Assembly (NCBI GenBank): GCA_016186395.1 | Contig: JACPLU010000001.1 | Coordinates: 5,036-69,035 of the forward strand | DNA: 64,000 nt | Direction of reading: 5' to 3' | Origin: Parcubacteria group bacterium | Lineage (GTDB): Bacteria > Patescibacteriota > Minisyncoccia > 2-02-FULL-40-12 | Shown: positions 1 through 64,000 of the stretch, one piece after another | Layout: the number at the start of each line of letters is the position of its first letter | How positions within the stretch are numbered: the first letter of the stretch is position 1 | Made by a program: the position numbers and the translations under genes | The notes under the pieces: generated by a model | What the model was told of the DNA's origin: nothing | What the model saw: the letters and a program-made list of their open reading frames with translations, nothing else | The model's database searches: none

Positions 1-75
1 TTTTTGAGGATAGTTGAACAATCGAATGTTCCTGAAGAAGAATTCAAATGAAGGAATATTCTTTATGGACTTAAT

Positions 76-768
76 TTGCTCAAGAATATTAAGGGTCTCA
101 CTCCAGTAGTTATTATTTTTATTGTTCTCGCCGTTGCCGCGGTTGGATATTTGGGGTTGAATTCTACAAGCTGTATTGATTTTACTACTGGAAAGGATGG
201 TCAAATATATATTTGTCAGACTTATTTCAAAAAACTGGTTAATAAATTTTCAGATTTTCAATCTCAAGTCGAACAAATCTCCGATACATCAGGTTGGAAA
301 ACGTATCGGAATGATCAGTACGGATTTGAGGTAAAGTATCCGCCTGAATGGAGTATAGAAGAAAAATATAACTATTCCGTAGACCGTGTTTATATTCGGG
401 GTAAAGGAGATGCAATGGTTCTTATCGCACCGATTGGTTGGGCAACAGGACGCGGAGGAACTATTAGGATAGAAAATTCTGATATATTCATTGATCGCTT
501 AAGGGCCACGAAAGAAACAAGTTTGACGGAAAGTGGTGACGAGTTCTCAAGTTTTATAAGGTTAGTTGATGTCCCTAGGGCATGGACATCAGAGAATTTT
601 ATAATCACCGACGCTAACATTATTGACGAAAGGATAGAGTGCGGAAAACCAGTGTCATCTGATGGAGAATGTGAGTTCGGTGACGGGGTGCGTTATTTTG
701 GCAGTACCAATATTCAAGATCAAAAGACTATTAATTCTATTCTTTCTACCTTCAAATTTATAGATTAA
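76..768 (+). CDS. Hypothetical membrane-anchored or secreted protein (N-terminal TM/signal segment, TTG start)
   Basis: 230-aa ORF with a hydrophobic N-terminus (VVIIFIVLAVAAVGYLGL). No recognisable catalytic motif. Confidence 0.45.
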   Translation: MLKNIKGLTPVVIIFIVLAVAAVGYLGLNSTSCIDFTTGKDGQIYICQTYFKKLVNKFSDFQSQVEQISDTSGWKTYRNDQYGFEVKYPPEWSIEEKYNYSVDRVYIRGKGDAMVLIAPIGWATGRGGTIRIENSDIFIDRLRATKETSLTESGDEFSSFIRLVDVPRAWTSENFIITDANIIDERIECGKPVSSDGECEFGDGVRYFGSTNIQDQKTINSILSTFKFID

Positions 769-830
769 CTTTTCGAGTTTCATGACTTAAGCTTCAAGTT
801 TTATGTTTTAAGTTTCATGTTTCAGGCTCT

Positions 831-1178
831 ATGATTAGCGATATTTTTTGTAAAATCGTTCAAAAGGAACTGCCGGCAGAAATAGTTTATGAAGACGAAG
901 AATTTTTAGTTATAAAAGACATTCATCCGCAAGCACCGGTGCATTTGTTGGTAGTTCCTAAAAAACATTTTGATCAGATTCATGCGGCGAGTCATGAGGA
1001 TTTAGATTTGCTTGGTAAGATGGTGCTTGTAGCTGGTAAAGCCGCAAAACTTGCAGGAACTGAAGAAAAAGGTTATAGATTAATAATTAATCAAGGTCAA
1101 GATGGGGGTCAATTAGTTCCTCATTTGCATTTGCATTTATTAGGCGGAAAAGCGTTAGGGCCTAAGATAATCAGATAA
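831..1178 (+). CDS. HIT-family (histidine triad) nucleotide hydrolase
   Basis: C-terminal HLHLHLLGG histidine-triad motif. Typical ~115-aa size. Confidence 0.85.
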   Translation: MISDIFCKIVQKELPAEIVYEDEEFLVIKDIHPQAPVHLLVVPKKHFDQIHAASHEDLDLLGKMVLVAGKAAKLAGTEEKGYRLIINQGQDGGQLVPHLHLHLLGGKALGPKIIR

Positions 1179-1186
1179 GCTCAACG

Positions 1187-1252
1187 TCTAATGACTAAGG
1201 TCTAAGGCAAATTGGTTTCTAGCTTTAGACTTTAGACTTTAGACTTTAGACT
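1187..1252. repeat. Family A intergenic hairpin repeat (GTCTAAAG...CTTTAGAC with tandem TAGACTTTAGAC units)
   Basis: Contains tctaatgactaagg...ctttagactttagactttagactttagac. Related copies occur at 13128, 14424, 24743, 27427, 33982 and 37771. Confidence 0.8.
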
Positions 1253-1255
1253 AGT

Positions 1256-1522
1256 TTGGTTCAAGTTTACCGAAAACCAAGAGAAACAATCCCAAGCCTA
1301 ATCAGGCGTTTTAGTCGTGCAGTTCAAACAAGTGGTGTTTTAGATCAGGCCAAGGCTAAAAGATCTAGTCGTCGTAAGCCGTCAGAAAGAGTTATCAAGC
1401 AAAGAGCGATTATGGCTTTTCATTTAAGAAAACTTAGAATACATCTTGAAAAGGTGGGTCAATATAGTGAAGAAAAATTTGAGATTGAAAAAAAGAAGTT
1501 GAAACAAAAACTCGGACTCTAA
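1256..1522 (+). CDS. rpsU: 30S ribosomal protein bS21
   Basis: LIRRFSRAVQTSGVL...RRKPSERVIKQRA matches the S21 pattern (ALRRFKR..EK.G.L....R.YEKP...RK). Basic protein of 88 aa; TTG start, so the exact start is uncertain. Confidence 0.7.
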   Translation: MVQVYRKPRETIPSLIRRFSRAVQTSGVLDQAKAKRSSRRKPSERVIKQRAIMAFHLRKLRIHLEKVGQYSEEKFEIEKKKLKQKLGL

Positions 1523-1542
1523 AGTGTAAATTTCAACTCTTA

Positions 1543-1666
1543 GAAAAATTATATCCTTTCAGCACGCAAATTTTCTCCAGCGGGAAATTTGCTAAGTGCA
1601 GCATTAGATTTTGTTCTTTCTAGAACAAACCAAGCAATCTAATGCCGCAATTACTTCAAGGATATA
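1543..1666 (+). other. Candidate structured RNA or complex attenuator: three nested hairpins closed by a 15-bp helix
   Basis: gaaaaattatatcctt (1543-1558) pairs with aaggatataatttttc (1651-1666). Internal hairpins are gcaaattt-N11-aaatttgc, gcattagatt...aatctaatgc and ttgttct-ttc-tagaacaa. Confidence 0.4.
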
Positions 1667-1682
1667 ATTTTTCTCCCCCATC

Positions 1683-2180
1683 TTGTTAAAAGAAAGAATT
1701 AAAAATGATGTGGTTCAGGCACTAAAGATGCATGACGAAAAAGGGCGGTTAGTTTTAGGTTCTTTGCTTGCCGTTATTCAAAATAAAGAGATAGAGAAAA
1801 GGAGTTTTGCCGTAAAGAAAAATCTTTTTAGTTCCCAAGAAGAGTTAGTAAAGGCGTCGGAGCTTTCTGACGATGACGTTATTCAAGTTATTCAATCTGA
1901 AGTTAAAAAACGGAAAGAAGCAGTTGAACTTTTTAGAAAAGGTAACAGAGATGAACTGGCTCAAAAAGAAGAAGATGAAATCATAATTTTATCTGGATAT
2001 TTGCCGGAACAACTAAACGAGGAAGAGTTGAAAGAAATAGTTAGAAATACGATTAATGAATTGGGTGCGAAGGATGTTAAAGAAATGGGTAGAGTAATAA
2101 ATACTGTTATGCAAAAAGTTAAAGGCAGGGCTGACGGTTCTATGGTTAGTAGGTTGGCTAAAGATTTATTGGTTTCATGA
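1683..2180 (+). CDS. GatB/YqeY-domain protein
   Basis: The C-terminal region (LPEQLNEEELKEIVRNTINELGAKDVKEMGRVINTVMQKVKGRADGSMVSRLAKDLL) is typical of the YqeY/GatB C-terminal domain. Confidence 0.8.
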   Translation: MLKERIKNDVVQALKMHDEKGRLVLGSLLAVIQNKEIEKRSFAVKKNLFSSQEELVKASELSDDDVIQVIQSEVKKRKEAVELFRKGNRDELAQKEEDEIIILSGYLPEQLNEEELKEIVRNTINELGAKDVKEMGRVINTVMQKVKGRADGSMVSRLAKDLLVS

Positions 2181-2665
2181 AGTCAAATTTTACTTTCAAT
2201 AATTTCACGAAAATTCGGTCCTTGAAAAAGGGCTTTTTTAATAAAGTGATAAGCAAGGTTTTAGAAGAACTTAAATTAGGAAGAGAAAATTTGGCTTTTA
2301 GTTTAAGTATTGTTGATTCAAAAAGAATGAAGGAACTCAACAGAAATTATAGAGGAAAAAACAAAACCACGGATGTGCTTTCGTTTTCTTATGTTAAGGA
2401 CGGAAAACTTTCTAATGCAGAATTGTTACGTTTTATCAAAAAAGAAAAAATTGTGGAACTCGGGGATATTTTTATTGATCCGTCGGTAGCAAAGAAACAA
2501 GCCCAGCAAGTTAAAAATGACGGCCATTCTTTAGAGTATGAATTTGCAATGTTAACAACTCATGGGCTCTTACATTTACTTGGTTATGATCACGAACGTT
2601 CTAAGAAGGACGAAAAGAGGGTGTATGATCTCCAAGCTAAAATTTTAAAGGGTTTGCACTTATAA
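2177..2665 (+). CDS. ybeY: rRNA maturation endoribonuclease YbeY
   Basis: HGLLHLLGYDHE zinc-binding motif (H..H..GYDH). Overlaps the upstream gene by 4 bp. Confidence 0.85.
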   Translation: MKSNFTFNNFTKIRSLKKGFFNKVISKVLEELKLGRENLAFSLSIVDSKRMKELNRNYRGKNKTTDVLSFSYVKDGKLSNAELLRFIKKEKIVELGDIFIDPSVAKKQAQQVKNDGHSLEYEFAMLTTHGLLHLLGYDHERSKKDEKRVYDLQAKILKGLHL

Positions 2666-2797
2666 TACATATTTTGTGATTTAGGTTTCATGTTTTACGT
2701 TCCATTTTCCCGCCTTATCCACCTTTAAATTTGTAAAATAGGGCCTCAATTGTTATTGTTAAATCAATAAATTATTCTATTTTTAAATTTTTAGTTT

Positions 2798-4045
2798 TTG
2801 GCTATGCCCAAAGGTCACGTAATAACGGGTCTTGATATCGGAAACTCTGCGATCAAAGCTGTGATGGTTGAAATACATCCTGATTTTGCGCGTCCGCAAG
2901 TTATAGGGATCGGTACAGCGACTTCAAATGGTATGAGGCATGGCATGGTGGTAGATATGGAAGAGATAGTAAAGGATTTAGACATAGCGGTAAATCAAGC
3001 GGCTCAAACTTCCGGAGTGAAACCTAATAGGGTTTATGTAAATATTAACGGTTCATATATTAGAACGCAGAATTCCCGAGGAGTTATAGCGGTTTCTCGC
3101 GCAGATAATGAGATTTCCGAAGCGGATGTTCAAAGAGTAATTGAGGCGGCATCGGCAGTAAGCTTACCGCCAAACAGAGAAATACTTCATATTATACCAA
3201 GACATTTTATCGTAGATGGGCATGACCAGGTTAAAAATCCAATAGGTATGACAGGCGTTAGGTTAGAAGCAGAAGTTATGTTAATTGACGTTTTATCGCC
3301 ATATATAAAAAATTTGGCTAAGGCAGTAAATCAAAATAATTTGGAAGTAGCAGAATTTGTTTTTACTCCTCTTGCGGCATCTCGTGCTGTTTTAGATAAG
3401 AAGGCAAGAGAACATGGGGCGATGGTTTTAGATATTGGTGGCGGTTTATGCAGTATGGCGATTTTTGAAGAAGGGGATCTTGTCTATACCGGGGTTTTGC
3501 CTTTAGGTAGCCGGCACATTACAAATGATCTGGCTATTGTACTTAGAACATCTCTAGATAATGCTGAGCAGATAAAATTGGAATATGGGTTTGTCGGTAC
3601 TGACAACCTTTCTAAAAAAGATGTTGTTAACCTCTCGGGGGTTATTGGTGAAGAAGAATTTATTGTTCCTAAAAAACAAATTGCTGAAGTTGTAGAAGCT
3701 CGAGTTTTAGAACTTCTTGATCTTGTAAATAAAGAACTTAAAAGAAGTGGTAAAAATTTATTGCCGGCTGGCGTGATGTTGACCGGCGGTGGTATAAAGC
3801 TTCCAGGCCTGGTTCATTTAGTAAAAGAAACTCTTAAACTGCCGGTGCATCTTGGTATCTCAAAAGAGGTTGACGGCATCGTAAATCGTTTAGACGATTC
3901 TGTTTTTACTACTGCAGTTGGCCTTACATTGTGGGGTGCTGACAAAGAAGGGGCCTATTTAAATAAAAGACATTCTTTTCAGGTGTTTGGCAAGAATGCG
4001 GCTATAAATAAAATGAGGGATTGGTTTAAAAATTTTATGCCCTAG
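2798..4045 (+). CDS. ftsA: Cell division protein FtsA
   Basis: Actin-like ATPase N-terminus (ITGLDIGNSAIKAVMVE), a LDIGGG phosphate loop, and its position immediately upstream of ftsZ. Confidence 0.9.
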   Translation: MAMPKGHVITGLDIGNSAIKAVMVEIHPDFARPQVIGIGTATSNGMRHGMVVDMEEIVKDLDIAVNQAAQTSGVKPNRVYVNINGSYIRTQNSRGVIAVSRADNEISEADVQRVIEAASAVSLPPNREILHIIPRHFIVDGHDQVKNPIGMTGVRLEAEVMLIDVLSPYIKNLAKAVNQNNLEVAEFVFTPLAASRAVLDKKAREHGAMVLDIGGGLCSMAIFEEGDLVYTGVLPLGSRHITNDLAIVLRTSLDNAEQIKLEYGFVGTDNLSKKDVVNLSGVIGEEEFIVPKKQIAEVVEARVLELLDLVNKELKRSGKNLLPAGVMLTGGGIKLPGLVHLVKETLKLPVHLGISKEVDGIVNRLDDSVFTTAVGLTLWGADKEGAYLNKRHSFQVFGKNAAINKMRDWFKNFMP

Positions 4046-4071
4046 TTTCTTAAAACAAGGAAAACTAAAGA

Positions 4072-4098
4072 GGAACGGATTCAAGGTCCGTTTTTGTT
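4072..4098 (+). terminator. Rho-independent terminator after ftsA
   Basis: aacggat-tcaagg-tccgtt hairpin followed by a T-run (tccgtttttgtttg). Confidence 0.5.
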
Positions 4099-4214
4099 TG
4101 TTACTCCTTGCATTGTAAAGTCATGTATGATAATGAATATGAAAACAACGGTTTATGGATTTTGTAACATTTGGATCCAAATGTTAAGTGTTTCTTCATA
4201 AATCGATATAAATA

Positions 4215-5348
4215 GTGCCTCAATTAAAACCTCCTTTTGAAACCTTTGCCCGTATAAAAGTAATTGGTGCCGGTGGTTCCGGAAGTAACGCTATTCAGCG
4301 GATGATAGCTGAAAAAATTCATGGCGTAGAATTAATTGCTGTAAATACTGATGCCCAAGATCTTCATAAGTCCGGGGCACCCACTAAGATTCATATAGGC
4401 AAAAATTTAACCAGAGGTCTTGGAGCTGGTATGAACCCAGAAATTGGACGACAAGCTGCTGAAGAGACTCGTGACGAACTTCACGAAGTTATTAAGGGTG
4501 CTGATATGGTGTTCATAACTTGTGGACTCGGGGGCGGTACTGGAACTGGTGCGGCACCGATAATTGCCGAAGTAGCAAAAGATGCCGGGGCCTTAACCGT
4601 TGCTATTGTTACCAGGCCGTTTAGTTTTGAAGGAGCTCAAAGAGGGAAAATAGCTGAAACTGGGTGGAACCAGTTAAGAGAAAAAGTAGATGCTCTTATT
4701 ACAATTCCAAACGATAGACTTTTATCAATTATAGAAAGAAAAACTCCTTTGCTTGAAGCCTTTAGAATAGTTGATGAAGTTTTGCGTCAGGGGGTTCAGG
4801 GAATATCAGATCTTATTACTACTCCGGGGATAGTTAATGTTGATTTTGCAGACGTTAAGGCAATCATGGCAAACTCTGGTTCAGCTTTAATGGGTATTGG
4901 AAGGGCAACGGGTGAAGATCGTGCTATTGAAGCTGCTAAAGCAGCAATAAATTCTCCGCTTTTAGAAATTTCAATTGATGGTGCGCGTGGAGTGCTATTT
5001 AATGTTGCTGGCGGTTCAGACCTATCTATGGCTGAAATTAACGATGCCGCTAAAGTAATAACAGAATCAATAGATACAGACGCTAAAGTTATTTTTGGTG
5101 CCACTCAAGACGATGGTTTAAAAAAAGGAGAGATTAAGATTACAGTTATAGCAACTGGTTTTGGAAATGGAGGAGTTAAACCAAGGGGTGCTACAAGTTT
5201 TGGATTATTTGAGCAGGAAAATACCAAAACCTCCTTGACACCTTCTCTAAGTAATTCTCAAAATTCTAAAAAAGTAATCGATGATCTAAATTCAGATGAA
5301 GAAGAGTATGATGTTCCGGCGTTTATTCGCCAAAAAATGAAAAAATAG
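4215..5348 (+). CDS. ftsZ: Cell division GTPase FtsZ
   Basis: Tubulin signature [19 protein letters not shown], and the full FtsZ architecture. Confidence 0.95.
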
Positions 5349-5410
5349 TTGAAATTTGTGGATAATTACAAAAAAATGCCCAAGTGGCGTTTTTTTGTTG
5401 GTTTCTGGGT

Positions 5411-5449
5411 TTGGTGAATAATACTATTTCTCTTTCTTCGTCCCCCCCC
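5411..5449. mobile_element. Partial copy (left end only) of the MITE-like element, followed by a C9 homopolymer
   Basis: tttggtgaataatactatttctctttcttcg matches the left arm of the 14994 and 30098 elements, then ccccccccc. Confidence 0.55.
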
Positions 5450-5684
5450 CACCTAACTTTTGTGGAAACTTGATTAGTTTAACTACATAATTGTCTTAAT
5501 TAATATTTAGTAATTCTGTCTATTAAAATAAAAGTTAGGTGGGGGTTGACTTCTTATTCGGAGGGTTTAAAATAAGAATTAAAGTGACTCTTAGAATCTT
5601 AAATATTTATAAAAGTTAGAATTAGTTTTTGGCGCCTTCACGGCGCCGACACTGTTTTAACAAAAGAATTAATTTTTCTCAAAT

Positions 5685-8497
5685 ATGACAAATCAATTTG
5701 TTTTTCCTCAAATTTCGACAGACAATGATAAAGAAAAGTTGGTAACCAGTTCTAAGCAAGGAAACGGAAAGTCTTATGGTTTAAACTGGCCCAGGTTTTT
5801 TGGCGAAGGTGATCCCTATGACTTTATTCAATGGGAAAGAAGGACAGCAAAAATAACCAAATCTGATGGCAGTATAGTTTTTGAGCAGAAAGATATTGAG
5901 GCACCCTCTTTTTGGTCTCAAACGGCTACAGATATTGTTGCCTCAAAATATTTCAGGGGGAAGATTAACAGTCCGGAAAGAGAAACAAGTGTTAGGCAGA
6001 TGATTGATCGAGTTAGTATTACGATAGCTAATTGGGGAAAAGCCGAAGGAAGGTTTATAAGTGATCAGGATTACGAAAACTTTTTACAAGATTTGAAATT
6101 TTTGCTGATAAATCAATACGCGTCTTTTAACAGTCCTGTTTGGTTTAATGTGGGTGTTTATGAACGTCCTCAATGTTCAGCTTGTTTTATCTTATCTGTA
6201 AAAGACGATATGCAATCCATCATGGATTGGGTTCAGGATGAAGGCTGGATATTTAAGAACGGTTCTGGTTCTGGAGTCAATCTTTCTTCTTTGCGCTCTT
6301 CCAAAGAGCCTTTATCCAAAGGTGGTCATTCTTCTGGTCCAGTCTCTTTCATGAAGGCTGCTGACGGCATGGCTAACTCGATTCGTTCCGGTGGAACAAC
6401 TCGACGCGCTGCCAAAATGGTAATTCTAAATGCAGATCACCCCGATATCAAAGATTTTATTTATTCTAAAAAAATAATTGAGGACATGACTAAAGCTTTG
6501 GCTCGAGAAGGCTTTAAAGATTCAATTACCGCAGATCTTTTTGACCCTTATACTCTTTTGCCGTATCAAAATGCTAATAATTCTGTTCGGGTGACAAATG
6601 AGTTTATGCATGCAGTAAAAGAAAATCGGGATTGGAATTTAAAAGCTGTTACTTCGGGAGATGTGATTGAGAGGATGCCAGCGAAAGATATACTTAGATG
6701 GTGTGCAGAGGCCGCTTGGCACTCTGCCGATCCAGGAATGCAATATGACACGGTTATAAACGATTGGCATACGTGTCCCAATAGTGGAAGGATTAGCGCC
6801 TCAAATCCATGCTCTGAATACATGCATCTTGATAACAGCGCCTGTAACCTTGCCTCACTGAACCTTTTAAAGTTTTTGCGTGAAGATGGAACTTTTGACG
6901 TCAATACTTTTAAAAATGCCGTTGGAACAATTATTCTTGCTCAAGATATTTTAGTTGATAATTCATCTTATCCAACTGAAAAAATAACCGAGAACGCTAA
7001 GAACTATCGTGAGTTAGGACTGGGTTATGCAAATCTTGGAGCTTTACTTATGACATTGGGACTTCCATATGATTCTGATCAAGGTAGGGCGTTGGCTGGT
7101 AGCATCACATCTTTAATGTGTGGGGAGGCTTATAGGATGTCGGCTATTATGGCGTCAAAATCTGGCCCCTTTGGTGGTTATATGAAAAATGAAGGACCAA
7201 TGTTGCGTGTTATAGAGAAGCATCAAAAAGCAGCCGATAATTTGGTTGAAAATATTAGATCAGATGGTCTAATTAATGAAGAAGACCTAATTTCTAACAG
7301 TCAATCTGTTTGGTATGAAGCGTTGGAATTGGGTAAACAGTACGGATACCGCAATTCTCAAGTTACAGTGCTTGCTCCTACGGGTACGATTTCGTTTATG
7401 ATGGATTGTAAAACAACAGGAATTGAACCGGATCTTGCTTTGGTAAGTTATAAAAAACTGGTTGGCGGAGGAACAATAAAATTAGTAAATAACCAAGTGC
7501 CGTCAGCTTTAAGGCGGCTTGGTTATTCTGAAGAACAGGTAAAATTATTTCGGATCATCTCATAGAAAAGGATACCATAGAGGGAGCTCCCGGACTTAAA
7601 GGGGAAGATTTGGCAGTTTTTGATTGTTCATTTAAACCACAAAATGGTAAAAGAACAATCAATTATATGGGACATCTTAAAATGATGGCGGTTGCTCAGC
7701 CATTTATATCCGGGGCTATTTCTAAAACTGTTAATCTTCCAAGCGAGGCAACTGTAGAGGATATAGAGCAGGCATTTATTGATTCTTGGGAGTTGGGTCT
7801 TAAAGCAGTCGCTTTTTATAGAGATGGTTCAAAAACCATACAGCCGTTAAGTACGTCAAAAGAAGATAAATTAGTTGAGCACATTAACGGATATACGCGT
7901 ATAAAACTGCCAGATGAACGGCCTTCTATAACCCATAAATTTACAATTGGTGGTTATGAGGGCTACATAACAACAGGTCTTTATCCGGGTACTCAAAAGC
8001 CCGGGGAGACTTTTCTAGTTGCTGCGAAAGAAGGCAGTACCGTATCGGGGTTATTAGATACAATTGCAACTTTAATTTCTATGTGTTTACAGTCCGGAAT
8101 TCCACTTAAGACCTTGGTCAAAAAGTTTAAGGATTTGCGTTTTGAACCAGCTGGTTATACAAACAACCCGGAAGTTCCTTTGGCAAAATCAATTGTTGAC
8201 TATGTATTTCGATATCTGGGTACAAAGTTTTTAACTCCAGAAGATAAGGAAGAAGTCTTTGGACCGCCTCATGATTTTAACGCTTCTGAAAAGGATATGA
8301 GTGCGATTACTACGCTGGCCTCCATAAATAATGTTCAAGTTTCCTCGGATCCGCTTCTTTGGAATCCACCGCCTAGACTCGGCGAGGCTGGCAACGAAGC
8401 GAGTGCTCCTGTTTGTAACTGCGGTGCTTTAATGTTTAGAGCCGGTTCTTGTTATACTTGTCCTAACTGTTTTTCTACTACTGGGGTTTGCAATTAA
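5685..8497 (+). CDS. nrdJ: Class II (adenosylcobalamin-dependent) ribonucleotide reductase NrdJ, interrupted by a -1 frameshift near 7541-7546
   Basis: ORF 5685-7565 and ORF 7610-8497 both carry RNR motifs (NPCSEYMHLDNSACNLASLNL; VFDCSFK...AVAQPFISGAISKTVN; C-terminal CxxC...CxxC). Reading from 7541 in the second frame gives the continuous KIISDHLIEKDTIEGAPGLKGEDLAVFDCSF. Confidence 0.8.
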
Positions 8498-8582
8498 GGA
8501 CTTTGTCTAAATTTAAGCGAAGCGCAGAAAATTTAGATACAAAACCGGAGTAGGATTCAAAAAACAGAATGGTGTAAATTAA

Positions 8583-8610
8583 AAACTCCTAAAGGGGAGT
8601 TTTGTTTTTA
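8583..8610. terminator. Bidirectional rho-independent terminator between nrdJ and the convergent small ORF
   Basis: aactcc-taaagg-ggagtt hairpin flanked by A and T runs. Confidence 0.55.
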
Positions 8611-8623
8611 TTAGAACATTGGG

Positions 8624-8821
8624 TTATTGATTTTGGGCGAGGTATTTTGCTGCCATTGAGCCGATAAATAAAGCCAAGATTACTTGTAAAAGAGTAAAGT
8701 CAATTTTGGCTGAAAGTTGAATGAAGCCGCTAAATAAAGTTATTCTGGCGAATTCAACAAGAAGTATGAGTCCTAGCCAAAAGAGTCCTTGGCTGATGAA
8801 AAACAATATCTTTTGATACAT
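8624..8821 (-). CDS. Small hypothetical membrane protein (65 aa, two TM segments)
   Basis: Hydrophobic ORF convergent with nrdJ. No motif. Confidence 0.35.
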   Translation of the reverse strand: MYQKILFFISQGLFWLGLILLVEFARITLFSGFIQLSAKIDFTLLQVILALFIGSMAAKYLAQNQ

Positions 8822-8869
8822 GATGAGTCTCCGAATTATTTAAAATAGCTATATTATAAGCATAGCATC

Positions 8870-10450
8870 GTGGTCAAAATTTACTATCCCCAGTTAATGA
8901 AATACGACTTGAGTTGGAAGCGTTACTTGGTTATAGTTTTACATATGATTTTAAGTCGCTCAAAGATTTTTTTAATTTGTCTTTTGGCATTTATTTTTGG
9001 GGTGGGATTGGGCTCATTTGTAAATGTAGCTGAAAAAGCAGCTCTTATAATCTTTTTAGTTTTAGGAATTCTGTTTTTGGGCGTCGGCTTGGTAGATAAA
9101 AGCAAAAGTTTATGGATTTTTTTGTTGGTTATAGTTTTTGCAGGTATTGTTAGATTTAACATAGAAAAAACAAATAGAGCGCAGTTTGATGGATTTATAG
9201 GTGTAAACTTTGCCGTTACAGTCAGAGGCTACATAAATGATCAGCCGCAGATTTTTGAAGATAAGCAACGTTTCATTTTTAAAGCAGAACAGATTATTGC
9301 CAATGATTTAGTAGTCAGTGTTGCAGACAATATTTTAATAACTTCAGATTTGTATCCCAAATATAATTTTGGAGATATTTTGGAGATAGAAGGAGAATTT
9401 CAAAAGCCAACTAGTTTTGATGACTTTGATTATGCCGCTTATTTGGCGAAAGACGATATCTATGTTTTGTCGTACTACCCCAAAATTAAAAAAATCTGTG
9501 AGGACAAACCAAATTGTTTAACACACTCATTTGCAACTACCTTGAAAAATGATTTTTTCAGAATTGTTTTTAACTGGAAACAAAAATTTGAAAATTCATT
9601 AAATTATTCTGTTAATGAACCCAATGCTTCGTTCTTAAATGGTGTGATTTTAGGATCTCGTTCAAATATCCCAATAGATTTGAAGGAGGACTTTAAAAAG
9701 ACCGGCACAAGTCATATCTTTGCTATTTCCGGATGGAATATTACCATTATCGGACAGATTATAGGTGGTTTCTTTTTATTATTTTTTAGAAGGCCAGTGG
9801 CTTTTTGGTTTACCGTCGGAGTAATTGCAACTTTTGTTTTATTAACCGGTGCTTCTGCATCTGTTGTAAGGGCGGCTGTTATGGGAGTTTTAGTTCTTTT
9901 GGCATACAAAGAAGGTAGATTTTACAATGCTACTAATGCAGTTGTTTTTGCAGGGGCGTTAATGATTTTAGTTAATCCTAAAATTTTGCGTTTTGACGTT
10001 GGATTTCAGCTTTCTTTTCTTGCGACACTTGGGCTCTTATACATTGGTCCGGTTATAGAAAGATTTTTTAAGCGATTGCCGAGCCTTTTTAAATTTAAAG
10101 AAAATTTAATTGCAACCTTATCAGCTACGGTTGCAATTTTACCGCTTGCAATTTTTTATTTTCGTCAGTTTTCAATAGTTTCTGTTCCAACCAATATTTT
10201 AGTTTTGCCAGCTATTCCTTGGGCAATGCTTTTTGGGTTTCTTTCAGGAATTCTGGGTTTATTATTTAATCCTTTGGGTCAGGCAGTCGGATGGACTGCT
10301 TGGCTATTCTCTTTTTACGCGCTGGGCATTATAAAGTTATTTGCTAAATTATCTTTTGCGGTGTTTGAAGTTCGCTGGCACTGGGTTGTAGTCTTTGTTT
10401 ACTACGTTATTTTGTCATTTGTTTTAAGAAGAAATTTTAAACAAATTTAA
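8870..10450 (+). CDS. comEC: ComEC/Rec2 DNA-uptake channel protein (N-terminal DUF4131 plus competence domain); the metallo-beta-lactamase domain is a separate downstream ORF
   Basis: Polytopic membrane protein. The N-terminal domain motif DFDYAAYLAKDDIYVLSYY and the many TM segments are typical of the ComEC core. Confidence 0.75.
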   Translation: MVKIYYPQLMKYDLSWKRYLVIVLHMILSRSKIFLICLLAFIFGVGLGSFVNVAEKAALIIFLVLGILFLGVGLVDKSKSLWIFLLVIVFAGIVRFNIEKTNRAQFDGFIGVNFAVTVRGYINDQPQIFEDKQRFIFKAEQIIANDLVVSVADNILITSDLYPKYNFGDILEIEGEFQKPTSFDDFDYAAYLAKDDIYVLSYYPKIKKICEDKPNCLTHSFATTLKNDFFRIVFNWKQKFENSLNYSVNEPNASFLNGVILGSRSNIPIDLKEDFKKTGTSHIFAISGWNITIIGQIIGGFFLLFFRRPVAFWFTVGVIATFVLLTGASASVVRAAVMGVLVLLAYKEGRFYNATNAVVFAGALMILVNPKILRFDVGFQLSFLATLGLLYIGPVIERFFKRLPSLFKFKENLIATLSATVAILPLAIFYFRQFSIVSVPTNILVLPAIPWAMLFGFLSGILGLLFNPLGQAVGWTAWLFSFYALGIIKLFAKLSFAVFEVRWHWVVVFVYYVILSFVLRRNFKQI

Positions 10451-10452
10451 AA

Positions 10453-11340
10453 ATGTTTAACCTATACAACAAAGTTATCAAGGTAATTATTTGCATTTTA
10501 ATATTAATCAACGGATTAGTATTTTCACTCTCTCTAAGTCTTAAAGATAACGATGAACTTAAAATCTATTTTTTTGACATTGGTCAGGGTGACAGTATTT
10601 TTGTTGAGACTCCAAGTCGCAAACAAATTTTAATTGATAGTGGACCTTCAACAAGAGTCGTTCAAAAGCTTGGTAAAGTAATGCCATTTTTTGATCATTC
10701 AATAGACACGTTAATACTTACTCATACTGATAAAGATCATATCGGCGGGATGCCGGAAGTATTAAATCGTTTTAAGGTAAGGTCAATTTTAGATACCGGT
10801 ATTATTTGTATTACATCAATATGTGACGAGTATAATAAAGCAGTTGGAAATGAATTAAGCCATGGTGCTGTCAGAGTTTTGACGCATACCGGACAGAGGT
10901 GGGATTTTGGGGATGGAGTGTTTTTAACTATTTTAAGTCCTTTTGAGAAATTGGATCAGGTCGAGGTTTCAAAGCCAAACGAAACATCTGTCGTTGTAAG
11001 GCTTGATTATGCGGGGCGTTCAGTTTTGTTTACAGGAGACATCGGTGGGCAGACAGAAGAAAAATTAGTTCTTGCCGATATAAAACTTAAAAGCGATATT
11101 TTGAAGGTTCCTCATCATGGAAGTAAATATTCAAGTTCGGATATTTTTCTGAAGTCGATTGATCCTGACTATGCTGTAATCAGTGTAGCCGCAAAGAATT
11201 CTTATGGTCATCCTACCAAGGAGGCACTGGAAAGACTTGCAAATTCAGGCGCAACTTTGTATCGTACTGATGAAGATGGGGATATTTTACTACATATAAA
11301 CAGTAAAGGAAAGTTATGGTTAGAAAAAAACAAAATCTAA
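10453..11340 (+). CDS. Metallo-beta-lactamase domain protein (the ComEC C-terminal domain encoded as a separate ORF with its own signal/TM)
   Basis: HxHxDH motif (ILTHTDKDHIGG), then D at GDIGG, and H at VPHHGSKYSS. It starts 2 nt after the ComEC stop. Confidence 0.8.
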   Translation: MFNLYNKVIKVIICILILINGLVFSLSLSLKDNDELKIYFFDIGQGDSIFVETPSRKQILIDSGPSTRVVQKLGKVMPFFDHSIDTLILTHTDKDHIGGMPEVLNRFKVRSILDTGIICITSICDEYNKAVGNELSHGAVRVLTHTGQRWDFGDGVFLTILSPFEKLDQVEVSKPNETSVVVRLDYAGRSVLFTGDIGGQTEEKLVLADIKLKSDILKVPHHGSKYSSSDIFLKSIDPDYAVISVAAKNSYGHPTKEALERLANSGATLYRTDEDGDILLHINSKGKLWLEKNKI

Positions 11341-11954
11341 AAAATAAGAAAACAGCATTAGACTTTATTCACCCACTACATGAGCGTACCTTTGTTTTAG
11401 TAAAGCCAGACGGATTGTTGAGGGGCCTTGTTGGTGATATTCTCTCCCGTTTTGAAAAACGTGGTTTAAAAATCATAGCCTTAAAAATGGTATGGCCCAC
11501 ACGAGAACACGTTTACAAACATTATCCTGAATCAGAAGATTGGTTTTCTAACATAGGTTCAAGAACCTCAGAGTTTTTTAAAGAACATAACATGAGAGTT
11601 GAAGACCATTTTGGAACTAAAGACGAAGTCAGAATAGGGAGAAAAGTTAAAGATTGGTTGGGAGACTATTTAACACAGGGACCGGTTGTAGCAATGATAA
11701 TTCAGGGAATGCATGCGATTAAAACAGTACGAAAGTTGGTTGGGCACACTTATCCAATTGAGGCTTTGCCGGGAACCATAAGAGGCGACTTTTCGGTGGA
11801 TACTCCAACCGCAGCAAACGTAGAAAAAAGAGTGGTTAAAAATATTATTCATGCCTCGGGTAATCTAAAGGAGGCAGAACATGAAATTGAACACTGGTTT
11901 AGTCCCGAAGAAATCTATTCTTATAAAAGATCCGATGAAAGCACAATGTTCTAA
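11316..11954 (+). CDS. ndk: Nucleoside diphosphate kinase (with an insertion)
   Basis: ERTFVLVKPDG...GDILSRFEKRGLKIIALKM, and the active-site region IHASGNLKEAEHEIEHWF. Confidence 0.85.
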   Translation: MVRKKQNLKNKKTALDFIHPLHERTFVLVKPDGLLRGLVGDILSRFEKRGLKIIALKMVWPTREHVYKHYPESEDWFSNIGSRTSEFFKEHNMRVEDHFGTKDEVRIGRKVKDWLGDYLTQGPVVAMIIQGMHAIKTVRKLVGHTYPIEALPGTIRGDFSVDTPTAANVEKRVVKNIIHASGNLKEAEHEIEHWFSPEEIYSYKRSDESTMF

Positions 11955-11961
11955 AGATTAA

Positions 11962-11984
11962 AAAAAGCGTTCCATTGGAACGCT
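11962..11984. terminator. Bidirectional terminator between ndk and the sigma factor gene
   Basis: aaaagcgttcc-attg-gaacgctttt perfect hairpin. Confidence 0.6.
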
Positions 11985-11985
11985 T

Positions 11986-12660
11986 TTAAGTAGGGTTGGG
12001 AATATCATATTTTTTAGGTTTGGCTTTGACGTTGAGCATATGTTGGACTTTAAGTCTGGCTTTATGAAGCTGACTTTTTGTGGTTCCGGCTGTTACGCCG
12101 AGAAACGCACCAACTTCCTCGTGCTCATATCCTTCTATATCATGGAGAGACAAAACTGCTAAATAACCGCGTGACAATTTAGGGATGACTTGTTTTAAAG
12201 TTAAACATTCCGTGTCTAAATTGTATTGTTGGTATCCGAATCTAGGGTCGTGATCAATTTTTCTAGATGTGCCAAGAATATCATCTTGATAACTGCCTTC
12301 TTTGTTTCTTTTAGTTTTTAATGTTCTAAGCGCCATTAAGGCTTGATTTACACTTAAACGATATAGCCAAGTAGAAAATGAAGAGTTCCAACGAAAAGTA
12401 TTTAGTTTTCTTACTACCTGCCATATTGCTATTTGGGTCACTTCTTCTGCTTCGTCGGGATTGCCTATTATTCTTAAAATGATTGAATAAACTCTTCTTT
12501 TATAAATTTGGTAGAATTCAGACCATAGGTCTTCAAACTCTTGGCCATTGTTTTGATGGTTGTTAGGGTCGTACTTTTGGAGTTTTCTAATGAGTTCATC
12601 CTTGTTGTGTATGTCTAATTTGTCTTTTTTTGTGGCTACAGCTGTAGTGGTATTTGTCAT
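11986..12660 (-). CDS. Sigma-70 family (ECF-like) RNA polymerase sigma factor
   Basis: Region 2 (NPDEAEEVTQIAIWQVVRKLNTFRWNSSFSTWLYRLSVNQALMALR). Region 4 HTH (LSLHDIEGYEHEEVGAFLGVTAGTTKSQLHKARLK). Confidence 0.8.
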   Translation of the reverse strand: MTNTTTAVATKKDKLDIHNKDELIRKLQKYDPNNHQNNGQEFEDLWSEFYQIYKRRVYSIILRIIGNPDEAEEVTQIAIWQVVRKLNTFRWNSSFSTWLYRLSVNQALMALRTLKTKRNKEGSYQDDILGTSRKIDHDPRFGYQQYNLDTECLTLKQVIPKLSRGYLAVLSLHDIEGYEHEEVGAFLGVTAGTTKSQLHKARLKVQHMLNVKAKPKKYDIPNPT

Positions 12661-12720
12661 TTCCTCACCTGTTTTTAGAGAACTAATTTATTGAGGTCAG
12701 TTTAGCCCAAGTATTTTAAA

Positions 12721-12760
12721 AGTCAAACCCCATTCTTGAGTTCAAGAATGGGGTTTGACT
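12721..12760 (-). terminator. 18-bp perfect inverted repeat; terminator of the minus-strand tRNA unit
   Basis: gtcaaaccccattcttga-gt-tcaagaatggggtttgac. Confidence 0.5.
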
Positions 12761-12769
12761 TTTCTTGAT

Positions 12770-12819
12770 TGGTCAGGGTGCCGGGATTTGAACCCGAACT
12801 ACATCCACTTTCACCCGCC
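12770..12819 (-). pseudogene. 3'-half tRNA remnant (T-arm, acceptor 3' strand, encoded CCA) lacking D and anticodon arms
   Basis: Minus strand reads GGCGGGTGAAAGTGGATGTAGTTCGGGTTCAAATCCCGGCACCCTGACCA. It has a canonical T-arm and CCA but cannot fold into a cloverleaf. Confidence 0.5.
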
Positions 12820-12833
12820 TAATTTTTTATCAA

Positions 12834-12904
12834 TCGGGGTATTGGGATTCGAACCCAAATTAAATCCACCCCATGGACTCGTGCTACCGTTGCACTATAC
12901 CCCG
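12834..12904 (-). tRNA. tRNA-Pro (anticodon GGG)
   Basis: Manual fold gives a 7-bp acceptor CGGGGTA/TACCCCG, D-stem GTGC/GCAC, anticodon stem AGTCC/GGATT with loop ATGGGGT (U33, GGG, G37), T-arm TTGGG-TTCGAAT-CCCAA, discriminator A. CCA is not encoded. Confidence 0.8.
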
Positions 12905-12915
12905 TAGTTTTAATA

Positions 12916-13116
12916 TTAAGCCGGTAATTTTGTCAGGCTTTTAATGCATTGAGTGCAGATTTGCATTCTTTTAATGCCTTTGGGTGTTGAGATTTTCGCC
13001 CACTGTAAATTAGGGTACTGTCTGTACTTTTTTGTAGGATTATAATGGCCACGCAAAAGTTTGCGTTTAACTGCCATAATTGCTTTTTTACCGCATGTTG
13101 GACAACGAGTAGCCAT
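12916..13116 (-). CDS. rpmB: 50S ribosomal protein bL28
   Basis: CPTCGKK...YPNLQ...GIKRMQICTQC matches the L28 pattern (C..CGK...PNLQ....RM..C..C). Confidence 0.8.
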   Translation of the reverse strand: MATRCPTCGKKAIMAVKRKLLRGHYNPTKKYRQYPNLQWAKISTPKGIKRMQICTQCIKSLTKLPA

Positions 13117-13127
13117 GAGAATTAAGT

Positions 13128-13214
13128 TTAATGTCTAGTGACTAAAGTCTAGAGTCTAGGGTCTAAAGACTTTAAAAAATTTTGCTTTAGACTTTAGCCA
13201 TTAGACTTTAAGCC
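13128..13214. repeat. Family A hairpin repeat
   Basis: taatgtctagtgactaaag...gtctaaagac-tttaaaaaattttg-ctttagac tttagccattagactttaag. Confidence 0.8.
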
Positions 13215-13224
13215 TTATTCACTG

Positions 13225-13872
13225 TTGTTACTTTACCATTTTCATGATACTTTTACAAGCATACTTATGCTTGTAGTTTTATTTAAAATAATCGTTGTTT
13301 TGTTCTCGGTTGTTATTCACGAGGTTTCCCACGGCCTTATGGCATATAGATTAGGAGACCCGACGGCGAAAAGGTTAGGTCGTCTTACATTAAATCCTTT
13401 TCCTCATTTAGATTTATTTGGGTCAATTCTTTTGCCATTTCTATCCTTTATGTTTGGCGGTTTTGTCTTTGGATATGCAAAACCAGTCCCATATAATCCA
13501 TTATTCTTGAGGGATCAAAAATACGGACCAGCAAAGGTGGGTTTTTCTGGACCGGCGTCAAACTTAGTTTTGGCCGTAATATTTGGATTGATTTTAAGAT
13601 TCCTCCCGCCATTTTTATATCAAACGTCTATTCCCGAGCTTTTTACTTTTATCGTTTTTATAAATCTCGGCCTTGCTATATTTAATTTAATGCCAGTTCC
13701 TCCGCTAGATGGCCACTGGCTTTTGTTGTCGTTTTTGCCAGATAGATTTTATCGGCTTAAACAAATGTACTCTCAATACGGTTTATTATTGTTTTTTGTT
13801 TTTTTGTTCATCGTCTTTCCTTTAATCCTGCCGCTAGTTCAAATATTATTCAGGTTAATCGTGGGAGTGTAA
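13225..13872 (+). CDS. Site-2 protease family (peptidase M50) membrane metalloprotease
   Basis: HEVSHG zinc motif in a TM helix, and LNLMPVPPLDG (NxxPxxPLDG motif). Confidence 0.75.
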   Translation: MLLYHFHDTFTSILMLVVLFKIIVVLFSVVIHEVSHGLMAYRLGDPTAKRLGRLTLNPFPHLDLFGSILLPFLSFMFGGFVFGYAKPVPYNPLFLRDQKYGPAKVGFSGPASNLVLAVIFGLILRFLPPFLYQTSIPELFTFIVFINLGLAIFNLMPVPPLDGHWLLLSFLPDRFYRLKQMYSQYGLLLFFVFLFIVFPLILPLVQILFRLIVGV

Positions 13873-13991
13873 AAAGTTCGTTTTTGACTATTTTTGACTG
13901 ACAGATGGTCAAATGTTAAACTATTGAAATTAGAAGATGCTTTTGGTAACATACTAAAGGCCTATAAGGCCTTTTTGATTGCAATTTAAAT

Positions 13992-14408
13992 ATGCCGACA
14001 TTTAATCAACTTTTAAAAAAATCTAAAACTAGAAGAATTTCAAAGGCGAAAACAAAATCGCCCGCTTTATCATTTGGATTCAATACTTTAAAGAATAAAC
14101 CGAGTTTTTATCCAGCGCCGTTTAAAAGAGGGGTTTGTTTGCAAGTGAGAACAACAACGCCAAAAAAACCAAATTCAGCTTTACGTAAAATCGCCAGAGT
14201 GAGATTGACTAACGGAATGGAGGTTACTGCTTATATCCCTGGTGTGGGGCACAATCTTCAAGAACACTCGGTGGTTTTAATAAGAGGAGGCAGGGTTAAA
14301 GATTTACCCGGTGTTCGTTATCATATTGTTAGAGGAGTATACGACTCTGGAGGGGTTGAGGGTCGTAAACAACAAAGATCAAAGTACGGCGCAAAAAGAT
14401 TGAAATAA
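13992..14408 (+). CDS. rpsL: 30S ribosomal protein uS12
   Basis: [36 protein letters not shown]. Confidence 0.95.
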
Positions 14409-14423
14409 GTTTTTGTCTGGTGG

Positions 14424-14482
14424 CAAAAGTCTAAAGCAAAATTTTTTAAAGCCTTTAGACCTTAGTCTTTAGACTCTAGACG
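14424..14482. repeat. Family A hairpin repeat
   Basis: gtctaaagc-aaaattttttaaagc-ctttagac cttagtctttagactctagac. Confidence 0.8.
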
Positions 14483-14485
14483 GAT

Positions 14486-14953
14486 TTGAGAAGAGGCCCA
14501 ATAACCAAAAAATTGTTAGAACCAGATTTAAAATATCAGAGTTCTTTGGTTACCCGTTTTATAAATTATGTAATGGATTCAGGTAGGAAGTCAGCTGCCA
14601 AAAAGATCGTTTATGGAGCCTTAGCTCACGCTGAAAAAAAAGTTAATAAACCTGCCCTAGAAATTTTAGATGCTGTTATTAAAAATGCCGGTCCGGAACA
14701 GGAACTACGCTCTCGGAGAGTCGGCGGCGCTAATTATCAGGTGCCTCATCCAGTAAACGCGGATAGAAGAGTAACTTTAGCGTATCGTTGGATTATCGCT
14801 GCGGCTCACTCTAAAAAAGGAAAACCAATGTCAGAAAAACTTGCTCAGGAGTTAATTGACGCCTTTAATAATACTGGAATCGCAGTCAAGAAAAAGACAG
14901 ACACACATAAAATGGCCGATGCGAATAAAGCTTTTGCTCATTTTGCGTGGTAG
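14486..14953 (+). CDS. rpsG: 30S ribosomal protein uS7
   Basis: S7 pattern (DSGRKSAAKKIVYGAL...RRVGGANYQVP). Confidence 0.95.
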   Translation: MRRGPITKKLLEPDLKYQSSLVTRFINYVMDSGRKSAAKKIVYGALAHAEKKVNKPALEILDAVIKNAGPEQELRSRRVGGANYQVPHPVNADRRVTLAYRWIIAAAHSKKGKPMSEKLAQELIDAFNNTGIAVKKKTDTHKMADANKAFAHFAW

Positions 14954-14993
14954 AATTTTTCGCCTTTCTCAATAAAATATAAAATTGAAAGAA

Positions 14994-15198
14994 CTTGATA
15001 AATAATACTCTTTCTCTTTCTTCGCAAACCCCAGCGTGGTTTGCTCAGGGGTTGAGCTCTTTGCTCTTATCCAACTCTTTCTTTTGAAAGAGCTGGGTAA
15101 ACCATGCCCGTCCCGATTTCTGCTCCGCAGAATCGAGGATCCTCGATAGCATCGGGACTACGGGCTCAAAACCCGTTCAAGAGTATTATTCACCAAGT
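14994..15198. mobile_element. MITE-like element, copy 1 (about 205 bp; 19-bp TIR CTTGGTGAATAATACTCTT; palindromic core AATCGAGGATCCTCGATT; central hairpin cassette variant 1)
   Basis: Left end cttgataaataatactctt and right end aagagtattattcaccaag are inverted. Both arms are nearly identical to the inverted arms of the 30098-30317 copy. It is inserted between rpsG and fusA. Confidence 0.8.
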
Positions 15199-15266
15199 TC
15201 AATTGAAAAGGTAAATATTAAAATGACAAATAAATTTTAAATTTTGCATTGTCATTCTGAATTTTT

Positions 15267-17381
15267 ATGAGGGACTACCCAATCGAAAAAACTCGTGACA
15301 TAGGAATCATCGCTCACATAGATGCTGGAAAAACTACGGTAAGTGAGCGTGTTTTATTTTATACCGGAGTTTCGCATAAAATAGGCGAGGTGCACGAAGG
15401 AGAAGCAATAATGGATTGGATGGAACAAGAGCGTGAACGTGGTATTACAATTACTGCTGCTGCAACAACGACTTTTTGGATTCCAACTGATAAAACAAAT
15501 GCTCCAGATAGAAAGAATTACGAACATAAAATAAATATTATAGACACTCCAGGACATGTTGATTTTACGGTTGAAGTTGAGCGTTCTTTAAGAGTTTTAG
15601 ATGGAGCCGTAGTTGTTTTTGACGGGGTTGCTGGAGTAGAGCCACAGTCTGAAACTGTTTGGCGTCAAGCAGACAAATATAAAGTTCCCAGGGTATGTTT
15701 TATAAACAAACTAGACAGATTGGGGGCATCTTTTGAGCGTTCTTTTCAATCTATTTTAGATCGTTTAACCCCCAACGCTGTAAGAATGCAAATTCCCGAT
15801 GGACACGAAGATAAATTCTTGGGAGTCGTGGACCTTTTGACAATGAGATATTATACATTTGAGGGAAAGTCTGGAGAAAAGATTGAAGAACATGAAATCC
15901 CCGAAAATCTAAAATTAGACGCAGAAAGATATCATCATGAGTTAGTAGAGAAAATAGTGGAGCAAGACGAAATTTTAATGAATCAATATTTGGAAGGTAA
16001 AGAGCCGTCAACATTGGAATTAATGAGGGTTTTGCGAGATGCGGTTTTAAATTATAAATTAGTTCCTGTATTTTGTGGAGCCGCATTAAGAAATAAGGGA
16101 GTGCAATTTATGTTGGATGCAGTTGTGCATTATTTACCATCGCCGTTAGATGTACCTCCGGTTAGGGGAATTAACGTTAAGACCGGGGAAGAAGAACTAA
16201 GAGAAACAAAAGATGATGCACCTTTTTCAGCCTTAGCATTTAAAGTAGCAACAGACCCATATGTGGGACAGTTAACTTACTTTAGGGTTTACTCGGGGCA
16301 GTTAAAAGCCGGATCGTATGTTTTAAACACTTCGAGCGGTCAACAAGAACGTGTCGGCAGAATTTTACAGATGCATGCCAATGAGAGGAAAGAAATGCAA
16401 GAAGTTTATGCTGGTTATATTGCGGCAACGGTTGGTTTAAAAAGTACAAAAACTGGACACACCCTTTGTGATCCGGAACACCCAGTTAGGTTGGAAGAAA
16501 TTACTTTTCCTGAACCAGTTATTTCTTTAAGAATTGAACCAAGGACTAAGGCTGATCAGGAAAAAATGGGAGTTGCTTTAAAAAGATTATCCGACGAGGA
16601 TCCTACATTTCGTCTTAAGGGAGATGAAGAAACAGGGGATACCATTATTTCAGGAATGGGAGAGTTGCATCTTGAAATAATTGTAGATCGAATGAAAAGA
16701 GAATTTGGGGTTGAGGCGAACGTCGGCCGGCCACAGGTAGCTTATAAGGAAACAATTCAGAAGTTGACTGAAAGTGAAGGGAAATATATTCGTCAATCCG
16801 GAGGCCGCGGACAATATGGACATGTTTGGTTGCGTTTAGAGCCGTTGGAACGAAGTAAGGGGTATGAATTTGTAAATGCTCTTAAAGGTGGAGTTATACC
16901 AAATGAGTTTGTTCCGGCAGTTGAGAAGGGGGTAAAAGAAGCTATAGAAAAAGGAATATTGGCTGGTTACCCGGTGGTAGATGTAAAGGTTACTGTTTAT
17001 GATGGGTCTTATCATGAGGTTGATTCGTCAGAAATGGCATTCAAGATTGCCTCCTCCATTTCTTTTCAGGAAGGAGCAAAAAGAGCCAATCCAATTATTT
17101 TGGAGCCCATTATGAAGGTTGAAGTTATAATGCCGGATTCGTTTTTGGGTGAGGTAACTGGGGATCTTAATTCCAGGAGAGGTCAAATTTTCAATATAGG
17201 CGATAGAACGGGCTTGAATCTAAAAGTTATTGATGCTAAAGTGCCATTGGCTGAAATGTTTGGTTATGCAACGACTATAAGGTCTTTAACTGAAGGTCGT
17301 GGAACATTTACGATGGAGTTTGGCAATTACGAACCAGTTCCAGCAAGTATCGTACAGCAGATCGTAGAGGGGAAGAAGTAA
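15267..17381 (+). CDS. fusA: Elongation factor G
   Basis: G1 [17 protein letters not shown], and full EF-G length with domains IV and V. Confidence 0.97.
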
Positions 17382-17389
17382 GTTTTTGT

Positions 17390-17677
17390 CTGAACACAGT
17401 GACTTGTGATGAGCTTGCTTGCCCTGAACTTGTTGAAGGGGTTGAATCAAACGAGCACAGTTATAAAAAGTTACCCAGCCCCACTTTTACTATTTGAATA
17501 ACGGCAATTTAAAGCTTTAAATTGCCGGGCTAAATGGCCTTATATAATCTTTTAGTAGTAAGTTCATATTGCAATGGTAAAAGTGGAGCTGGGTGCGGAT
17601 AACTGTGGTTATTCGCTTCCTAAAACATTTTTCAAATGTTCGGGCTAGTCCGTGCGTAGGCACTACGCCCTAGGACG
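17390..17677 (+). other. Non-coding structured segment between fusA and tuf
   Basis: acccagccccacttttac (17472-17490) pairs with gtaaaagtggagctgggt (17578-17596). It encloses the perfect hairpin cggcaatttaaag/ctttaaattgccg. A further GC-rich hairpin is gcgtaggcactacgc. Confidence 0.4.
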
Positions 17678-17706
17678 ATCATTATTCAATATAATTGAAT
17701 AATGAT
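17678..17706. promoter_or_regulatory. 29-bp operator-like palindrome (13-bp perfect arms, 3-bp spacer), 26 bp upstream of ORF 17732
   Basis: atcattattcaat-ata-attgaataatgat. Confidence 0.5.
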
Positions 17707-17731
17707 TTAGTCGCTCATAAACATTTATCGC

Positions 17732-18112
17732 ATGCTAACTAAGGAATTACAAAATTTAACTGATAAATTGGGAGGTGTGGTTTTGGTTGAGGATGGTAAC
17801 CCTAAATTTGTTTTACTTTCATATAAGAAATTTAATGAATTATCTGGTGGTAATGGACTTGAGCCACATAATGATCCAACAATAGTCGCCCACGAATCAA
17901 TTAATAGTGGGTTTGAACATGTAAGTTCGGGAATCTCCAACAAACAAAACGAATTAGTAAATTTGTATCAGACAAACAGAACAGAACCTGTAATAATTGA
18001 GGACGGTGAATTAATTGAAAGATTAAACAAAGAGATTATGACCCTAAAAGAAGAAATTGAAGCAAAAGAGAAAGAGCTTGGTTTAACGGCGGATGTGGAG
18101 AGTATTGGATGA
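17732..18112 (+). CDS. Small hypothetical protein: Phd/YefM-antitoxin-like N-terminus plus C-terminal coiled coil
   Basis: N-terminus LTKELQNLTDKLGGVVLVEDGNPKFVLLSYKKFNEL resembles the Phd/YefM fold pattern. C-terminus LIERLNKEIMTLKEEIEAKEKEL. No toxin partner is present. Confidence 0.4.
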   Translation: MLTKELQNLTDKLGGVVLVEDGNPKFVLLSYKKFNELSGGNGLEPHNDPTIVAHESINSGFEHVSSGISNKQNELVNLYQTNRTEPVIIEDGELIERLNKEIMTLKEEIEAKEKELGLTADVESIG

Positions 18113-18247
18113 GGATAAAAGAATGTTTGACGGTTTATTTTTTCCTGTTATAATAACATAGGAATTACTTCTATATATAAAGACAAAGGGATGGAAACAA
18201 GGGGCAAAGCCGTTTGTTCTCTATTACCTGTCGCTTAAAGCTCATTT

Positions 18248-19450
18248 ATGCCAGAAAAATTTGAAAGGAATAAACCACATATGAATGTCGGAACCGTTGG
18301 TCATGTTGACCATGGAAAGACTACATTAACTGCGTCAATTTTACATGTCGCTAATTTGTTATCTGGCCAAGGCTATAAAGCCAGAGTCGAGGGGGTCAAT
18401 GATATTGATAATGCTCCAGAAGAAAAAGCTCGAGGTATTACTATTGCCCTTCACCATTCCGAATACGAAACACCCAAAAGGCATTATGCGCACGTAGATG
18501 CTCCTGGGCATGCAGATTATATCAAAAATATGATAACCGGTGCCGCTCAAATGGACGGTGCGGTTTTAGTTGTGTCAGCCGCAGATGGCCCAATGCCTCA
18601 AACAAGGGAACACATTCTTTTGGCTCGTCAGGTTGGTGTGCCATCAATTGTTGTATTTTTAAATAAAGCTGATCAAGTTTCTGACCCGGAGCTTATTGAT
18701 CTTGTAGAAACTGAAGTTAGAGAGCTTTTGAATAAGTATCAATTTCCTGGTAACGAGACCCCAATTATTAGAGGTTCAGCGCTTAAAGCATTAGAGGCAA
18801 AGTCTGCTGACGACGAAGCAGTTAAACCAATTAAACAACTTTTAGACACATTAGATTCTTACATGCCTGAACCGGTTCGAGATATGGATAAGCCATTTTT
18901 AATGCCAATTGAAGATATTTTTTCTATTGAAGGCCGAGGCACTGTAGTTACCGGAAAAGCGGAAAGAGGAAAACTAAAGTTAAATGATACTGTTGAGATT
19001 GTGGGTCTTAAGCCAACTCAAAATACTGTAATTACTGGAGTTGAAATGTTTAATAAACAGATGGATGAAACTATTGCTGGAGATAATGTTGGTTTATTAT
19101 TGCGTGGTTTGAAAAAAGAAGACGTAATGAGAGGACAAGTACTTGCCGCTCCTGGTTCTATAACTCCTCATACCGAATTTGACGCGGAGGTTTATATTTT
19201 AACCAAAGAAGAAGGCGGAAGACACACCCCATTTTTTAAGGGTTATAAACCCCAATTTTATGTAAGAACTACAGATGTAACTGGAGAAGTGATTTTACCA
19301 GAAGGTACTGAAATGGTAATGCCAGGAGATACCGTAAATTTGAAGATTAAATTAATTGCTCCGATTGCCTTAGAGGTAAAGATGAGATTTGCCATAAGAG
19401 AGGGGGGTAAAACTGTTGGTGCCGGAGTGGTTACAAAGATTACAGCGTAA
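18248..19450 (+). CDS. tuf: Elongation factor Tu
   Basis: [40 protein letters not shown]. Confidence 0.97.
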
Positions 19451-19454
19451 ATGG

Positions 19455-19565
19455 AATACAAATTTACAAATGATATGCGAATGCAACAAATAATATTATG
19501 TATCAAATAGTAAGCATGAATTATTCGTACGTGCGCATTCGTAGCGCGCTATTAGCATACTGTTC
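19455..19565. repeat. Family D leader-like repeat (diverged copy) upstream of rpsJ
   Basis: caaatttacaaatgatatgcgaatgcaac and attcgtacgtgcgcattcgtagcgcg resemble the 24023 and 26152 copies. Confidence 0.5.
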
Positions 19566-19573
19566 TTTAGAAA

Positions 19574-19909
19574 ATGCCCACTAAAAAACCCAAAAAAGAG
19601 GAGTTACAACAGAGAATTAGGATCAAACTAAAAGCGTTTGACGGTAGAGTTATTGACCGTTCAACAAAACAGATTGTTGAGACTATTGAACGTTATGGCG
19701 CAAAGATGATTGGTCCAGTTCCGTTACCTACAGAAATTTCAAGAGTAACGGTTAACAGGTCACCTTTTGTTCACAAAAATAGTAGAGAGCAATACGAAAT
19801 GAGAGTGCATAAGCGCTTAATTGATATTTTAAACCCAACCCCACAGATTATAGATTCTTTGATGAATTTAAACCTGCCCGCCGGAGTAGATATTGAAGTT
19901 AAAATGTAA
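19574..19909 (+). CDS. rpsJ: 30S ribosomal protein uS10
   Basis: [10 protein letters not shown]...GPVPLPT...[16 protein letters not shown]. Confidence 0.95.
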
Positions 19910-19914
19910 ATAAC

Positions 19915-19995
19915 GTTCTGTGAGCCCGCCTATGGGCGAGACGAGCGGCTAGCGGAATTTATCCCGAGGAGCATAAGCGACGAGGGACGGATTCT
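19915..19995 (+). other. Anomalously GC-rich segment immediately after rpsJ
   Basis: gagcccgcctatgggcgagacgagcggctagcgg...cccgaggagcataagcgacgagggacgg, in an otherwise AT-rich context. Confidence 0.35.
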
Positions 19996-20124
19996 TTAAA
20001 AAATGGAAAACGAACCAAAAACTGAAAAATATTTTCTCAACAAAGACGAAAAATAGAGATTCTTGGCTCAATTAAAGTTGCAGCATTAGAGATACAAAAA
20101 AGGGCGGCAGAGCTGATTGACTTA

Positions 20125-20277
20125 ATGCAACAAGCAGAAGACAATATTGATAAGAATGGGGAAATAACTATGACCGAAGATCTAAAAGAAGGTGTTCTTA
20201 GAGGAATCTATAATATAAAAAGGAGGCAAGAAGTTTTTTCTCGGATTGAGCATATAGAAGAGTTTAAGGATAAATAA
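20125..20277 (+). CDS. Possible small ORF (50 aa from the ATG; open from 20032) in the rpsJ-rplC spacer
   Basis: MQQAEDNIDKNGEITMTEDLKEGVLRGIYNIKRRQEVFSRIEHIEEFKDK. Not in the supplied track. Coding status uncertain. Confidence 0.25.
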   Translation: MQQAEDNIDKNGEITMTEDLKEGVLRGIYNIKRRQEVFSRIEHIEEFKDK

Positions 20278-20292
20278 AATTATTCCCTTCCT

Positions 20293-20350
20293 CTTGCCAT
20301 AATTCATGGTTCGAGCTTCAAGCTTCATGTTTCATGAATAGGTGGCAAGC
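20293..20350. repeat. Family B repeat (TTCATGTTTCA/GTTTCAAG units) inside a 7-bp hairpin cttgcca...tggcaag
   Basis: cttgccataattcatggttcgagcttcaagcttcatgtttcatgaataggtggcaag. Confidence 0.75.
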
Positions 20351-20477
20351 GATAAGGTAGTAATGCCTTAGTAAATGAAAATTATGGTTTTACCGTTACT
20401 AAAGCCAGACTAAAATTAAAGTATACAAAGATTTAGCGTTTTTATTATGCCCAGCTAAATCTGGGTTTTTTGTTGAA

Positions 20478-21113
20478 ATGACTAAGTTTATTCTAGGTAA
20501 AAAAATCGGTATGTCGCAAGTATTTAAAGAAGACGGAGCGGTTATTCCGGTTACTTTAGTTGAAGCCGGACCAGTTACAGTCACCAAGCTTAGGACAAAA
20601 GAAAAAGACGGTTATGAAGCGATCCAGATAGGATCGCAAAAATCAAAAATCAAAAATCCCCGGCCTCGCCAAGCGAAGCGGGGCGGGCAAAAATCAAAAT
20701 TTGAGAACCTGAAAGAATTTAAACCCAAGTTTCAAGATTCAAGTTTCAAGATTCAAGACTTCACTCTTGGTCAAAAAATTGATGTATCTATTTTTGAAGA
20801 AGGAGAAGTTGTAAAAATTAGCGGAGTTTCTAAGGGTAAGGGTTTTCAAGGAGGAGTGAAACGTCATGGATTTCACGGTATGCCGGCAAGTCATGGTCAT
20901 AAGCATGTTACTCGTACTCCAGGATCAATCGGGCAGAGGTTTCCACAGCACACTCTTAAAGGAACAAGAATGGCTGGTCATATGGGTCATGAAAGGGTAA
21001 CTGTTGAGGGGTTAAAAGTTGTTAAGGTAGACAAGGAAAATAATATTTTATTGATAAAAGGAGCGATTCCGGGTAGACGGGGAACTCTAGTTGAGATTGT
21101 TAATGATAATTAA
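20478..21113 (+). CDS. rplC: 50S ribosomal protein uL3 (contains an in-frame family B-like tandem unit at 20728-20760)
   Basis: GKKIGMSQVF...VTKGKGFQG...HGSIGQRFPQ. The internal aagtttcaagattcaagtttcaagattcaagac encodes KFQDSSFKIQDF. Confidence 0.95.
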   Translation: MTKFILGKKIGMSQVFKEDGAVIPVTLVEAGPVTVTKLRTKEKDGYEAIQIGSQKSKIKNPRPRQAKRGGQKSKFENLKEFKPKFQDSSFKIQDFTLGQKIDVSIFEEGEVVKISGVSKGKGFQGGVKRHGFHGMPASHGHKHVTRTPGSIGQRFPQHTLKGTRMAGHMGHERVTVEGLKVVKVDKENNILLIKGAIPGRRGTLVEIVNDN

Positions 21114-21116
21114 ATC

Positions 21117-21776
21117 ATGAAGACGGATTTATATAATCAAGAAGGAGAAGTTATTCAGAAAATCGAAATTCCCGATAAGATTTTTAACATTTCAATAAAT
21201 CAAGATTTAATACATCAAGCAGTACTAGCCCAGGATGCAAATTCAAGGTTGTCATTGGCACATGCAAAAGATAGGTCAGAAGTAAGGGGAGGGGGAAAAA
21301 AACCTTGGCGGCAAAAGGGTACTGGTCGTGCCAGGCATGGTTCCATTCGTTCACCTATTTGGGTTGGGGGTGGGGTAACCCACGGGCCTCTTAAGTCCAA
21401 GATATTTCAAAAGAAAATTAATAAAATAATGAAAAGAAATGCTTTGTTAATGGCTCTTTCCTCAAAAGTTAAGGATAGCCAGGTTTTGTTTGTAGATAAA
21501 TTATCACCGAAAGATTATAAAACAAAACAACTGGTTTCTATTTTAAATCGTCTTTCAAGTAAACTTCAAAATTATAAAAAGACAAAAATAAAACAAGATA
21601 GCATTTTAATTTTAAGCAATGGTCAAGATAAAAATTTAAATATTGCTTCCAAGAATATTCCCTATTTGTTAAATCTGAGATCTGACAGTTTAAATATAAA
21701 AGATGTTTTGGTTAATAAGTATTTAATTGTGTTAGAAGAGGCGATACCTACAATAGAAAAGATGTATTTAAGGTAA
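21117..21776 (+). CDS. rplD: 50S ribosomal protein uL4
   Basis: RGGGKKPWRQKGTGRARHGS. Confidence 0.95.
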   Translation: MKTDLYNQEGEVIQKIEIPDKIFNISINQDLIHQAVLAQDANSRLSLAHAKDRSEVRGGGKKPWRQKGTGRARHGSIRSPIWVGGGVTHGPLKSKIFQKKINKIMKRNALLMALSSKVKDSQVLFVDKLSPKDYKTKQLVSILNRLSSKLQNYKKTKIKQDSILILSNGQDKNLNIASKNIPYLLNLRSDSLNIKDVLVNKYLIVLEEAIPTIEKMYLR

Positions 21777-21786
21777 AATTTTAAAC

Positions 21787-22206
21787 ATGGCACTATTTAA
21801 AAAGTCTAAAAAAGAAAAAGAAGAAAAAATGAAAATCGAAGAAAGCGATAAGTTTTTAGATAACGGCAAAAAGTCTAAAGATAACGATGGCGCAAAAACC
21901 TTTTTGCCTAAAGGCAAAGACTCAAAGTCTTATTTATTAATAAAAATACCTCATACTACAGAAAAAGCGGTATTTTTAAAACAAAGTAGAAATCAGTACA
22001 CGTTTGAAGTCTTTCCTAATGCAAATAAGAATGAGATTAAAAAAGCAGTAGAAAGATTGTATGAAGTTAAAGTAAAGAAAGTTATGGTAACCAGAACTTC
22101 AGGAAAGGTTCGTCAGCTCGGTCGTTTTACAGGTTTTAAGTCCGGTATTAAGAAAGCTGTAGTTGTTCTTGCGAAGGGTCATAAAATAGATATTTTATCA
22201 ACATGA
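21787..22206 (+). CDS. rplW: 50S ribosomal protein uL23 with a lysine-rich N-terminal extension
   Basis: YTFEVFPNANKNEIKKAVERLYEVKVKKV. Confidence 0.9.
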   Translation: MALFKKSKKEKEEKMKIEESDKFLDNGKKSKDNDGAKTFLPKGKDSKSYLLIKIPHTTEKAVFLKQSRNQYTFEVFPNANKNEIKKAVERLYEVKVKKVMVTRTSGKVRQLGRFTGFKSGIKKAVVVLAKGHKIDILST

Positions 22207-23033
22207 TAAAAAAATATAATCCTACAACTCCTGGCAGAAGACAGATGACAGGTTATGATTTTTCTAACTTAAGCAAAGTTGAGCCTTTAAGATCTTTAAA
22301 AATGGGCTTGAGAAGGTCAGTTGGTAGGAATAATCAAGGAAGAATCACTACTCTTCATAAAGGGGGTGGAGTAAAACGTTCTTATAGAATGATTGATTTT
22401 AACCAACTTGATAAGTTAGATATTCCGGCCAGAGTGGAAACGATTGAATATGATCCGAATCGTTCCGCTAGGATTGCTAGAATTCTCTATCTCGATGGAT
22501 CAAGAAGCTATATTCTTGCTCCCGATAGTTTAAAAGCTGGAGATCGTGTAACCTCATTTTCTAAAACCGGATCTTTAGCGGTTGGCAATAGGTTAAAACT
22601 GCGCTATATTCCACAAGGCACCCAAATATATAATATAGAGTTACAACCTGGAAAAGGTGGGCAGATTGTTCGTTCTGCCGGTTCAACGGCTCAAATGTTA
22701 GCTGTTGAAGATGACAAATATGTACAGGTTAAAATGCCTTCTGGTGAGGTCCGTCGTTTCTTGGCTGACTCGATGGCAAGCATTGGGCAATTATCAAACC
22801 AAGAGCATATGCATATTAGTTTAGGCAAAGCAGGAAGGTCACGCTGGTTAGGTCGTAGGCCGGCTGTGCGTGGAACAGCCATGAATCCAGTTGATCATCC
22901 TCATGGAGGAGGTGAAGGAAAACAGCCATTGGGAATGCCACCAAAGACTCCGTGGGGGAAAAAGGCTATGGGAGTTAAAACTAGGAAAAGAAAGAAAATA
23001 AGTAACAGATTAATAGTAAAGAGAAGAAAATAA
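22203..23033 (+). CDS. rplB: 50S ribosomal protein uL2
   Basis: GRNNQGRIT..HKGGG, VDHPHGGGEGK. Confidence 0.97.
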   Translation: MIKKYNPTTPGRRQMTGYDFSNLSKVEPLRSLKMGLRRSVGRNNQGRITTLHKGGGVKRSYRMIDFNQLDKLDIPARVETIEYDPNRSARIARILYLDGSRSYILAPDSLKAGDRVTSFSKTGSLAVGNRLKLRYIPQGTQIYNIELQPGKGGQIVRSAGSTAQMLAVEDDKYVQVKMPSGEVRRFLADSMASIGQLSNQEHMHISLGKAGRSRWLGRRPAVRGTAMNPVDHPHGGGEGKQPLGMPPKTPWGKKAMGVKTRKRKKISNRLIVKRRK

Positions 23034-23039
23034 AATTAT

Positions 23040-23387
23040 ATGTCTAGAAGTCTGAAAAAGGGACCATATGTAAATCCGAAGCTGTTAAAAAAAATAGCTA
23101 AACTTCGTGCTGGCGACAAAACAATTATAAAAACTTGGGCTAGAAGTTCAACCATTACTCCTGAAATGGTTGGATTTACTTTTGGAGTGCACAACGGAAA
23201 AATTCATATACCGGTTTTGATAACAGAAGAAATAGTTGGCCACAAGTTAGGAGAGTTTGCGCACACAAGAAGGTTTAGCCGTCATGGTGGTCGTATGCAG
23301 AGAGAATTGGAAGCCGCGGCCAAACAAAGAGAAGTTGACGCAGCAAAGGCGGCAAAGACAGCAACAGAAGAAAAAGGTGGAAAGTAA
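23040..23387 (+). CDS. rpsS: 30S ribosomal protein uS19 with a C-terminal extension
   Basis: SLKKGPYV...[30 protein letters not shown]. Confidence 0.95.
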
Positions 23388-23455
23388 AAACGTGAAACCT
23401 GAATCATGAAACTTTAAATTTAAGAATGTTTCAAGTTATAGGTTTCAAGTTGTAG
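23388..23455. repeat. Family B repeat
   Basis: aaacgtgaaacctgaatcatgaaactttaaatttaagaatgtttcaagttataggtttcaagttg. Confidence 0.75.
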
Positions 23456-23457
23456 AA

Positions 23458-24021
23458 TTGCAGGTAACCGCACAACTAAATCAGTTAAGAATTGCACCGA
23501 GAAAGGTCAGAATAGTAGCACATCAATTACGTGGGCTTGATATAGTATCGGCCAAAAGTAAATTGAAATATGTGATAAGACGAGCGAGTCATCCGATTGA
23601 AAAGTTGCTTGATTCGGCAATATCAAATGCTGTGAATAATCATGGTCTTGATAAGGATTCACTTTTCATAAAAGATTTGGTGGTAAATGAGGGTAGAAAG
23701 TTAAAACGTTTTAAGGCTAGAGGATTTGGCATGACCATGCCTATTCAAAGAAAATCAAGTAACTTAAGGATAGTTTTAGACCAATTGTCAGAAGAAAAAT
23801 TAGAAAAGATTAAAACAAGATTGTCTAGAAGAAAAGTTTTAAATCAAATGCCTGAAGTTAAGGAATTGAAACAAGGTTTAGAAACGGAAAAAAGGAAGTC
23901 TTCTGATAAAGAATATGAAAAGCCCAGGTTTACCGAGAAACAGAGTCTAGGTAAAAATAAAAGTTTTCTCGGAGGCATAAAGGGTTTAAGTAGAAAGATG
24001 TTTAGAAGAAAATCAGTGTAA
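23458..24021 (+). CDS. rplV: 50S ribosomal protein uL22 with a roughly 70-aa basic C-terminal extension (TTG start)
   Basis: RIAPRKVRIVAHQLRG...AISNAVNN...FKARGFG. Confidence 0.9.
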   Translation: MQVTAQLNQLRIAPRKVRIVAHQLRGLDIVSAKSKLKYVIRRASHPIEKLLDSAISNAVNNHGLDKDSLFIKDLVVNEGRKLKRFKARGFGMTMPIQRKSSNLRIVLDQLSEEKLEKIKTRLSRRKVLNQMPEVKELKQGLETEKRKSSDKEYEKPRFTEKQSLGKNKSFLGGIKGLSRKMFRRKSV

Positions 24022-24022
24022 A

Positions 24023-24117
24023 ATCGATTCAAATATACAAATTGATGCGAATGATACGAATCAGACTAGAGACAAATGAATGCTATTCGTATAATTAGTA
24101 TATTTGTATCGCAGAAT
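24023..24117. repeat. Family D leader-like repeat (about 90 bp), copy 2
   Basis: aaaatcgattcaaatatacaaattgatgcgaatgatacgaatc...gtataattagtatatttgtatcgcag. Its first 44 bp match 26152-26196 at 41/44 bp. Confidence 0.8.
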
Positions 24118-24747
24118 TTGGCACAAAAAAATTCACCCATCGCAAATAGGCTTGGAATTATCGAGGATTGGAGATCTCGGTGGTTTTCTATTAAAAACTA
24201 CAAATCCTATCTTCATGATGATTTGAGAATCCGTGAATATTTAGACAAGCGGTTACGGGGTTTTTCTGTGGACAAGATAGAAATTGAAAGAAGCCCGGGC
24301 CAGTTAATGTTGCGTCTATGGACTGCTAGGCCGGGTTTGATTATTGGTCGTGGGGGTACTGGTATAGAAGAGTTGAAAAGCGAGTTGGAGTCAATTATTG
24401 AAGATAAAACGAGAGTTAGACTCGAAGTTCAAGAAATAAAAAAACCGACGATGTCTGCCGCTATTGTAGCCGAACAGATTGCCGAACAGATTGAAAGAAG
24501 GGTGCCATTTAGAAGAACGATGAAACAGGCCTTCGCAAAAATTATTGCTAATCCTGAAGTTAAGGGAGCCAAAATTCAAATTTCTGGAAGGCTGGACGGG
24601 AGCGAGATTGCCAGAGAAGAACATACTGAATCAGGCCTACTTCCTTTACAGACATTGAGGGAAAAAATTGATTATGCTCAAAATACTGCTTTTACAACTT
24701 ATGGCACCGTAGGAATCAAGGTGTGGATCTATAAACCAGGCGACTAA
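24076..24747 (+). CDS. rpsC: 30S ribosomal protein uS3 (the track start lies inside repeat D; probable true start is TTG at 24118)
   Basis: IANRLGIIEDWRSRWF...KH-domain GRGG...TMKQAFA...GRLDGSEIAR. The first 14 codons are encoded by the repeat. Confidence 0.9.
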   Translation: MNAIRIISIFVSQNLAQKNSPIANRLGIIEDWRSRWFSIKNYKSYLHDDLRIREYLDKRLRGFSVDKIEIERSPGQLMLRLWTARPGLIIGRGGTGIEELKSELESIIEDKTRVRLEVQEIKKPTMSAAIVAEQIAEQIERRVPFRRTMKQAFAKIIANPEVKGAKIQISGRLDGSEIAREEHTESGLLPLQTLREKIDYAQNTAFTTYGTVGIKVWIYKPGD

Positions 24748-24832
24748 AGACCAAAGTCTAAAGCTCAGTGATTAAAGACCAAAGCCAGAAATTTAATTAG
24801 CCTTAGCCTTTAGTCATTAAACTTTAGACAAG
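24743..24832. repeat. Family A hairpin repeat (the rpsC stop codon lies inside it)
   Basis: gactaaagaccaaagtctaaag...ctttagtcattaaactttagac. Confidence 0.8.
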
Positions 24833-24838
24833 TTTTGT

Positions 24839-25243
24839 ATGCTTCAACCCAAAAGATTAAAACATCGAAAGGTATTTCGTCGGCACATAGCGCCGGTTGC
24901 TTCGCGTGGTAATTATATTTCTTTTGGATCCTTTGGGTTAAAGACAGAAGAGTCGTATTGGCTTAAAGCAAATCAGATTGAGGCGGCTAGAAAAAGTATA
25001 ACAAGATATTTAGAAAAGGGTGGTAAGTTATGGATTAGGGTTTTTCCCCATGTTCCTCAAACTGCTAAAAGTGCAGAAGTTGGAATGGGCGGAGGTTCAG
25101 GACCAATAGTTGGTTTTTCGGCTCCAGTTGAAGCAGGAAGAATTTTATTTGAGATAGATGGAGTCGACGAAAAGGTTGCCAGAGAAGCTTTCAGACTGGC
25201 TAGCAGTAAGCTGCCGGTAAAAACAAGATTTATAAAAAAGTAA
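24839..25243 (+). CDS. rplP: 50S ribosomal protein uL16
   Basis: MLQPKRLKHRKVFRR...G. Confidence 0.95.
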   Translation: MLQPKRLKHRKVFRRHIAPVASRGNYISFGSFGLKTEESYWLKANQIEAARKSITRYLEKGGKLWIRVFPHVPQTAKSAEVGMGGGSGPIVGFSAPVEAGRILFEIDGVDEKVAREAFRLASSKLPVKTRFIKK

Positions 25244-25250
25244 TATAATT

Positions 25251-25460
25251 ATGGCTACCAAATTTAAAGAATTTAAACAAAAAACGATATTAGAACTGAA
25301 TAACCTTTTGAATGAAAAGAAGGTTGAACTTGGCCATTTGCGGTTCCAGTTGCAAGATAAACAGTTAAAAAACGTTAACAAGATTAAAGAAACAAAAAGA
25401 GATGTAGCGAGAATTAAAACTTTATTGTCCAATAAAGACGTTAAGTTGGTCCAAAAATAA
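25251..25460 (+). CDS. rpmC: 50S ribosomal protein uL29
   Basis: Position and size match; L29 coiled-coil pattern (ELNNLLNEKKVELGHLRFQL). Confidence 0.85.
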   Translation: MATKFKEFKQKTILELNNLLNEKKVELGHLRFQLQDKQLKNVNKIKETKRDVARIKTLLSNKDVKLVQK

Positions 25461-25711
25461 TGGATAACCCTAAAATTAAAATAAAACGCAAGCTCAAGGG
25501 AGTTATAGTATCTGATAAAATGCAGAAAACTGTTGTGGTGTCCATAACCAGATTAAAGAAACATCCAAAGTATAAGAAATTTTATAAAATAACCAATCGT
25601 TTTAAAGCTCATGATGAAAAAAATGAATATAAGGTTGGTGAAAGGGTTATCATTCAAGAAACCAGGCCGATATCAAAAGAGAAGCACTGGAGAGTTGCGG
25701 GCAGGGTTTAG
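25460..25711 (+). CDS. rpsQ: 30S ribosomal protein uS17
   Basis: GVIVSDKMQKTVVVSITRLKKHPKYKKF. Confidence 0.9.
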   Translation: MDNPKIKIKRKLKGVIVSDKMQKTVVVSITRLKKHPKYKKFYKITNRFKAHDEKNEYKVGERVIIQETRPISKEKHWRVAGRV

Positions 25712-25800
25712 AAATTTTAAACATGAAACTTGAAATTTGAAGCATTTCTAAATGTTCCATGATTCACGCTTCATGTTACATGATCCTTGATTCAACTTCG
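25712..25800. repeat. Family B repeat
   Basis: aaacatgaaacttgaaatttgaagc...gttccatgattcacgcttcatgttacatgatcc. Confidence 0.75.
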
Positions 25801-26152
25801 TTCAATGGTTCAGGTTGCAGATAATACCGGTGCTAAAAAAATCGGAGTTATTCGCGTACTCGGCGGTTCGTCCAGGAGATATGGTCAGATAGGAGATATA
25901 GTGGTCGGATCAATTAAAGAAGCAGAACCACGTAAACAGGTTAAGAAAAAAGATAAAGTTCGTTGTTTGATTGTCCGTCAGCGCAAGGCTTTTAGAAGAA
26001 AAGATGGTACGTATATAAAATTTGATGACAATTCAGTTGTAATTTTGGAAGGGAAAGAACCAAAGGGAGGAAGAATTTTTGGTCCTATTCCAAGAGAGAT
26101 TAAAGAATTAGGATATGCTACCATCGCTTCGTTGGCAGAAGAGCTGGTGTAA
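25787..26152 (+). CDS. rplN: 50S ribosomal protein uL14
   Basis: MIQ...VADNTGAKK...GGS. Confidence 0.95.
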   Translation: MIQLRSMVQVADNTGAKKIGVIRVLGGSSRRYGQIGDIVVGSIKEAEPRKQVKKKDKVRCLIVRQRKAFRRKDGTYIKFDDNSVVILEGKEPKGGRIFGPIPREIKELGYATIASLAEELV

Positions 26153-26236
26153 ACCGATTCAAATATACGAATTGATGCTAATGATACGAATCTTATTAGT
26201 ATAATTAGTATGCATTAGTATATTGGTATCGCGGAA
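26152..26236. repeat. Family D leader-like repeat, copy 3
   Basis: aaaccgattcaaatatacgaattgatgctaatgatacgaatc...attagtataattagtatgcattagtatattggtatcgcgg. Confidence 0.8.
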
Positions 26237-26542
26237 GTGAAATTACATAAAGGTGACAACGTAAAAATGTTATCTGGTAAAGACCATGGTAAACAGGGTA
26301 AGGTTTTGCGTGTTTTTCCTTTTGAAGAAAAGGTGGTTGTTGAAGGTCTTAATTTGGTTAAAAAACATGAGCGTGCAAAAAAGCAGGGGCAAAAAGGTCA
26401 AATTATTTCAGTTCCGAGGTTGGTGAATATTTCGAGTGTTGGTTTAGTTTGTAAAAATTGTGGTAAAGCAACAAGAGTTGGTTATAAATTTGAAGGAGAA
26501 AGAAAGGTTAGAATTTGTAAAAAGTGCGGAGCAGAAACTTAA
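26237..26542 (+). CDS. rplX: 50S ribosomal protein uL24 (GTG start) with a C-terminal Cys-rich tail
   Basis: KLHKGDNVKMLSGKDHGKQGKVLRV (KOW motif), then CKNCGK...CKKCG. Confidence 0.9.
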   Translation: MKLHKGDNVKMLSGKDHGKQGKVLRVFPFEEKVVVEGLNLVKKHERAKKQGQKGQIISVPRLVNISSVGLVCKNCGKATRVGYKFEGERKVRICKKCGAET

Positions 26543-26590
26543 AAAATGAGGTTGAAAAACGATATGTCGGCTTTATAAAAGCGATTTTTT

Positions 26591-27148
26591 ATGAAAAAAG
26601 AGTCAAATACACTTAAAGAGAAATATAAGAAAGAAGTAATTCCTGCGATGCAGGCTAAATTTGGTTATAAAAGCATTATGGCTATACCTAAGATTGAAAA
26701 AGTAACAGTAAATGTTGGGATTGGCAGGGCTTTAAAAGAAACAAATCAGAAGTTGATAGATCGGATAAAACATGATATAGCTACAATCACTGCTCAAAAG
26801 GCAGCACCGCGTAGAGCTAAAAAATCTATTGCTGGCTTTAAAACAAGGCAAGGGATGGTAGTTGGCTATCAGGTTACTTTAAGGGGGAAAAGAATGCTTG
26901 ATTTTATGGAACGTCTTATTAAAATCGCTCTGCCAAGAGTAAGGGATTTTAGAGGATTACCCGAATCTTTATTTGATCAGAATGGCAATTTAAATATAGG
27001 AATAAAAGAACAAAATATCTTTCCAGAAATAGAGTTTGAGTCGGCAAAAGATCTATTTGGTCTACAGATAACCATAACGACTTCAGCAAAAACTAAGGAA
27101 GAAGGAGTAGAATTGCTTAAATTGATGGGATTCCCGATTAAATCATGA
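26591..27148 (+). CDS. rplE: 50S ribosomal protein uL5
   Basis: PKIEKVTVNVGIG...GFKTRQGMVVG. Confidence 0.95.
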   Translation: MKKESNTLKEKYKKEVIPAMQAKFGYKSIMAIPKIEKVTVNVGIGRALKETNQKLIDRIKHDIATITAQKAAPRRAKKSIAGFKTRQGMVVGYQVTLRGKRMLDFMERLIKIALPRVRDFRGLPESLFDQNGNLNIGIKEQNIFPEIEFESAKDLFGLQITITTSAKTKEEGVELLKLMGFPIKS

Positions 27149-27214
27149 AGCATGTAGCATGTAACCCGAATCATTTAAAAAGTTTTAGGTTTCAGGTTTC
27201 AGGTTTTACGATTC
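27146..27214. repeat. Family B repeat supplying the rplE stop (TCATGA) and the rpsZ start (TTCATGG)
   Basis: aatcatgaagcatgtagcatgtaacc...gtttcaggtttcaggttttacgattcatgg. Confidence 0.75.
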
Positions 27215-27400
27215 ATGGCAAAAAAATCACTAATAGTTAGATTAAAAAAACCAAGAAAATTTCAGGTTCGTAGTAGGGGCCATTGTTTTATTTGTGGACG
27301 GACCCATGGATATTTGAGTAAATTTGGTCTTTGTAGGATACATTTTAGAGAATACGCTAATAGGGGTTTGATTCCAGGAGTAAAGAAGGCATCATGGTGA
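27215..27400 (+). CDS. rpsZ: 30S ribosomal protein uS14, zinc-binding type Z
   Basis: 61 aa, [23 protein letters not shown]. Confidence 0.9.
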
Positions 27401-27426
27401 TAATGTGCCTCACTAACGTTCGGCAC

Positions 27427-27477
27427 GACTAGGGACTAGGGACTAAAGCCTTAGACTATAGACATTAGACTTTAGAC
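27427..27477. repeat. Family A hairpin repeat
   Basis: gactagggactagggactaaagccttagactatagacattagactttagac. Confidence 0.75.
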
Positions 27478-27483
27478 AAAAAT

Positions 27484-27885
27484 ATGACTGACCCAATTTC
27501 GGATTTTTTTATAAGAATTAAGAATGCTTATGCTGCCAAAAAGGAGCGCGTATTGGTGCCGTTCTCAAATTTAAAGTTTGAAATTGCCAGCGAATTAGAA
27601 AGAGGGGGCTTTGTCCAGGAAATTGGAAAAAGAAAGAAAAAAGTTTTAAAGTCTAACCATTTATATCTGGACATAAAGTTAAAATATAAAGACAATGGCC
27701 CGGCGATGGAAGGATTAAGAATTTTTAGTTCTCCTTCAAGGCGTATCTATATAAAGTCTAAAGACATTAGACCAGTCAGGTCCGGTTATGGGATGGCTAT
27801 TTTATCTACACCAAAGGGTATAATGAGTGAAAAAGCAGCCAGAAAAGAGAATGTTGGCGGAGAACTGATTGCAGAAGTGTGGTAA
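27484..27885 (+). CDS. rpsH: 30S ribosomal protein uS8
   Basis: MTDPISDFFIRIKNA...GGELIAEVW. Confidence 0.95.
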   Translation: MTDPISDFFIRIKNAYAAKKERVLVPFSNLKFEIASELERGGFVQEIGKRKKKVLKSNHLYLDIKLKYKDNGPAMEGLRIFSSPSRRIYIKSKDIRPVRSGYGMAILSTPKGIMSEKAARKENVGGELIAEVW

Positions 27886-27889
27886 TAAA

Positions 27890-27950
27890 GTATTAAAAAT
27901 TAAACATCAAACCTTATTTTTGATTTTTGATTTTTGAATTTTAATTTTGT
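27890..27950. repeat. Family C repeat (TTTTGA/TCAAAA units)
   Basis: catcaaaccttatttttgatttttgatttttgaattttaattttgtttga. Confidence 0.7.
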
Positions 27951-28493
27951 TTGAGTCGTATAGGAAAAAAACCAATTCAGATACCACCTGGAGTTGACGC
28001 AAGAATCAACGATTTTTTGTTTTCAGCCAAAGGACCAAGAGGTCAGTTGGAAAAAAAGGTATACAATAAACTAGAAGTTCTTTTGGAAGATGAAAAAATT
28101 CTTTTAAAACCGTTGGCAACAGATAGGCATACTGCCGCAATGTGGGGGACTGAACACGCTCATATTAAGAACATGATAAAAGGAGTAACCGAAGGTTTTG
28201 AAAAAGTACTAGAGCTTGAAGGCATCGGATACAAAGCGGTTTTAAAAGACAATGGGCTTGATTTAAGCGTTGGTTTCAACAAGCCGATAACTGTTAAAGT
28301 TCCGGAGGGAATAACTTTTAGAGTAGAAAAAAATGCAATTTTTATTAACGGTAACAATAAACATTCTGTTGGTCAGATTGCTGCTGAAATAAGGAAAATT
28401 CGTCCACCCGAACCATATAAAGGAAAGGGGATTCGTTACCGAGGTGAAATTATTAAGAAAAAGGCTGGCAAGAAAGCTGTTTCAACAGGATAG
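27951..28493 (+). CDS. rplF: 50S ribosomal protein uL6 (TTG start)
   Basis: SRIGKKPIQIP. Confidence 0.95.
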   Translation: MSRIGKKPIQIPPGVDARINDFLFSAKGPRGQLEKKVYNKLEVLLEDEKILLKPLATDRHTAAMWGTEHAHIKNMIKGVTEGFEKVLELEGIGYKAVLKDNGLDLSVGFNKPITVKVPEGITFRVEKNAIFINGNNKHSVGQIAAEIRKIRPPEPYKGKGIRYRGEIIKKKAGKKAVSTG

Positions 28494-28504
28494 TTTTTAT
28501 AAGG

Positions 28505-28858
28505 ATGAATAGTAAAGAAAAACAATATAGAAAAACTAGAAGGCATAAAAGAATCAGAGCAAAAATCTCCGGAACTTTAGATTGTCCTCGTCTCTCAATA
28601 TTTAGAAGTAATCAGCATTTGTATTCTCAATTAATAGATGATATAAATGGCCGGACCCTTTTAAGTGTTTCTGATTTAAAGATTAAAAAACCTAAAACAT
28701 CTTTGAAGCAGAAAGCAAAAGATCTTGGCCTCCTTTTAGCTGAAAAGGCAAAGCAAGTAAACATAAAAACTGTTGTTTTTGATCGAGGAGGTTATAAATT
28801 TCACGGCATTATAAAAGAATTTGCAAATGCAGCAAGAGAAGGAGGCCTTAAATTTTAA
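28505..28858 (+). CDS. rplR: 50S ribosomal protein uL18
   Basis: RLSIFRSNQHLYSQLIDD...VFDRGGYKFHG. Confidence 0.95.
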   Translation: MNSKEKQYRKTRRHKRIRAKISGTLDCPRLSIFRSNQHLYSQLIDDINGRTLLSVSDLKIKKPKTSLKQKAKDLGLLLAEKAKQVNIKTVVFDRGGYKFHGIIKEFANAAREGGLKF

Positions 28859-28871
28859 ATTATAAAAATAC

Positions 28872-29004
28872 CCCGTAGTGAAAATTCGAAAGGATTTACA
28901 CATGCTAAGTCACTGTGGGGTTTAAGAGATGTAATATAAAAAGAGTTTGAATAATGTTAGCAGATTCTAAAAATCATAAAGCATTATTCGAATTTCTACT
29001 ACGG
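28872..29004. repeat. IR-flanked insert between rplR and rpsE (20-bp near-perfect inverted repeats enclosing 93 bp)
   Basis: ccccgtagtgaaaattcgaa (28872-28891) versus ttcgaatttctactacgggg (28985-29004). Confidence 0.6.
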
Positions 29005-29005
29005 G

Positions 29006-29599
29006 GTGGATACACAAATTTCTGAACAAACTCAAAATAATACAGGGGCCGAAGAGAAGGCCATTTTAGAAATACCTAAAGAACCAGTTTTAGAAGAAAT
29101 ACGTTCCGAGAAGGAAGTAATTGCTAGAATAGAGGGAAGAAATAGAAGAAGAGATGACGAATTTGATCAAAAAGTTTTGGACGTGGCAAGGGTTACCAGG
29201 GTAACTAAGGGAGGAAAACGTTTTACTTTTAGGGCAACGGTTGTTTTGGGTGATCATAAAAACAGAGTAGGTGTTGGAACGGGAAGAGGGGCAGATGTTG
29301 CTCAAGCTATTGAGAAAGCTTCACGTTTAGCTAAGAAAAATGCAATTACTGTTTTGTTAAAAAAGGGAACAATTTCACATTTGGTTGAAGCAAAGTACGC
29401 AAGCGCCAGGGTGCTTTTAAAACCAGCTATGCCTGGTTCTGGAGTAAAGGCTGGGGGTCCAGTAAGAATAATTTCGAAATTGGCCGGCATTCAGGATATT
29501 ACAAGTAAACTTATTTCAAGAACTAACAATAAGATAAATATTGCTCAGGCGGTTATTCAAGCATTAAAGCAATTAAAGAATCTAGAAATTAGAAAATAG
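29006..29599 (+). CDS. rpsE: 30S ribosomal protein uS5 (GTG start, N-terminal extension)
   Basis: VARVTRVTKGGKRFTFRATVVLGD, then the C-terminal domain. Confidence 0.95.
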   Translation: MDTQISEQTQNNTGAEEKAILEIPKEPVLEEIRSEKEVIARIEGRNRRRDDEFDQKVLDVARVTRVTKGGKRFTFRATVVLGDHKNRVGVGTGRGADVAQAIEKASRLAKKNAITVLLKKGTISHLVEAKYASARVLLKPAMPGSGVKAGGPVRIISKLAGIQDITSKLISRTNNKINIAQAVIQALKQLKNLEIRK

Positions 29600-29650
29600 A
29601 ATTTAGAATGTCGATTCTATATTTTTATTTTCTATTTCCAATTTTTAAAA

Positions 29651-30100
29651 ATGCGACTGCACGAAATTAGCTCAACAACTGGAAGAAAGAAAAAAAGAAT
29701 TGGGAGAGGAGGTAAAAGAGGTTCATATTCCGGCCACGGTGTTAAGGGTCAAAAAGCTAGAGCTGGTGCCGGAGTCAAACCTGGTTTTAGGGGTGGTGAT
29801 ACACCTATTTGGAAATTGTTCCCAAAGAAAAGAGGAGCTTCACGAAAACTTGAAATTAAAAAGCGTGGGTTTAGATTACATCAATTAAAACCTGTTGTGA
29901 TAAATCTTGATACTTTAGAGCGTTATTTTAAAGATGGGGACGCTGTTTCTCCTCAAACACTTCAAGAAAAGGGGTTAATTAAAAATACGAAACACAAGAT
30001 TAAAATCCTTGGTAGAGGCGGGCTGACAAAAAATTTAGAATTTAAAGATGTTATGTTTTCAGCTTCTGTATCAAAAATAATAAGTTTAAATAAGAAATAG
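29651..30100 (+). CDS. rplO: 50S ribosomal protein uL15 (no L30 gene lies between rpsE and rplO)
   Basis: GRKKKRIGRGGKRGSYSGHGVKGQKAR. Confidence 0.95.
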   Translation: MRLHEISSTTGRKKKRIGRGGKRGSYSGHGVKGQKARAGAGVKPGFRGGDTPIWKLFPKKRGASRKLEIKKRGFRLHQLKPVVINLDTLERYFKDGDAVSPQTLQEKGLIKNTKHKIKILGRGGLTKNLEFKDVMFSASVSKIISLNKK

Positions 30101-30317
30101 AAGTGGGCTTGGTGAATAATACTCTTGAACGGGTTTTGAGCCCGTAGTCCCGATGCTATCGAGGATCCTCGATTCTGCGGAGCAGAAATCGGGACGGGCA
30201 TGGTTTTCTCTGTCTGGATTTACAGTCCAGATAGAGAAAGAGCGAAGGGCTCAACCCCTGAGCAAACCACGCTGGGGTTTGCGAAGAAAGAGAAAGAGTA
30301 TTATTCACCAAGCTCAC
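30098..30317. mobile_element. MITE-like element, copy 2 (inverted relative to copy 1; central cassette variant 2), inserted between rplO and secY
   Basis: cttggtgaataatactctt...aagagtattattcaccaag. The arms are the reverse complement of copy 1's arms. The central 45 bp differ and form an 11-bp hairpin (ctctatctgga/tccagacagag). Confidence 0.85.
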
Positions 30318-30367
30318 GAGTTGCTGCTTGACCATCAATAATTATAGTTTAGTTAAATTAATATTAT

Positions 30368-31630
30368 ATGGATAAAATTTTAAAACTTTTTAAAATACCC
30401 GACCTTAGAAAAAGAGTGTTTTTTATAGTCGCTTTACTAATAGTATTTAGGGTGGCTGCCGCTGTGCCTGTTCCAGGTATAGATACTTCGCGTTTGGCTC
30501 AATTTTTTGAACAAAACCAACTTTTTGGATTGATAAGTTTGTTTACAGGGGGTGGTTTAGAGAATCTTTCTATTGTCATGTTGGGGGTTGGTCCTTATAT
30601 TACTGCCTCAATTATTATGCAGCTTTTAACTATGATCTTCCCGTCTTTGGAGCAAATGTATAAGTATGAAGGAGAAGCTGGTAGAGCCAAGTTTAATCAA
30701 TATTCAAGGCTTCTAACTGTACCGTTGGCAATTTTACAAGGTTTTGGCTTTTTAACTTTACTTTCTAGACAGCAAGGATTGGTTGGCTCTCTTTCTTTGA
30801 TTCAGTGGGTTACTGCCTTATTAGTGGTTACGGCTGGGACTATGTTTGTAATGTGGCTAGGGGAGTTGATTACTGAAAAGAATCTTGGAAATGGAGTTTC
30901 CCTAATTATTTTTGGCGGGATTATATCCCGGGGACCGCAAACCATTCGTCAATTAGCCGTAGGTTATGACCCTAGTCAACTGTTTACTTATATTGGTTAT
31001 TTTGTTTTGGCGATCATTATTATAGCCGGTGTGATTTACATATCTGAAGCTCAACGCAACATACCCATTACTTATGCAAAAAGAGTCCGGGGTTTTAAAG
31101 TCTATGGCGGAGTTTCAACTTATCTTCCTATGAGGGTTAACAATGCAGGTGTTATTCCTATTATTTTTGCTCTTTCACTATTATTATTTCCTGGTATGGT
31201 AGCTAATTTTTTCGCCGGTTCTAATATAGCTTTCATTTCTAAGATTTCACAGTTTTTCACGACCTTTTTGAATAATCAGTTTGCTTATGGAAGTATGTAT
31301 TTTCTTTTAGTTGTTTTATTTACATACTTTTATACCGCTGTGACATTTAGTCCAAAGTCAATTTCGGAAAATATTCAACGTCAAGGTGGCTATATACCTG
31401 GAATTAGACCTGGTCCGGCTACGGCAGATTTCTTAACTCATTTATTAAATCGGGTAACTTTAGTCGGTGCTTTATTCCTCGGGCTAATAGCAGTTTTGCC
31501 GTCTATAGTTCAGGGTGCAACTGGTATTACTGCCTTTGCTCTCGGCGGAACCTCTTTATTAATTGTCGTTTCCGTTGCTCTAGAGGTTATGAAGCAAGTT
31601 CAAGCCCAGCTTGCGATGTATGAATATTAA
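30368..31630 (+). CDS. secY: Preprotein translocase subunit SecY
   Basis: 10-TM protein in its conserved position after rplO. Confidence 0.95.
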   Translation: MDKILKLFKIPDLRKRVFFIVALLIVFRVAAAVPVPGIDTSRLAQFFEQNQLFGLISLFTGGGLENLSIVMLGVGPYITASIIMQLLTMIFPSLEQMYKYEGEAGRAKFNQYSRLLTVPLAILQGFGFLTLLSRQQGLVGSLSLIQWVTALLVVTAGTMFVMWLGELITEKNLGNGVSLIIFGGIISRGPQTIRQLAVGYDPSQLFTYIGYFVLAIIIIAGVIYISEAQRNIPITYAKRVRGFKVYGGVSTYLPMRVNNAGVIPIIFALSLLLFPGMVANFFAGSNIAFISKISQFFTTFLNNQFAYGSMYFLLVVLFTYFYTAVTFSPKSISENIQRQGGYIPGIRPGPATADFLTHLLNRVTLVGALFLGLIAVLPSIVQGATGITAFALGGTSLLIVVSVALEVMKQVQAQLAMYEY

Positions 31631-31707
31631 CTTTCTTTGAATTTTTTGGTTGAAATATTTTTCTAAATTTGATATTTTAAGATCGGTTCATTAAAATAAA
31701 AGGAGAG

Positions 31708-32382
31708 ATGACGGTTCATTCTAAAAAAACAATTTTAATTTTCGGTATGCCTGGTTCGGGTAAAGATACCCAAGCCGATCTTTTGCAAAAAAATACCGGT
31801 TTAGTTAGAGTAAGAACTTCTAAATTATTAGAAGATAAATTTAATAATACTGATCCCAGCGACACCTTTTTAATGGAACAAAAAAAGATTTGGCACGAAG
31901 GCAAACTTAACGATCCAGAATGGGTTACTTCTATCGTTATAGAAAAAATTAAAGAATTAAGTGGGAAAAATAAAGGAACCATACTTAGCGCTTCTCCAAG
32001 AACCTTATATGAGGCCAAAGTAGAAATGCCGTTGTTTGAAGAATTATATGGCAGAGACAATATCAAAATTTTCTTGCTTAAATTAAGTGACGAAGAAGCG
32101 GTAAAAAGAAATACAAAACGGCTGGTGTGTGAAGCTAACGAACATCCTATAGATCCAAAATTGGTGGAAGAAGGAATAAAAATTTGTCCAATAGACGGCA
32201 GCCTAGTTGTTACTAGGACATTAGATAATGAAGAAACTATGAAAATGCGTTTAAGCGAGTTTTATAATCGAACTTCTCCAATCTTTGATTTTTTAAGGGA
32301 AAACAGCTTTCAAATAATTGAAATTAATGGTGAACAGCCAATAGAAAAAGTTCATGAGGACATAATGGAATATTTGGCATGA
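31708..32382 (+). CDS. adk: Adenylate kinase (long, zinc-lid type)
   Basis: P-loop GMPGSGKDTQA, lid with Cys pairs (CEANEH...CPIDGS), and the secY-adk-map order. Confidence 0.8.
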   Translation: MTVHSKKTILIFGMPGSGKDTQADLLQKNTGLVRVRTSKLLEDKFNNTDPSDTFLMEQKKIWHEGKLNDPEWVTSIVIEKIKELSGKNKGTILSASPRTLYEAKVEMPLFEELYGRDNIKIFLLKLSDEEAVKRNTKRLVCEANEHPIDPKLVEEGIKICPIDGSLVVTRTLDNEETMKMRLSEFYNRTSPIFDFLRENSFQIIEINGEQPIEKVHEDIMEYLA

Positions 32383-33146
32383 TTAATCTTAAAGGCGAAA
32401 AAAATATAAAAGTGATGCTTGAAGGCGGCAAAATTTTAGGACAAATGCTTCAAGAGTTAGGTAACTTTGTTAAGCCCGGCATTACAACAAACGATGTAGA
32501 CAAGCTTGCAAAAGAGCTTGTTTTTAGCTTTGCAAAAAAATATCCTAAGGCAAAAATTCAACCTGCTTTTTTAGGTTACAATGGGTTCCCCGCCCATATT
32601 TGTATTTCAGTGAATGACGAAGTGGTTCATGGTATTCCTTCTGAAAAAGTTTTAAATGAGGGAGATGTTGTTGGCCTTGATTTTGGAATTACTTATTACG
32701 GCTGGAATCTTGATTCTGCCATAACTGTTGGTGTTGGGAAAATAAGTAGACAAGCCCAGAAATTATTAGAGGCAACAAAGAAAGCTTTAGAAATAGGAAT
32801 TGACATGGCTAGGGCTGGAAATAAGTTGGGTGATCTGGGCTTTAGCATTCAAAAATTTTTAGAGTCAAATGATTTTGCCGTAGTTAGGGATTTGGTTGGG
32901 CATGGAATAGGAGAGAAGCTACACGAAGATCCATATGTGCCAAATTACGGTGAACCAGGAGAGGGCGAAGTGTTAAAAGAGGGAATGGTAATTGCGATTG
33001 AGCCAATGGCAACTTTAGGTGATTGGCACGTGGCTTTAGACAAAGACGGTTGGACCTGGAGAACTAAAGATAAAAGTATTGCGGCTCACTTTGAGCATAC
33101 GGTGGCGATAACTAAAGATGGACCACTGGTATTGACAAGTCATTGA
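32379..33146 (+). CDS. map: Methionine aminopeptidase type I
   Basis: pita-bread metal ligands (D...D...H...E...E): VGLDFGI, VGHGIG, AIEPM. Confidence 0.95.
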   Translation: MINLKGEKNIKVMLEGGKILGQMLQELGNFVKPGITTNDVDKLAKELVFSFAKKYPKAKIQPAFLGYNGFPAHICISVNDEVVHGIPSEKVLNEGDVVGLDFGITYYGWNLDSAITVGVGKISRQAQKLLEATKKALEIGIDMARAGNKLGDLGFSIQKFLESNDFAVVRDLVGHGIGEKLHEDPYVPNYGEPGEGEVLKEGMVIAIEPMATLGDWHVALDKDGWTWRTKDKSIAAHFEHTVAITKDGPLVLTSH

Positions 33147-33204
33147 AGGCCTTTTTTTTATTCTGGTTTTTGATATTATTAAATTAATAATCTTGGGATT
33201 CAAA

Positions 33205-33268
33205 ATGCATAACAAGTTTCAGATTTTATGATCCATGTTTCACGTTTTGCGTTCCATGTTTCAAGAAT
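33205..33268. repeat. Family B repeat overlapping the start of the GT2 gene
   Basis: atgatccatgtttcacgttttgcgttccatgtttcaag encodes the first 12 codons (MIHVSRFAFHVS). Confidence 0.7.
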
Positions 33269-33986
33269 TAAACTTTCAGTCATTGTTCCTGCCTTTAATG
33301 AATCAGAAAGAATAATCCCGACTTTAGATTCTCTAAATAATTATTTGTCTAAACAGTCTTATGATTGGGAAGTTTTGGTAGTAAACGATGGTTCGACTGA
33401 CAATACTGCTGAAGTGGTTAGGAGTTTCATGTTTCATGTTTCAGGTTTCAGGTTGTTGGATAACAAAGAAAATCATGGCAAGGGTTGGGTAGTAAGGCAG
33501 GGAATGCTAGCGGCAGAAGGAGATTTTAGATTATTTATGGATGCTGATAACGCAACCAGAATTGAAACTGTTGAAAAATTCTGGCCCCTTTTTAATCAAG
33601 GTTATGATGTAGTAATTGCTTCAATTGGTATTAAGGGAGCGGACGTAGCTGGTACAGAGAAATTTTATCGGCGTATCTTTGGAAAACTGGGTAATCTTTG
33701 GATTCAATTTTGGGTTACACCCGGGATATTGGATACACAAAGAGGATTTAAAATGTTTTCAAAAGTGGCAGCCGGTAAAATTTTTCCAAAGCTTAAAATT
33801 CTAAAGTGGGGATTTGATGTAGAGGTTTTGGCTTTGGCAAGAAAATTTACTTTTAAGATAAAAGAGGTTCCAATAAAATGGGTTAATGATCCGAAGAGTC
33901 ACGTTAAGTTAACTGCTTATATTCAAGTTTTACTTGAGGTTTTGAAAATAAGATGGAATCTATGGACAAACAAATATAATGTCTAA
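33228..33986 (+). CDS. Family 2 glycosyltransferase (polyprenyl-phosphate sugar synthase-like); contains a second in-frame family B unit at 33424-33456
   Basis: LSVIVPAFNESERI...VLVVNDGSTDNT, DxD-like MDADN. The internal gtttcatgtttcatgtttcaggtttcagg encodes SFMFHVSGF. Confidence 0.8.
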   Translation: MIHVSRFAFHVSRIKLSVIVPAFNESERIIPTLDSLNNYLSKQSYDWEVLVVNDGSTDNTAEVVRSFMFHVSGFRLLDNKENHGKGWVVRQGMLAAEGDFRLFMDADNATRIETVEKFWPLFNQGYDVVIASIGIKGADVAGTEKFYRRIFGKLGNLWIQFWVTPGILDTQRGFKMFSKVAAGKIFPKLKILKWGFDVEVLALARKFTFKIKEVPIKWVNDPKSHVKLTAYIQVLLEVLKIRWNLWTNKYNV

Positions 33987-34060
33987 TGACTAAAGACCAA
34001 AGACTAAAGCTTTTTCAATCAAGCTCTAGACTCTAGATTTTTGACTTTAGTCTTTAGATC
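33982..34060. repeat. Family A hairpin repeat (supplies the GT2 stop codon and the 5' end of the galT ORF)
   Basis: taatgactaaagaccaaagactaaag...ctctagactctagatttttgactttagtctttagatc. Confidence 0.8.
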
Positions 34061-35051
34061 AGCTTTCTTGCTTAGTGAATTTAGACAAGATTTAGTTTCC
34101 GGTGAATGGGTTTTAATTTCAACCGGCCGTACTCATACCGTAAAAAAGTTTGAGGATTCTTATCAATCAAAAGATGAGTGTCCTTTTGAGGACTGGAATA
34201 TATTAAAACAAGATCTTGTAACTATTATTCCAGGTGAAATTAATTGGCGAGTGGCAGTTATAAAAAATAAATATCCTGCGGTGATGCCGGGTGAGAATGT
34301 TCCGGAAGAAAAAATCGGCCCGTTTAATATTAAAAAAGCCGTAGGAGAACACGAGGTCATCGTTTTTAGAGACCACGATATTAGATTTTACGACTTTAAT
34401 TTGGATCAGATAGCAGAGGCTATTAATATATACAAACAGCGTTATGCCGCGTTGGCTCAAAAGGATTCAAAAAAGTATATCATGATTTTTCATAATCATG
34501 GTCGTGAGGCCGGAGCCAGTATTTATCATCCCCATTCTCAAATTATTACTACTCCCATACTTCCACCCGATGTGGCCCATAGTATAAACGGTTCTTTTCA
34601 ATACTATAAAAAACACGGAAAAAGGGTATATGATGTATTATTGGATTGGGAGTTAAAAGAGAAAAAAAGAATTATTTACGAAAATGACCATTTTGTTGTT
34701 TTTTGTCCTTTTATTTCAAAGTATCCTTATGAAATAAGGGTTTTTTCAAAAGAAAGTCATGCCCATTTTGATAAGATGCCAGATGAATTAAATCAACCTT
34801 TGGCGGATGCCTTGAAATTTGCCATAGATAAACTAGGGGCAGTTTTAAATAAGCCGCCATTTAATTTTTTTATTCACACCGCACCATTGGAAAGTGAGTT
34901 TAATGATTTAATGCATGAATATTATCAATGGCATTTTGAGATAATTCCTCATATGAAAATAGATGCAGGATTTGAAATAGGTACGGGTATAGAAGTAAAT
35001 ATTATTGATCCGGATGAAGCGGCAGAAAAACTTAGAAACGTAAGACTTTAA
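34041..35051 (+). CDS. galT: Galactose-1-phosphate uridylyltransferase-like (HIT superfamily). The start is uncertain: TTG at 34041 or 34068
   Basis: SGEWVLIS, FHNHGREAGASIYHPHSQI (HxHxQ active site). Confidence 0.8.
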   Translation: MTLVFRSAFLLSEFRQDLVSGEWVLISTGRTHTVKKFEDSYQSKDECPFEDWNILKQDLVTIIPGEINWRVAVIKNKYPAVMPGENVPEEKIGPFNIKKAVGEHEVIVFRDHDIRFYDFNLDQIAEAINIYKQRYAALAQKDSKKYIMIFHNHGREAGASIYHPHSQIITTPILPPDVAHSINGSFQYYKKHGKRVYDVLLDWELKEKKRIIYENDHFVVFCPFISKYPYEIRVFSKESHAHFDKMPDELNQPLADALKFAIDKLGAVLNKPPFNFFIHTAPLESEFNDLMHEYYQWHFEIIPHMKIDAGFEIGTGIEVNIIDPDEAAEKLRNVRL

Positions 35052-35059
35052 TTTATAAA

Positions 35060-35117
35060 CTTGGCGAATAATACTCTTTCTCTTTCTTCGCAAAACCTGT
35101 TCAAGAGTATTATTCCG
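35060..35117. mobile_element. Deletion-derivative (mini) copy of the MITE, with both termini fused
   Basis: cttggcgaataatactctttctctttcttcgcaaaacc joined to tgttcaagagtattattcc. Confidence 0.7.
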
Positions 35118-35131
35118 CCATGCTTTAATTT

Positions 35132-35752
35132 ATGATTGGCCTTATTTCTTTAGTCAGTAGTTTTGCCCTTGGTTTTATTGAAAAAACCGGATATACCGGT
35201 GTTTTTGTCTTGTCATTGCTAGAAAGTGCCGCTATACCGGTCCCGTCAGAAATAGTAGTTCCGTTTTCCGGGTTTTTAGTTTCGCTGGGTAGATTTAATT
35301 TTTGGGTAATTGTAATTTTAACAAGCCTAGCTAATCTGTCCGGTTCAATAATTCTATTTTTTATAGGGAAAAGCGGTGGTCGGTGGATTTTAGAACATTA
35401 TGGTAAGTATATTTTTGTGCATCGTGACGATCTTGAGAAAAGCGATAAATGGTTTAAAAAGTATGGGTCAAAAGCAGTATTTTTTGGAAGGTTGTTGCCG
35501 GTAGTTAGAACTTTTATATCTTTGCCAGCTGGAATAGCAGAAATGAATTTTTATAAATTCAGTCTTTTTACCTTTTTAGGTGCCTTGCCTTGGAATTTTG
35601 TTTTAGCCTTGATAGGATTAAAAGCAGGAGAAAACTGGAATATCTTACATGAGTATTTTAGAAAATTAGATATTTTTATTTTATTAACCATTTTGGGTTT
35701 GATAGTTTTTTATTTATTTAAACATTTAAAAAAACAAAAAAGATATGTCTAA
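35132..35752 (+). CDS. DedA family membrane protein
   Basis: DedA signature region VFFGRLLPVVRTFISLPAGIAEMNFYKF and the TM topology. Confidence 0.8.
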   Translation: MIGLISLVSSFALGFIEKTGYTGVFVLSLLESAAIPVPSEIVVPFSGFLVSLGRFNFWVIVILTSLANLSGSIILFFIGKSGGRWILEHYGKYIFVHRDDLEKSDKWFKKYGSKAVFFGRLLPVVRTFISLPAGIAEMNFYKFSLFTFLGALPWNFVLALIGLKAGENWNILHEYFRKLDIFILLTILGLIVFYLFKHLKKQKRYV

Positions 35753-35933
35753 AAAACTGATCGTTGCAAACTGTCCCGAAAAACTTCGCGAGAGAAAATC
35801 GAGCGACTAGTTTTTTCGAGATTCCGTTTTGTTTGCCATAATCAGATATAATATTTGGCGAAGTTAACGGGATCATGAGATTGTACTTGCTCGCCTCATT
35901 GGCTCGCAAACAATTTCGGGAGAAAATTAACCT

Positions 35934-36728
35934 ATGCAAAAAAGACTAATAGTTGCTAACTGGAAGATGAATCCGCAAACTTCAACCGAGGCTAAGGAAC
36001 TTTTGGTTTCGGTTTTAAGCGATGCGTCGGATTTTAAAAATATAGAATTAGTCATTTGTCCCCCATTTGTTTATTTCTCGTCTATTTCGGCGATGATTTA
36101 TGATTTAAGTTCCAAGTTTCAAGTTTCCCTCGGTGCCCAGAATATGCATTGGGAACAAAAAGGCGCATTTACCGGAGAGATATCGGCTCAAATGCTAAAA
36201 GAGTTCGGAGTTGAATACGTAGTAGAAGGACACAGCGAGCGAAGATGGATTATGGGAGAAACTGACGAAATGATAAATAAAAAAATAAAAACTGCATTAA
36301 AATCCGGATTAATACCAATATTGGCAGTTGGTGAGAAAGAACGTAATAATTTTGATTCCTCGGGGAGGCATATTAATACTGCCGATGATGTGGTTATAGA
36401 TCAACTCACCAGAGCTTTAGATGGCGTACCTGTTTCAAAAATAAAAGATGTGGTAATTGCTTATGAACCAGTTTGGGCCATAGGTACTGGTTTAGCTGAT
36501 AATCCTGACGATGCCTTATCTGTATCGCTTCTTATAAGAAAAGTTATTTCAAAAATGACCGATGATAAAACAGCCAGGGCAATAAAAATTTTATACGGCG
36601 GAAGCGTTAACTCAAAAAATATTGCTGAATTTTTAAAACAAGACGGTATAGACGGTGCTTTGGTCGGTGGTGCAAGTATTGATAAAGATGAGTTTACTAG
36701 AATTTTAGAAATTGTTTCTTCTTTATAA
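35934..36728 (+). CDS. tpiA: Triosephosphate isomerase
   Basis: IVANWKMN, EGHSERR, AYEPVWAIGTG, GGAS. Confidence 0.95.
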   Translation: MQKRLIVANWKMNPQTSTEAKELLVSVLSDASDFKNIELVICPPFVYFSSISAMIYDLSSKFQVSLGAQNMHWEQKGAFTGEISAQMLKEFGVEYVVEGHSERRWIMGETDEMINKKIKTALKSGLIPILAVGEKERNNFDSSGRHINTADDVVIDQLTRALDGVPVSKIKDVVIAYEPVWAIGTGLADNPDDALSVSLLIRKVISKMTDDKTARAIKILYGGSVNSKNIAEFLKQDGIDGALVGGASIDKDEFTRILEIVSSL

Positions 36729-36731
36729 AAA

Positions 36732-37766
36732 ATGAAGTTAATATCAGAGATTGAAGATCTAAATAAGAAAAAAGTTCTTTTAAGGGTTGATTTTAATGTT
36801 CCTGTTGAAAATGGCAGATTAATGGAAATCTATAGACTAGAGGCCCATCGGCTAACTATTGAGTATTTGGTTAAGAATGGAAGTATTATTGTTTTATTAG
36901 CTCATTTGGGAGATGACGAATCTGAAAGTTTTCTGAATTTAGTCGGACAGTTTTCGGATTTTTATAAAAAAGATATAGAATTTATTCCAGAAACAGGAGA
37001 CATCGAAAATAAAATAAAAGATGCTTTACCAGGCAGTATTTTTTTATTGGACAATATTCGCAAATGGCCTCTTAAAAATGTACTCGACACTCCGTCTGAT
37101 GGTAAGATTTTAATTCTTGGAGGAGCTAAAATCTCAACTAAGGCCCCGGTAATTAAAGGTTTTATTGAACATTCTGACGCTATCTTAATTGGTGGGGCGG
37201 TTGCAAATCAATTTTTCAAGTTTAAGGGAGTAAATGTCGGTTCTTCAAGAGTCGAAAAGATTGCTTTAGAGGACCTCGGATTTGATATTGGTCATCCCCG
37301 TATTTTATTGCCACAAGATATGGTGATTTCTTCAGACATGACCGGTGTTGGTTCAAAGGAAGTAGTACCAGTTCAAAATATTGCCGATGATCAAAAAATC
37401 TTGGACATCGGGCCGGAAACAATTAAAAGATTTTCTAAGTTAATCAATGATTCTAAACTTATCGTATGGAACGGCCCTATGGGTTTAGCAGAGGTGGGTG
37501 CTTTTTCTGAAGGAACAAAACAGATTGTTTCTGCAATTTTTTCATCTTCCTCTCGTAAGGTAGTGGGTGGCGGTGATACAATAGCCTTTTTAGAAAAAGA
37601 AAGTCTGCTTGATAAATTTAGTGGTTTCGACAAGTCCTTCGATTCTGAAGTCCCCAGGACTGAAGGGCTCACCACAAGTTTTGTTTCTACCGGCGGCGGA
37701 GCGATGTTGGAGTTTTTGGCTGGAAATCAGTTGCCAGGTTTGGTTGCTTTGGGGTATTATCAATAG
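36732..37766 (+). CDS. pgk: Phosphoglycerate kinase (short form)
   Basis: VLLRVDFNVP...LLAHLG, GGGA...G in the C-terminal domain. Confidence 0.8.
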   Translation: MKLISEIEDLNKKKVLLRVDFNVPVENGRLMEIYRLEAHRLTIEYLVKNGSIIVLLAHLGDDESESFLNLVGQFSDFYKKDIEFIPETGDIENKIKDALPGSIFLLDNIRKWPLKNVLDTPSDGKILILGGAKISTKAPVIKGFIEHSDAILIGGAVANQFFKFKGVNVGSSRVEKIALEDLGFDIGHPRILLPQDMVISSDMTGVGSKEVVPVQNIADDQKILDIGPETIKRFSKLINDSKLIVWNGPMGLAEVGAFSEGTKQIVSAIFSSSSRKVVGGGDTIAFLEKESLLDKFSGFDKSFDSEVPRTEGLTTSFVSTGGGAMLEFLAGNQLPGLVALGYYQ

Positions 37767-37770
37767 TCAA

Positions 37771-37825
37771 ATGTCTAATGTCCAAGGCTCAAAGCATTAG
37801 TCTTTGGTCTTTAGACTTTAGTCAA
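37771..37825. repeat. Family A hairpin repeat
   Basis: atgtctaatgtccaaggctcaaagcattagtctttggtctttagactttagtc. The track ORF start at 37778 lies inside it. Confidence 0.75.
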
Positions 37826-37852
37826 AAACCATGGTTTACACTATTCATTTTC

Positions 37853-38722
37853 ATGACTAAATTTATAGAAAATAGAAAAAAGAGGCGCAAGCCGGAAAAA
37901 TCTGTTGTAGTATTTTATCATGCTGACTGCACTGATGGTTTTACTGCAGCTTGGGCCGCTTGGAAAAAGTTTGGCGATAAGGCAGAATATATTGCTCATT
38001 TTCATCAAGACGAGCCCCTTCCATTCAAAAATAAGAAGGTCTATACGTTAGATATAACTTTTCCAGAACCAGTCACTAAGAGATTAATTCGCGATAATAT
38101 TTTCGTTACCTCTATAGATCATCATAAAAGCACTAAGGATATTACTCTCTCTACTTATAAGCCTTTATTTTCTTTGGATAATTCAGGCTGCGTGTTAGCT
38201 TGGAAATATTTTCATCCCAAAAAGTCAATTCCTAAATTTTTATTAAGCGTAGAAGATTTGGATATTTGGCGGTTTAAAATTAAAGGCACTCGTGAACTGT
38301 ATGCCTATTTAGATCTTTTTGATTTTAGCTTTAAAAATTGGTCAAGCTTTGTCAGAAATTTTGAAAATAAAGAAAAGCGCAAAAAAATGCTGGATATGGG
38401 AGCAGTTATAGTTAAATATGAAAATAAAGAAATTGAACGCCAGATTAAAAAGAATGCCAGGGTAGTGAAGTTCGAGGGTTACAAGATTTATGCCGTCAAC
38501 ACTACTTTTAACACTAATTTAGTTGGAGACAGACTACGTTATTTATTGCCACCCTTTTCTGTTATGTGGAAACAAAATAATTTAGGCATGATACTTGTGT
38601 CTTTGCGTGGTGACGGGACAGTAGATACATCTTTAATCGCTAAAAAATACGGTGGCGGAGGGCATCGCGATGCCTCTGCTTTTCGCTTGCCGTCTATTAA
38701 AAACATACCTTGGACTACTTAA
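37853..38722 (+). CDS. nrnA: DHH-family phosphoesterase (NrnA-like). The probable start is ATG at 37853; the track ORF begins at 37778 inside repeat A
   Basis: VVFYHADCTDGFTAAW (DHH motif I), SIDHHKS (motif III), GGGH. Confidence 0.75.
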   Translation: MTKFIENRKKRRKPEKSVVVFYHADCTDGFTAAWAAWKKFGDKAEYIAHFHQDEPLPFKNKKVYTLDITFPEPVTKRLIRDNIFVTSIDHHKSTKDITLSTYKPLFSLDNSGCVLAWKYFHPKKSIPKFLLSVEDLDIWRFKIKGTRELYAYLDLFDFSFKNWSSFVRNFENKEKRKKMLDMGAVIVKYENKEIERQIKKNARVVKFEGYKIYAVNTTFNTNLVGDRLRYLLPPFSVMWKQNNLGMILVSLRGDGTVDTSLIAKKYGGGGHRDASAFRLPSIKNIPWTT

Positions 38723-39141
38723 TTCATACTGATGGTGGTTCGCGCGGCAATCCCGGTCCAGCCGCTATCGGGGTGGTTATTCAGTCCGCCAATAAAGGGT
38801 TAAAAAAGGAATATGGAGAATATATTGGTGAAGCAACAAATAATGTGGCTGAATACAAGGCAGTCGTTTTTGCTTTAAAAAAGTTAAAACAATTGATTGG
38901 TACCGCTAAGTCCAGTGAAGCTATGGTTCATATTCATGTTGACAGTGAGCTTTTGGCAAAACAATTAAATGGAGAGTATAAAATAAAAGAAGAAAATATC
39001 CAAAAATTGTTTTTAGAAGTTTGGAATTTGAAGACAGATTTTGAGCATGTTGAGTTTGTGCATGTTCCCAGAGAAAAAAATAAAGACGCTGATAGGATGG
39101 TAAATGCCGCGCTTGACAAAGAAGAGAACAGACTGCTATAG
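38710..39141 (+). CDS. rnhA: Ribonuclease HI
   Basis: HTDGGSRGNPGPAAIGVVI...NNVAEYKAV...D...REKNKDADRM (DEDD catalytic residues). Confidence 0.85.
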   Translation: MDYLIHTDGGSRGNPGPAAIGVVIQSANKGLKKEYGEYIGEATNNVAEYKAVVFALKKLKQLIGTAKSSEAMVHIHVDSELLAKQLNGEYKIKEENIQKLFLEVWNLKTDFEHVEFVHVPREKNKDADRMVNAALDKEENRLL

Positions 39142-39149
39142 TTTTATAT

Positions 39150-39440
39150 GGTAGATCGGGTGATTGCCTTGATGTCATAGTCAGGGAGGAAAGTCCGAAC
39201 ACTCACCTAGCGCTTTCATTGAAAGAGCTGGGTAAAATGGTAGCAGGTAACGCCTGCCATGCAAAAGCATAGAGGTGCGAACAGTGACGTCTGCGGCGCA
39301 AGCCAAAGAGAGCCCAATCCCAAGCTAGTAGGCTTAACTCCGTTATAGGGACAAAAAAACGGAGGTGAAACGAGTATTGCTATGGTAACATGGCGATCCG
39401 CTAAATCCTTACCTGGGTGCAAGATCAAACTTGATAATTT
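39150..39440 (+). ncRNA. rnpB: RNase P RNA (reduced bacterial type); boundaries approximate
   Basis: GGGAGGAAAGTCCGAAC (P4 5' strand signature), GCAGGTAACGCCTGC, GGAGGTGAAACG, AACTCCG motifs in the canonical order. Confidence 0.6.
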
Positions 39441-39550
39441 TTAAAGATTATCAAAGGAACGTAGATCGCATTGAGGCTCGATGGCGACATCGGCCCCAGA
39501 TAAATAATCACACAAATACAGAATTCGGCTTATAGATCTACCACAATCTC

Positions 39551-39577
39551 AAAGCCCCGACATTATGTCGGGGCTTT
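39551..39577 (+). terminator. Rho-independent terminator
   Basis: agccccgaca-tta-tgtcggggcttt. Confidence 0.55.
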
Positions 39578-39722
39578 GACTATCTAAATAATTTGTGGGA
39601 GATTGTTAGGTACTCAAATAATTATGAATCCCGTTAGGAGTACCCATCCAAACAATCTTCTAAAAAACAGCTATTATGAAAAATATTACCAAGTTACAAT
39701 ATAGGTTAATAATAAAACGGAT

Positions 39723-41135
39723 ATGCAAGCATATCCTACTTCTAACGGGATGAAACGCTCAGATTTTATCTTTAATATTCTACTTTTACCGGTTGATTTT
39801 GTGACGTTGATTTTAGCCGGTATATCAACCTATTTTTTGCGTACCGAGATTGTTAGTGGTTTGAGACCGGTGTTTTTTAGAATTAATTTGCCTTTTGAAA
39901 AGTACCTTCTTTTGGTCGTTGCAACAGCGGGGGTTTTCGTCATTTGTTATGCAATATCAGGTCTTTATAGTATGCGTTCGTCTCGCCGTTTTGGAGAAGA
40001 ATTTCTTAAAATAATAGTTGCTTCGTCGGCAGGTATAATGGGCATTATAGTTTACATTTTTTTAAGACAAGAACTTTTCAATTCCAGGTTTTTGGTCTTA
40101 GGTGGTTGGGTAATGGGAATAATCTTTGTCAGCCTTGGCCGCTTTGTAATGAATCGTTTGAAAAAGTTTCTTGTTTCTCATTATGATTTCGGAGTCCATA
40201 AAATCATGGTTATTGGTGACGATGATATCACAGAAAAGGTTAAGAACTTTGTTGAGCACGAACCGTCAATTGGTTACAGGTTGGTGAAACACTTGATTAA
40301 TCCGGATATAGAAGAGGTTAAGTTGGCAGTTGGAAATCCGGGAATCGACGAAGTAATTTTGGCTAATCCAAATTATCCCGCAGAAAGAGTTTTGCAGTTG
40401 GTTGATTTTTGCCACGAAAACCATATTGCTTTTAAATTTATCCCTAATTTATTTCAGACACTTACTGCTAATACTATATTGGACGATTTTGCCGGTTTGC
40501 CGATGGTGGAATTACGGAGAACAGCTTTAGACGGATGGGGTCGGGTTATAAAAAGAGCAATTGATGTTTTTGCTTCGGCTGTAGGGTTGATTATTTTATC
40601 TCCAGTACTTGGGCTTATTGCTTTTGCTATTAAGTGGGAAACCGAAGGTCCGGTTTTAGTAAGGTTGGAAAGGGTAAGCCAGAATAAAAGCCTTAGGCTT
40701 TTAAAATTCCGCTCAATGATTAAAAATGCCGAAAGATTAAAGCCTCTTTTGGCCGATTTTAACGAAAGATCTAATACTCCTTTGTTCAAAATGAGAAACG
40801 ACCCAAGACTTACCAAAGTGGGCGGATTTATAAGGAAATTCAGACTAGATGAGTTGCCCCAACTTATAAATGTTTTAAAAGGAGAAATTAGTCTTGTTGG
40901 TCCAAGGCCACATGAACCTCAAGAAATTGTACGTTATCAAAAACATCATAAAAGAGTTTTAGCCATGAAAGCTGGAGCGAGTGGTCTTGCTCAAGTATCC
41001 GGTGCTTCAGATTTAGATTTTGAAGAAGAAGTTGCTTTAGACACTTACTATATAGAACATTGGTCTTTGTGGTTAGATGTTAAAATTATTTTAAGAACCA
41101 TTGGCAAAATGTTTTTTGATAGGTCTGCAGTCTAA
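39723..41135 (+). CDS. Polyprenyl-phosphate sugar phosphotransferase (WbaP/bacterial sugar transferase family)
   Basis: N-terminal TM segments plus the C-terminal sugar transferase domain (KFRSM...DELPQLINVLKGEISLVGPRP). Confidence 0.85.
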   Translation: MQAYPTSNGMKRSDFIFNILLLPVDFVTLILAGISTYFLRTEIVSGLRPVFFRINLPFEKYLLLVVATAGVFVICYAISGLYSMRSSRRFGEEFLKIIVASSAGIMGIIVYIFLRQELFNSRFLVLGGWVMGIIFVSLGRFVMNRLKKFLVSHYDFGVHKIMVIGDDDITEKVKNFVEHEPSIGYRLVKHLINPDIEEVKLAVGNPGIDEVILANPNYPAERVLQLVDFCHENHIAFKFIPNLFQTLTANTILDDFAGLPMVELRRTALDGWGRVIKRAIDVFASAVGLIILSPVLGLIAFAIKWETEGPVLVRLERVSQNKSLRLLKFRSMIKNAERLKPLLADFNERSNTPLFKMRNDPRLTKVGGFIRKFRLDELPQLINVLKGEISLVGPRPHEPQEIVRYQKHHKRVLAMKAGASGLAQVSGASDLDFEEEVALDTYYIEHWSLWLDVKIILRTIGKMFFDRSAV

Positions 41136-41166
41136 GTGTGTGGAGTTAACTCCGAGGAGGAGTTGA

Positions 41167-41195
41167 CAGAGTTGTCTTGAAAATGTACACTATCT
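41167..41195 (+). promoter_or_regulatory. Sigma-70-like promoter (TTGACA-N17-TACACT) preceded by the palindrome GGAGTTAACTCC
   Basis: gagttgacagagttgtcttgaaaatgtacact lies directly upstream of ORF 41196. Confidence 0.4.
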
Positions 41196-41462
41196 ATGTA
41201 TATTAACAATTTAGGAGATCGTGAAATGATTAAAGGGACTTATGTTATATGTTTTGCAAATGGTAACGAACTTACTCTTAATGACGCTAATTGTGATTCA
41301 CAGCACGCAATGACTACATTTGAACAAATTAGAAAAGTAGCAAGTCTTTTTCCAAATGCTCCTGGGTATTTGCCGGTGCATCTTGTGAGGAGGGTGGAAA
41401 TTTTTGGATCTTTTGGATCAATTTTCGGATCTGTTGGGTCATATGAAGTAACTGTTATTTAG
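41196..41462 (+). CDS. Hypothetical small protein with a C-terminal FGS(I/V)GS repeat
   Basis: 88 aa; ends ...EIFGSFGSIFGSVGSYEVTVI. Confidence 0.4.
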   Translation: MYINNLGDREMIKGTYVICFANGNELTLNDANCDSQHAMTTFEQIRKVASLFPNAPGYLPVHLVRRVEIFGSFGSIFGSVGSYEVTVI

Positions 41463-41485
41463 TTTCTCGTTTTGTCAATTGAACC

Positions 41486-41512
41486 CATTGCGGGTTTTTT
41501 TGTTTGCCTATA
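41486..41512 (+). terminator. Rho-independent terminator
   Basis: aaccc-attgc-gggtt followed by ttttttg. Confidence 0.55.
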
Positions 41513-41541
41513 TTTTATTTTTTGTGCTAACTTCATAAGAC

Positions 41542-42645
41542 ATGAGAATTGCTATTGTTCACGATTATTTAACTCAATTTGGAGGAGCAGAACGGGTTTT
41601 GATGGCGTTATCGGAAATTTTTCCAGAGGCTCCTATTTTTACTTTGCTTTATAACGAGCATTTAACCGGCCATGTTTTTAAAGATAAACAGATTCATACC
41701 TCTTTTCTTCAAAAATTGCCATGGTCGCATAAAATTTTCCGGTTTTTGCCGTGGCTTATGCCATTGGCTATTGAACAATTTGACTTGGCTTCGTTTGACG
41801 TAGTGATTTCGATTTCAACCTCTTATGCCAAGGGCATTTTGACCAAACCTTACACTAGACACATTTCTTACTGTTCGACTCCACCTAGATATTTATGGCA
41901 TGAAACTCACGAGAGTTTAGACGAATTTGCTGTTCCAGATTTTGTAAAACCATTTATTCCGATGATTTTAAGTTATCTAAGAGTATGGGACTTTGATGCT
42001 TCATCGAGGGTAGATGATTTTATTGCTAATTCAGAGAATGTAAAACAAAGAATCAAAAAATATTACAATCGTGATTCGTTTGTTATTCATCCGCCGGTTG
42101 AGGCAGAAAAATTTGTTCTATCCAGTGAACCAAGGGAGTATTTTTTAATGGTTGGGCGGATGGTTCCCTATAAGCGTTTTGATATTGTAGTTCAGGCGTT
42201 TCAAGCTCCAAGTTTTAAGTTGCAAGATTCAAAACTTTTGATAATCGGTGACGGGCCGGAACGACAATATTTGAAAAGACTTGCCAGTGGTTCGCGTAAT
42301 ATTCATTTTCTTGGTTTAGTTTCTGACTCAAAACTACCGCAATATTATGCTAGAGCTAAAGCAGTTATATTCCCTCAAGAGGAAGATTTTGGGATCGTAC
42401 CGTTAGAGGCTATGGCTTCTGGTACGCCGGTTATTGCATATCGGGCTGGCGGAGTACTCGAAACAGTAATAGAAGATAAAACGGGATTGTTTTTTGATGA
42501 CCAAACTCCGGAATCGCTCAAAAATGCGATAATAAAATTTGAAAGCATGAAGTTCGATCCCGAACAAATCCGTTTGCATGCTTTGAAATGGGATAAAAGC
42601 ATTTTTCAAACTAAAATAAAAAAATATATAGAGATATGGGGATAG
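41542..42645 (+). CDS. Family 4 glycosyltransferase (GT-B, group 1)
   Basis: C-terminal EDFGIVPLEAMASGTPVIA motif. Confidence 0.85.
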   Translation: MRIAIVHDYLTQFGGAERVLMALSEIFPEAPIFTLLYNEHLTGHVFKDKQIHTSFLQKLPWSHKIFRFLPWLMPLAIEQFDLASFDVVISISTSYAKGILTKPYTRHISYCSTPPRYLWHETHESLDEFAVPDFVKPFIPMILSYLRVWDFDASSRVDDFIANSENVKQRIKKYYNRDSFVIHPPVEAEKFVLSSEPREYFLMVGRMVPYKRFDIVVQAFQAPSFKLQDSKLLIIGDGPERQYLKRLASGSRNIHFLGLVSDSKLPQYYARAKAVIFPQEEDFGIVPLEAMASGTPVIAYRAGGVLETVIEDKTGLFFDDQTPESLKNAIIKFESMKFDPEQIRLHALKWDKSIFQTKIKKYIEIWG

Positions 42646-42712
42646 GCTTGTGTTAACAGCCATTTTTTGTTATACTGTTTTTTATTAGTACATTTCTAGA
42701 TCGGAGAGTAAG

Positions 42713-42934
42713 ATGGACGCAAGAAGGATTAAAACGACAAATTTCATAATTAAATGCTTGTGTCTGGTTTTATTGGGGATGACCTTAAGTTCTTTCTATA
42801 TTCATCTTACAAACAAAGCATGGGTTTATCCAGCGTTAATAATTCTGTTGCTAGTTGTCTATGGTTTCTTAGTCAAAAAAAGAAATAAGTTGACTCAAGC
42901 TGAAGTTGAATATTGGCAAGGAAGAGATTATTAG
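42713..42934 (+). CDS. Small hypothetical membrane protein
   Basis: 73 aa, two hydrophobic segments. Confidence 0.35.
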   Translation: MDARRIKTTNFIIKCLCLVLLGMTLSSFYIHLTNKAWVYPALIILLLVVYGFLVKKRNKLTQAEVEYWQGRDY

Positions 42935-43108
42935 GTTTAACTATTAGGGACTTGTAGAAATGCGACCTTTTCGTCGCTTTTTTTAATGCTTTGATTCTGT
43001 TATCGTAAACATATTCTAATGATTATTTATATACTCAACTTGATAGTTTAATTCCTTTTTGGTACTTTCTAGCTGCACATTTAAAACTTCTAATGGAGGG
43101 TTTGTTGG

Positions 43109-43969
43109 GTGAAAGTAAAAGAATTAGGTATTAAAAAAACTGAAATTTTAATCGATTATGATTATGTTTGGGGTTTACTTAATAGGTCGGGTTTAAATGT
43201 AAGTTTTTCTAGGCCCGAAATATATGTTGGCAGTGAACATGTAGATAAATTTTTTGAGATTGCCTCACAAAAATCCTTAGTTGTGGCTAACTCTACGGAG
43301 GCTGTTTATGATTGGAAGGCAGATGCTATTTATATAAATGATGAATTAATTAATGGCGCAGGGTATAGTAGGTCCAATCTTTGTTCAAGTAGGCGTCTTG
43401 TTTTACTTCACGAATTAATTCATGCTTTTTTGTTTCACAATAATAAAAGATTCGGTGAAGAACAGGATGCTTTGACAAAATCTGAAAATAAGAGGTCTCA
43501 AGAAAGAGGCTGGGTCTATACAGTTTTTGATGAAGGCTTCGCTATAAGACTGACAGAATTAATACTAACCTTTTGGTCTGATGTTCAGGATGGAGAGTTT
43601 GCTTCCTCGTTAGCACTTATCTTAAAAGATGAATATAGAGAATTAAAATCGGATAAAGATTTTAGGTTACGTGCTTTGATATTGAAACTTCCGTGGCCTG
43701 AATCTGGTTGGAAAAAAGTGGCTTTGCGGTGGTTTGAAAAACATCCGCATGGTCTTTATGGTCTTAGTTATGTTTTGGGATATAATTTTACGGAACATAT
43801 TATTCAGGATTTGAATAAGAACTCTATTGATATGGTTAGTAGAATTGTTGAAACTCCACCTAGCCGTGTTGAACATATTTTGTATCCGCAAAGATATTTA
43901 AGCCAAAAAGTCTTTCCAAAAATGCAAAAATCAATAGGACAAAATAGAAATCCTCACAGCAAGCTGTGA
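43109..43969 (+). CDS. Hypothetical protein with an HExxH zinc-metallopeptidase-like motif (GTG start, good RBS GGAGGG)
   Basis: ...DAIYINDELINGAGYSR...RRLVLLHELIHAFLFH. The pattern resembles DUF4157-type metallopeptidase domains, but this cannot be confirmed without a profile search. Confidence 0.55.
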   Translation: MKVKELGIKKTEILIDYDYVWGLLNRSGLNVSFSRPEIYVGSEHVDKFFEIASQKSLVVANSTEAVYDWKADAIYINDELINGAGYSRSNLCSSRRLVLLHELIHAFLFHNNKRFGEEQDALTKSENKRSQERGWVYTVFDEGFAIRLTELILTFWSDVQDGEFASSLALILKDEYRELKSDKDFRLRALILKLPWPESGWKKVALRWFEKHPHGLYGLSYVLGYNFTEHIIQDLNKNSIDMVSRIVETPPSRVEHILYPQRYLSQKVFPKMQKSIGQNRNPHSKL

Positions 43970-44039
43970 GATACTCTCAAAAAGAGTACCCTACGCAATT
44001 TTTAAAAATAAATGATGTTTTTCAAACCTTTCAAAAATT

Positions 44040-44150
44040 GCTGGATTTATGTTATTTCCTCCGCTTCGTCGAGCTAAGCTCGACTTTGCTTCGGGCTTGC
44101 ATTCATCCCCACGGCAAGCCTGCCTATCGGCAGACAGGCCGCGGGAAGAA
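44040..44150 (+). other. GC-rich multi-hairpin 3' region of ORF 43109
   Basis: gtcgagc-taa-gctcgac, ggcttgc-N13-gcaagcc, gcctg...caggc. Composition is strongly atypical for the locus. Confidence 0.4.
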
Positions 44151-44155
44151 ATAAT

Positions 44156-44180
44156 AAAGCGACCTAATAGGTCGCTTTTT
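44156..44180 (+). terminator. Rho-independent terminator
   Basis: aaagcgacc-taat-aggtcgcttttt. Confidence 0.7.
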
Positions 44181-44214
44181 AAAATTTCATTATTTTGGTA
44201 CATTAAAAGGCACA

Positions 44215-46098
44215 ATGAGTGATTCAAATATCCGTAATTTCTGCATTATTGCTCACGTGGACCATGGAAAGTCGACCCTTGCGGATCGGCTTTTAGAATT
44301 AACTGGTACTATAGATAAACGCAAGATGCATGATCAATTTCTAGATATGCATCCGCTTGAACAAGAGCGGGGTATTACTATAAAACTTCAGCCTGTGAAA
44401 ATGATTTATAAATTGCCTAAAGACGAAAGACTAAAGACTAAAGAAGAAATTTACTCTGGCGTTAGTCACTTGACCTTAGACGTTGGTCAAGATTCAGAAT
44501 TTATTCTGAATCTTATTGACACACCAGGACATGTCGATTTTTCTTATGAAGTTTCTCGTTCACTTGCTGCAGTGGAAGGGGCAGTTTTGTTGGTTGATGC
44601 GACCCAAGGGGTACAGGCTCAAACTTTAGCTAATTTTAATTTAGCCAAAGAACAAAAATTAGATATTATTCCGGTTCTTAATAAAATCGATTTGCCAACT
44701 GCCAGAGTTCAGGAGTCAGAGGAACAACTGGAGTCTCTTTTGGCTAGTTATGAAAATGTCTATAAGGTTGACGGGGAAATTTTAAAAATTTCTGGGAAAC
44801 TTGGAACTAATGTAGATAAACTCTTGGGGGCAATAATTAAAAACATCAGATCACCAAAGACGGATATTAAAATACCTCTTAAAGCATTAATCTTTGATTC
44901 TCTGTTTGATCCTTATCGGGGGGTAATAGCTTATGTAAGAGTTTTTGAAGGACAGGTTAAACCTGGCGATAGTATTTTTCTTTCTGCGCAGAAAACAAAA
45001 AGTGAAGTTGTAGAAGTTGGTATTTTTGCTCCGGCACTAAAAAAAGAGGAATTATTGTTGGCTGGAGAAATTGGCTATATTGCGACCGGTCTAAAAGATA
45101 TTTCAAAAGTAAAAGTTGGAGATACAATAACCATTTATCCCCAACCGTCTGAATTTAAAGCGCTGGCCGGTTATAAAGAATGCCAGCCTTTAGTTTTTGC
45201 AAGTTTATTTCCCAGAAATCAAGACGATTTTGAATCAACTAGAGACGCATTAAATAAACTTAAACTTCAGGACGCAGCATTGCTATTTGAGCCTGAAAGC
45301 TCGTCTGGTTTAGGAAGGGGGTTTAGATGTGGTTTTCTTGGGCTTTTACACGCCGAGATTGTAGGAGAAAGATTGAAACGTGATTTTGGATTAGATCTTA
45401 TAATTTCAACTCCGTCCGTCCAATATCAAATAACTTTAATGAATGACGAAAGATTTATTATTCATTCGGCGTCTAAATTACCTGATCCAAGTAGGGTTAA
45501 ATTTATAGAAGAGCCGATTGTAAAACTTGAAATTTTAACTCCCCAAAGTTATGTGAGCCAGATTTTAGACTTAATCAAAGAGTACAGAGGGCAGTATGTT
45601 GATTCAAATTATTTAGCTGCCGATACTATAATTTTGCAGGCTAATGCCCCGTTGGCAGATATGATTGTAGATTTTTATGATAGGCTAAAAAGTGTTAGTT
45701 CTGGGTATGCGTCTTTAAGTTATGACCTCATCGGTTATAAAATAGAGAAGCTTACCCGTTTGGATATTTTGGTAGCAGGGGATATGGTTGAGCCTTTTTC
45801 AAGAATCGTACCAGAGATTAAGATTCACCAAGAAGCAAAAAGAATCGTTGAAAAATTAAAACAGTTAATCCCCCCTCAACTTTTTGAGGTTGCGATTCAA
45901 GCTGCTATAGGGGGTAAAATTATAGCTCGAGAAACACTACGTGCTAGGCGCAAAGATGTTACTGGTTATCTGTATGGTGGAGATGTAACCAGAAAAATGA
46001 AGCTTTTAAAGAAGCAAAAACGCGGCAAGGAAAGATTGAAAGAATCAGGCCGCGTTAATATTCCTCAAGAAGTATTTTTAGAGATGTTAAAACGCTAA
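44215..46098 (+). CDS. lepA: Elongation factor 4 (LepA)
   Basis: [23 protein letters not shown], and the LepA-specific C-terminal domain. Confidence 0.95.
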   Translation: MSDSNIRNFCIIAHVDHGKSTLADRLLELTGTIDKRKMHDQFLDMHPLEQERGITIKLQPVKMIYKLPKDERLKTKEEIYSGVSHLTLDVGQDSEFILNLIDTPGHVDFSYEVSRSLAAVEGAVLLVDATQGVQAQTLANFNLAKEQKLDIIPVLNKIDLPTARVQESEEQLESLLASYENVYKVDGEILKISGKLGTNVDKLLGAIIKNIRSPKTDIKIPLKALIFDSLFDPYRGVIAYVRVFEGQVKPGDSIFLSAQKTKSEVVEVGIFAPALKKEELLLAGEIGYIATGLKDISKVKVGDTITIYPQPSEFKALAGYKECQPLVFASLFPRNQDDFESTRDALNKLKLQDAALLFEPESSSGLGRGFRCGFLGLLHAEIVGERLKRDFGLDLIISTPSVQYQITLMNDERFIIHSASKLPDPSRVKFIEEPIVKLEILTPQSYVSQILDLIKEYRGQYVDSNYLAADTIILQANAPLADMIVDFYDRLKSVSSGYASLSYDLIGYKIEKLTRLDILVAGDMVEPFSRIVPEIKIHQEAKRIVEKLKQLIPPQLFEVAIQAAIGGKIIARETLRARRKDVTGYLYGGDVTRKMKLLKKQKRGKERLKESGRVNIPQEVFLEMLKR

Positions 46099-46170
46099 CC
46101 CCGCACCTTTGTGGTGAAAGTCACTAAAGCGACGTAATTTGCCTCGGGCAGTTACCACAAAGGTGCAGGG
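46099..46170 (+). other. Long hairpin (13-bp perfect stem, 39-nt loop) immediately after lepA, not followed by a T-run
   Basis: gcacctttgtggt (46102-46114) pairs with accacaaaggtgc (46154-46166). Confidence 0.5.
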
Positions 46171-46317
46171 CTAATTGGTACTAGAATAGAAGAAGGGTGT
46201 AAAATAAAACCATACTGATTGCTATGAGTATGACCAGAATAGTCCAAACTATCTTTAGTTTCTTATTGTAGAAATATTGAAGCATTACCTTATTCTGCCA
46301 TGGGCAGAATAAAAGTC

Positions 46318-46420
46318 AAAGGTCAAAACGCAAAAGGCAAAACCGCAACTCAAAAGTTAAATTTTAATTTTTGATTTGTATTTTTGAATTTAGATTTTTG
46401 AGTTTTGAATTATTTCTTTG
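46318..46420. repeat. Family C repeat
   Basis: gtcaaaggtcaaaacgcaaaaggcaaaacc...tttttgatttgtatttttgaatttagatttttgagttttgaatt. Confidence 0.7.
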
Positions 46421-46768
46421 TTTCGCTCCCCAATCTTTACAATTTTGCTATTAGTGGGTATTGGTTTTGTGGTATCCGCAATCATTAAAAACCGACCTTA
46501 TAGTTTAGAAATTGAATCAAGCCTTAATAATGTTCAAGGTCAGTTTAAAAAACTGGAGGATCAACAGAAGAACCTTGATAAGTTAGTGGATTATTTTAAA
46601 AGTATTTCTTTTCAGGAGAAAGAAGCTAGAATTAAATATAATTTAAAAAAACCAGGTGAGGAAGTTTTTATCATAAAAAAAGAAGGTTCTGAAGAACTGG
46701 ATCAAAGTGCTGAAGTTAAAAACAGTTTTTGGGGTAGTATTAAGAACTGGTTTAGTAAAATATTTTGA
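46418..46768 (+). CDS. Septum formation initiator family protein (FtsB/DivIC-like)
   Basis: N-terminal TM, then a coiled coil, then EKEARIKYNLKKPGEEVFIIK, which matches the FtsB/DivIC signature. Confidence 0.65.
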   Translation: MFRSPIFTILLLVGIGFVVSAIIKNRPYSLEIESSLNNVQGQFKKLEDQQKNLDKLVDYFKSISFQEKEARIKYNLKKPGEEVFIIKKEGSEELDQSAEVKNSFWGSIKNWFSKIF

Positions 46769-46769
46769 T

Positions 46770-46840
46770 GCGGGATTAGTACAGTGGTAGTACATCTGCT
46801 TCCCAAGCAGAGGGCGCGAGTTCGATTCTCGTATCCCGCT
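46770..46840 (+). tRNA. tRNA-Gly (anticodon CCC)
   Basis: Acceptor GCGGGAT/ATCCCGC, D-stem GTAC/GTAC, anticodon stem TCTGC/GCAGA with loop TTCCCAA, T-arm GCGAG-TTCGATT-CTCGT, discriminator T, then a T-run. Confidence 0.85.
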
Positions 46841-46963
46841 TTTTTTATGTTTAGATGCAATATTTTTTTAGGTGTTTTTGGTTTTGCGCTGACAATTATT
46901 AAACCTATTTATGTTTTATTGACAATTTATTTTATTGTAGAATGACATTTTATTTGGGCTAGT

Positions 46964-47422
46964 TTGTTGATTCTAGTTATTGTAGTTTCGGATATACTAG
47001 ATGGTGTACTTTTTAGAATGTCTAATTTTAGAAGTAATGTTCGTTTAACAAAGTTGCGACGTATTTTTGATATAGTCGGAGACCGTATCGCTATAGATGG
47101 AGTTATGATAACTCTTATATTTTATACCCAGCTTCCGTCGCATTATTATTTTATAGAGTTAATAAGAGAAATTATTCTAATTGTTGTAGTAATTTGGAGT
47201 TATATGATTCATAATCCTTTAAAAGAACCAAATTTACCTTCACGTTTATCGGCATTTTGCGCGGGGGGAGTGGCAATAGCATGGTTAAATTCTTTTCTAT
47301 TTTTATCAAATCTATTTTTAGTGGGTTTAGTGGTTTTAGGAGTTTGGGGAATTTTTATTTATTATAAAACTATAAAACTTGGTTCTATCCTCGTCACCTC
47401 AAATACATACCCCTTTTCGTGA
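46964..47422 (+). CDS. Hypothetical membrane protein (TTG start); weak CDP-alcohol phosphatidyltransferase-like D-G...R...G...D...D spacing
   Basis: DILDGVLFR...FDIVGDRIAIDG plus three or four TM segments. Confidence 0.35.
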   Translation: MLILVIVVSDILDGVLFRMSNFRSNVRLTKLRRIFDIVGDRIAIDGVMITLIFYTQLPSHYYFIELIREIILIVVVIWSYMIHNPLKEPNLPSRLSAFCAGGVAIAWLNSFLFLSNLFLVGLVVLGVWGIFIYYKTIKLGSILVTSNTYPFS

Positions 47423-47550
47423 ATATTCCTCTGCCTATTGGGCGGAATCAGTATGCTTATTATCAGACGACTTAAATTTAAGAAGGCATTGATTTAATAA
47501 TAATCTAGTGCTACCATTTTGGCAGAATGATTTACAATTAGGAGTTATTT

Positions 47551-48306
47551 ATGTCAACACAATTGAGTCAAGTACCTATTCTTTTAGGGACAGACGCCAT
47601 TATGCGAAGACCAGAAATAATAGAAAAAGCGGCCACTTGCAAGGGCTTAACGGTTAAAAGATATCGTGAGGATAGAGAATATTCTGAAACAGAAGTTATC
47701 GGGACATATAAGTTAGACAAAGGGTTACTAGAAGCACTTGGAAAAGTTGGCTTCACTTTTGAGCCTGGCAGGAAACCGCCTCATGATTCAATGATTTATC
47801 TAACGGGTAATTCTAACCAAAGAGGACAAGAAGTCTTTGAGTCCGATTGCTGGGCTTGGAAAAGAACAGACACAAACCACGAACTCACTATTTATCTAAG
47901 ACTCTCGGTCAGTGAAAAAGAAAGAGGTGTTGTTGTTGTTCCTCAAGTTTGGGGTAACTGTAGTGTTGGGGCATGTCATCGTCCGACTATTAACAAACTC
48001 GTTGTAGCAATTGGTGGGTATGCCACAGATGCACATCCTTTACTCAAAGAGATGGCCGTTGATTCATATCCTACGATTCACTGGAGTGACATCGGTTTAG
48101 GGGGCATAAAGTCAGTGGGTACTCTTTTCAGAGAGTTGTATGGGCACAATGAATCTGTTTCCAGGCTTGCGGATTCAAATGTTTCGCCCTTTGCTCCTAG
48201 TCCTAAGCAGGCTGGATATAACTACTTTGTAGTCGAATCATATCAGCCCAGATTGTTTGAACAGTGGAAGAATCAATTGCAGGAATATAAGGATAGACTT
48301 CGATAA
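47551..48306 (+). CDS. Hypothetical soluble protein (251 aa); no recognised domain
   Basis: Good RBS (AGGAG); somewhat higher GC and different codon choices than its neighbours; followed by a strong terminator. Confidence 0.5.
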   Translation: MSTQLSQVPILLGTDAIMRRPEIIEKAATCKGLTVKRYREDREYSETEVIGTYKLDKGLLEALGKVGFTFEPGRKPPHDSMIYLTGNSNQRGQEVFESDCWAWKRTDTNHELTIYLRLSVSEKERGVVVVPQVWGNCSVGACHRPTINKLVVAIGGYATDAHPLLKEMAVDSYPTIHWSDIGLGGIKSVGTLFRELYGHNESVSRLADSNVSPFAPSPKQAGYNYFVVESYQPRLFEQWKNQLQEYKDRLR

Positions 48307-48315
48307 GTAGAAACA

Positions 48316-48345
48316 TGGTGCGACAATCTCGCACCTTTTTGTTTT
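48316..48345 (+). terminator. Rho-independent terminator
   Basis: ggtgcga-caatc-tcgcacc followed by tttttgttttc. Confidence 0.7.
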
Positions 48346-48457
48346 CTCAAAAAACCCAGATAAAACAAGGACTTTTCAATTTTTACTGTGAGGCAGGGTA
48401 CAGATGACGACATTCTAATGTCATTCATTAATCCGTTCAAATTGAAAAAGTAATATA

Positions 48458-48772
48458 ATGATGTTACCTTTATTTTTAGTTATTTTAACAAAGGAGGGTT
48501 TTGTGGTTGCAGATTCAGGTGAAAATAAAGATAAAAATCAGGCAGTTGTTATTAAATTATTAGCTTGGCAAAACGCCGGTTTTATTCATGAAATGAATTG
48601 CCCAAGCGGTCATCTTTTAAGTCCGACTATTGAAGCTGAAAAAGTATTTCTTTTTTGTCATGTGTGTAAATTTAAGACTGAAACAATACCTGAAATAGTT
48701 TTGAATTTGGATTTAAAATCTTTAGAAGAATTAATACAAAGACTTCGCGAAGGAAAAGTGGAGGAAATATGA
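48458..48772 (+). CDS. Hypothetical small protein with a CxxxH...CxxC motif, translationally coupled to murB (ATGA overlap)
   Basis: NCPSGH...CHVCKF. A TATAAT box sits directly at the start codon, so the transcript may be leaderless. Confidence 0.4.
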   Translation: MMLPLFLVILTKEGFVVADSGENKDKNQAVVIKLLAWQNAGFIHEMNCPSGHLLSPTIEAEKVFLFCHVCKFKTETIPEIVLNLDLKSLEELIQRLREGKVEEI

Positions 48773-49851
48773 TTATTGAAGAAAATGTTTTGTTGGCTCC
48801 ACATACTTCTTTTAAAATTGGTGGTCCAGCCAAAAAGTTTGTAGAAATTAAAAGCATAGAAGAAGCTTTTGAAGTTTTTCGTTCGTCTGAACTTAAAGAT
48901 TTACCAGTTTTTGTGCTTGGTGAAGGAACAAATGTTTTGATAGGAGATGAGGGTTTTGATGGGCTAGCCATAAAAAACAGTATTAAAGGTTTTAGTTTCC
49001 ATAGAACTGATAGTTTTACCATGGTAACTGTTTTTGGTGGTGAGTCTTGGGATGGTTTTGTTTCTGCTTGTGTTGCGTCAAATTTAGCTGGTGTTGAAAA
49101 TCTTTCTGGAATTCCAGGAACAGTAGGTGCGGCACCTATTCAAAATATCGGTGCTTATGGTCAAAGTGTTAGTGATGTTATTGAAGAAATTTTAGTTATT
49201 GATCGGTTAACAGGCGCAAGGTTAAGTTTAAAAAAAGAAGAGTGTGGATTCGGTTATAGAAATAGTATTTTTAAATCTTGTCCTAAGCGTTACTTTATAG
49301 TTACAGTTGTTTTTAAACTATGGCCATATGTAAAACCGAATCTTGATTACCAAGATCTTAAAAAGGCTTTTGCGAAAAGAGATAGTATTACTATTGGAGA
49401 AATGAGGAGCGCAGTTTTGGGGATAAGAGAAAGAAAGGGCGCACTTATTTTATTTGGTTTTTTAGGATTTAATAGTGCGGGCTCATTTTTTAAAAATCCA
49501 ATTGTTGATTATGATTTATTCCGACGAGTTCAAATTCAGGTAGAGTTGTTTAGATTTAAAAATGAAATGTTATCTAACGAATGGTTTTGGAAGTTGTCTG
49601 ATGGCAGGGTAAAAATATTTGCCGCTTCTTTAATAGAATGTGCCGGTTTTTCCAGGGGTTCTTGTCTGGGTCAGGCGGGGATTTCTTCAAGACATGCGTT
49701 AGTTTTAGTAAACCTTGGAAAAGCAAAAGCCAAAGATATTGTAACTTTAGCTCAACTAATTCAATATTCTGTAAAAACCAATTTTGGAGTTTGGCTTGAG
49801 CCGGAAATAGAATTGGTCGGTTTTAAAGAAAACCCTTTGTTCAAAAGTTAA
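48769..49851 (+). CDS. murB: UDP-N-acetylenolpyruvoylglucosamine reductase
   Basis: FAD-binding N-terminus (APHTSFKIGGPAKKFVEIKS...PVFVLGEGTNVLI) and MurB C-terminal domain. Confidence 0.85.
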   Translation: MIIEENVLLAPHTSFKIGGPAKKFVEIKSIEEAFEVFRSSELKDLPVFVLGEGTNVLIGDEGFDGLAIKNSIKGFSFHRTDSFTMVTVFGGESWDGFVSACVASNLAGVENLSGIPGTVGAAPIQNIGAYGQSVSDVIEEILVIDRLTGARLSLKKEECGFGYRNSIFKSCPKRYFIVTVVFKLWPYVKPNLDYQDLKKAFAKRDSITIGEMRSAVLGIRERKGALILFGFLGFNSAGSFFKNPIVDYDLFRRVQIQVELFRFKNEMLSNEWFWKLSDGRVKIFAASLIECAGFSRGSCLGQAGISSRHALVLVNLGKAKAKDIVTLAQLIQYSVKTNFGVWLEPEIELVGFKENPLFKS

Positions 49852-49876
49852 TGAGCCGTTTGGTTTTTTTATTCTA

Positions 49877-49905
49877 TTGACTTTCTTTAAGTAAAAGTGT
49901 ACTAT
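49877..49905 (+). promoter_or_regulatory. Sigma-70-like promoter TTGACT-N17-TACTAT
   Basis: ttgactttctttaagtaaaagtgtactat, with RBS AGGGGG before the ATG at 49940. Confidence 0.45.
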
Positions 49906-49939
49906 TTAAAGGTGCTTTCAAAAAAAGGGGGTTAAAAGT

Positions 49940-50290
49940 ATGGCGTATGAATTAGTAAAGTGTAAAAAATGCGGGATGATGGTATATGCTGATATGAAAA
50001 ACAGAAATTGTAAATACTGTAAAGCTGATTTTGTTAGTCAGGGAGTGAACTTTCAAAAAATGGCGATTGAAGAATCAAGGGGAAATTATAGTAAGAAGTT
50101 GAAAAAGTTTATTAGAGGTTTCTTTTTCTTTGTGGCCATGGGTTTAATACTGGTTTATAGAGACGAACTTGCACATAATTGGAAAATTTGGGTTCTATTT
50201 TTTGTCTTTTTAGCATTTCCAGAGAGGATGTTAGATAAACTAGCCAGATATGTAGCAAAATTGCAATATCCTGATTCTCTTAATGTATGA
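49940..50290 (+). CDS. Hypothetical zinc-ribbon membrane protein
   Basis: CKKCG...CKYCK, then two TM helices. Confidence 0.45.
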   Translation: MAYELVKCKKCGMMVYADMKNRNCKYCKADFVSQGVNFQKMAIEESRGNYSKKLKKFIRGFFFFVAMGLILVYRDELAHNWKIWVLFFVFLAFPERMLDKLARYVAKLQYPDSLNV

Positions 50291-50313
50291 CCGACGATTA
50301 ACGTCGGTATTTT
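50291..50313 (+). terminator. Rho-independent terminator
   Basis: ccgacg-attaa-cgtcgg followed by tatttt. Confidence 0.6.
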
Positions 50314-50340
50314 AATTGATTTTTAGCTTTTTCAGTGTTA

Positions 50341-50460
50341 AATTATATCTAGATTTGCCGATGTAGTCCCGATTTTGCTCTGCAAAATCGAGGATCCTCG
50401 ATGGCAAAGCCGTCGGGACTCAACGGCAGAGTCCCGACTTTGTCGAGGATCCTCGATTAT
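50341..50460. repeat. Nested palindromic element related to the MITE core (two copies of TCGAGGATCCTCGA with GTCCCGA/TCGGGAC-type arms), immediately upstream of tRNA-Thr
   Basis: gattttgc-tct-gcaaaatc, atcgaggatcctcgat, gtcgggact-N9-agtcccgac, tcgaggatcctcga. Confidence 0.65.
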
Positions 50461-50474
50461 TAGCAGAACTTAGA

Positions 50475-50546
50475 GCCGGCATAGCTCAGTGGTAGAGCAA
50501 CTGTTTTGTAAACAGTAGGTCGTCAGTTCAAATCTGACTGCCGGCT
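50475..50546 (+). tRNA. tRNA-Thr (anticodon UGU)
   Basis: Acceptor GCCGGCA/TGCCGGC, D-arm GCTC-AGTGGTA-GAGC, anticodon stem ACTGT/ACAGT with loop TTTGTAA, T-arm GTCAG-TTCAAAT-CTGAC. Confidence 0.85.
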
Positions 50547-50662
50547 CTAAGTTCTGGATAATCGGGGCAACGCTTTTGTAAAGCGAAGGTTCCGAGTTCA
50601 AGTCTCAGGGTCGGCTCTAACGGGATAAATAGGTTATGGGTTCAAATTCCTCTGTCGGCTTG
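50547..50662 (+). pseudogene. Two tandem degenerate tRNA-Thr-derived remnants (one near full length with intact anticodon loop and T-arm but an unpaired acceptor; one 3'-half only)
   Basis: ...ACGCTTTTGTAAAGCG...CCGAGTTCAAGTCTCAGGGTCGGCTCT, then ...ATGGGTTCAAATTCCTCTGTCGGCTTG. Both end in the (T/G)CGGCT(C/T)T acceptor-like tail of the intact gene. Confidence 0.55.
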
Positions 50663-50772
50663 TTGAATACAATGAAAAAGGGAACCAAGTGACACTAATT
50701 AAAACAAAAGTTTGAAGTTTTGGAGGTAACCATTATTTATCTTTTCCGAAATTTTTGCTATAATATTCACTA

Positions 50773-51847
50773 ATGGAAAATATACTAGAAAAACTAGATG
50801 ATTTGAAGGCTAAATACCGCTTAACGGCGGACAGTCTTTGACTTAGCTAATGATAAAAAAAGGCTTGAAGAGCTGTTAGAACAAATAAATAAGCCTGATT
50901 TCTGGGCCAACAAAGAATCTGCGGCTAAGGGGTTGCAAGAGTTATCCGGTCTAAAAGAAAAGATAAAACTGGCTGAAGATATTGAAGATTCGCTTTCTTT
51001 GTTGGTTGAAACAGAAATAAATGAAGATAGTAGCAGACAGATAGAAAAAGAATTAAACAAGCTTGAAAAGAAAATAAATCAATTTGAGCGCAACAATAGG
51101 TTTACCGGAAAGTATGATAAAAATAATGCAATTCTTTCCTTTCACTCCGGTGCCGGAGGTGTGGATGCTCAAGATTGGACATCCATGCTTTTAAAAATGT
51201 ATCAGCTTCTAAGTTCGCGGCGCGGTTGGCAGTTTAATGTATTGAATGAGTCGTTTGGAGAGCAGGGAGGTATTAAAAATGCAGTTATGGAAGTTTCCGG
51301 TCAGAATGTTTTTGGAATCTTAAAAAAAGAGAGTGGAGTCCATAGATTAGTTAGAGTCTCCCCTTTCTCGGCAAAGAATTTACGTCATACTTCATTTGCA
51401 TTAGTTGATATAATGCCGGAGATTGAGAAACCAGAATTCAAACTAGATATAAAAGATTTAAAAATAGATACGTTTAGATCGTCTGGTCCAGGAGGCCAGA
51501 ATGTAAATAAGTTAGAAACGGCGATAAGGATAACTCATGTTCCAACTGGTATCGTGGTTGCAGTTCAATCAGAGCGTTCCCAGGCCCAGAATAAAGACAA
51601 GGCTATGCAGTTGCTTTTTTCAAAATTGCATCAGGAATTAGAAAAAGAGCATGTAGACGAAGTTTCAAAACTTAAAACTAAACTTGCTACAGGAATAGAG
51701 TGGGGAAACCAAATACGTTCCTATGTTTTACACCCATATAGATTGGTGAAAGATCACAGAACTAATGTTCAGGTTTCAAATCCAGATGCGGTTTTAAATG
51801 GTGAGTTGGACGAATTTCTTGATGTCGAAGTAGCCACTAGCCAATAG
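50773..51847 (+). CDS. prfB: Peptide chain release factor 2 with the programmed +1 frameshift (CTT TGA C at 50836-50842)
   Basis: ORF1 MENILEKLDDLKAKYRLTADSL ends at the UGA; the +1 frame continues DLANDKKRLEELLEQ...SGAGG...GGQNVNK...RSYVLHPY (SPF and GGQ motifs). Confidence 0.9.
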
Positions 51848-51912
51848 AAGCTAGTCCTTAGTAACTTTACTAGTGGCTAGGCACTGGATACTAGAAACTA
51901 AATAAAATTCGC

Positions 51913-52596
51913 ATGATAATTTTTGATAAAGTAACAAAAATATATAATGGAAGTGCACCAGCTTTAGATAATGTTAGTCTTGAAGTTAAAAAAGGCGACT
52001 TCATATCAATTATTGGTCCATCTGGTGCTGGGAAGTCAACGCTTTTGAAAATGCTTATTCGAGAAGATATTCCGACCGAAGGAAGGGTTATGGTTGGAAA
52101 AGTTGACGTCGCTAAGTTAAGCGATTCCGAAGTACCTGTATTAAGAAGGAAAATTGGCACTGTTTTTCAAGATTTTAAATTGTTAAATAATAAAACAGCA
52201 TTTGAAAACGTGGCCTTTGCTTTAGAGGTTGTGGGTACGGAACAAGAACAGATTCAGGAAGATGTTCCTCGGGTTTTAAAAATTGTAGGTTTGGAAGAAA
52301 GGGCAGAAAGTTTTCCTTCTCAATTATCCGGTGGAGAAAAACAAAGGGTTGCAATCGCTAGAGCCCTTGTCCACCGCCCGGAAATTTTACTTGCTGACGA
52401 ACCCACTGGAAATTTAGATTTGCTTAATACTTACGATGTCATTAAACTACTTTCTAAAATTAATGAATTTGGCACAACGGTTATATTGGCATCGCATGAT
52501 CGTGAAGTAGTAAATACGGTAGGTAAAAGAGTTATCTCTATGGAAAAAGGTAAAATCGTCAAAGAACAAGAAAGCGGTGGGAGGTATATTATTTAA
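51913..52596 (+). CDS. ftsE: Cell division ATP-binding protein FtsE
   Basis: Walker A GPSGAGKST, ABC signature LSGGEKQRVAIARAL, Walker B LLADEPTGNLD. Sits upstream of ftsX. Confidence 0.9.
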   Translation: MIIFDKVTKIYNGSAPALDNVSLEVKKGDFISIIGPSGAGKSTLLKMLIREDIPTEGRVMVGKVDVAKLSDSEVPVLRRKIGTVFQDFKLLNNKTAFENVAFALEVVGTEQEQIQEDVPRVLKIVGLEERAESFPSQLSGGEKQRVAIARALVHRPEILLADEPTGNLDLLNTYDVIKLLSKINEFGTTVILASHDREVVNTVGKRVISMEKGKIVKEQESGGRYII

Positions 52597-52660
52597 AAAT
52601 TAAAAGTCAAAACTCAAAGTTCAAAATTTAATAATTAAAAGTTGAAAGTTGAGAGTTGAA
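52597..52660. repeat. Family C repeat (TCAAAA orientation)
   Basis: aaaagtcaaaactcaaagttcaaaatttaataattaaaagttgaaagttgagagttgaag. Confidence 0.65.
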
Positions 52661-53591
52661 GTTTTTAATTTTAGAACACGGGGTGAAACAACATCTAAAA
52701 AGAATTTTTGAAGCAGGCTGGGTTAATTTTAAACGTAATTCTTGGCTTTCTTTTGGGACAACCGGAGTTATGGCCTTAACTCTGTTTTTGTTTGTTAGTT
52801 TAGTTGCTTTTAACGCCTTATCTAATAGCACAATCTCCAGTCTTAAAGAAAAGGTTGACGTTACTGCGTATTTCAGACCAGAAGCAGAACAAGATCAAAT
52901 TCTTGCTGTGCAAGACGATCTTAGTAAGTTATCAGAAGTCAAAAGCATAGAGTATATTTCTAAAGATGATGCTTTGAATAGGTTTAAGGAAAAACATGTG
53001 GCCGATGAATTAATTCAACAGTCACTTGAAGAACTGGGTGATAACCCGTTGCGCCCGGCATTAAATATTAAAGCAAAAGATTCGTCTCAATATGCTTCGA
53101 TTGTTCAATATTTAGAAGGCAATCGTTTTCGTGCCCTGATAGATAAAGTCAACTTTTATGAAAACGAAAGTGTTATTAATCGAATCCAAGGCATATCAAG
53201 CGGTTTGCAGAGAGGTGGGGTATTGGCAACAATATTTCTTGGAGCAATTGCAGTTTTAGTTTCTTTTAATACGATTCGTCTTACTATTTATACCCAAAAA
53301 AGAGAAATAGAAATTATGCGTTTGGTTGGCGCCTCCAGTTGGCATATTCGAGGGCCGTTTCTTGTAGAGGGAGGGCTTTACGGTTTATTTGCCGGGTTGT
53401 TGGTTTTGATCTTAATCTATCCGGCGCTTTATTTTGTTTCTCCAAAACTTTCTAACTTTTTACCTTCAATCAATCTTTTTTCATACTTTGGCCGATACTT
53501 TGGTCAGACCTTTTTGTTGGTTGTGGTCTCTGGCATTGTGTTGGGTATGCTCTCAAGCTTCATTGCGATTAGAAGATATCTGAAAATATAG
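52656..53591 (+). CDS. ftsX: Cell division permease FtsX (the probable true start is GTG at 52682; the first 9 track codons lie in repeat C)
   Basis: A large periplasmic loop between TM1 and TM2-4, FtsX topology, position after ftsE. Confidence 0.85.
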   Translation: MKFLILEHGVKQHLKRIFEAGWVNFKRNSWLSFGTTGVMALTLFLFVSLVAFNALSNSTISSLKEKVDVTAYFRPEAEQDQILAVQDDLSKLSEVKSIEYISKDDALNRFKEKHVADELIQQSLEELGDNPLRPALNIKAKDSSQYASIVQYLEGNRFRALIDKVNFYENESVINRIQGISSGLQRGGVLATIFLGAIAVLVSFNTIRLTIYTQKREIEIMRLVGASSWHIRGPFLVEGGLYGLFAGLLVLILIYPALYFVSPKLSNFLPSINLFSYFGRYFGQTFLLVVVSGIVLGMLSSFIAIRRYLKI

Positions 53592-53625
53592 AACATAGAA
53601 TTTAGAAACTAGAGTTAAGCTTTTA

Positions 53626-53650
53626 GTTCGGCTATAGCCGATTTTTTTTC
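53626..53650 (+). terminator. Rho-independent terminator
   Basis: gttcggcta-tagccgat followed by tttttttc. Confidence 0.7.
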
Positions 53651-53688
53651 TTGAAAAAATAAGAAAAATTTGGTAAAGTTTTCTTAAT

Positions 53689-53759
53689 TGCGAGGTCGTC
53701 TAATGGTAGGACAGCGCCCTCTGAAGGCGTTTATCTTGGTTCGAGTCCAAGCCTCGCAG
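53689..53759 (+). tRNA. tRNA-Gln (anticodon CUG)
   Basis: U1:A72 acceptor TGCGAGG/CCTCGCA, D-arm GTCT-AATGGTA-GGAC, anticodon stem GCGCC/GGCGT with loop CTCTGAA, T-arm CTTGG-TTCGAGT-CCAAG, discriminator G. Confidence 0.8.
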
Positions 53760-53880
53760 CAGTCCTGTGACAGGTTCTGGCGACCACGACCCGTCTACGC
53801 TAAAGCTACGAACAGGTACCGCGGGTCGCGCGCCATCACATGATACTTTTCCGCCAAGGAATGTATCCCTGCCGTTGTTT
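53760..53880 (+). other. GC-rich structured segment immediately after tRNA-Gln
   Basis: cctgtgacagg hairpin; cgacccg...cgggtcg pairing; about 60% GC over 100 bp in an AT-rich locus. Confidence 0.35.
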
Positions 53881-53900
53881 AATGTTGATAACTTTTATAT

Positions 53901-54437
53901 TTGTATACATCGCGGGGCGGTATAATAATAGTTATGATTAATAAAATATTTCTAGTTGTGATAACTATGGCATTGGTTGTGACCGGTTATTTTTTCTATC
54001 AAAATCAAAAGCTTTCAGCAGAGCTTAGTATTTTAAAAAATACAGATCTGGCGAAGGAAGTAGCAACTCTAAAATTTAAATTAAGGTCAGTTGAAGATGT
54101 CCTGACTCTTGAAAAGCGCGAACACGGGGATACTAAAAATCAGTTGACTACTGCCGAGGGTAGAGTAAAAACTCTGGAAGCAACCATAAAACAGGTTAGG
54201 CCATACGTTAATGTCTTAACTGCTTTCGATGATTGGCAACGTCCCACCGGGCTTCATATTCTCGACCGGGATACCAGCCAAATTGATAGCGCCGTCTCCG
54301 CTCTTGGTGATAATGAGGTTTCTGATCTGTGGCAAGAAGTTAAAGCTAACTTTTCAAGAGCAAAACAAACCGGTGACTTTCGTGATAATGAGGTACCCGT
54401 TCTAATAACTCAAAAACTCGCGAGATTGTTGAAATAA
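53901..54437 (+). CDS. Hypothetical membrane-anchored coiled-coil protein
   Basis: N-terminal TM (IFLVVITMALVVTGYFFY), then heptad-rich sequence. Confidence 0.45.
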   Translation: MYTSRGGIIIVMINKIFLVVITMALVVTGYFFYQNQKLSAELSILKNTDLAKEVATLKFKLRSVEDVLTLEKREHGDTKNQLTTAEGRVKTLEATIKQVRPYVNVLTAFDDWQRPTGLHILDRDTSQIDSAVSALGDNEVSDLWQEVKANFSRAKQTGDFRDNEVPVLITQKLARLLK

Positions 54438-54617
54438 ATGGAAAAACACTTCCTCTTTATTGCAGGTCGTACCACAAGCATAAAGAGTGGCAAATGGAAA
54501 CTTGTTTATACTGAAGCCTATCTTGATAGACGTGATGCGATAGGCCGGGAAAAGTTTTTGAAAAGTGGTTCTGGTCGTACTTATCTAAAAAAGCAATTAC
54601 GAAATTATTTAATGTAG
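54438..54617 (+). CDS. Small GIY-YIG-superfamily-like ORF (59 aa, C-terminal part of the domain only), in the same frame as ORF 53901 and separated only by TAA
   Basis: SGKWKLVYTEAYLDRRDAIGREKFLKSGSGR resembles the C-terminal half of small GIY-YIG proteins (...WKLVYYEEF...REKQIK.WK). Confidence 0.35.
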   Translation: MEKHFLFIAGRTTSIKSGKWKLVYTEAYLDRRDAIGREKFLKSGSGRTYLKKQLRNYLM

Positions 54618-54753
54618 CGGATTAGTAAGCCTGTCCCGTGGTGAAGTTTTACGGGGTTAGAACCTAAATTTAAGTTTTTTTACTCATGCGGTTAATCTTA
54701 CCTTGTGATAGAATGTGAGAATAAGATGTAAGCCGGGTTAAAATTTCTATGTT

Positions 54754-56025
54754 ATGGATGTTTCTCTTAGTGTTCTTCAAAAAGTAATCATCAAAGGCAA
54801 GATTAAGCCAGAAGAATTTCTTAAATTTGTATTGCCAAAACAGAAAAAGGCGTTGCTTGATGTTGCCGAAAAAATACGAGGGAAAAGGGTGGTGCATATA
54901 AATGCTGCGGCTATTGGGGGTGGGGTGGCCGAGATACTTCAAAGCCTCATACCATATCTGCGATCTCTCGGTATTGAGAGTGACTGGTATGTTATTAATC
55001 CATTAGTTGGAAAAGACTTTTTTGAGATAACTAATAAATTTCACAATTCGCTCCAGGGAGCAAATATTAGGATAACTTCTAAGGAGTGGGGTAAGTATAA
55101 AGAAATAAATGAGAAAATAGCTAAAGAACTTGAGGGAATTGATTGCGATGTTTTGGTTATCAATGACCCACAGCCTCTACTTGCCGGGAAATTAGCTCAT
55201 TCTAAAAAACATAAAGTATATATAAGTCATATCGATACTTCTACGGCGCACGATGCATTGTGGGGAAGGGTTTATCCGCTTATTCAGGGTTATCATCGTA
55301 TAATTTTTAGCAATAAAAATTTTGTGCATGGAAGTCTGTCGAAGCGTAAAGTCAGAGTGTTTACTCCTGCAATAGATCCTTTGGCGCCGAAACAGAAACT
55401 AATTAATTATGGAAAAGCCAGGCGATATTTAAAAAAATTCGGTGGGATACCAGCCGGGGTTCCCCTTGTAGTTCAGGTTTCACGGTTTGATATGTGGAAA
55501 AATCCAATCGAAGTCATAGGGGCGTTTCGTATTATTCAGTCAATGCATCCAGGAGCACATTTAGCCCTCGTCGGCTTTAATGAGGCAAAAGATAATCCGG
55601 CAGCGGTTGTGGTATACAAGGATGTCCGCGCTTTGGCCCATAAAGATCCGAGCATTCATCTTTATTTTGAGGTAGGGAAAAAGAACGTCCCAGAATTTAC
55701 AAACATGGTTCAAAATGGCGCCGATATTATAGTGCAGAATTCAATAAAAGAAGGGTTTGGACTTGTTGTCTCGGAGGCGATGTGGAAATCTAAGCCGGTG
55801 GTAGGAGGACCGGCTTTTGGCATAAGGAAACAGATTGTTGACGGACATAACGGATTTATAGTCACCACTCCCCAGGAACTGGCGAACAAGATATTGCTTC
55901 TCCTTAACAACGAGAAGAGGAGAAATAGAATGGGCAAGGCTGCGCGAGAAGTTGTCATAAAAAAGTTTTTGTTTCCTCGTTTGGTTTTTGATCATCTGAG
56001 AGTGTATCTCGCATGTCTTAAGTAG
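54754..56025 (+). CDS. Family 4 glycosyltransferase (trehalose-synthase/TreT-like GT-B)
   Basis: GGVAEILQSL N-terminal motif; C-terminal EGFGLVVSEAMWKSKPVV. Confidence 0.8.
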   Translation: MDVSLSVLQKVIIKGKIKPEEFLKFVLPKQKKALLDVAEKIRGKRVVHINAAAIGGGVAEILQSLIPYLRSLGIESDWYVINPLVGKDFFEITNKFHNSLQGANIRITSKEWGKYKEINEKIAKELEGIDCDVLVINDPQPLLAGKLAHSKKHKVYISHIDTSTAHDALWGRVYPLIQGYHRIIFSNKNFVHGSLSKRKVRVFTPAIDPLAPKQKLINYGKARRYLKKFGGIPAGVPLVVQVSRFDMWKNPIEVIGAFRIIQSMHPGAHLALVGFNEAKDNPAAVVVYKDVRALAHKDPSIHLYFEVGKKNVPEFTNMVQNGADIIVQNSIKEGFGLVVSEAMWKSKPVVGGPAFGIRKQIVDGHNGFIVTTPQELANKILLLLNNEKRRNRMGKAAREVVIKKFLFPRLVFDHLRVYLACLK

Positions 56026-56176
56026 AGAGTAGGACTATTTTTTGTTATGGAGGGAGTGCCGTTTGCCTGCTCGCCTCGCTGAAGCTCTGGCGAAGCGGGC
56101 CGGCAGGTATTCAAGATAAAAAAATCACCTGACCGGCGATTTTTTGTATAACAATGGTATGATTTAGGCCAAATTT

Positions 56177-57406
56177 TTGCTACGATTAAGAGCATGTTTA
56201 TATCTCTTAATCCAAGTGACTATTATCCCGTCATTTAAAATGAAGGTAGCTTTCATACACAACGATAAGAAATTAGGTACAGGAGCTCATTACATAAATG
56301 AGCTCCTGGCTATTAAACTTCGCGGAAGAGGGGTAGATGTCAAAAATTTCTATCCCAGAACATCTCTTATCGATCCGCCGATACATTTGAAAGGACTTTC
56401 GAATATTCTTTTCTTCTACTCCCTACTGGAAAAGAAAGATGAAATTATGCGTTTTAACTTAGTACAGGGTACGACATATACACCTCTTCCATTTCTGGCG
56501 TTTAATATTCCAGTAGTTAGCCATTTTGGCTCTACTACCAGGGGATTTTTAGAATCTACTCCTCAAGCCAAAGATTTGCTTTCAGACACGCGCCGCCTAT
56601 GGTACAGATTAAGAAAAGACCGCATCCTGTCCGAGCTTAATGTAAGATCCCGCAAACCGATGCGTGATATTGCGGATATGGAGGAGTATGTAGCTAAAAG
56701 AGCCGATGCAGTTATTGCTGTTTCTGAAAATGTGAAAAAAGAACTTGTAGAAGCCGGCGTGAGTTCGGATAAAATAACAGTGATTCACAATGCGATAGAG
56801 GATTATTGGTTTGAAAAAAGCTTAAAGCCGATAGTTTCTGATCCTGCAATAGTTTTTCTCGGTCGTCTTGGCGGTGATGCGTTTACTTTGAAATTAAAAG
56901 GCCTCGATCGCTTGGTGCATCTTTATTCCAAGTTTCCGAAAGTAAAGAAAATTACCATATGCCTTATTTCGAACAAAAAGTTAAAAAATTGGCTTAGGGT
57001 TTGGTTCGAGAGGCATCAAATGTTCGTCAATTTTAAGAAAGACCTTATTCCTAACGTAGTTGATGCACAGGCGGGGAGTATTCTTTTTATACCTTCCCGT
57101 TACGAAGGATTTTCCCTTAGTCTTATAGAGGGCATGTCGCAAGGTCTAATCCCGGTCAGTTATCGAGTCGGTGTTGCACCGGAGATAATCGTTAATGGAG
57201 AGAACGGCTTTCTTGTTTCATCTCAAGTCGAAGCCATTTCTGTTATTGAAAATATCTTAAAAAACGAGGCGCTACGCCGCAAACTTTCTGAAGGCGCATA
57301 TCAAACCTCATTTAAATTTAGGAGCGATGTTGTCGTAGATGAACTTCTGGATCTCTACTCGCGGACACTTAGAGAGTATGCCTCGACTCCAAAAAGAATT
57401 ATATAA
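56177..57406 (+). CDS. Family 4 glycosyltransferase
   Basis: C-terminal EGFSLSLIEGMSQGLIPV...GENGFLV. Confidence 0.8.
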   Translation: MLRLRACLYLLIQVTIIPSFKMKVAFIHNDKKLGTGAHYINELLAIKLRGRGVDVKNFYPRTSLIDPPIHLKGLSNILFFYSLLEKKDEIMRFNLVQGTTYTPLPFLAFNIPVVSHFGSTTRGFLESTPQAKDLLSDTRRLWYRLRKDRILSELNVRSRKPMRDIADMEEYVAKRADAVIAVSENVKKELVEAGVSSDKITVIHNAIEDYWFEKSLKPIVSDPAIVFLGRLGGDAFTLKLKGLDRLVHLYSKFPKVKKITICLISNKKLKNWLRVWFERHQMFVNFKKDLIPNVVDAQAGSILFIPSRYEGFSLSLIEGMSQGLIPVSYRVGVAPEIIVNGENGFLVSSQVEAISVIENILKNEALRRKLSEGAYQTSFKFRSDVVVDELLDLYSRTLREYASTPKRII

Positions 57407-57415
57407 ACAAACAAT

Positions 57416-57440
57416 CACTCTAGGGTGATTTTTTGTTATT
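57416..57440 (+). terminator. Rho-independent terminator
   Basis: atcac-tctagg-gtgat followed by tttttg. Confidence 0.55.
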
Positions 57441-58011
57441 TGGTAGAATAGATATAGAAATGAATAATCATGTAAACAACTTAATGAGAGATTTAGCACT
57501 CATCATCCTTAGTGTTTTTATTGCTATTATCCTTGCTAAAACTGGCGTCCTTAAAGATCTAATTACTTCAACCCAAGAAATGAGATTTATTGGAAGTTTT
57601 ATTGCCGGTATTTTCTTCGTATCTGTTTTTACCGCTGCTCCTGCCACTGTAGCTCTTGGAGAAATAGCCCAATCAAGCTCTGCAATCACGGTAGCTATTT
57701 TTGGAGGATTGGGCGCTTTAATTGGAGATCTAATAATTTTTCGCTTTGTTAAAGATAAGGTTTCGGAGCATTTTGATTATCTGATTAAAGTATCAAAATC
57801 AGAAAGATTATTCTCAATTTTTAAACTAAAGCTTTTTAGATGGATTATCCCTTTTGTGGGAGCTTTAATAATAGCCTCGCCATTGCCTGATGAAATTGGA
57901 GTGTCAATGCTTGGCCTATCAAAGATGAAAAATTCATATTTTGTTTTACTGTCATTTATTTTAAATTCAGCTGGTATATTGATAATCGGGTTAATTGCAA
58001 AATCTTTATGA
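57433..58011 (+). CDS. Hypothetical polytopic membrane protein
   Basis: 192 aa with five or six hydrophobic helices; translationally coupled to the downstream ATPase (ATGA overlap). Confidence 0.5.
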   Translation: MLFGRIDIEMNNHVNNLMRDLALIILSVFIAIILAKTGVLKDLITSTQEMRFIGSFIAGIFFVSVFTAAPATVALGEIAQSSSAITVAIFGGLGALIGDLIIFRFVKDKVSEHFDYLIKVSKSERLFSIFKLKLFRWIIPFVGALIIASPLPDEIGVSMLGLSKMKNSYFVLLSFILNSAGILIIGLIAKSL

Positions 58012-60608
58012 TTCAAAGAACTGAAAAGGAACAACCATTTTGGGCTCTGCCATTCTCAAAGGTTATTGAGATATTGGAGACGAATGATCGAGATGGTCTT
58101 TCAGAAAGCGAAGCAAAAAGAAGGTTAAAAATCTTTGGGCCTAATGTAATTGAGAAGCCTCGGCGAGCTCCCGGACTTTTTATTTTATTAAACCAGTTCA
58201 AAAGCCCGCTGATTTTGATTTTGTTGTTTGCCGGGGTTGTTACTTGGTTCATTGCTCACTACCGCGATGCACTTTTTATTTTTGCAGCCATAATTGCCAA
58301 TGCTTGGCTCGGCTTTTATCAGGAGTATAAGGCCGAGAAAGCGTTGGCGGAACTTAAAACATATCTTAAACAGAGAGCAAGAGTTATTCGCGGTGGTATT
58401 GAACGTGAAATAGATGCCGCAGAACTGGTGCCGGGGGACATTATCCATCTTGCCCAGGGAGATCGTATTTCCGCTGATGGGCGACTTATATTTGTTAACG
58501 ATCTACAGACTGACGAGGCGATACTAACAGGAGAATCTCTGCCAGTATCAAAATTGATTGATCCGGTGAACGTAGAATCATCTATTGGTGATCAGTATCC
58601 CATGGTTTTTGCTGGGACACTCGTAACCCAAGGTATGGGTACTGCCGTGATTTGTCGCACTGATTTTTCAACAGAGCTGGGGAAAATCGCAACACTGGTC
58701 GCGAAATCACAGCTGGAAGAAACTCTGTTACAAAATGCAATTAAGCGTTTTAGCGTAAAGGCCGGAATAATTTTAGGTATCTTTACGCTCATTATTTTTG
58801 CTGTAGGTATTGCTTTGGGGTATTCACGCGTGGATATGTTTTTGACATCCGTAGCAATCGCCGTTTCAGCGGTTCCCGAAGGTTTGCCTGTGGCTATGAC
58901 GGTTATCTTGGCAATAGGAGTTCAGCGGATGGCGCGGCGAAAAGGCGTTATCAGGAAGCTGATTGCAGCAGAAACACTGGGGAGTACCAGCGTCATTCTT
59001 ACTGATAAAACAGGGACATTAACTATGGCAAAAATGGAACTGAGCAAAGTGCTTCCAAACAGGGGCGTGGAAGAAAAAAACTTGCTTGAATTAGCACTCA
59101 TCAACACTAATGTCTTGATAGAAAATCCCAATGATTTGCCGTCAGATTGGCGAATCAGCGGACGAATACTAGAGACGGCATTAGTGCGATCATCCGCTCT
59201 TCGGGGTGTCTTTGTAGAAGAAGTCAAAAAAAGAACGTTAACTCTAAACTCACTTTTGTTTAATGCATCTAATAAATTTTCCGCTTCGCTTATACACGAT
59301 GGAGAGAAACACTTGTTGGTCTTTTTTGGCGCGCCAGATATTTTTATCAGCCATTCAACATTAAATGACACGGAGCGGAATGACGCTTTAAAAGAAATTA
59401 GTTCTCTTGCCGAATCCGGAGAACTTATAGTCGGAGTAGCGATAAAAGAAATTGAAAAAAAAGAAGATTTTATTTTTTCAAAAGACTTGGAGTTAACGAA
59501 TCTTGTATTCCAAGGCTTAATCACTTTGCGGGATCCTATAAGGCCGAATGTTAAAGAGGCGATCCAAAAGGTACAAGAATCCGGCATAAGAGTAGTAGTT
59601 ATGACCGGTGATCATCGCGGTACCGCCGAAGCTGTAGCCAGAGAGGTTGGCCTACGCATTGAGAAGGGGGGTATTCTTGACTCTTCAGAACTTAAGTTGC
59701 TGTCAGACGCGGACCTCAAAAAGTGTCTGCCATCTCTACGAGTTATTTCCCGCGTATCTCCGCTGGACAAAATGAGGATTGTAAAAATGTTTCAAGAAAC
59801 AGGAGAAGTTGTGGCAATGACTGGCGATGGTGTAAACGACGCGCCTAGTATCAAACAAGCTGACATCGGCATCGCTATGGGCTCGGGGACAGAGGTAGCG
59901 CGCGATGTTGCAGATCTAGTATTGCTGGACGATAATTTTGAAACCATCGCTGCCGCGGTGGAAGAAGGCCGCCAGATCATGCACAATATCCGTAAAGTTC
60001 TCGTATATCTTCTTTCTTCTGTTGCCGACGAGCTGCTTCTTATAGGCGGCGCTCTTATAACCGGCCTAGTTCTTCCGTTGAATGCGCTCCAAATTTTGTA
60101 TGTTAATTTTTTCTCTGATAGTTTTCCAGCTGTCGCATACGCTTTTGAAAAAAATATTGACGGTTTGGCTTATCGTCCCCAGAGCACAAAAACTGGCCTC
60201 TTTGATCCTATGATGAGATTCTTAGTTTTATTCATTGGCCTTTCTACGAGTGCTCTTCTGTTCGTCCTGTATTGGTTCTTGTTGCGGGCCGGTTTTCCGG
60301 AAGATGTTGTGAGAACATTTATTTTTGCTAGTTTCGGAAGTTATACATTATTTTTGGCATTTTCCCTGAAGAGTTTAGAGAAAAGCATTTTCAAGTATCC
60401 TATTTTTTCCAATCGTTATTTAGTCGGTGGTGTGAGCATTGGAATTATTTTAATGCTTTCAGCTATTTATGTTCCATTCCTGCGGTCTTTACTAAAGACA
60501 ACTCCGTTACCTTTTTACTGGCTTTTGGGAGTTATGTTGGTCGGCCTGATAAATATTCTAGCGGTTGAATTTGGGAAATGGATTTTTCGCCGTAAAAAGT
60601 CAATATAA
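58008..60608 (+). CDS. Cation-transporting P-type ATPase (type II, Ca2+/Mg2+-like)
   Basis: Phosphorylation motif DKTGTLT, TGES, MTGDGVNDAPS, ten TM helices. Confidence 0.95.
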   Translation: MIQRTEKEQPFWALPFSKVIEILETNDRDGLSESEAKRRLKIFGPNVIEKPRRAPGLFILLNQFKSPLILILLFAGVVTWFIAHYRDALFIFAAIIANAWLGFYQEYKAEKALAELKTYLKQRARVIRGGIEREIDAAELVPGDIIHLAQGDRISADGRLIFVNDLQTDEAILTGESLPVSKLIDPVNVESSIGDQYPMVFAGTLVTQGMGTAVICRTDFSTELGKIATLVAKSQLEETLLQNAIKRFSVKAGIILGIFTLIIFAVGIALGYSRVDMFLTSVAIAVSAVPEGLPVAMTVILAIGVQRMARRKGVIRKLIAAETLGSTSVILTDKTGTLTMAKMELSKVLPNRGVEEKNLLELALINTNVLIENPNDLPSDWRISGRILETALVRSSALRGVFVEEVKKRTLTLNSLLFNASNKFSASLIHDGEKHLLVFFGAPDIFISHSTLNDTERNDALKEISSLAESGELIVGVAIKEIEKKEDFIFSKDLELTNLVFQGLITLRDPIRPNVKEAIQKVQESGIRVVVMTGDHRGTAEAVAREVGLRIEKGGILDSSELKLLSDADLKKCLPSLRVISRVSPLDKMRIVKMFQETGEVVAMTGDGVNDAPSIKQADIGIAMGSGTEVARDVADLVLLDDNFETIAAAVEEGRQIMHNIRKVLVYLLSSVADELLLIGGALITGLVLPLNALQILYVNFFSDSFPAVAYAFEKNIDGLAYRPQSTKTGLFDPMMRFLVLFIGLSTSALLFVLYWFLLRAGFPEDVVRTFIFASFGSYTLFLAFSLKSLEKSIFKYPIFSNRYLVGGVSIGIILMLSAIYVPFLRSLLKTTPLPFYWLLGVMLVGLINILAVEFGKWIFRRKKSI

Positions 60609-60611
60609 GAA

Positions 60612-61073
60612 GTGAGACGGTCTTACTCTTTTCAAAAATTGGCAGCTACTTTTCTAAATGCGATAATTAGGGTCAGAATTTGTAATAAAATGTTTAAGAA
60701 GCTTTTCTCAATATTTATAGCCAGTTTCCTGTTGAATTTAGTTTGGGAAAATCTCCATTCATATCTGTATATCCATTATAAGGCAGGAGAAATAACCCAA
60801 CTCATATTATTGCGAGCTACATTGTTTGACGCGCTTTTTATAACACTTTTAGCCATACTATTTATTAAGTTCGCCTATTTTAAAGATAGGAAATGGTATG
60901 CATTATCGATTGGTGTTGTCTTTGCGATTTTAATAGAGTTATCTGCTTTGAAAACCGGCCGGTGGGCATATAGTGAATTTATGCCCATTATCCCACTGAT
61001 AAATACTGGCTTAACACCGACCATTCAACTTGGCATTTTGTCGTATTTAGTTTTTAAGCGGCAGATAAAATAG
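60612..61073 (+). CDS. Hypothetical membrane protein
   Basis: 153 aa, four hydrophobic segments. Confidence 0.45.
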   Translation: MRRSYSFQKLAATFLNAIIRVRICNKMFKKLFSIFIASFLLNLVWENLHSYLYIHYKAGEITQLILLRATLFDALFITLLAILFIKFAYFKDRKWYALSIGVVFAILIELSALKTGRWAYSEFMPIIPLINTGLTPTIQLGILSYLVFKRQIK

Positions 61074-61181
61074 AGAACCCACCAAAAATTTATTAGCGTA
61101 AATCCAAATCAGTCTAAGTGGCGGGCTTAGATCAGGTTGCTGGACTGACAAAAGATCACTCTAATAAATATAAATAAACTT

Positions 61182-61964
61182 ATGAAATATTTTAGTATTT
61201 TGGAGCCGCCGTCAAAAGAAGCAATTCAAGAATTTGCCGAAAAAAGAAATCTTGCCGAATATTTGACGGAAGCCTATCAACATCCACAGGAAGATTTTTT
61301 GATTGCTTTTGGTTCACCTCTTGTTTTTGTTGTTTCTGACGGAGTTACTCTGAATTTTATGAAGTTTATTGAAAGTAACATAAACTATCCAAGTCCTTCT
61401 CCTGCCGGTGATGTTTCTAGGATATTTTGTGAAGCGGTTGTTAAATATACAAAGGAGAGGTACGAGGCATTTAATGAAAAAGACGTGGTTGATGTTTTTA
61501 AATATGCCAACAGTGAAGTTGGTAAGTATAATCAGAAGGTTGGAAAGACAGAAGTTTCGGGCAACATCACTGGTTATTATGCTGCTACTGGATCGTTTGT
61601 GATTGTTAAGGAAAGTTTGGCATACTGGGCTTCTATCTGCGATTCATTTGTTGCCCATTTTGACAAAGAGATGAATTTGAAATTTATGTCTTCAGGATTA
61701 TGTGAACCATACGCAGTTATTAATGGCGAGAAACAAATGGTTGACTATATTGAAAGGGGAGTTTTAGATCTTGAGAAGGAAGATCGTATATTTATATTTA
61801 CGGATGGTTTTGAACATTACATGAAAAATCCCTATTTTTTAGGATTATTTAAAGAGTGGGATGAAAATATTAAAAGTTGTATTATAGACTTTTCTAAGGA
61901 AATGAATCAAAAGAATCCTGGAAAATACGGTCACGAACGTTCGCTGATAGCAGTTTTGTTTTAG
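61182..61964 (+). CDS. Hypothetical protein; weak PP2C-phosphatase-like motifs
   Basis: LVFVVSDGV and RIFIFTDGFEHY resemble PP2C metal-binding motifs, but the Gly-rich elements are absent. Confidence 0.35.
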   Translation: MKYFSILEPPSKEAIQEFAEKRNLAEYLTEAYQHPQEDFLIAFGSPLVFVVSDGVTLNFMKFIESNINYPSPSPAGDVSRIFCEAVVKYTKERYEAFNEKDVVDVFKYANSEVGKYNQKVGKTEVSGNITGYYAATGSFVIVKESLAYWASICDSFVAHFDKEMNLKFMSSGLCEPYAVINGEKQMVDYIERGVLDLEKEDRIFIFTDGFEHYMKNPYFLGLFKEWDENIKSCIIDFSKEMNQKNPGKYGHERSLIAVLF

Positions 61965-61993
61965 ACTAAATTAAAAACGTTAAAGCACTAATA

Positions 61994-64000
61994 ATGAAAG
62001 AACATACACAAAAAATGGAAGTTCAGAGTCAAGAAGCTGATTCTTTTAATAATATAAACCCACCGCCAACTAAGATAGAAGACGTTGTTGAAAAAGTGGG
62101 TGAACACTTGATACATGATTCATATAGATGGTTGGAAGATTCGGATAGCGAAGAAACTCAGAGTTGGATTAGGGTTCAAAATGAATATCTGGATAAATCT
62201 TTGCGGGGCAAAACATTTGAAGTCTTTTTTACTGAACTGACTAAGAGTTTTAGGGTAGTTAATTTTTCAACTCCAATTATGCGTAAGGGCAAGTATTTTT
62301 TTAGTGAACGACAACCTGGTGAAGATCATCATGCCGTTTGGTATAGGAAAAGTTTAGATAGTGAGCCGATTAAACTTGTCGACCCAAATGGTATGAATGA
62401 AACTAACACTGTTTCAGTTGACGGTTGGAGTATTTCAAAAAGTGGTAAATATCTGGTGTATGGTTTATCAGAAGGTGGCAAAGAAATGGCCACTCTGCAT
62501 TTAAAAGATGTCGAGACTAATACTGAGCTTCCTGATCAGATAGAGAGATGTCGGTTTTCTCGCGTTCAGTGGTTGTCGGATGATTCAGGTTTTTATTACA
62601 TGCGAAATCCTCATCCAGGTTCAGTATCTAAAAATGAAGAATATATGCATCAAAAAATATATTTTCACAAATTAGGTGATAATCCGGATGATGATGTACT
62701 AATTTTCGGTAAAGATCGTCCCAAAGATGATATGCTTGGTTTTTCTCTTTCAGTTGATGGAAGATATTTGTGTATTCATGTTTCTCAAAATTGGCATGAG
62801 AACGAATTGTATATTTATGATAGGCAAACAGAAACTACTACCCAGTTAGTTACTGGTATCCATGCAAAGTTTCAACTTGTTTTTCTTATAGATAGGGTGA
62901 TTATCAAAACAAACTATAGGGCAAATAATAAACGAGTACTATGGGTACCGTTGGGAAAACTTCTAACCCCAATTGACGATTGGGAAGAGTTAATTCCTGA
63001 ACAGGAATACTTGTTAGAAAGTGTGGGCGTTACTAAGAGTAAGCTTATTATTGAGTATTCTGTAAATGCATGTTCCAAGCTTAGCATTTTTAATCACGAC
63101 GGTATTAAACAAGAGGAAGTTCCAATACCGGAGTATGCGTCTCTTGTTAGTTTATCCGGTAATATAGACGAAGAAGAATTTTTTTATGGGGTAGACTCGT
63201 TTACGTTTCCAAAAATAGAGTATAGATACGATCCAAAGAAAAAAGACTTTGAAGAATTTAGAAGAGTAGAGAATCCAGTTAATCCAGATAACTATGTGGT
63301 TAAACAAGAATGGTTTAATTCAAAGGACGGAGTTAGCGTTCCCCTTTTTATTGTTTATAGAAAAGATGTTTCTGGAATTCATCCAACTGTTTTGTACGGT
63401 TATGGGGGGTTTTCTTTATCGAAGAACCCCGCGTTTATGAGAAGTTGGATACCTTGGATTAAGCGTGGTGGTGTTTTTGCTGTGGCTAATATACGAGGTG
63501 GTGGTGAATTTGGCGAACAATGGCATGAGGAAGGAATAAAGGAAAAAAAACAAAATTCATTTAACGACTTTATTTCGGCAGCAGAGCATCTTATCAAAAA
63601 AGGTTACACTGATTCAGACCATCTGGGTATCGTGGGCGGTAGTAATGGCGGGTTGCTTGTTTCGGCTGTAGAGGTCCAACGGCCTGAATTATTCAAAGCG
63701 GTTTGTTCTCAAGTGCCACTGACTGATATGGTCAGATTTCCACAGTTTGGTATAGCTATTCGCTGGATTCCTGAATACGGTGATCCTAAGAAAAAAGAAG
63801 AGTTAGAAAATATTTTAAAATGGAGTCCGTATCATAATGTAAAAGAAGGTGTTGAATATCCAGCTACGTTATTTACTACTGCAGAAAATGATACTCGAGT
63901 AAATCCGCTTCATGCTAGAAAGATGGCGGCATTGTTTCAGTCGGTGAATAAGAAAAATAATGTATTTATTTTTTCAGAAATAGAGGCTGGTCATGGTCCG
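61994..64000 (+). CDS. Prolyl oligopeptidase (S9A family), 3'-partial (runs off the window end)
   Basis: N-terminal beta-propeller region plus catalytic domain with GGSNGGLLV (the GxSxGG serine motif). The reading frame is open to position 64000. Confidence 0.85.
   Translation, partial: MKEHTQKMEVQSQEADSFNNINPPPTKIEDVVEKVGEHLIHDSYRWLEDSDSEETQSWIRVQNEYLDKSLRGKTFEVFFTELTKSFRVVNFSTPIMRKGKYFFSERQPGEDHHAVWYRKSLDSEPIKLVDPNGMNETNTVSVDGWSISKSGKYLVYGLSEGGKEMATLHLKDVETNTELPDQIERCRFSRVQWLSDDSGFYYMRNPHPGSVSKNEEYMHQKIYFHKLGDNPDDDVLIFGKDRPKDDMLGFSLSVDGRYLCIHVSQNWHENELYIYDRQTETTTQLVTGIHAKFQLVFLIDRVIIKTNYRANNKRVLWVPLGKLLTPIDDWEELIPEQEYLLESVGVTKSKLIIEYSVNACSKLSIFNHDGIKQEEVPIPEYASLVSLSGNIDEEEFFYGVDSFTFPKIEYRYDPKKKDFEEFRRVENPVNPDNYVVKQEWFNSKDGVSVPLFIVYRKDVSGIHPTVLYGYGGFSLSKNPAFMRSWIPWIKRGGVFAVANIRGGGEFGEQWHEEGIKEKKQNSFNDFISAAEHLIKKGYTDSDHLGIVGGSNGGLLVSAVEVQRPELFKAVCSQVPLTDMVRFPQFGIAIRWIPEYGDPKKKEELENILKWSPYHNVKEGVEYPATLFTTAENDTRVNPLHARKMAALFQSVNKKNNVFIFSEIEAGHGP

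Follow-up and report, generated by a model that had tools for sequence, protein, structure and literature searches.

The 64-kb stretch of Parcubacteria (CPR) MAG DNA analysed here (the window) carries short repeats both at gene junctions and in frame within coding sequences, which raises the question of what these repeats are and how they come to lie inside genes and to contain start and stop codons. Every copy of the repeat, designated family B, that was listed in an initial annotation of the window was recovered at, or a few bases from, the position given for it, and the described concentration at gene junctions is borne out by the array locations. The unit, which had been taken to be an 8- or 11-mer, is instead a heptamer, as established by period-7 self-similarity: scanning the 64 kb against itself returned 66 segments in which 22 or more of 28 positions matched at lag 7, as compared to 0-2 at lags 3-12, and period 7 is the sole enriched period. 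Tandem Repeats Finder reported approximately 35 period-7 rows, and 20-25 period-7 arrays were counted as against 0.3-0.65 in Markov shuffles and 0-7 arrays for other periods, while the motif TTCA-N-[GC]-N-TTCA was observed 13 times where 0.7 were expected. At least four heptamer families are present; family B, probably a heptanucleotide simple-sequence-repeat (SSR) family with the unit G-n-T-T-C-A-n, contributes 64 units at 11 loci, and the main others are family A (C-n-T-T-A-G-n), TTTTTGA and AGAATTT, with some 13 further arrays of non-B units having been missed initially. Unit logos revealed that five of the seven positions are 77-97% conserved and that the other two, 2 and 7, are free to vary. 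Two or three unit families reappear at 8-11 separate loci of this genome. About 70% of the arrays are intergenic, even though non-coding DNA makes up only about 20% of the sequence, and an inverted match of at least 9 nt lies near roughly 45% of them.

The junction copies of family B, like all features described below on the forward strand of the window, range from direct arrays to hairpins (z denotes folding relative to shuffles). A direct array of about eight units (771..826; GTTTCAT GACTTAA GCTTCAA GTTTTAT GTTTTAA GTTTCAT GTTTCAG) occupies the spacer that separates a PsbP-like ORF from the HIT gene, ending 4 nt short of the HIT ATG at 831, and a short direct array of three to four units lies in the ybeY|ftsA spacer (2684..2711); folding against shuffles gave no significant hairpin for the former (z -0.5) and none for the latter (z +0.2). 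Within the 568-nt rpsJ|rplC spacer, the copy at 20293..20350, with units at 20302-20339, is enclosed by the 7-bp inverted repeat CTTGCCA/TGGCAAG as described previously, and folds at -23.4 kcal/mol (z -3.7). The rpsS|rplV spacer is filled by a hairpin (23388..23455; z -4.0) whose 5′ arm consists of nTGAAAC units (23388-23418) and whose 3′ arm consists of GTTTCAn units (23424-23455), and inverted arrays in the rpsQ|rplN spacer (25711..25800; z -1.6) extend with their 3′ arm into the rplN TTG start at 25787. The hairpin of the rplE|rpsZ spacer (27139..27217; z -2.2) includes both the rplE TGA (27146-27148) and the rpsZ ATG (27215-27217), and the array at the map|GT2 junction (33181..33266; z -2.3) contains ATG 33228, the first in-frame start of the GT2 ORF.

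Arrays of the other families occupy comparable positions. Family A hairpins were found between the HIT gene and the next ORF, which has a weak S21 match (1186..1254; z -3.4), upstream of an M50 peptidase gene (13129..13213; -37.4 kcal/mol, z -6.8), at the pgk/DHH-family gene junction (37770..37826; z -3.9), and across the GT2 end and the spacer before a GalT-like gene (33978..34060; z -3.1), where the GT2 stop (GTC TAA) falls within the first unit. A direct family A array (14450..14483; z -0.7) precedes the ORF starting at 14486, in a spacer read, from operon order only, as putative rpsL|rpsG, and further family A arrays are inverted in the rpsC|rplP spacer (24735..24832; z -2.4) and composed of GACTAGG and TTAGACT in the rpsZ|rpsH spacer (27424..27480; z -1.3). 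The rpsH|rplF spacer holds a TTTTTGA-family hairpin (27886..27950; z -3.2), and an AGAATTT-family hairpin covers the end of rpsE and the rpsE|rplO spacer (29572..29649; z -3.6), the rpsE stop falling within its 5′ arm. A long AAAAGTC/TTTTTGA hairpin (46310..46414; -28.6 kcal/mol, z -4.7), with helices broken every 7 nt, ends 3 nt before a DivIC-like gene. The junction of an ABC-ATPase gene (51913-52596) with an FtsX-domain gene (52656-53591), read as ftsE|ftsX, carries an AAAACTC/AAGTTGA hairpin (52585..52667; z -2.7) of 5-bp helices separated by 2x2 internal loops with a period of 7 nt, and a short AGAAnnT heptamer array lies at the end of the FtsX-domain gene (53583..53615).

The repeats had been credited with donating start and stop codons, which applies to the individual genes to different degrees. 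The rplE stop does lie within the first repeat unit, as a TGA inside ATCATGA, such that L5 ends in ...K-S-TGA; this ending is common to the window and a 94%-identical relative, and a 76% relative ends in ...K-TAA. The rpsZ ATG also lies in a unit, but it is overlapped rather than donated by the repeat, as the start is at its ancestral position, which is GTG in the 94% relative and TTG in the 76% relative. For GT2, the array does contain an in-frame ATG (33228), but the NCBI protein model begins at an ATT. This ATT, at 33267 just after the array, aligns with the ATG start of two 86%-identical relatives, and because their ATG is replaced by ATT in the window, initiation of GT2 is plausibly rescued by the in-frame ATG that the array provides 39 nt upstream. 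Since the complementary unit nTGAAAC presents a TGA in every frame, ending an upstream ORF at once, and TTTCATG makes an ATG available in every frame, the start and stop codons within units were probably captured secondarily where an array abuts or overruns a gene end, with no designed function.

As 7 and 3 have no common factor, three or more units are read in all three frames; GTTTCAn has no stop in any of them, and for this reason is the sole orientation found inside genes. The copies within rplC and GT2 had been regarded as in-frame insertions, and both are indeed in frame, but the rplC copy is not a clean insertion and the GT2 copy is not an insertion at all. The former (20726..20763; GTTTCAA GATTCAA x2, encoding KFQDSSFKIQDF) sits in an L3 linker of 8-22 residues among orthologues and 16 in the window, and heptamer arrays also occur in this hypervariable linker in eight other lineages. 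A second in-frame rplC array, CAAAAAT x3 (20631..20660; encoding QKSKIKN), had escaped notice, and a similar AAAATCA array occupies the same place in L033 and L045. At the internal GT2 copy (33421..33457; encoding SFMFHVSGF), 19 orthologues and the DPMS structure 5mlz all have residues at the corresponding positions; the orthologues do not differ in length there, 5mlz aligns with a gap of one residue, and an insertion was therefore rejected. The array is also present, in less homogeneous form, in relatives, and its periodicity without length change is something that slippage alone does not explain. Also previously overlooked were in-frame family B copies in triosephosphate isomerase (TIM; 36093..36127), where ATGATTT x2 followed by family B units encodes MIYDLSSKFQVS in a loop with four additional residues relative to T. 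maritima TIM, and in a GT4 glycosyltransferase (42196..42233; encoding AFQAPSFKLQDSKL), as well as a family A array in lepA (44414..44447; encoding LPKDERLKTKEE) that makes up the first half of an inserted 23-residue segment that solved LepA structures lack. All coding copies are in the stop-free orientation and in variable segments, and the implication that essential genes tolerate a special mobile element goes too far, as several heptamer families are involved, and these are widespread and have been described in other bacteria.

Comparison with close relatives, whose independent assemblies contain homologous arrays, revealed turnover at several junctions. The window has gained 81 nt of family B sequence at map|GT2, with ambiguous flanks, as compared to the two 86%-identical relatives, and the GT2|galT array (33978..34060) differs in unit number in relatives L082 and L083. 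At rplE|rpsZ, a homologous hairpin with different units is found in L084 and L085, which are identical to each other; units at this junction have changed at 94% identity and belong to other families at 80% and 76%, the hairpin being kept in four lineages 76-100% identical in L5. The same architecture with other unit sequences was observed at 34 of 49 Patescibacteria rplC loci (2.1 period-7 arrays per 10 kb versus 0.2-0.6 for other periods) and, with unrelated units, in two GC-rich Thermomicrobiales, and what is common to the lineages is the period, not the unit sequence. Junctions that contain an array exceed array-less ones by 60-100 nt in length, spacers between co-transcribed genes that lack an array being mostly 8-15 nt, and no junction is consistently occupied across Patescibacteria, so that the arrays behave as additions.

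The best reading of these data, and a probable one, is that the repeats are heptanucleotide SSRs that slippage reshapes and that are tolerated in places under weak selection. Among the long SSRs of prokaryotes, heptanucleotides form the most abundant class, and polymerase slippage has been proposed as their origin (Mrazek 2007, as cited in PMC4679880). At the DNA level, slippage by whole units and duplication of 14- or 21-nt blocks would create arrays and reshape them, many arrays would gain an inverted copy whose two arms then form a hairpin, and they would persist under weak purifying selection in spacers of co-transcribed genes, in the first or last codons of ORFs and in protein surface segments of variable length. 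The generator (slippage or template switching), the near-neutral status of the arrays and any hairpin effect on polycistronic mRNA are the parts of this reading that we infer. Among 83 hairpins the sense strand was the more stable in 39 and the antisense strand in 43, and this absence of a sense-strand advantage, indicating symmetry at the DNA level, counts in favour of slippage. Purely local slippage does not predict the recurrence of unit families at 8-11 loci or the pattern of five conserved and two free unit positions, and a purine-rich 5′ arm, present in 86 of 119 ribosomal-protein-operon hairpins (p 1e-6), is not obviously expected from a neutral DNA process.

These observations bear on whether the hairpin arrays are selected RNA elements of polycistronic mRNA, in which a stem reaching from the upstream stop to 0-12 nt from the next start codon would link the translation of adjacent genes or separate it, or would act as an RNase processing site, 3′-exonuclease barrier or weak attenuator, the repeats simply being the easiest route to long stems. 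Most inverted arrays fold significantly better than shuffles (z -2 to -6.8), hairpins cover the entire spacer from stop to start, and four related lineages all have the rplE|rpsZ hairpin although its unit family has been replaced, which could mean selection for structure at that junction. Arm polarity relative to transcription was also seen in an independent set (65 versus 33); in that set, however, convergent and divergent contexts displayed the bias too, and part of it may therefore be noise. Moreover, the equal stability of sense and antisense folds leaves no G-U signature of selection on the transcript, several family B copies are direct-only and unstructured (771..826 and 2684..2711), none of the arrays matched a simple terminator consensus on the sense strand or an Rfam family, and the inconsistent occupancy of junctions, most spacers being 8-15 nt without an array, also speaks against this explanation, which we consider possible but rather unlikely.

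Transposition of family B to junctions, and now and then in frame into genes, as a MITE-, REPIN- or RPE-like miniature mobile element would account for the 81-nt block at map|GT2 absent from two close relatives, the 7-bp inverted repeat bounding 20293-20350, the presence of one unit family at 11 loci, and the occurrence of GTTTCAn triple units in at least 120 metagenome and at least 101 viral-contig stretches. It is nevertheless improbable, given that copies range from 28 to approximately 90 nt with no element-length consensus, match one another at 71-78% in register as expected for arrays of the same heptamer, and are not consistently bounded by terminal inverted repeats or target-site duplications, with ambiguous flanks around the 81-nt gain; in addition, identical architecture is found with other unit families, relatives vary in unit number rather than in presence or absence of a fixed element, and the internal GT2 copy is no insertion. 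Slightly more doubtful again is the proposal that a protein of the cold-shock-domain or S1-domain type, binding single-stranded nucleic acid with a footprint of 7 nt, would use the units as sites and be recruited cooperatively to junctions for post-transcriptional control. Five conserved and two free positions are what a recognition motif should display, each CspB molecule of B. subtilis binds a single heptamer (cited in PMC4679880), and TAACTGA repeats upstream of start codons were given the same interpretation, but unit sequences differ wholly between genomes 76-80% apart in L5 and between phyla, which makes a conserved sequence-specific binder unlikely; direct-only intergenic arrays have no strand preference (35 versus 27), the small window ORFs tested yielded no CSP or S1 candidate, and the arrays bear no relation to Shine-Dalgarno usage. 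Assembly or binning artefacts, which the MAG source and a related contig (L081) that looks chimeric or rearranged exactly at an array might suggest, are effectively refuted by homologous arrays in independent assemblies from different samples (L082/L083, L084/L085), by coding copies that leave reading frames open in conserved genes, and by the same architecture in dozens of unrelated genomes.

Comparable repeats have been described in other bacteria. Prokaryotic heptanucleotide long SSRs (Mrazek, Guo and Shah 2007, as cited in PMC4679880 and PMC4692102) share with the present arrays tandem head-to-tail 7-nt units, a period far commoner than others, a mostly intergenic location, patchy distribution across phyla and slippage as proposed generator, the differences here being the coexistence of several unit families in a genome that is very small, and the many arrays inside the ribosomal-protein operon. 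In Xanthomonas, GGGAATC or (GGGANTN)n repeats likewise place one unit family with five conserved and two variable positions at many, mostly intergenic, loci, and 70-75 of approximately 185 arrays are convergent pairs capable of forming stem-loops, which are a large share here also (Rehm et al. 2015, PMC4692102, where Calothrix heptanucleotides are mentioned as well). The Xanthomonas unit is G-rich and G-quadruplex-prone, whereas the AT-rich units described here cannot form G4, and GGGAATC is absent from the 64-kb window. TAACTGA repeats of marine Beggiatoaceae, some cyanobacteria and Bacteroidetes resemble the present arrays in lying directly upstream of start codons that have no ribosome-binding site, in their presence within ribosomal-protein operons (upstream of L3 among other places), in overlapping upstream stop codons since every frame of one orientation contains stops, and in occasional reverse-orientation copies translated at the ORF periphery; only one indirect repeat has been reported for them, nearly all others being direct, whereas nearly half of the arrays here are inverted pairs (MacGregor 2015, PMC4679880). 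TAACTGA, too, is absent from the 64-kb window. The STRR (short tandemly repeated repetitive) heptamers that Mazel et al. reportedly described in heterocystous cyanobacteria in 1990 are similarly intergenic and of several families in one genome, but their units (CCCCAGT and others) and phylum differ, and a search of the window with STRR units gave only one 2-mismatch match, which is at chance level. Rickettsia palindromic elements (RPE), reportedly described by Ogata et al. in 2000 as clear insertions of 100-150 nt with a family consensus, are similar hairpin-forming repeats in frame in housekeeping genes that add surface peptide segments, whereas the present arrays lack a consensus at the level of an element and include at least one coding copy that is no insertion. 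REPINs, which like other REP sequences are short, extragenic, hairpin-forming and located at gene junctions, consist of fixed 20-40-nt doublets of imperfect palindromes linked to a RAYT transposase (Bertels and Rainey 2011, PMC3116915) and, unlike the repeats here, are not tandem heptamers. Our search found no published report of heptanucleotide repeats in Patescibacteria/CPR, and the feature is genuine but mostly ordinary, representing a known kind of repeat seen in a new lineage.

Every family-B copy listed in the initial annotation was found in the window, whereas the unit described there had to be revised, as lag-7 self-similarity identifies the repeat unit as a heptamer. Sliding a 28-nt frame along the window returned 66 positions with at least 22 of 28 matches at lag 7, as compared to 0 to 2 for each other lag from 3 to 12, and Tandem Repeats Finder reported approximately 35 rows of period 7 across the window, with super-periods of 14 and 21 nt among its rows. 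These analyses, together with in-register layout, established that the arrays consist of units repeated head to tail every 7 nt. Twenty period-7 arrays were counted in the window when at least 16 matches over 21 nt were required (25 at 15 matches); the corresponding numbers were 0.3-0.65 for shuffles under a first-order Markov model and 0-7 when the period was set to another value between 5 and 11. The AT-rich family-B unit, compiled from 64 units at 11 loci, reads G1 (97%) n2 T3 (97%) T4 (80%) C5 (77%) A6 (94%) n7, and the window has 13 instances of the spaced motif TTCA-N-[GC]-N-TTCA where 0.7 would be expected. Family A, compiled from 57 units, reads C1 n2 T3 T4 A5 G6 n7, while TTTTTGA/CAAAAAT, AGAATTT and AAAGTTG represent further unit families in the window.

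The arrays are mostly intergenic. This applies to 14 of the 20 in the window (~70%), though only ~20% of the sequence is non-coding (the coding fraction is 0.79 in this count and 0.85 from untrimmed ORFs), and to 115 of the 159 arrays counted at other Patescibacteria loci. Family-B loci lie beside or within genes for HIT, ybeY/ftsA, the S10-spc operon, map, GT2, GT4 and triosephosphate isomerase (TIM), in a stretch of GC content ~0.36 with nearly all genes on the + strand, a GC skew that is positive throughout and an L3 that is 61-62% identical to that of the nearest species representatives (Yanofskybacteria/Paceibacterota). Nine of the 20 arrays have an inverted partner, forming convergent pairs with stem-loop potential, and such pairs fold beyond shuffled sequences (z about -2 to -6.8; family B -2.2 to -4.0, family A to -6.8), while the direct family-B arrays at 771-826 and 2684-2711 are without structure by the same comparison. 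A test for selection on the transcript through fold stability gave no signal, as the sense strand was favoured in 39 and the antisense strand in 43 of 83 hairpins, and the lack of a sense-strand advantage fits a DNA-level origin of the arrays. The 5′ arm is purine-rich in 86 of 119 hairpins from r-protein operon loci (p ~1e-6) and by 65 to 33 in an independent set, but in that set a left-arm bias is present also in convergent and divergent contexts. A concentration of stop codons in the 5′ arm does not account for this polarity (21 versus 19 in Patescibacteria). Direct arrays upstream of starts were also compared by strand, and a preference of T-rich ones for the sense strand was rejected (35 were purine-rich and 27 pyrimidine-rich). 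In the hairpins at 46310-46414 and 52585-52667 the helices are broken every 7 nt by internal loops of 1-2 nt, the two free unit positions being non-complementary between the arms, with purines on both.

Among ribosomal protein gene junctions, those with an array exceed array-free ones (median 8-15 nt) by 60-100 nt in length. A heptamer hairpin is present at rplE|rpsZ in four lineages with L5 identities of 100, 94, 80 and 76% to the window. The units are of family B at 100%, of family B but with other unit sequences at 94%, TAGTGNC/TAATGGC at 80% and AGAATTN at 76%; the hairpins that these relatives have at other junctions are unrelated and not built of heptamers. The arms at rplE|rpsZ differ between the window and L084, a contig of the 94% relative, and the unit number at GT2|galT differs among the window and two close relatives with 86% identical GT2 proteins (L082 and L083). 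The initial annotation had the rplE|rpsZ copy supplying both the stop of rplE and the start of rpsZ. The former holds, as the window and the 94% relative both have the rplE stop (TCA TGA) inside the first unit, whereas the gene of the 76% relative ends ...K TAA. The rpsZ start, in contrast, occupies the ancestral position and is ATG in the window and GTG and TTG in relatives, so that the unit overlaps this start but is not its donor. The window and its two close relatives similarly all have the GT2 stop (GTC TAA) within the first unit of a family-A array, and the rpsE stop of the window falls within an AGAATTT array. At map|GT2 the sequence is ...TTGAATT ATG AAG CTC... in both close relatives, whereas in the window the ancestral ATG has become ATT (ATT AAA CTT) and is preceded by ~81 extra nt of family-B array. 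This ATT, at 33267, occupies the position at which 19 GT2 orthologues have their Met start. The array contains an ATG in frame, 13 codons upstream of the ATT, in line with the proposal that it provides the GT2 ATG, but the NCBI protein model begins at the ATT instead. AATTA(A), a candidate target-site duplication, occurs on both flanks of the 81-nt gain, but a frame-preserving alignment places the junction elsewhere.

Several non-heptamer features were also observed around gene boundaries. The 568-nt rpsJ|rplC spacer (19910-20477) contains a 50-codon ORF at 20125-20277 and, at 20449-20472, the hairpin GCCCAGCTAAATCTGGGT with a trailing T6, which resembles a terminator and lies only 6 nt from the rplC ATG. 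A 68-nt repeat, 78% identical between copies, is located at 24002-24069 (rplV|rpsC) and 26132-26199 (rplN|rplX), and the palindrome AGTCCCGA..TCGAGGATCCTCGATT occurs at 30146-30174, after rplO, and at 50430-50458, just upstream of tRNA-Thr, where ARAGORN predicts two overlapping tRNA-Thr(tgt) genes (50475-50617). Three copies of a 40-nt sequence, AACTTGnnnAATAATACTCTTTCTCTTTCTTCGCAAAnCC, that are 75-90% identical precede gene starts (5408-5447, 14992-15031 and 35058-35097) and may represent a shared promoter or leader element. In the 94% relative, rpsZ is followed not by rpsH but by GC-richer, structured-looking sequence (1565-1752 of L084 and 1237-1424 of L085) with palindromes such as GGCCGAATAGGCC and CTCGCCAAAGGCGAG.

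The coding copies are direct arrays of 33-38 nt, and those of family B are all in the GTTTCAn orientation, which is stop-free in every frame; its complement contains TGA, and every frame is hit after three units. The initial annotation raised the question of whether in-frame copies are insertions, which is not the case for the GT2 internal copy, since its SFMFHVSGF segment, though non-conserved, is without a gap in any of 19 orthologues and aligns with dolichol-phosphate mannose synthase (5mlz) from the end of helix 2 to the start of strand 3 with a single-residue gap. The two 86% relatives read AGTTTCA TGTTTCA TGCTCCA CGTTTCA at this site, indicating an array that is common to them and more homogeneous in the window, with heptamer periodicity but no change in length. 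For rplC, where CAAAAAT x3 and GTTTCAA/GATTCAA x2 form two arrays in the L3 linker (20631-20763), orthologue alignment is ambiguous as to insertion: the second part of the linker spans 8-22 residues among 22 orthologues and 16 in the window. Of 49 other Patescibacteria rplC genes, 8 (loci L007, L012, L021, L025, L026, L027, L033 and L045) carry in-frame heptamer arrays in this linker as well (residues ~50-82), built from unrelated units such as AAATTCC, GAATCAT, CAAATGA, CAATCAG, CAAGCGA and AAAATCA, which makes the variable linker of L3 a recurrent array hot spot in an essential gene. In lepA, a family-A array encodes LPKDERLKTKEE; LepA has an insertion of 23 residues as compared to solved structures of the protein, and this segment forms its first half. 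Repeats also encode MIYDLSSKFQVS in a TIM loop that exceeds its T. maritima counterpart by 4 residues, and AFQAPSFKLQDSKL in a GT4 glycosyltransferase. A GC-rich 28-nt stretch of rplC (20660-20687) was considered as a dispersed mini-element nested within heptamers and rejected, being single-copy in the window and found among 83 loci only in L081; it is probably just a run of Arg/Pro/Gly/Ala codons. In L081, whose L3 is 90% identical to that of the window, this stretch is flanked by CAAGATT and not CAAAAAT units, and unrelated DNA, including the start of a minus-strand gene, replaces the L3 N-terminus (1-230), so that this locus represents a scaffold that is chimeric or else one rearranged at the arrays.

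Across 80 rplC loci of GTDB species representatives (1.13 Mb), 191 period-7 arrays were detected as compared to 25-62 for periods 5, 6, 8 and 9, and 34 of the 49 Patescibacteria loci possess them, at 2.1 per 10 kb. Elsewhere they are rare, except in two Thermomicrobiales with very dense arrays of the GC-rich units CACTTGY, CCGGTAG and GGCGGAA; these high-GC Chloroflexota MAGs (L040 and L066) have the densest hairpin arrays of the loci examined (11-15 per 10 kb), situated between r-protein genes that have Shine-Dalgarno sites. Among stretches of varied GC content, at least 120 from metagenomes and 101 from viral contigs contained triple units of GTTTCAn, many of them together with several further heptamer arrays. 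No description of heptamer arrays in Patescibacteria was found in the literature. The genes of the window are almost devoid of Shine-Dalgarno sequences at the starts checked (e.g. 831, 20478, 23040 and 27215), only adk (31708) having AAGGAG. A link between arrays and initiation without Shine-Dalgarno sites was nonetheless rejected, as such sites are absent from 40 of 41 Patescibacteria r-protein loci, with arrays or without, while L040, the locus richest in arrays, has them at 86% of its genes.

Heptamer arrays have precedents, the cyanobacterial STRRs being one, although STRR1-3 (CCCCAGT etc.) belong to heterocystous cyanobacteria whereas the host here is a member of the Parcubacteria, and they gave one chance-level two-mismatch match in the window. 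Heptanucleotides are the most abundant class of long simple-sequence repeats (SSRs) in most prokaryotic genomes, possibly owing to the length of DNA contacted by the polymerase during slippage (Mrazek et al. 2007, as cited in PMC4679880), and the window matches this class in its tandem 7-nt units, excess over chance, intergenic bias and unit-number variation between relatives. TAACTGA arrays occur within r-protein operons, directly upstream of start codons that have no ribosome-binding sites, where they overlap upstream stops and are sometimes read as protein at the ORF periphery (MacGregor 2015, PMC4679880); their dimer has no match in the window at up to two mismatches. Xanthomonas harbours ~185 (GGGANTN)n arrays with two variable unit positions, 70-75 of them in convergent stem-loop pairs (Rehm et al. 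2015, PMC4692102). The window likewise contains convergent pairs, but its units are AT-rich and no GGGAATC dimer was found in it at up to two mismatches. As every feature has a precedent in known heptamer systems, we read family B as the same kind of element, most likely heptanucleotide SSRs. The observation made in the initial annotation is confirmed and extended, and its interpretation is partly supported.

Unit-wise slippage would give rise to the arrays and remodel them, as would the duplication of blocks, which is proposed on the basis of the 14- and 21-nt super-periods. The arrays would often be inverted-duplicated; they may persist in spacers, ORF ends and tolerant loops, with stops and starts captured secondarily. 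An assembly artefact was rejected, as homologous arrays are present in independent assemblies. The 20293 copy is flanked by inverted repeats, as expected of a MITE; it is the only such copy, and the family-B copies, which are 28-90 nt long and 71-78% alike in register, yielded neither an element-length consensus nor consistent terminal inverted repeats, so that a MITE was also rejected. The 100-150-nt palindromic consensus of Rickettsia palindromic elements is similarly absent, the coding copies being short direct arrays, and no fixed palindrome consensus of the REP/REPIN type was seen among family-B copies.

Passive SSR dynamics leave four points unexplained, namely the same few families, with five conserved and two free positions, at many loci; the purine-rich 5′-arm polarity; the internal periodicity of GT2 without length change; and the rplE|rpsZ hairpin that is kept despite replacement of its unit family. 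A functional or an active-dispersal reading is retained on account of these points, both being less likely than passive SSR dynamics. The arrays may form RNA hairpins that serve as operon punctuation or coupling devices. Array occupancy is sporadic, with no consistently occupied junction found across Patescibacteria, and no heptamer array was found among terminator-like sites with a GC-rich stem and U-tract on the sense strand. No simple promoter consensus was found at the arrays, no CSP or S1 candidate was seen among the small ORFs of the window, and matches in the window at or above Rfam gathering thresholds comprised only tRNAs and RNase P RNA (39148-39548, score 102.7 against a threshold of 100), none of them on an array. 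The alternative is that an active process spreads the arrays. In its fullest form, which we consider improbable, they would be the output of a period-7 process, such as enzyme-mediated template switching or a tiny mobile-repeat system, that disperses families, installs purine-first hairpins between co-transcribed genes and repeatedly writes new peptide segments into essential proteins, namely into the L3 linker (in nine Patescibacteria lineages), LepA and TIM.

Heptamer repeats raise the questions of why their period is seven, by what route one unit family comes to occupy many loci and which role the arrays have. With their tiny, gene-dense genomes, of which thousands of MAGs are available, CPR bacteria offer a clean comparative system for these questions. 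Here, one junction has retained a heptamer hairpin through replacement of its unit sequence, an array has newly arisen beside a lost start codon, and the L3 linker repeatedly hosts in-frame arrays. Annotation is affected, as units contain stop and start codons and the start of GT2 has been placed at an ATT, as is assembly, with contigs that break or turn chimeric at arrays. Should an active period-7 process prove to be true, these arrays would drive the evolution of protein loops in CPR bacteria as well as the architecture of their operons.

Follow-up and report, generated by a model that had tools for sequence, protein, structure and literature searches.

Family A, a set of paired, inverted arrays of 7-nt units, recurs at eight loci of the window (the whole 64-kb stretch of DNA that was analysed, from a Parcubacteria (CPR) MAG with a tiny, streamlined genome) and is probably, at a rough probability of 0.58, a dispersing, slippage-prone palindromic short-tandem-repeat module, largely selfish or neutral, rather than a conserved punctuation element. 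Independent Logan contigs carry sequence identical to the window.

Architecture and distribution of family A

All seven copies that a sequence-only reading of this DNA had located were recovered where it had placed them, and an eighth, absent from its list, lies in-frame in lepA (dG in kcal/mol):

Module 1, 1186..1251, HIT / rpsU (S21-like) spacer: left arm 1186-1206 (GTCTAAT GACTAAG GTCTAAG), loop 1207-1222, right arm 1223-1251 (CTTTAGA x4 plus C); HIT stop TAA 1176-1178, outside the repeat; downstream TTG start 1256; dG -25.4, z -4.1
Module 2, 13133..13212, between the divergent genes for L28 (12916-13116, minus strand) and an M50 peptidase (13225-13872, plus strand), not at a gene 3' end: left arm 13133-13167, 5 units; A/T loop; right arm 13185-13212, 4 units; dG -37.4, z -6.2
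Module 3, 14415..14481, rpsL / rpsG spacer: left arm 14415-14435 (GTCTGGT GGCAAAA GTCTAAA), loop, right arm 14453-14481; rpsL stop 14406-14408, outside the repeat; rpsG TTG start 14486; dG -18.9, z -1.6, marginal (14/200 shuffles fold equally well)
Module 4, 24742..24829, rpsC / rplP spacer: left arm 24742-24783, 6 units; loop; right arm 24801-24829; rpsC stop TAA 24745-24747 within the first unit, GACTAAA; rplP ATG 24839; sense dG -19.9, antisense -35.9
Module 5, 27427..27477, rpsZ / rpsH spacer: left arm 27427-27447 (GACTAGG GACTAGG GACTAAA), loop nearly absent, right arm 27449-27477; rpsZ stop 27398-27400, outside the repeat; rpsH ATG 27484; dG -8.6, weak
Module 6, 33981..34058, GT2 / galT-like spacer: left arm 33981-34008, loop, right arm 34024-34058; GT2 stop TAA 33984-33986 within the first unit, GTCTAAT; sense dG -22.1, antisense -30.3
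Module 7, 37773..37823, pgk / DHH-phosphoesterase spacer: left arm 37773-37793, right arm 37795-37823; pgk stop TAG 37764-37766 in a degenerate unit just 5'; likely downstream ATG 37831; dG -16.1, z -4.0
Module 8, 44415..44488, + strand, in-frame in lepA (ORF 44215-46098), ~74 nt: left arm 44415-44443 (GCCTAAA GACGAAA GACTAAA GACTAAA), right arm 44460-44488 (CGTTAGT CACTTGA CCTTAGA CGTTGGT)

The modules share one design: GWCTAAA heptads make up the left arm and CTTTAGW heptads the right, separated by a variable loop. The consensus G-W-C-T-A-A-A was drawn from 31 left-arm units (G1 in 31/31) and C-T-T-T-A-G-W from 33 right-arm units (T4 in 33/33). Unit number per arm varies from 3 to 6, the loop varies too, and modules are 51-88 nt long. 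At their outer ends 6/7 modules share an inverted signature, GTCTAATGAC...GTCATTAGAC, and carry its AAT variant (13 signature matches against 2.75 expected). The motif is far above chance: CTTTAGAC occurs 18 times in the 64-kb window against an expectation of 2.6, and TAGACTTTAGAC, allowing <=2 mismatches, 49 times against 6.3, and no shuffle reached either count. The inverted pair ascribed to every copy exists as exact GTCTAAAG/CTTTAGAC 8-mers at sites 2, 3 and 4 only; the remaining sites carry variant units.

Seven of the eight modules are intergenic, the exception being the copy in lepA, and six of the eight occupy nearly the whole of a co-directional stop-to-start spacer, their right arms stopping 4-9 nt short of start codons. 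At site 2, by contrast, the module separates the starts of two divergent genes and does not form a 3' junction. Junctions of the str/spc type are indeed normally short: in eight Firmicutes loci the median spacer is ~13 nt and 8% of spacers reach 45 nt or more, compared with a median of 72.5 nt and 18/26 spacers of at least 45 nt in the window. No direct duplications flank the modules at the seven sites read by eye, no transposase or RAYT-like gene was found in the 64 kb (about 50 window ORFs checked for domains), and a parent IS is absent from the window. At the Rfam gathering threshold no module had a match, the window's matches being RNase P RNA and tRNAs alone.

At least two further heptad families accompany family A in the window. 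Arrays with a 7-nt period total 18, compared with 0-1 at the other periods from 4 to 12 and 0 in shuffles, and TRF also reports period-7 rows; relative to 1.43 Mb of Firmicutes r-protein loci the enrichment is ~100-fold. Intergenic identity is 0.312, 0.307 and 0.298 at lags 7, 14 and 21 against a baseline of about 0.272, whereas coding DNA of the window has period 3 only, the lag-7 signal being restricted to intergenic DNA. The other families, with units GTTTCAN and CAAAAAT, share the inverted-array architecture, and a TTT core is common to the right-arm units of all three families (CTTTAGA in A, GTTTCAN in B and ATTTTTG in C). Family B (20 matches against 0.77 expected, at >10 loci) also has copies in coding loops of L3, TIM and GT2. 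In two genomes, that of the window and L101, the coding-loop unit is the genome's own intergenic unit.

Stop codons and RNA folding

The repeats were said to supply the stop codons of the upstream genes. This is so for 3/7 (the TAA of rpsC, the TAA of GT2 and, within a degenerate unit, the TAG of pgk), but not for HIT, rpsL and rpsZ, whose stops lie upstream of the repeat, nor for the divergent site 2. Stop-codon supply is a consequence of arithmetic: because the 7-nt unit holds TAA (left arm) or TAG (right arm) and 7 is not a multiple of 3, a stop arises in every frame within three units, and 6/7 modules have stops in all frames compared with 28% of random 70-mers. At module 4 the S3 product of rpsC has the tail PGD*, compared with 3-10 residues in relatives.

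Hairpins are significant at sites 1, 2, 4, 6 and 7 (sense dG -16 to -37 kcal/mol, z -3.1 to -6.2); module 5 folds weakly because its GACTAGG left units are not complementary to the right arm. A strand-symmetry test on only 16 modules found no folding advantage of the sense strand (10/16 modules; mean z -3.22 vs -3.20; p 0.30 and 0.67), and modules 4 and 6 fold far better as antisense than as sense. A terminator scan of the window reported no module and no T-tails, with total matches at chance level, and the modules were not identified as promoters. SD motifs are rare in the window, a scarcity not specific to starts that follow modules, and no cold-shock-domain gene was found among the window ORFs tested. 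A role of the modules in RNA stability or processing is possible, but unsupported.

The in-frame copy in lepA

Module 8 adds ~23 residues to LepA, within the beta-hairpin that lies between the G2 and G3 motifs. Query residues 69-94 were aligned opposite chain residues 69-71 of solved LepA structures, and in the predicted model the insertion is a low-pLDDT loop, with strands 61-66 and 95-102 of a confidently predicted G domain on either side. The module is stop-free in the lepA frame only, the expected in-frame stops reading GAA and TTG. A palindrome adjoins it, with a left half (codons DSE) that reverse-complements the conserved codons for ILNL:

44491..44512, + strand, perfect 10-nt palindrome GATTCAGAAT-TT-ATTCTGAATC at the 3' edge of the lepA insertion

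Related genomes and known repeat systems

Conservation of position, on which a punctuation role would lean, was not found at orthologous junctions: some relatives show this architecture built from other units, with periods of 7-9, others keep their operons compact, and the junctions that modules occupy vary from genome to genome. Units without T-richness (AGCCGTA and TGCGAATA) occur among relatives, as do periods of 8 and 9. L3-loop units of L083 and L092 have no further copy within their roughly 20 kb loci; being locus-specific, they suggest that a purely in-situ origin may apply to some arrays.

I found no description of this module type in CPR in the literature. Its closest parallels include the cyanobacterial STRR or heptameric SSRs, which likewise have tandem 7-nt units in several families per genome and are strongly intergenic, including intercistronic sites within operons. 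Some STRR form inverted pairs able to fold as stem-loops, their length and sequence differ between close relatives and their function is unknown; heptamer SSRs are over-represented across many bacteria, possibly through polymerase slippage (PMC4692102). The described units (STRR1-3, Nostoc GGGGAYT, Xanthomonas GGGAATC and TAACTGA) have no sequence identity with those here, so that what is in common is a class and not homology. The modules also differ from STRR in phylum, in having the inverted two-arm layout as the rule and not the exception, in their A/T-rich, stop-containing units that are not G4-forming, in their in-frame coding copies and in the periods of 8-9 among relatives. In marine Beggiatoaceae, arrays of 2-6 TAACTGA heptamers stand a few nt before RBS-less starts (MacGregor 2015, PMC4679880), also inside r-protein operons, with a patchy phylogeny and suspected mobility without a known mechanism (PMC4679880). 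The modules resemble them as heptamer arrays a few nt before starts, r-protein operon sites included, but TAACTGA is one unit in direct orientation, with 1 indirect set among 170, whereas the modules are paired inverted arrays of several families.

REPINs are short inverted doublets of extragenic DNA, with a predicted hairpin fold in mRNA or ssDNA (Bertels and Rainey 2011, PMC3116915), occurring as several families per genome and dispersed within it as non-autonomous replicative units (PMC3116915). The inverted doublet with a hairpin-forming spacer is REPIN-like, with significant folds in 5/7 modules. However, each REPIN arm is a single REP of about 20-25 nt and each module arm comprises 3-6 tandem 7-nt units; REPINs are tied to a RAYT (Y1 HUH transposase), none of which was seen among the ~50 ORFs of the window; and REPINs are extragenic, whereas family A has one copy in lepA. 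That copy is RPE-like as an in-frame insertion into a housekeeping ORF at a structurally permissive site: the RPE of Rickettsia are palindromic elements lying in-frame in unrelated housekeeping genes, at fold-compatible sites, in a reduced genome (PMC10969869). RPE are nonetheless about 100-150 bp long, compared with ~74 nt in lepA, and encode a conserved peptide without short-period tandem structure, whereas module copies are mostly intergenic. The terminal inverted repeats GTCTAATGAC / GTCATTAGAC are MITE-like, but target-site duplications and a fixed length inherited from a parent IS are missing. Nor do the modules have the G+C-rich stem and following U-run of intrinsic (Rho-independent) terminators.

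Origin and possible roles

The invasive repeat that the sequence-only reading offered as one option gains from the common terminal inverted signature, the in-frame lepA copy and the sharing of units between coding and intergenic sites in two genomes; its other option, functional punctuation, fares worse. It is unlikely that the modules are selected RNA punctuation, in which stem-loops of polycistronic mRNAs would be processed by RNase III (or another enzyme) or would block 3'-exonucleases, and would thereby give operon segments differential stability and insulate the translation of adjacent cistrons in a genome largely without Shine-Dalgarno motifs. Six of the eight copies do fill co-directional stop-to-start spacers and place their right arms 4-9 nt before starts, folds are stable and significant, SD motifs are rare in the window, and the inverted-array design has been reached at r-protein junctions by several unrelated unit families, in several genomes. 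A precedent exists in E. coli, where REP/BIME elements stabilise the mRNA upstream of them. However, occupied junctions differ among relatives, some of which have none; folding shows no sense-strand bias, modules 4 and 6 being better as antisense and modules 3 and 5 weak; T-tails are lacking; one copy lies in a divergent promoter region and one in coding sequence; and the convergent design is equally expected from a single generating mechanism. Terminators or strong pause sites that subdivide the str/S10/spc operons are scarcely credible: stable hairpins lie directly 3' of stop codons, but no T-run follows any module, the scan reports none, the stems are AU-rich, and terminators at 18/26 junctions of an essential operon would presumably preclude balanced r-protein synthesis.

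The T-rich right-arm heptads might alternatively be an mRNA platform for an ssRNA-binding protein (Csp-like or S1-like), one per heptamer, in SD-independent initiation. B. subtilis CspB is reported to bind direct repeats of heptamers, one protein to each, and to prefer T-rich sequence (PMC4679880, PMC7704496), and by analogy the TTT cores of families A, B and C, ending a few nt before starts, could act like the TAACTGA repeats upstream of RBS-less starts in r-protein operons, for which the same role has been proposed. I consider this improbable: a fixed 7-nt footprint does not generalise because the repeats of relatives include periods of 8 and 9 and units without T-richness, SD scarcity is not specific to starts that follow modules, the right arm would be masked by its inverted partner, unlike the direct repeats of Beggiatoa, and the window ORFs tested include no cold-shock-domain gene. 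Very improbable, too, is a purely in-situ origin, in which each module grew independently from a chance seed by polymerase slippage and none was copied from one locus to another. The over-representation of heptamer SSRs in many bacteria (PMC4692102), the differences in unit number and loop at all sites and the locus-specific L3-loop units of L083 and L092 would fit it, but one unit and the outer-end AAT variant recur at eight loci and family B likewise at >10, identical units are very unlikely to arise independently at unrelated sites, and the lepA copy came as a two-armed module of about 70 nt, in frame.

For a dispersing, slippage-prone module, a plausible history begins with copies that descend from a common template, as shown by the terminal signature that they share, by the same unit at eight unrelated loci and by the single unit used by coding and intergenic copies within a genome. 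After arrival the arms would grow and shrink by replication slippage in 7-nt steps, which may account for the variable unit number, the variable loops and the lag-7/14/21 signal; intrastrand template switching may keep the arms roughly complementary, the palindrome at the lepA edge being its putative footprint. Modules persist only where tolerated, in intercistronic spacers, a divergent promoter region and protein surface loops. One that lands at a gene end becomes the source of the stop codon, and the protein loses a few residues at its C terminus; one within a gene survives only if its in-frame stops are lost. Co-transcribed in operons, modules would probably fold as stable stem-loops without U-tails, may at most modulate mRNA decay or processing and, in a manner analogous to REP/BIME elements, might uncouple the translation of neighbouring cistrons. 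The colonisation of essential r-protein operons, at 18/26 junctions, could reflect positive selection rather than tolerance.

Wider occurrence in Patescibacteria

A broader proposal, tentative enough that I would sooner expect it to fail, is that Patescibacteria, Parcubacteria included, host a lineage-wide and previously undescribed class of self-propagating palindromic modules of 7-9 nt repeats that is a major force on genome and proteome. If so, such modules would occupy operon spacers and provide genes with stop and start codons, and time and again they would create or renew in-frame insertions at hot spots, among them the G-domain hairpin of LepA and the loop of L3; the modules might be co-opted as structured insulators for SD-less translation, and might move by a hairpin- or template-switch-based route without a dedicated transposase. 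Among LepA homologues, 51 have a spacer of 16-20 aa at the insertion site and 39 a longer one (21-61 aa). Other CPR genomes carry heptad-array insertions of unrelated sequence at the same site (DNA lag-7 identity 0.46-0.59), which counts in favour of the dispersing module proposed for family A, although the fact that deep CPR lineages retain a hairpin-type insertion at a single LepA site could likewise reflect positive selection. The SDS/SGS..YILNLI motif is found again in many LepA homologues, and the palindrome at the lepA edge is also present in L102 and L103, there with 15-nt arms.

Inverted heptad modules in the window

All seven family A copies described in the sequence-only reading were found in the window, and the motif lies far above chance frequency: CTTTAGAC occurs 18 times against an expectation of 2.6, and TAGACTTTAGAC, with up to two mismatches, 49 times against 6.3, with no shuffle reaching either count. 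An eighth module lies in frame within lepA. Family A is one part of a wider phenomenon, with at least two more heptad families (B and C) sharing the inverted-arm design and sitting in further spacers of the operons that family A has colonised.

Family A
1187-1252: module 1, HIT|rpsU
13128-13214: module 2, between L28 and the M50 peptidase gene
14424-14482: module 3, rpsL|rpsG
24743-24832: module 4, rpsC|rplP
27427-27477: module 5, rpsZ|rpsH
33982-34060: module 6, GT2|galT-like
37771-37825: module 7, pgk|DHH
44415-44488: module 8, in frame within lepA
Family B, spacers
769-830, 2666-2720, 20310-20336, 23388-23457, 25712-25786, 27149-27214, 33216-33263: sites include upstream of HIT, ybeY|ftsA, rpsS|rplV, rpsQ|rplN, rplE|rpsZ and map|GT2
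Family C
27886-27950: rpsH|rplF
46305-46417: upstream of a DivIC-like gene
52590-52662: ftsE|ftsX
Families B and C, heptad arrays in frame in variable loops
20637-20658 and 20726-20758: rplC
33424-33454: GT2
36093-36127: tpiA
42198-42232: GT4

The seven intergenic family A modules share a common plan in heptad register: a left arm of 3-6 units (consensus G-W-C-T-A-A-A), a loop of 1-18 nt whose sequence is not conserved, and a right arm of 4-5 units (consensus C-T-T-T-A-G-W). Predicted sense RNA folds reach significance in modules 1, 2, 4, 6 and 7 (dG -16 to -37 kcal/mol; z -3.1 to -6.2) and are marginal in module 3, while module 5 folds weakly because its left units, GACTAGG, are not complementary to its own right arm. 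Family B consists of CATGAAA / GTTTCAN inverted arms, and its 13-mer GTTTCANGTTTCA is matched 20 times with at most one mismatch, against 0.77 expected; family C consists of CAAAAAT / ATTTTTG-type inverted heptads. A period scan of the window returned 18 tandem arrays at period 7, none or one at each other period from 4 to 12, and none in shuffles. Intergenic identity peaks at lags 7 (0.312), 14 (0.307) and 21 (0.298) over a baseline of ~0.272, whereas coding DNA carries a period-3 signal alone. Two sets of family A 8-mers were rejected as further copies: those in rpsH (27756-27772) belong to plain coding sequence that shows no insertion when set against the related contig L083, and the lone 8-mers at 21873, 33034, 40525 and 41035 are no more than chance predicts.

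Repeats of other design are also present. A longer non-heptad palindrome, GAATAATACTCTT...AAGAGTATTATTC, has 7 matches against 0.26 expected (5416-5428, 15000-15191, 30114-30306, 35066-35115); its hairpins, which lie in rpsG|fusA, rplO|secY and other sites, are very stable, and the inserts between its arms vary in size, which suggests nested insertions. 'GCGAAT/ACGAAT' repeats with a period of ~8-10 lie at 19451-19573 (tuf|rpsJ), 24022-24117 (rplV|rpsC) and 26153-26236 (rplN|rplX). They resemble the period-8 hairpin modules built on TGCGAATA in L083, a distant relative (1794-1896, 6638-6732, 9869-10000, 11973-12072), and the unit family may be common to several genomes. The rpsJ|rplC spacer (19910-20477) is unusually long at 568 nt, has strong predicted structure, includes the family B array at 20310-20336, and may contain a small ORF or RNA.

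Modules at gene ends

The left family A unit contains TAA and the right unit TAG, and since 7 is not divisible by 3, any three units in a row place stops in all three frames; a module arriving at or just inside a gene end therefore terminates the gene within 21 nt. Stops in all six frames are found in six of the seven intergenic modules; among random 70-mers with the composition of intergenic DNA the share is 28%. The earlier proposal that the repeats supply the stop codons of upstream genes holds for rpsC, GT2 and pgk (three of the seven modules) but not for HIT, rpsL or rpsZ. The window S3 ends VWIYK-PGD*, and its relatives carry 3-10 residues past VWIYK. Module 2 lies between the starts of the divergent L28 and M50 peptidase genes and is therefore not a 3'-end element. 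The observation of family A repeats is real, yet it was over-generalised. A gene start is also involved, since the ATG of GT2 (33228) is overlapped by family B units (CATG), inside one array. If the pattern is confirmed genome-wide, annotators should be aware that gene starts and ends in such genomes can derive from repeats.

Operon spacers and their conservation

Junctions in the str, S10 and spc operons are normally short, as had been assumed: in eight Firmicutes loci junctions of the same kind have a median of ~13 nt and 8% reach 45 nt, whereas in the window 18 of 26 are at least 45 nt long and the median is 72.5 nt. The other window junctions measure -4 to 11 nt, the range expected for coupled cistrons. 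Period-7 arrays number 2.8 per 10 kb in the window and 1-3 in distant Parcubacteria contigs, against 0.02 in Firmicutes r-protein loci (1.43 Mb). The negative control comprises Erysipelotrichaceae loci, the sole matches (~60% identity) of an L2-based search of genome contigs.

The window S3 is identical to a protein annotated in a Parcubacteria-group MAG, and its next matches are 96% and 70% identical. Independent Logan contigs that carry this S3 and the window EF-G match the window at 100%. The distant Parcubacteria contigs have the same architecture built from other units and periods: L083 uses AGCCGTA (period 7), CATAAAGTT (period 9) and TGCGAATA (period 8); L086, L087 and L090 have period-8 arms at S19|L22 and S3|L16; and L092 has arms of period 7-8. 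Junction occupancy is not conserved, and single junctions flip between genomes. In L083 19 of 23 junctions are expanded, while the operons of L088, L091 and L092 are compact, with median junctions of 2-10 nt; rplC|rplD measures 3 nt in the window and 145 nt in L083, and rpsQ|rplN 75 nt and 1 nt, respectively. Comparison with these more distant relatives thus speaks against conserved position at orthologous junctions.

L001 and L104, independent Logan contigs with 100% identity to the window, end on it at 15170, 17494, 21360 and 26223. Intergenic repeats or hairpins lie at three or more of these four ends (15170, 17494, 26223), a sign that assemblies of short reads may break at multi-copy repeats. 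If the pattern is confirmed genome-wide, assemblers should expect contigs to end at such repeats.

Insertions in LepA and other protein loops

At the eighth module the window LepA is ~23 residues longer than solved LepA/EF4 structures (query 69-94 against chain 69-71), and the AlphaFold model shows the segment as a low-confidence loop joining two strands of the confidently modelled G domain. The module has no stop in the lepA frame and three in each of the two other forward frames; units positioned for an in-frame TAA or TAG carry GAA or TTG. At the 3' edge of the insertion (44491-44512), the DSE codons match the reverse complement of the conserved ILNL codons exactly, and the lepA genes of L102 and L103, from other CPR genomes, have the same edge palindrome with 15-nt arms.

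Among retrieved LepA homologues with both motifs, the spacer from RGITIK to DTPGH has 16-20 residues in 51 and is longer in 39, with a maximum of 61, and many of the longest are repetitive two-half sequences. All three insertions with retrieved DNA consist of heptad arrays, at lag-7 identities of 0.46-0.59, and their units differ from those of the window. The site is an insertion hot spot across Patescibacteria. Two adjacent ORFs are called for lepA in each of the three other CPR genomes examined, L101 (4751-6671), L102 (71-1735) and L103 (568-2453), with gaps of 40, 45 and 14 nt; the break in L101 coincides with an AAATATC heptad hairpin bearing a TGA TAA stop. No full-length LepA was present among the best 120 matches.

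The window lepA unit is the intergenic family A unit, family B units occupy variable loops of L3, TIM and GT2, and the L101 lepA unit AAAATCC also occurs in that contig's own intergenic modules. Orthologous insertion sites have different units in different genomes: the L3 loop past LKEF is built of heptads in the window, in L083 (5436-5471, AAACCTG x5) and in L092 (6219-6249, AATCAGC x4), and the unit is a different one in each.

Invasive repeat or RNA punctuation

A unit matched within a genome yet differing at orthologous sites is the pattern that would be expected of within-genome copying or homogenisation. The decamer GTCTAATGAC, with the AAT variant unit, or its complement marks an outer arm end, left or right, in six of the seven modules, and its 13 matches compare with 2.75 expected; these outer ends amount to a common terminal inverted repeat. 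That terminal repeat, the in-frame lepA copy and the sharing of units between coding and intergenic DNA support the earlier suggestion of an invasive miniature repeat. A search of ~50 window ORFs gave no transposase or RAYT domain, and no target-site duplications are visible at the modules. The L3-loop units of L083 and L092 were not found elsewhere in their ~20 kb loci; they are locus-specific, and therefore local slippage alone also makes arrays. Slippage in 7-nt steps would fit the variable unit number, the variable loops and the lag-7 series, and intrastrand template switching is a plausible maker and keeper of two complementary arms, of which the palindrome at the lepA edge would be the expected footprint. 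The modules are best classed as palindromic elements, built of short-period tandem repeats, that colonise operon spacers and protein loops in Parcubacteria.

Since G·U pairing depends on the strand, the alternative, a functional punctuation element acting in RNA, predicts better sense than antisense folds if hairpins are selected in mRNA. In a set of 16 heptad modules drawn from the three families (A, B and C) there is no difference: the sense strand folds better in 10, mean z is -3.22 against -3.20 for antisense (Wilcoxon p 0.30, 0.67), and modules 4 and 6 fold much better in antisense. With no strand bias, no T-tails and no positional conservation, this reading is not supported, and given the fold symmetry and non-conserved positions there is no positive evidence of a selected RNA role. 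Nonetheless, the modules must be transcribed within operons and are predicted to form stable stem-loops. They are therefore likely, as a side effect, to influence decay, processing or the coupling of translation, and such effects could be co-opted.

Several specific roles were considered and set aside. No module has a T-tail or appears in the output of the terminator scan, promoter-like matches are at chance level, and no module matches an Rfam family at the gathering threshold. The right arms stop 4-9 nt short of start codons without a Shine-Dalgarno (SD) sequence; loss of the SD is not specific to modules, as such motifs are rare all over the window. Upstream of 42 starts, a clear GGAGG precedes murB only, and AAGG or AGGA is found at a few genes. 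Initiation appears largely SD-independent in this genome, and TTG and GTG starts are frequent in r-protein genes.

Relation to known repeats

The nearest known classes are the heptameric intergenic simple sequence repeats, which include cyanobacterial STRRs and the G-rich heptamers of Nostoc and Xanthomonas (PMC4692102), the TAACTGA repeats of Beggiatoaceae, also sited within r-protein operons (PMC4679880), and REPINs (PMC3116915); for the lepA copy, they are the Rickettsia palindromic elements (PMC10969869). The window modules have some traits in common with each of these classes but lack at least one defining trait of each. No description of such repeats in CPR/Patescibacteria was found in the literature searched, an absence in one collection and not proof of novelty. 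A viral vector of the unit was rejected, since the IMG/VR contig with (TTAGACT)x5 belongs to an unrelated GC-rich genome. On that contig (L105, IMGVR_UViG_3300016457_000520, 561-760), from an unrelated GC-richer virus, (TTAGACT)x5 is followed by a GC hairpin and then by long (AAGTCTG/TCATCTG)n arrays of near-complementary unit, an inverted heptad design like that of the window in a different genome.

The genomes of CPR bacteria are among the most streamlined known, and yet in this window repeat modules have lengthened 18 of the 26 junctions in the most conserved operons, and one module sits in frame in a translation factor that is universally conserved. If confirmed genome-wide, this would mean that selfish or slippage-driven hairpin repeats thrive despite strong genome reduction, would identify a concrete source of the lineage-specific protein insertions and split genes of CPR bacteria, and would offer a natural system for studying the spread of palindromic repeats without an obvious transposase. 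The interest lies in how widely the modules have colonised a streamlined genome, in the conserved hot spot of LepA, and in how the modules move.

Other features of the window

The stretch at 61965-63399 (1.4 kb) contains no long ORF. A class II ribonucleotide reductase is split into ORFs at 5685-7565 and 7610-8497, 44 nt apart, the second beginning with the end of the barrel domain, followed by a TSCPD domain. ARAGORN calls two overlapping tRNA-Thr(tgt) genes (50475-50547 and 50540-50617), of which Rfam backs the first only. An RNase P RNA of ~400 nt (39148-39548) scores 102.7 bits against the Rfam gathering threshold of 100, and an RNase H / RVT_3-like ORF (38710-39141) lies immediately upstream of it.

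Follow-up and report, generated by a model that had tools for sequence, protein, structure and literature searches.

The spacer between rpsU and yqeY of this Parcubacteria group bacterium contains a 133-nt element that is one of 12 distinct related copies, recovered at nine intergenic sites by covariance models (CMs) and one motif scan, which share a three-way junction architecture, covarying helices and a set of conserved unpaired bases, and which match no catalogued RNA family. We see about an even chance that the element is a copy of a new dispersed structured repeat family of Parcubacteria/Patescibacteria, comparable to MITE, ERIC and Correia repeats, each ~130-nt copy of which, when single-stranded, would form a three-way junction under a closing helix of 15–20 bp. 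The initial annotation, made from the window alone (the whole 64-kb stretch of DNA analysed here, in whose numbering positions are given unless a locus is named), had implied an RNA specific to this locus; this does not hold, since the copies lie at nine intergenic sites beside unrelated genes, two of them antisense, and the spacer lacks the element in close relatives.

The limits of the element are 1542-1674. An earlier placement at 1543-1666 (124 nt) had its start nearly right but its end wrong, so that the 3′ arm lost its final 8 nt. The 15-16-bp closing helix reported with that placement is present, its quoted arms lying at 1543-1558 (gaaaaattatatcctt) and 1658-1673 (aaggatataatttttc), and one further pair, formed by adding a nucleotide at the outer end of each arm, brings the helix (P1) to a perfect 17-bp inverted repeat. 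The three internal helices described then are likewise real, but they do not form separate hairpins: they are arranged as the two arms of a three-way junction closed by P1, one a simple hairpin (P2) and the other a two-tier arm (P3; Table 1). Eight of the 11 P2 pairs are perfect. In P3, the outer tier is a 10-bp helix (1601-1610 / 1636-1645) and the inner tier a 7-bp hairpin (1611-1617 / 1622-1628, loop 1618-1621), and the two are split by a 7-nt internal loop on the 3′ side (ACCAAGC, 1629-1635) that is conserved in the family. Each of the three junction strands can pair with the others in three registers that exclude one another and that all show some covariation, such that J3/1 partly pairs with either J1/2 or J2/3 in the alternative registers. 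Nesting this regular had been judged unlikely to arise by chance, and the folding energy bears the judgement out: the minimum free energy (MFE) of 1523-1690 is -49.4 kcal/mol, compared with -22.9 +/- 3.3 kcal/mol in 200 dinucleotide shuffles, none of which was as good (z = -8.0). The minus strand of the element folds comparably (z = -6.4), as expected of near-perfect inverted repeats.

Table 1. Parts of the rpsU-yqeY copy, its flanking genes, and the sites of the family's copies. Positions are those of the window; the sites of copies (last eight lines) are given by locus, with orientation relative to the flanking genes, and their flanking contexts were checked with Pfam.
Feature	Position or locus	Strand or orientation	Remarks
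P1 5′ arm AGAAAAATTATATCCTT	1542-1558	+	inverted repeat with 1658-1674; paired in the MFE and centroid structures
J1/2 junction strand UCAGCAC	1559-1565	+	from CM alignments A8/A9; the CAC preceding P2 is near-invariant across copies, its CACGY portion being demanded by the metagenome scan pattern
P2 hairpin	1566-1592	+	11 pairs (1566-1576 / 1582-1592), two of them U·G; loop CCAGC (1577-1581)
J2/3 junction strand UAAGUGCA	1593-1600	+	family consensus CUAAGWG
P3 arm	1601-1645	+	outer helix, inner hairpin and 3′ internal loop
J3/1 junction strand CGCAAUUACUUC	1646-1657	+	family consensus ..AUUR.. (A9); outside the scan pattern
P1 3′ arm AAGGATATAATTTTTCT	1658-1674	+	contains TATAAT (1663-1668); ends 8 nt 5′ of the yqeY start codon
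rpsU, 88-aa ribosomal protein S21-like ORF	1256-1522	+	Pfam S21 E = 3.3e-4, under the gathering score; stop codon 19 nt before P1
yqeY (GatB/YqeY domain)	1683-2180	+	TTG start; homologues cover 99% of 165 aa
ybeY	2177-2665	+	overlaps the end of yqeY
Copy in rpsU-yqeY spacer	window, L001	sense	
Copy in yqeY-ybeY spacer / 3′ of yqeY	L001, L082	sense	
Copies in rpsJ-rplC and rplC-rplD spacers	L088	sense	two almost identical copies
Copy 3′ of clpB	L091		decayed version in L089/L096
Copy in gatA-clpB spacer	L096	antisense	
Copy after rnj, before trpS	L098	sense	
Copy 3′ of unnamed 88-aa ORF	L093	sense	
Copy in rplW-rplB spacer	L099	antisense	

The location between rpsU and the GatB/YqeY gene is as first described. 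Pfam assignments run HIT, S21 (weak), YqeY, YbeY, FtsA and FtsZ on the plus strand, all genes near the element are on this strand, and the rpsU-yqeY synteny is common to many Patescibacteria. The YqeY product has an identical counterpart in a 'Parcubacteria group bacterium' MAG (host MAG protein MBI2626627.1, locus tag HYW77). The deposited YqeY protein (150 aa) begins at an internal ATG, whereas the TTG at 1683 gives 165 aa; judged from the homologues, the deposited annotation is probably too short and would lengthen the apparent spacer by 45 nt. Neither a terminator nor a promoter was predicted in the rpsU-yqeY spacer (1523-1682). The TATAAT within the 3′ arm of P1 is 14 nt 5′ of the yqeY TTG, and an element-free relative (L104) has TGTGATATAAT in the same place (6728-6737 of that locus, 12 nt before the yqeY ATG); the 3′ arm may correspond to the promoter region native to yqeY, of which the 5′ arm would be an inverted copy. 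Just upstream of P1 a TTCAAC is retained (1532-1537) that matches the L001 copy in its outer 5′ arm and whose pairing partner is missing. Elsewhere in this string of genes, TTTAGAC occurs four times in tandem directly before the rpsU start codon (1224-1251), and similar short motifs (gtttcatgttt) are repeated in the spacers at ~780-830 and 2680-2700.

The closest relative (L001; S21 93% and YqeY 68% identical) carries the same architecture in the same spacer with different helix sequences. Nucleotide identity between the two is 88% in rpsU, 67% in yqeY and 57% in the element, in which all helices remain intact. When these two orthologues are aligned by sequence only (A3), the helices fall out of register and RNAalifold recovers little; therefore a CM was built from the single window sequence and then iterated. 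The CM from the window copy alone identified three more copies, at L001 532-666, at L001 1202-1329 between yqeY and ybeY, and at L082 605-710 just 3′ of yqeY (S21 cluster members L084-L087 are identical to L001 and add no information). A motif derived from the first four copies (CACGY..TYRCTAAGWGY..RRWCCAWGSAA) was used to scan JGI metagenomes and retrieved 11 loci with GC contents of 0.52-0.57, each of which scores 69-82 bits by CM; the L3 protein of one of these hosts is nearest to those of Candidatus Sungbacteria and other Patescibacteria. Further CM searching added an antisense copy (L099 7053-7187, 83 bits) and a divergent copy downstream of clpB (L089/L096, 32 bits), in which the core has decayed and P1 is intact. 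The GC content of the copies ranges from 29% to 57%. The two copies of L088 lie within 1.1 kb and are nearly identical, a sequence similarity that suggests recent duplication, and the two of L001 lie within 1.9 kb. No similarity is seen among the 3′ flanks of the copies, which therefore are not parts of a larger common unit.

Compensatory change, proposed with the initial annotation as a check on the fold, is abundant. In an alignment of 10 sequences, 36 of the 42 pairs are changed on both sides, and standard pairing is found in 93% of cells, compared with 41-52% when the partners are slid by 1-3 columns; none of 500 shuffles reaches the observed values. The pair counts come from alignments that had been fitted to the structure of the model, and alignments of 4 and 11 sequences give similar covariation. 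By helix, 16/17 pairs of P1 and 9/11 pairs of P2 are altered on both sides across the family, as are 8-9 of the 10 pairs of the P3 outer helix, which is 97% paired. Covariation extends into the junction, where column 59 in J2/3 co-varies with column 114 in J3/1 (UA in five sequences, AU in four, GC in one) and columns 21-61 hold GC four times, AU three times and GU three times. Within the helix cells, 368 of 423 are Watson-Crick; G·U occurs 13 times (6 without the loop-closing pair) and A·C about 10-11 times, a comparison that shows no bias when used as a test for the transcribed strand. There is thus no G·U excess and no sign that selection has acted on one transcribed strand, and the stem pattern would fit palindromes kept perfect at the DNA level.

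Conservation of sequence is found outside the helices. The P1 sequence differs between lineages and the unpaired core bases are conserved, the fixed junction and loop bases being CACG, CUAAG, ACCAWGCAA, AUUR and CCWGC (~25 bases kept). CTAAG in J2/3 is invariant in alignment A9. This conservation is partly circular, in that the 11 JGI copies were selected for CACGY, TYRCTAAGWGY and RRWCCAWGSAA. Positions that are conserved though unselected are the CCWGC loop of P2 (present in 9/11 copies and not demanded by the scan pattern), AUUR in J3/1, the invariant UU/AA pairs at the inner end of P3a, and C24-G58. The conserved bases are asymmetric and unpaired, and they are retained in copies of 29% to 57% GC despite the turnover of the stems.

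The element family was previously uncatalogued and is held by no RNA catalogue. The initial annotation had found by eye no likeness to tRNA, tmRNA, SRP RNA or RNase P RNA, and none of 4227 Rfam families matched, 6S RNA and the known self-cleaving ribozymes included. Searching the whole window against Rfam 15 at gathering thresholds returned only an RNase P RNA and four tRNAs, all outside the element; a permissive scan of 1400-1800 (E <= 10) gave chance-level matches only, and five further loci with copies gave no relevant match at E <= 1 and no ribozyme. ARAGORN predicted no tRNA or tmRNA in the element. The family DNA motif was absent from IMG/VR, two copies compared by BLAST with plasmid and phage collections had no match, a protein scan of JGI metagenomes guided by S21 found nothing, and the literature searched on structured RNAs and repeats of Patescibacteria/Parcubacteria yielded no description of the element. 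Several local resemblances noticed by eye were rejected. Loop B of the hairpin ribozyme (AUUAC/CAC) and the hammerhead ribozyme misfit in strand order or partner strand, and their Rfam models are silent; the same misfit, together with the lack of an Rfam match, applies to the 11-nt tetraloop receptor (CCUAAG), the K-turn (UAA bulge), 5S rRNA (a three-way junction with CCAUGC) and the SRP Alu loop (CCAGC). In a supposed mimic of the tRNA acceptor (hairpin plus ACCA), the A is paired in several copies and a T-arm is absent.

All 12 copies are intergenic, seven of the nine sites being in sense orientation and two antisense, and the neighbouring genes encode products as different as S21/YqeY/YbeY, L3/L4, L23/L2, ClpB, GatA, RNase J/TrpS and an unnamed ORF. 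Presence at a given site is variable. Two relatives that share the HIT-rpsU-yqeY synteny (L083 and L104) have spacers of 14 and 63 nt and lack the element, and in many relatives the rpsU-yqeY gap is 0-2 nt. The yqeY-ybeY junction of the window is without the copy that L001 has there. Likewise, the rpsJ-rplC spacer of L099 is without the L088 copy, the remainder of the spacer being 83% identical; the element-adjacent part does not align, and this comparison accordingly leaves the exact empty site undefined. No copy was found in L100 or L101, nor did a CM search of the yqeY surroundings in 80 other Patescibacteria species (~400 kb) return one; in the window, one copy is all that a search with filters off returns. 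Target-site duplications are not visible at the window, L001 and L099 copies, and no conserved terminal repeat sequence is evident among the AT-rich copies. The GC-rich copies have a nearly constant CTCG...CCTCG at both ends, which may belong to the element itself. Genes for transposases, HUH proteins or integrases were not seen in the loci examined.

Other palindromic elements were encountered in the same genomes. A second, unrelated family of ~215-nt nested hairpins occupies ribosomal-protein operon spacers of the window at 14991-15200, 30103-30317 and 35049-35132, with terminal inverted repeats of 22-24 bp (..GAATAATACTCTT / AAGAGTATTATTC..); its first two copies are opposite to each other in orientation (fold z of -11.7 and -9.6), the third is internally deleted, and the family looks like a classical MITE. 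After ftsZ (5446-5545), a 16-bp perfect inverted repeat (CCCCCACCTAACTTTT / AAAAGTTAGGTGGGGG) encloses ~68 nt. Elements with nearly the same termini (CCCCCACCTAAAATCC) occur in the Sungbacteria-like relative L100 (650-981), and a Logan assembly of the same genome as the window departs from it exactly at ~5451, which suggests that this element is an assembly-breaking repeat. A tRNA (50475-50546, CCA not encoded) is set in a perfect 18-bp leader-trailer helix (50464-50556) that extends its acceptor stem, and just upstream (50386-50458) is a hairpin with a 16-bp stem and a AUCGAGGAUCCUCGAU module common to the 215-nt family. The rpsU-yqeY spacers of three further loci (L072, L062 and L012) contain unrelated nested hairpins, and that of L010 contains a 430-nt insert (2078-2510) in which an IVS-like long helix (GTAGAAAGTGGAGGGTGGAGAGT...) surrounds an ORF whose product resembles, by eye, the four-helix-bundle '23S rRNA intervening sequence' protein family. 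In the S10/spc operon of L100 (3281-9437) nearly every spacer has palindromic inserts of 85-330 nt from several families, among them two near-identical 200-nt copies (5266-5485 and 9225-9437). Upstream of rplC, L088 (173-283) and L099 (5011-5134) share an 83% identical segment with a terminator-like end (GGCGCCGGG.AAGGCGTTTTTT), which may be an operon leader or attenuator common to Sungbacteria-like genomes.

Copies of the rpsU-yqeY element family come and go at orthologous spacers, stand in either orientation, occur as near-identical pairs and decay, from which we infer that spread or duplication of the family takes place at the level of DNA, in the manner of MITE-, ERIC-, BOX- or Correia-type repeats. 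The traits of a MITE are partly present, namely inverted repeats together with insertion polymorphism at orthologous sites and both orientations, and so are those of ERIC/bcr1-type repeats: a strictly intergenic location, co-directional gene strings and a fold kept by compensatory substitutions. The same genomes contain other nested palindromic spacer families in both orientations, at least two of them in the window, and colonisation of operon spacers by structured palindromes seems to be general in these genomes.

Among described repeats, ERIC/IRU of Enterobacteria and bcr1 of the Bacillus cereus group are transcribed intergenic repeats with a conserved RNA fold. They resemble the present family as ~120-160-nt intergenic imperfect palindromes of variable presence, usually within transcription units and with compensatory stems; they differ from it in that there is no sequence similarity and in the three-way junction, conserved unpaired core, lineage-variable closing helix and CPR host found here. 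Correia/NEMIS elements of Neisseria and BOX/RUP of pneumococci are likewise short, dispersed and present in both orientations, a likeness that would extend to co-transcription. However, the terminal repeats of Correia elements are conserved and their target duplication is TA, whereas here the arms vary and a duplication is not evident. REP/BIME sequences are also extragenic palindromes that follow stop codons inside operons. REPs are ~35-nt single hairpins with a conserved GTAG head, are linked to RAYT genes and can stabilise upstream mRNA; the present element, in contrast, is 133 nt long and branched and has no GTAG head, and no RAYT gene was seen. A different set of parallels is offered by tRNA 'punctuation', organelle t-elements, rRNA/tRNA leader-trailer stems and rRNA intervening sequences, in all of which an inter-cistron module is set in a long helix and may be excised endonucleolytically. 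The element is, however, not tRNA-like by ARAGORN and Rfam and is outside rRNA genes, and its excision is a prediction.

The window copy lies inside a co-directional gene string with no predicted terminator or promoter between rpsU and yqeY, and for this reason the rpsU-yqeY-ybeY message most likely includes it. In such a message the element would fold on itself into a closed and very stable domain. The long P1 duplex would then be a plausible site for RNase III or other processing, by analogy with Correia elements, in which the long terminal inverted repeats form an RNA duplex that RNase III cleaves. By blocking 3′-exonucleases, the element could uncouple rpsU from yqeY-ybeY and stabilise the rpsU portion. 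Its 3′ arm covers positions -25 to -9 relative to the yqeY start and may thereby mask the start and damp initiation of yqeY.

The placement of the conserved bases stands against a mobile repeat, in that a variable P1 around a conserved unpaired core is the reverse of the usual transposase-recognised MITE and is typical of functional RNA. The recovery of one copy in the 64-kb window and of none around yqeY in the 80 species searched, and the lack of an evident target-site duplication or a nearby transposase, also stand against mobility. The main alternative, which we hold possible but do not favour, is a new class of functional small RNA, acting as a self-cleaving, protein-binding or 'punctuation' processing-site element in polycistronic messages, in which the junction and loops would be the active or binding site, P1 the excision stem, and the copies paralogues scattered like tRNA genes. 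Its junction and loop bases are fixed across the full GC range, including at positions that were not selected, with the stems compensating; the G·U pairs of columns 21-61 can form solely on the plus strand; orientation is sense at 7/9 sites; the exclusive pairings of the junction strands are switch-like; and the window's tRNA within its leader-trailer helix makes long closing helices a habit of the genome. Against this, the element is patchy, missing at the same site in close relatives and from the loci of 80 species, two copies are antisense to the surrounding operon, one has a decayed core with an intact P1, the helices show no overall G·U excess, and no known ribozyme or RNA family is matched. 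A more specific form of this proposal, a Patescibacteria-specific RNA class in which a core of ~25 fixed bases is excised via the closing helix and works as a self-cleaving or processing module, or with a protein partner, possibly as a switch, we regard as rather doubtful. The absence of wobble bias in the Watson-Crick stems would agree with a site used as single-stranded DNA, that is, a folded target of an HUH-type transposase or recombinase, or a replication or priming signal, with the unpaired bases read by the enzyme. Dispersal, polymorphism and both orientations suit such a site, as does an asymmetric conserved core that could be recognised on one strand; but no HUH, transposase or integrase gene was seen in the examined loci and phage, plasmid and viral collections hold no match. 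Known single-stranded DNA sites (REP, IS200/IS605 ends, attC) are moreover single hairpins rather than 130-nt three-way junctions, and we consider this reading improbable.

Two readings are tied to the rpsU-yqeY locus. That the element is a terminator or attenuator of rpsU, in which P1 is a hairpin with a large pre-folded 'loop' and yqeY is driven by the TATAAT of the 3′ arm, draws on the similarity of the P1 arms (AGAAAAA... / ...UUUUUCU) to the A-tract/U-tract bidirectional terminators of the window (for example 12718-12763) and on the position of TATAAT 14 nt before yqeY, matched by TGTGATATAAT in L104. The prediction scan of 1523-1682 is nevertheless empty, the stem adjacent to the U-run is AT-rich, and a conserved junction core would be unneeded. 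In GC-rich members P1 is not followed by a U-tract, and several of them are found within operons, flanked by ribosomal protein genes, so that termination is not a property of the family, and the reading is very improbable. A gene-specific cis-regulator (an S21 feedback site, a YqeY-binding leader or a riboswitch for yqeY-ybeY) was suggested by the first four copies, which all flank yqeY, and by the end of the 3′ arm 8 nt before the yqeY start. This association is an ascertainment effect, the first loci having been fetched via yqeY and rpsU; the copies from the motif scan and CM searches lie beside L3/L4, ClpB, GatA, RNase J/TrpS and L23/L2, and relatives with identical synteny are without the element. 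Dispersal and absence together rule out a regulator specific to yqeY or S21, and we give a gene-specific role next to no credence.

Given the tiny genomes of Patescibacteria (CPR) and the very short spacers in them, a 130-nt element within essential operons (rpsU-yqeY-ybeY, S10) is unexpected. What defines the family is now a covariance model ready for use, together with strong covariation and a core that is sharply conserved. Should the family be no more than a mobile palindrome, as we prefer to read it, CPR operon spacers would be colonised by structured repeats, with at least two other families in the present case; repeats of this kind break assemblies and may affect how mRNA is processed. 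If the core is functional, the family would be a new RNA class in a lineage for which, to our knowledge, almost no non-coding RNAs have been described.

Follow-up and report, generated by a model that had tools for sequence, protein, structure and literature searches.

We describe a gene, nrdJ, for a class II (B12-/adenosylcobalamin-dependent) ribonucleotide reductase (RNR) that lies on the + strand of a 64-kb window, by which we mean the whole stretch of DNA analysed, and that reads there as two open reading frames. ORF1 (5685-7565, frame 0, 626 aa) opens at ATG 5685 and ends with ...LGYSEEQVKLFRIIS, followed by TAG at 7563-7565. In the -1 frame, a TGA at 7529-7531 is followed by RTGKIISDHLIEKDTIEGAPGLKGEDLAVFDCSFK..., which stays open to 8497 (ORF2) and whose earliest ATG, GTG or TTG is the TTG at 7610. 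The two stops, at 7565 in frame 0 and at 7529-7531 in the -1 frame, had been named in an initial annotation of the sequence, and both are present. The parts of the locus are as follows:

5685..7547, + strand: frame-0 part of nrdJ (codons 1-621), with the class II N-terminal domain and most of the catalytic barrel, equal to residues 1-621 of the intact protein P0264; past this point the annotated ORF1 is out of frame up to its TAG
7529..7531, + strand: TGA stop of the -1 frame; a frame change can lie no farther upstream
7545..7553, + strand: lesion (1 gap and 1 mismatch in blastn of contig L167 against the window)
7548..8497, + strand: nrdJ codons 622-937 in the -1 frame (last 82 barrel profile positions, TSCPD and Cys-rich tail)
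7563..7565, + strand: TAG stop of frame 0; a frame change can lie no farther downstream

Of the Pfam profile for the RNR barrel domain (PF02867), ORF1 matches positions 1-441 and the -1 piece continues at 442-523, with no gap over the junction. When the two pieces are joined into a protein of 937 aa, the profile is covered from 1 to 523 in a single stretch (E = 5e-135), with the class II N-terminal domain Ribonuc_red_2_N (PF08471, E = 3e-20) also present and the TSCPD domain (PF12637, E = 1.5e-10 in ORF2) after the barrel. The active-site motif SNPCSEYM is found in ORF1 and a Cys-rich tail, CNCG...CYTCPNC, in ORF2. The joined protein aligns through the junction to its best solved relative, the NrdJ of PDB entry 7b9p (E = 8e-178), and to Thermotoga NrdJ (1xjk) with E = 4e-54. 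All the hallmarks of a class II RNR were found, namely the N-terminal domain with a ten-stranded barrel, the NPCSE motif, and a redox-active Cys-rich tail (TSCPD and CxxC...CxxC). The pattern of ORFs is not accidental but reflects a true one-base break in the frame of a true class II RNR gene. The initial annotation had proposed a one-base frame change with a -1 continuation to 8497, which the ORFs, Pfam and the 7b9p alignment bear out, in a class II nrdJ that is otherwise intact with its C-terminal Cys motifs, which agrees with the Pfam and PDB matches.

In the deposited record for this 85,405-bp Parcubacteria group bacterium MAG contig (NCBI), ORF1 is entered as MBI2626632.1, a 'vitamin B12-dependent ribonucleotide reductase' of 626 aa. 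The 3' half (7544-8497) is entered as MBI2626633.1, 'hypothetical protein HYW77_00080', of 317 aa and with an ATT start. Neither protein carries a pseudogene flag in the NCBI annotation.

An intact nrdJ allele exists and was recovered by independent assemblies. The 90% cluster that contains the ORF1 protein also holds a 937-aa Logan protein, P0264, which is ORF1 and ORF2 joined, with a junction that reads ...EEQVKLISDHLIEK... (VKLISDHL). P0264 is encoded on contig L167 from the Logan assembly of run SRR12113430, and the same contig occurs in 3 samples. Aligned to window positions 5515-12890 (blastn), L167 is 99.973% identical over 7,377 aligned bases, with exactly 1 gap and 1 mismatch; both differences sit at the break (7547-7552), 5 nt apart, and there are none elsewhere in the 7.4 kb. 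The Logan sequence at this point, AAATTAATTTCTGAT, is aligned with AAATT-ATTTCGGAT in the window, or, in a longer form, GGTAAAATTAATTTCTGAT with GGTAAAATT-ATTTCGGAT. The window thus has TTA-TTTCGG where the intact allele has TTAATTTCTG: an A of TTAATT is absent at 7547^7548, and a T is replaced by G at 7552, giving allele strings at the break of TTAATTTCT (intact) and TTATTTCGG (deleted). For the broken form, the NCBI MAG contig is the sole record. Exact look-ups of ORF1, ORF2 and ComEC (two start choices) in the contig index gave no match.

This comparison also locates the break more closely. The initial annotation had put the shift at A-AAA-TTA, and the 12-mer GTAAAATTATTT (7539-7550) does contain the site, but L167 places the missing base at 7547^7548, so that the earlier position was one codon too far upstream. 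The A4 run at 7541-7544 is identical in the window and L167, and up to and including TTA (Leu621) frame 0 is the correct one. The native peptide at the junction is ...EEQVKLISDHL..., as against VK-IISDHL under the earlier placement. An extra A that restores a single ORF had been named as the observation that would point to an assembly error; such an A is found in the L167 assembly, although it lies in TTAATT and not in the A run. The loss of one A from a homopolymer (A5 to A4) was rejected because the intact allele has A4 plus the extra A in TTAATT. A templated mutation or mis-join from a nearby repeat was likewise rejected, since the window holds no second copy of the variant 13-mer and no repeat spanning the site.

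Elsewhere the window appears accurate. Logan contigs L001 and L002 match window positions 756-5544 (4.7 kb), the only differences being one SNP and a poly-C tract of another length. Pfam domains are covered over their full length in ten other large genes of the window, and the ten largest other ORFs include EF-G, LepA, EF-Tu, SecY, a P-type ATPase, glycosyltransferases and MurB. Downstream of the break, nrdJ carries no second lesion. Its 3' part differs from that of the nearest relative (L163, ~86% nucleotide identity) by 58 synonymous and 8 non-synonymous changes (dN/dS 0.03), with a dN/dS of 0.13 for the neighbouring comEC in the same comparison; these substitution patterns are strong grounds for regarding the coding sequence 3' of the break as having been under strong purifying selection. 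A phmmer search of NrdJ against all stop-to-stop ORFs matched only its two halves, and no other RNR barrel protein was detected in the 64-kb window. An Rfam search over the window returned only RNase P and four tRNAs, with no riboswitch or other known RNA near nrdJ.

Several features were observed upstream of nrdJ. In the ftsZ-nrdJ intergenic region, the poly-C tract at 5442-5450 is C9 in the window, and two Logan contigs of the same organism have C13 and C11; this variation in length may be an artefact of sequencing or mark a phase-variable element. Contigs L001, L002 and L167 all end or start within ~100 nt of it. The tract and its flank (CCCCCACCTAACTTTT) are the reverse complement of AAAAGTTAGGTGGGGG at 5531-5546, forming an inverted repeat, and directly adjoining this second arm is the best promoter-like site ahead of nrdJ (TTGACT-16-TAAAAT, 5546-5573). 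Further downstream, in the putative nrdJ leader and ~30 nt upstream of the ATG, a GC-rich hairpin at 5629-5658 (TTGGCGCC-TTCAC-GGCGCCGA) is followed by a T-rich stretch; by its sequence it looks like a terminator or attenuator, and it has no Rfam match.

Relatives of the gene are abundant and unbroken at this position. The best 120 protein matches to joined NrdJ are all single Patescibacteria proteins of 908-986 aa, with up to 70% identity, and more than 100 single-ORF homologues are 65-70% identical over their full length. About 160 related loci were found, with identities of up to 68% in GTDB representative genomes and up to 66% in JGI metagenomes, and a tblastn survey of them revealed no frame change at the window's break site. 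In codon-level alignment, the codon count from LGY to the downstream H/Y is the same in all relatives with contiguous sequence, and the A-rich sequence is not conserved (GTG GAA GCG ATC, for example, in relatives). The single-ORF NrdJ proteins of Patescibacteria (Paceibacteria, including Yanofskybacteria, Taylorbacteria and others) share with the window the domain order Ribonuc_red_2_N, barrel, TSCPD. Compared with these monomeric/dimeric enzymes, the window copy differs only in having one base less and consequently two ORFs, and the intact allele P0264 is a standard member of the Patescibacteria NrdJ group with C-terminal TSCPD and Cys-rich domain.

Searches with ORF2 returned many proteins of 260-300 aa beginning MGHLKMM. 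Recurrent breaks in this 50-codon stretch among Paceibacteria were nevertheless rejected, because the ORF2 list is biased to fragments and because the apparent frameshifts in two loci (L165 and L166) turned out to be scaffold gaps filled with N. Only a truncation in L163 and an in-frame TAG in L164 are real sequence features, both at positions other than the window's break.

L163 (ENA ERZ28563625 scaffold_103667, 1-1204; homologous to window 7676-10332) belongs to a sister species and is the closest relative found, with 94% amino acid identity in ORF2. Its nrdJ homology starts abruptly at ...LK|MMAIAQPF, which corresponds to window position 7676, leaving a fragment of 263 codons, the one compared above at dN/dS 0.03. 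Upstream of the fragment lies a gene for a PemK/MazF-like toxin (893-1204) whose stop overlaps the fragment's ATG, then an RHH/DUF7557 antitoxin (676-900) and an unrelated partial ORF, and downstream synteny with the window is kept (a 65-aa ORF and comEC). It could be a gene in pieces through mobile insertion, a recent truncation, or a chimeric scaffold. L164 (ENA ERZ28563625 scaffold_193430, about 1088-1090) is a Paceibacteria nrdJ, 64-66% identical, in which an in-frame TAG replaces the conserved Tyr in LGY(S), in the context TLRRLG*SNEQIDDISKYIL and 7 codons upstream of the window's break. It is called as two ORFs (362 aa, partial, and 304 aa); the TAG may be a nonsense allele or a sequencing error, and no evidence for recoding was found at this codon. 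A related nrdJ in L008 (GTDB CAZFTW010000035.1, 505-1697) has an in-frame insertion of ~1.2 kb in the active-site region at QCSAC|F (query residue 167), most likely an intein, and a similar case is the 1341-aa protein P0087, with Pfam intein and LAGLIDADG domains.

Three origins had been offered for the break by the initial annotation: an indel artefact, a recent inactivation, or programmed slippage. The intact 937-codon allele leaves the first two better supported, and the third is unsupported. Under programmed -1 frameshifting, the Lys tRNA would slip one base back on A_AAA (7541-7544) to give a full-length ...VKIISDHL... enzyme with the trans-frame peptide ...EEQVKIISDHLIEK..., and A_AAA does permit perfect Lys tRNA re-pairing in the -1 frame to yield a protein equal in length to its homologues. 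In the E. coli dnaX -1 site, A_AAA_AAG is preceded by an SD-like element and followed by a hairpin. The window resembles dnaX-type sites in having an A_AAA tetranucleotide a few bases ahead of the frame change, but its frame-0 codons, CAG GTA AAA TTA TTT, contain that tetranucleotide only and no X_XXY_YYZ heptamer. Nor is a stimulatory hairpin apparent: the 96 nt at 7545-7640 fold at -13.7 kcal/mol versus a shuffle mean of -17.9 (z = +1.44), and 187 of 200 shuffles fold at least as well. Neither the shift nor the A run is conserved, the former being absent from all relatives and from the other assemblies of the same organism, and the base actually missing sits one codon downstream of the A run, past a native Leu at residue 621 that frame 0 itself encodes. 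None of the three marks of a programmed -1 site (heptamer, hairpin or pseudoknot 5-9 nt downstream, conserved frame change) was found, and we consider this origin highly improbable. Improbable to an even greater degree is a functional two-piece enzyme, in which ORF1 (626 aa) and an ORF2 re-initiated at TTG 7610 would assemble non-covalently, in the manner of Pseudomonas NrdJa/NrdJb or phage Aeh1 NrdA. Split RNRs that retain function are known (PMC4520616), a purine-rich, Shine-Dalgarno-like AAAGGGG lies 5 nt upstream of TTG 7610, and the nrdJ 3' fragment of L163 has an ATG start that overlaps the preceding gene's stop. As in the Pseudomonas pair, a class II RNR is here encoded by two consecutive ORFs on the same strand. 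In P. aeruginosa, however, NrdJa and NrdJb have 734 and 229 residues, catalysis and cofactor binding both being functions of NrdJa alone (Crona et al. 2015, PMC4520616), and the split, in this and other Proteobacteria, is site specific and conserved across species, with each gene translated on its own (PMC4520616). The window break instead shifts the frame within the barrel (at Pfam position 441 of 523; 626 + ~317 aa), the second piece is without a proper start codon, and starting at 7610 would lose 22 conserved residues (ISDHLIEKDTIEGAPGLKGED) after the junction. Such a split is kept in no relative and in no other assembly of the same organism, so that a break after the complete catalytic/AdoCbl-binding part, a start of its own that keeps the conserved residues, and conservation of the split are all lacking here.

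Judged from these alignments, the break is a property of the deposited contig, either a local error or a rare strain allele, and not programmed frameshifting. Because a deletion and a substitution lie 5 nt apart in 7.4 kb that are otherwise identical, a local error appears most likely, and the same clustering in an otherwise perfect alignment argues for one event rather than two; the chance of two independent differences falling within 7 nt at the background rate is roughly 1 in 1000. The organism's nrdJ would then be an ordinary single gene of 937 codons, and in the MAG contig one A of TTAATT would have been dropped and a T five bases on read as G, producing the 626-aa and 317/295-aa frames, for example if the contig had incorporated a wrong k-mer path or the low-quality end of a read. 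The independent assembly of the same population (L167, SRR12113430) is without the indel, and we infer that its broken counterpart is artefactual and not a genuine minor allele; with moderate confidence, the nrdJ break is most likely due to a local error in assembly or consensus. Counting against this, short-read assemblers rarely introduce indels outside homopolymers, and the MAG may faithfully represent the dominant strain of a different sample. A real, non-fixed strain allele is accordingly possible, if less probable: one complex mutation (a deletion with an adjacent substitution) would have inactivated nrdJ while intact alleles persist in a near-clonal population, and the carrier would be a recent loss-of-function mutant, in a sub-population or as the dominant strain of one sample, either doomed or kept alive by deoxynucleotides from a host or by a second RNR encoded elsewhere in the genome. 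This fits with a lesion that sits in an otherwise very accurate deposited consensus, and the single lesion and strong past purifying selection on the 3' part are as expected if the mutation were very recent; damaged nrdJ genes do occur in the group, as in L163, truncated next to a toxin-antitoxin module, and L164 with its in-frame TAG. It fits less well with the intact form being recovered by independent assemblies from three samples and the broken form in one record only, the loss would probably be costly given that the 64-kb window has no other RNR barrel protein, and a clustered deletion and mismatch are also typical of read or assembly errors. We regard as very unlikely the further variant in which the deletion is real and dominant in one sample's Parcubacteria symbiont that has no other RNR and survives by low-level -1 slippage on A_AAA or on host deoxynucleotides.

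Since an intact allele exists, life without an RNR is not an issue for the population as a whole. MBI2626632.1 and MBI2626633.1 are the two halves of a single ordinary NrdJ, for which the main value of the present result is annotation clean-up, and the locus should be left out of RNR-presence or pseudogene scoring in CPR genomes and out of recoding-site mining. Were the allele real, it would be an ordinary recent loss-of-function variant, of interest only if the genome has no other route to deoxynucleotides; and were the deletion dominant in a genome with no other RNR, it would represent a natural RNR-null or RNR-leaky CPR strain.
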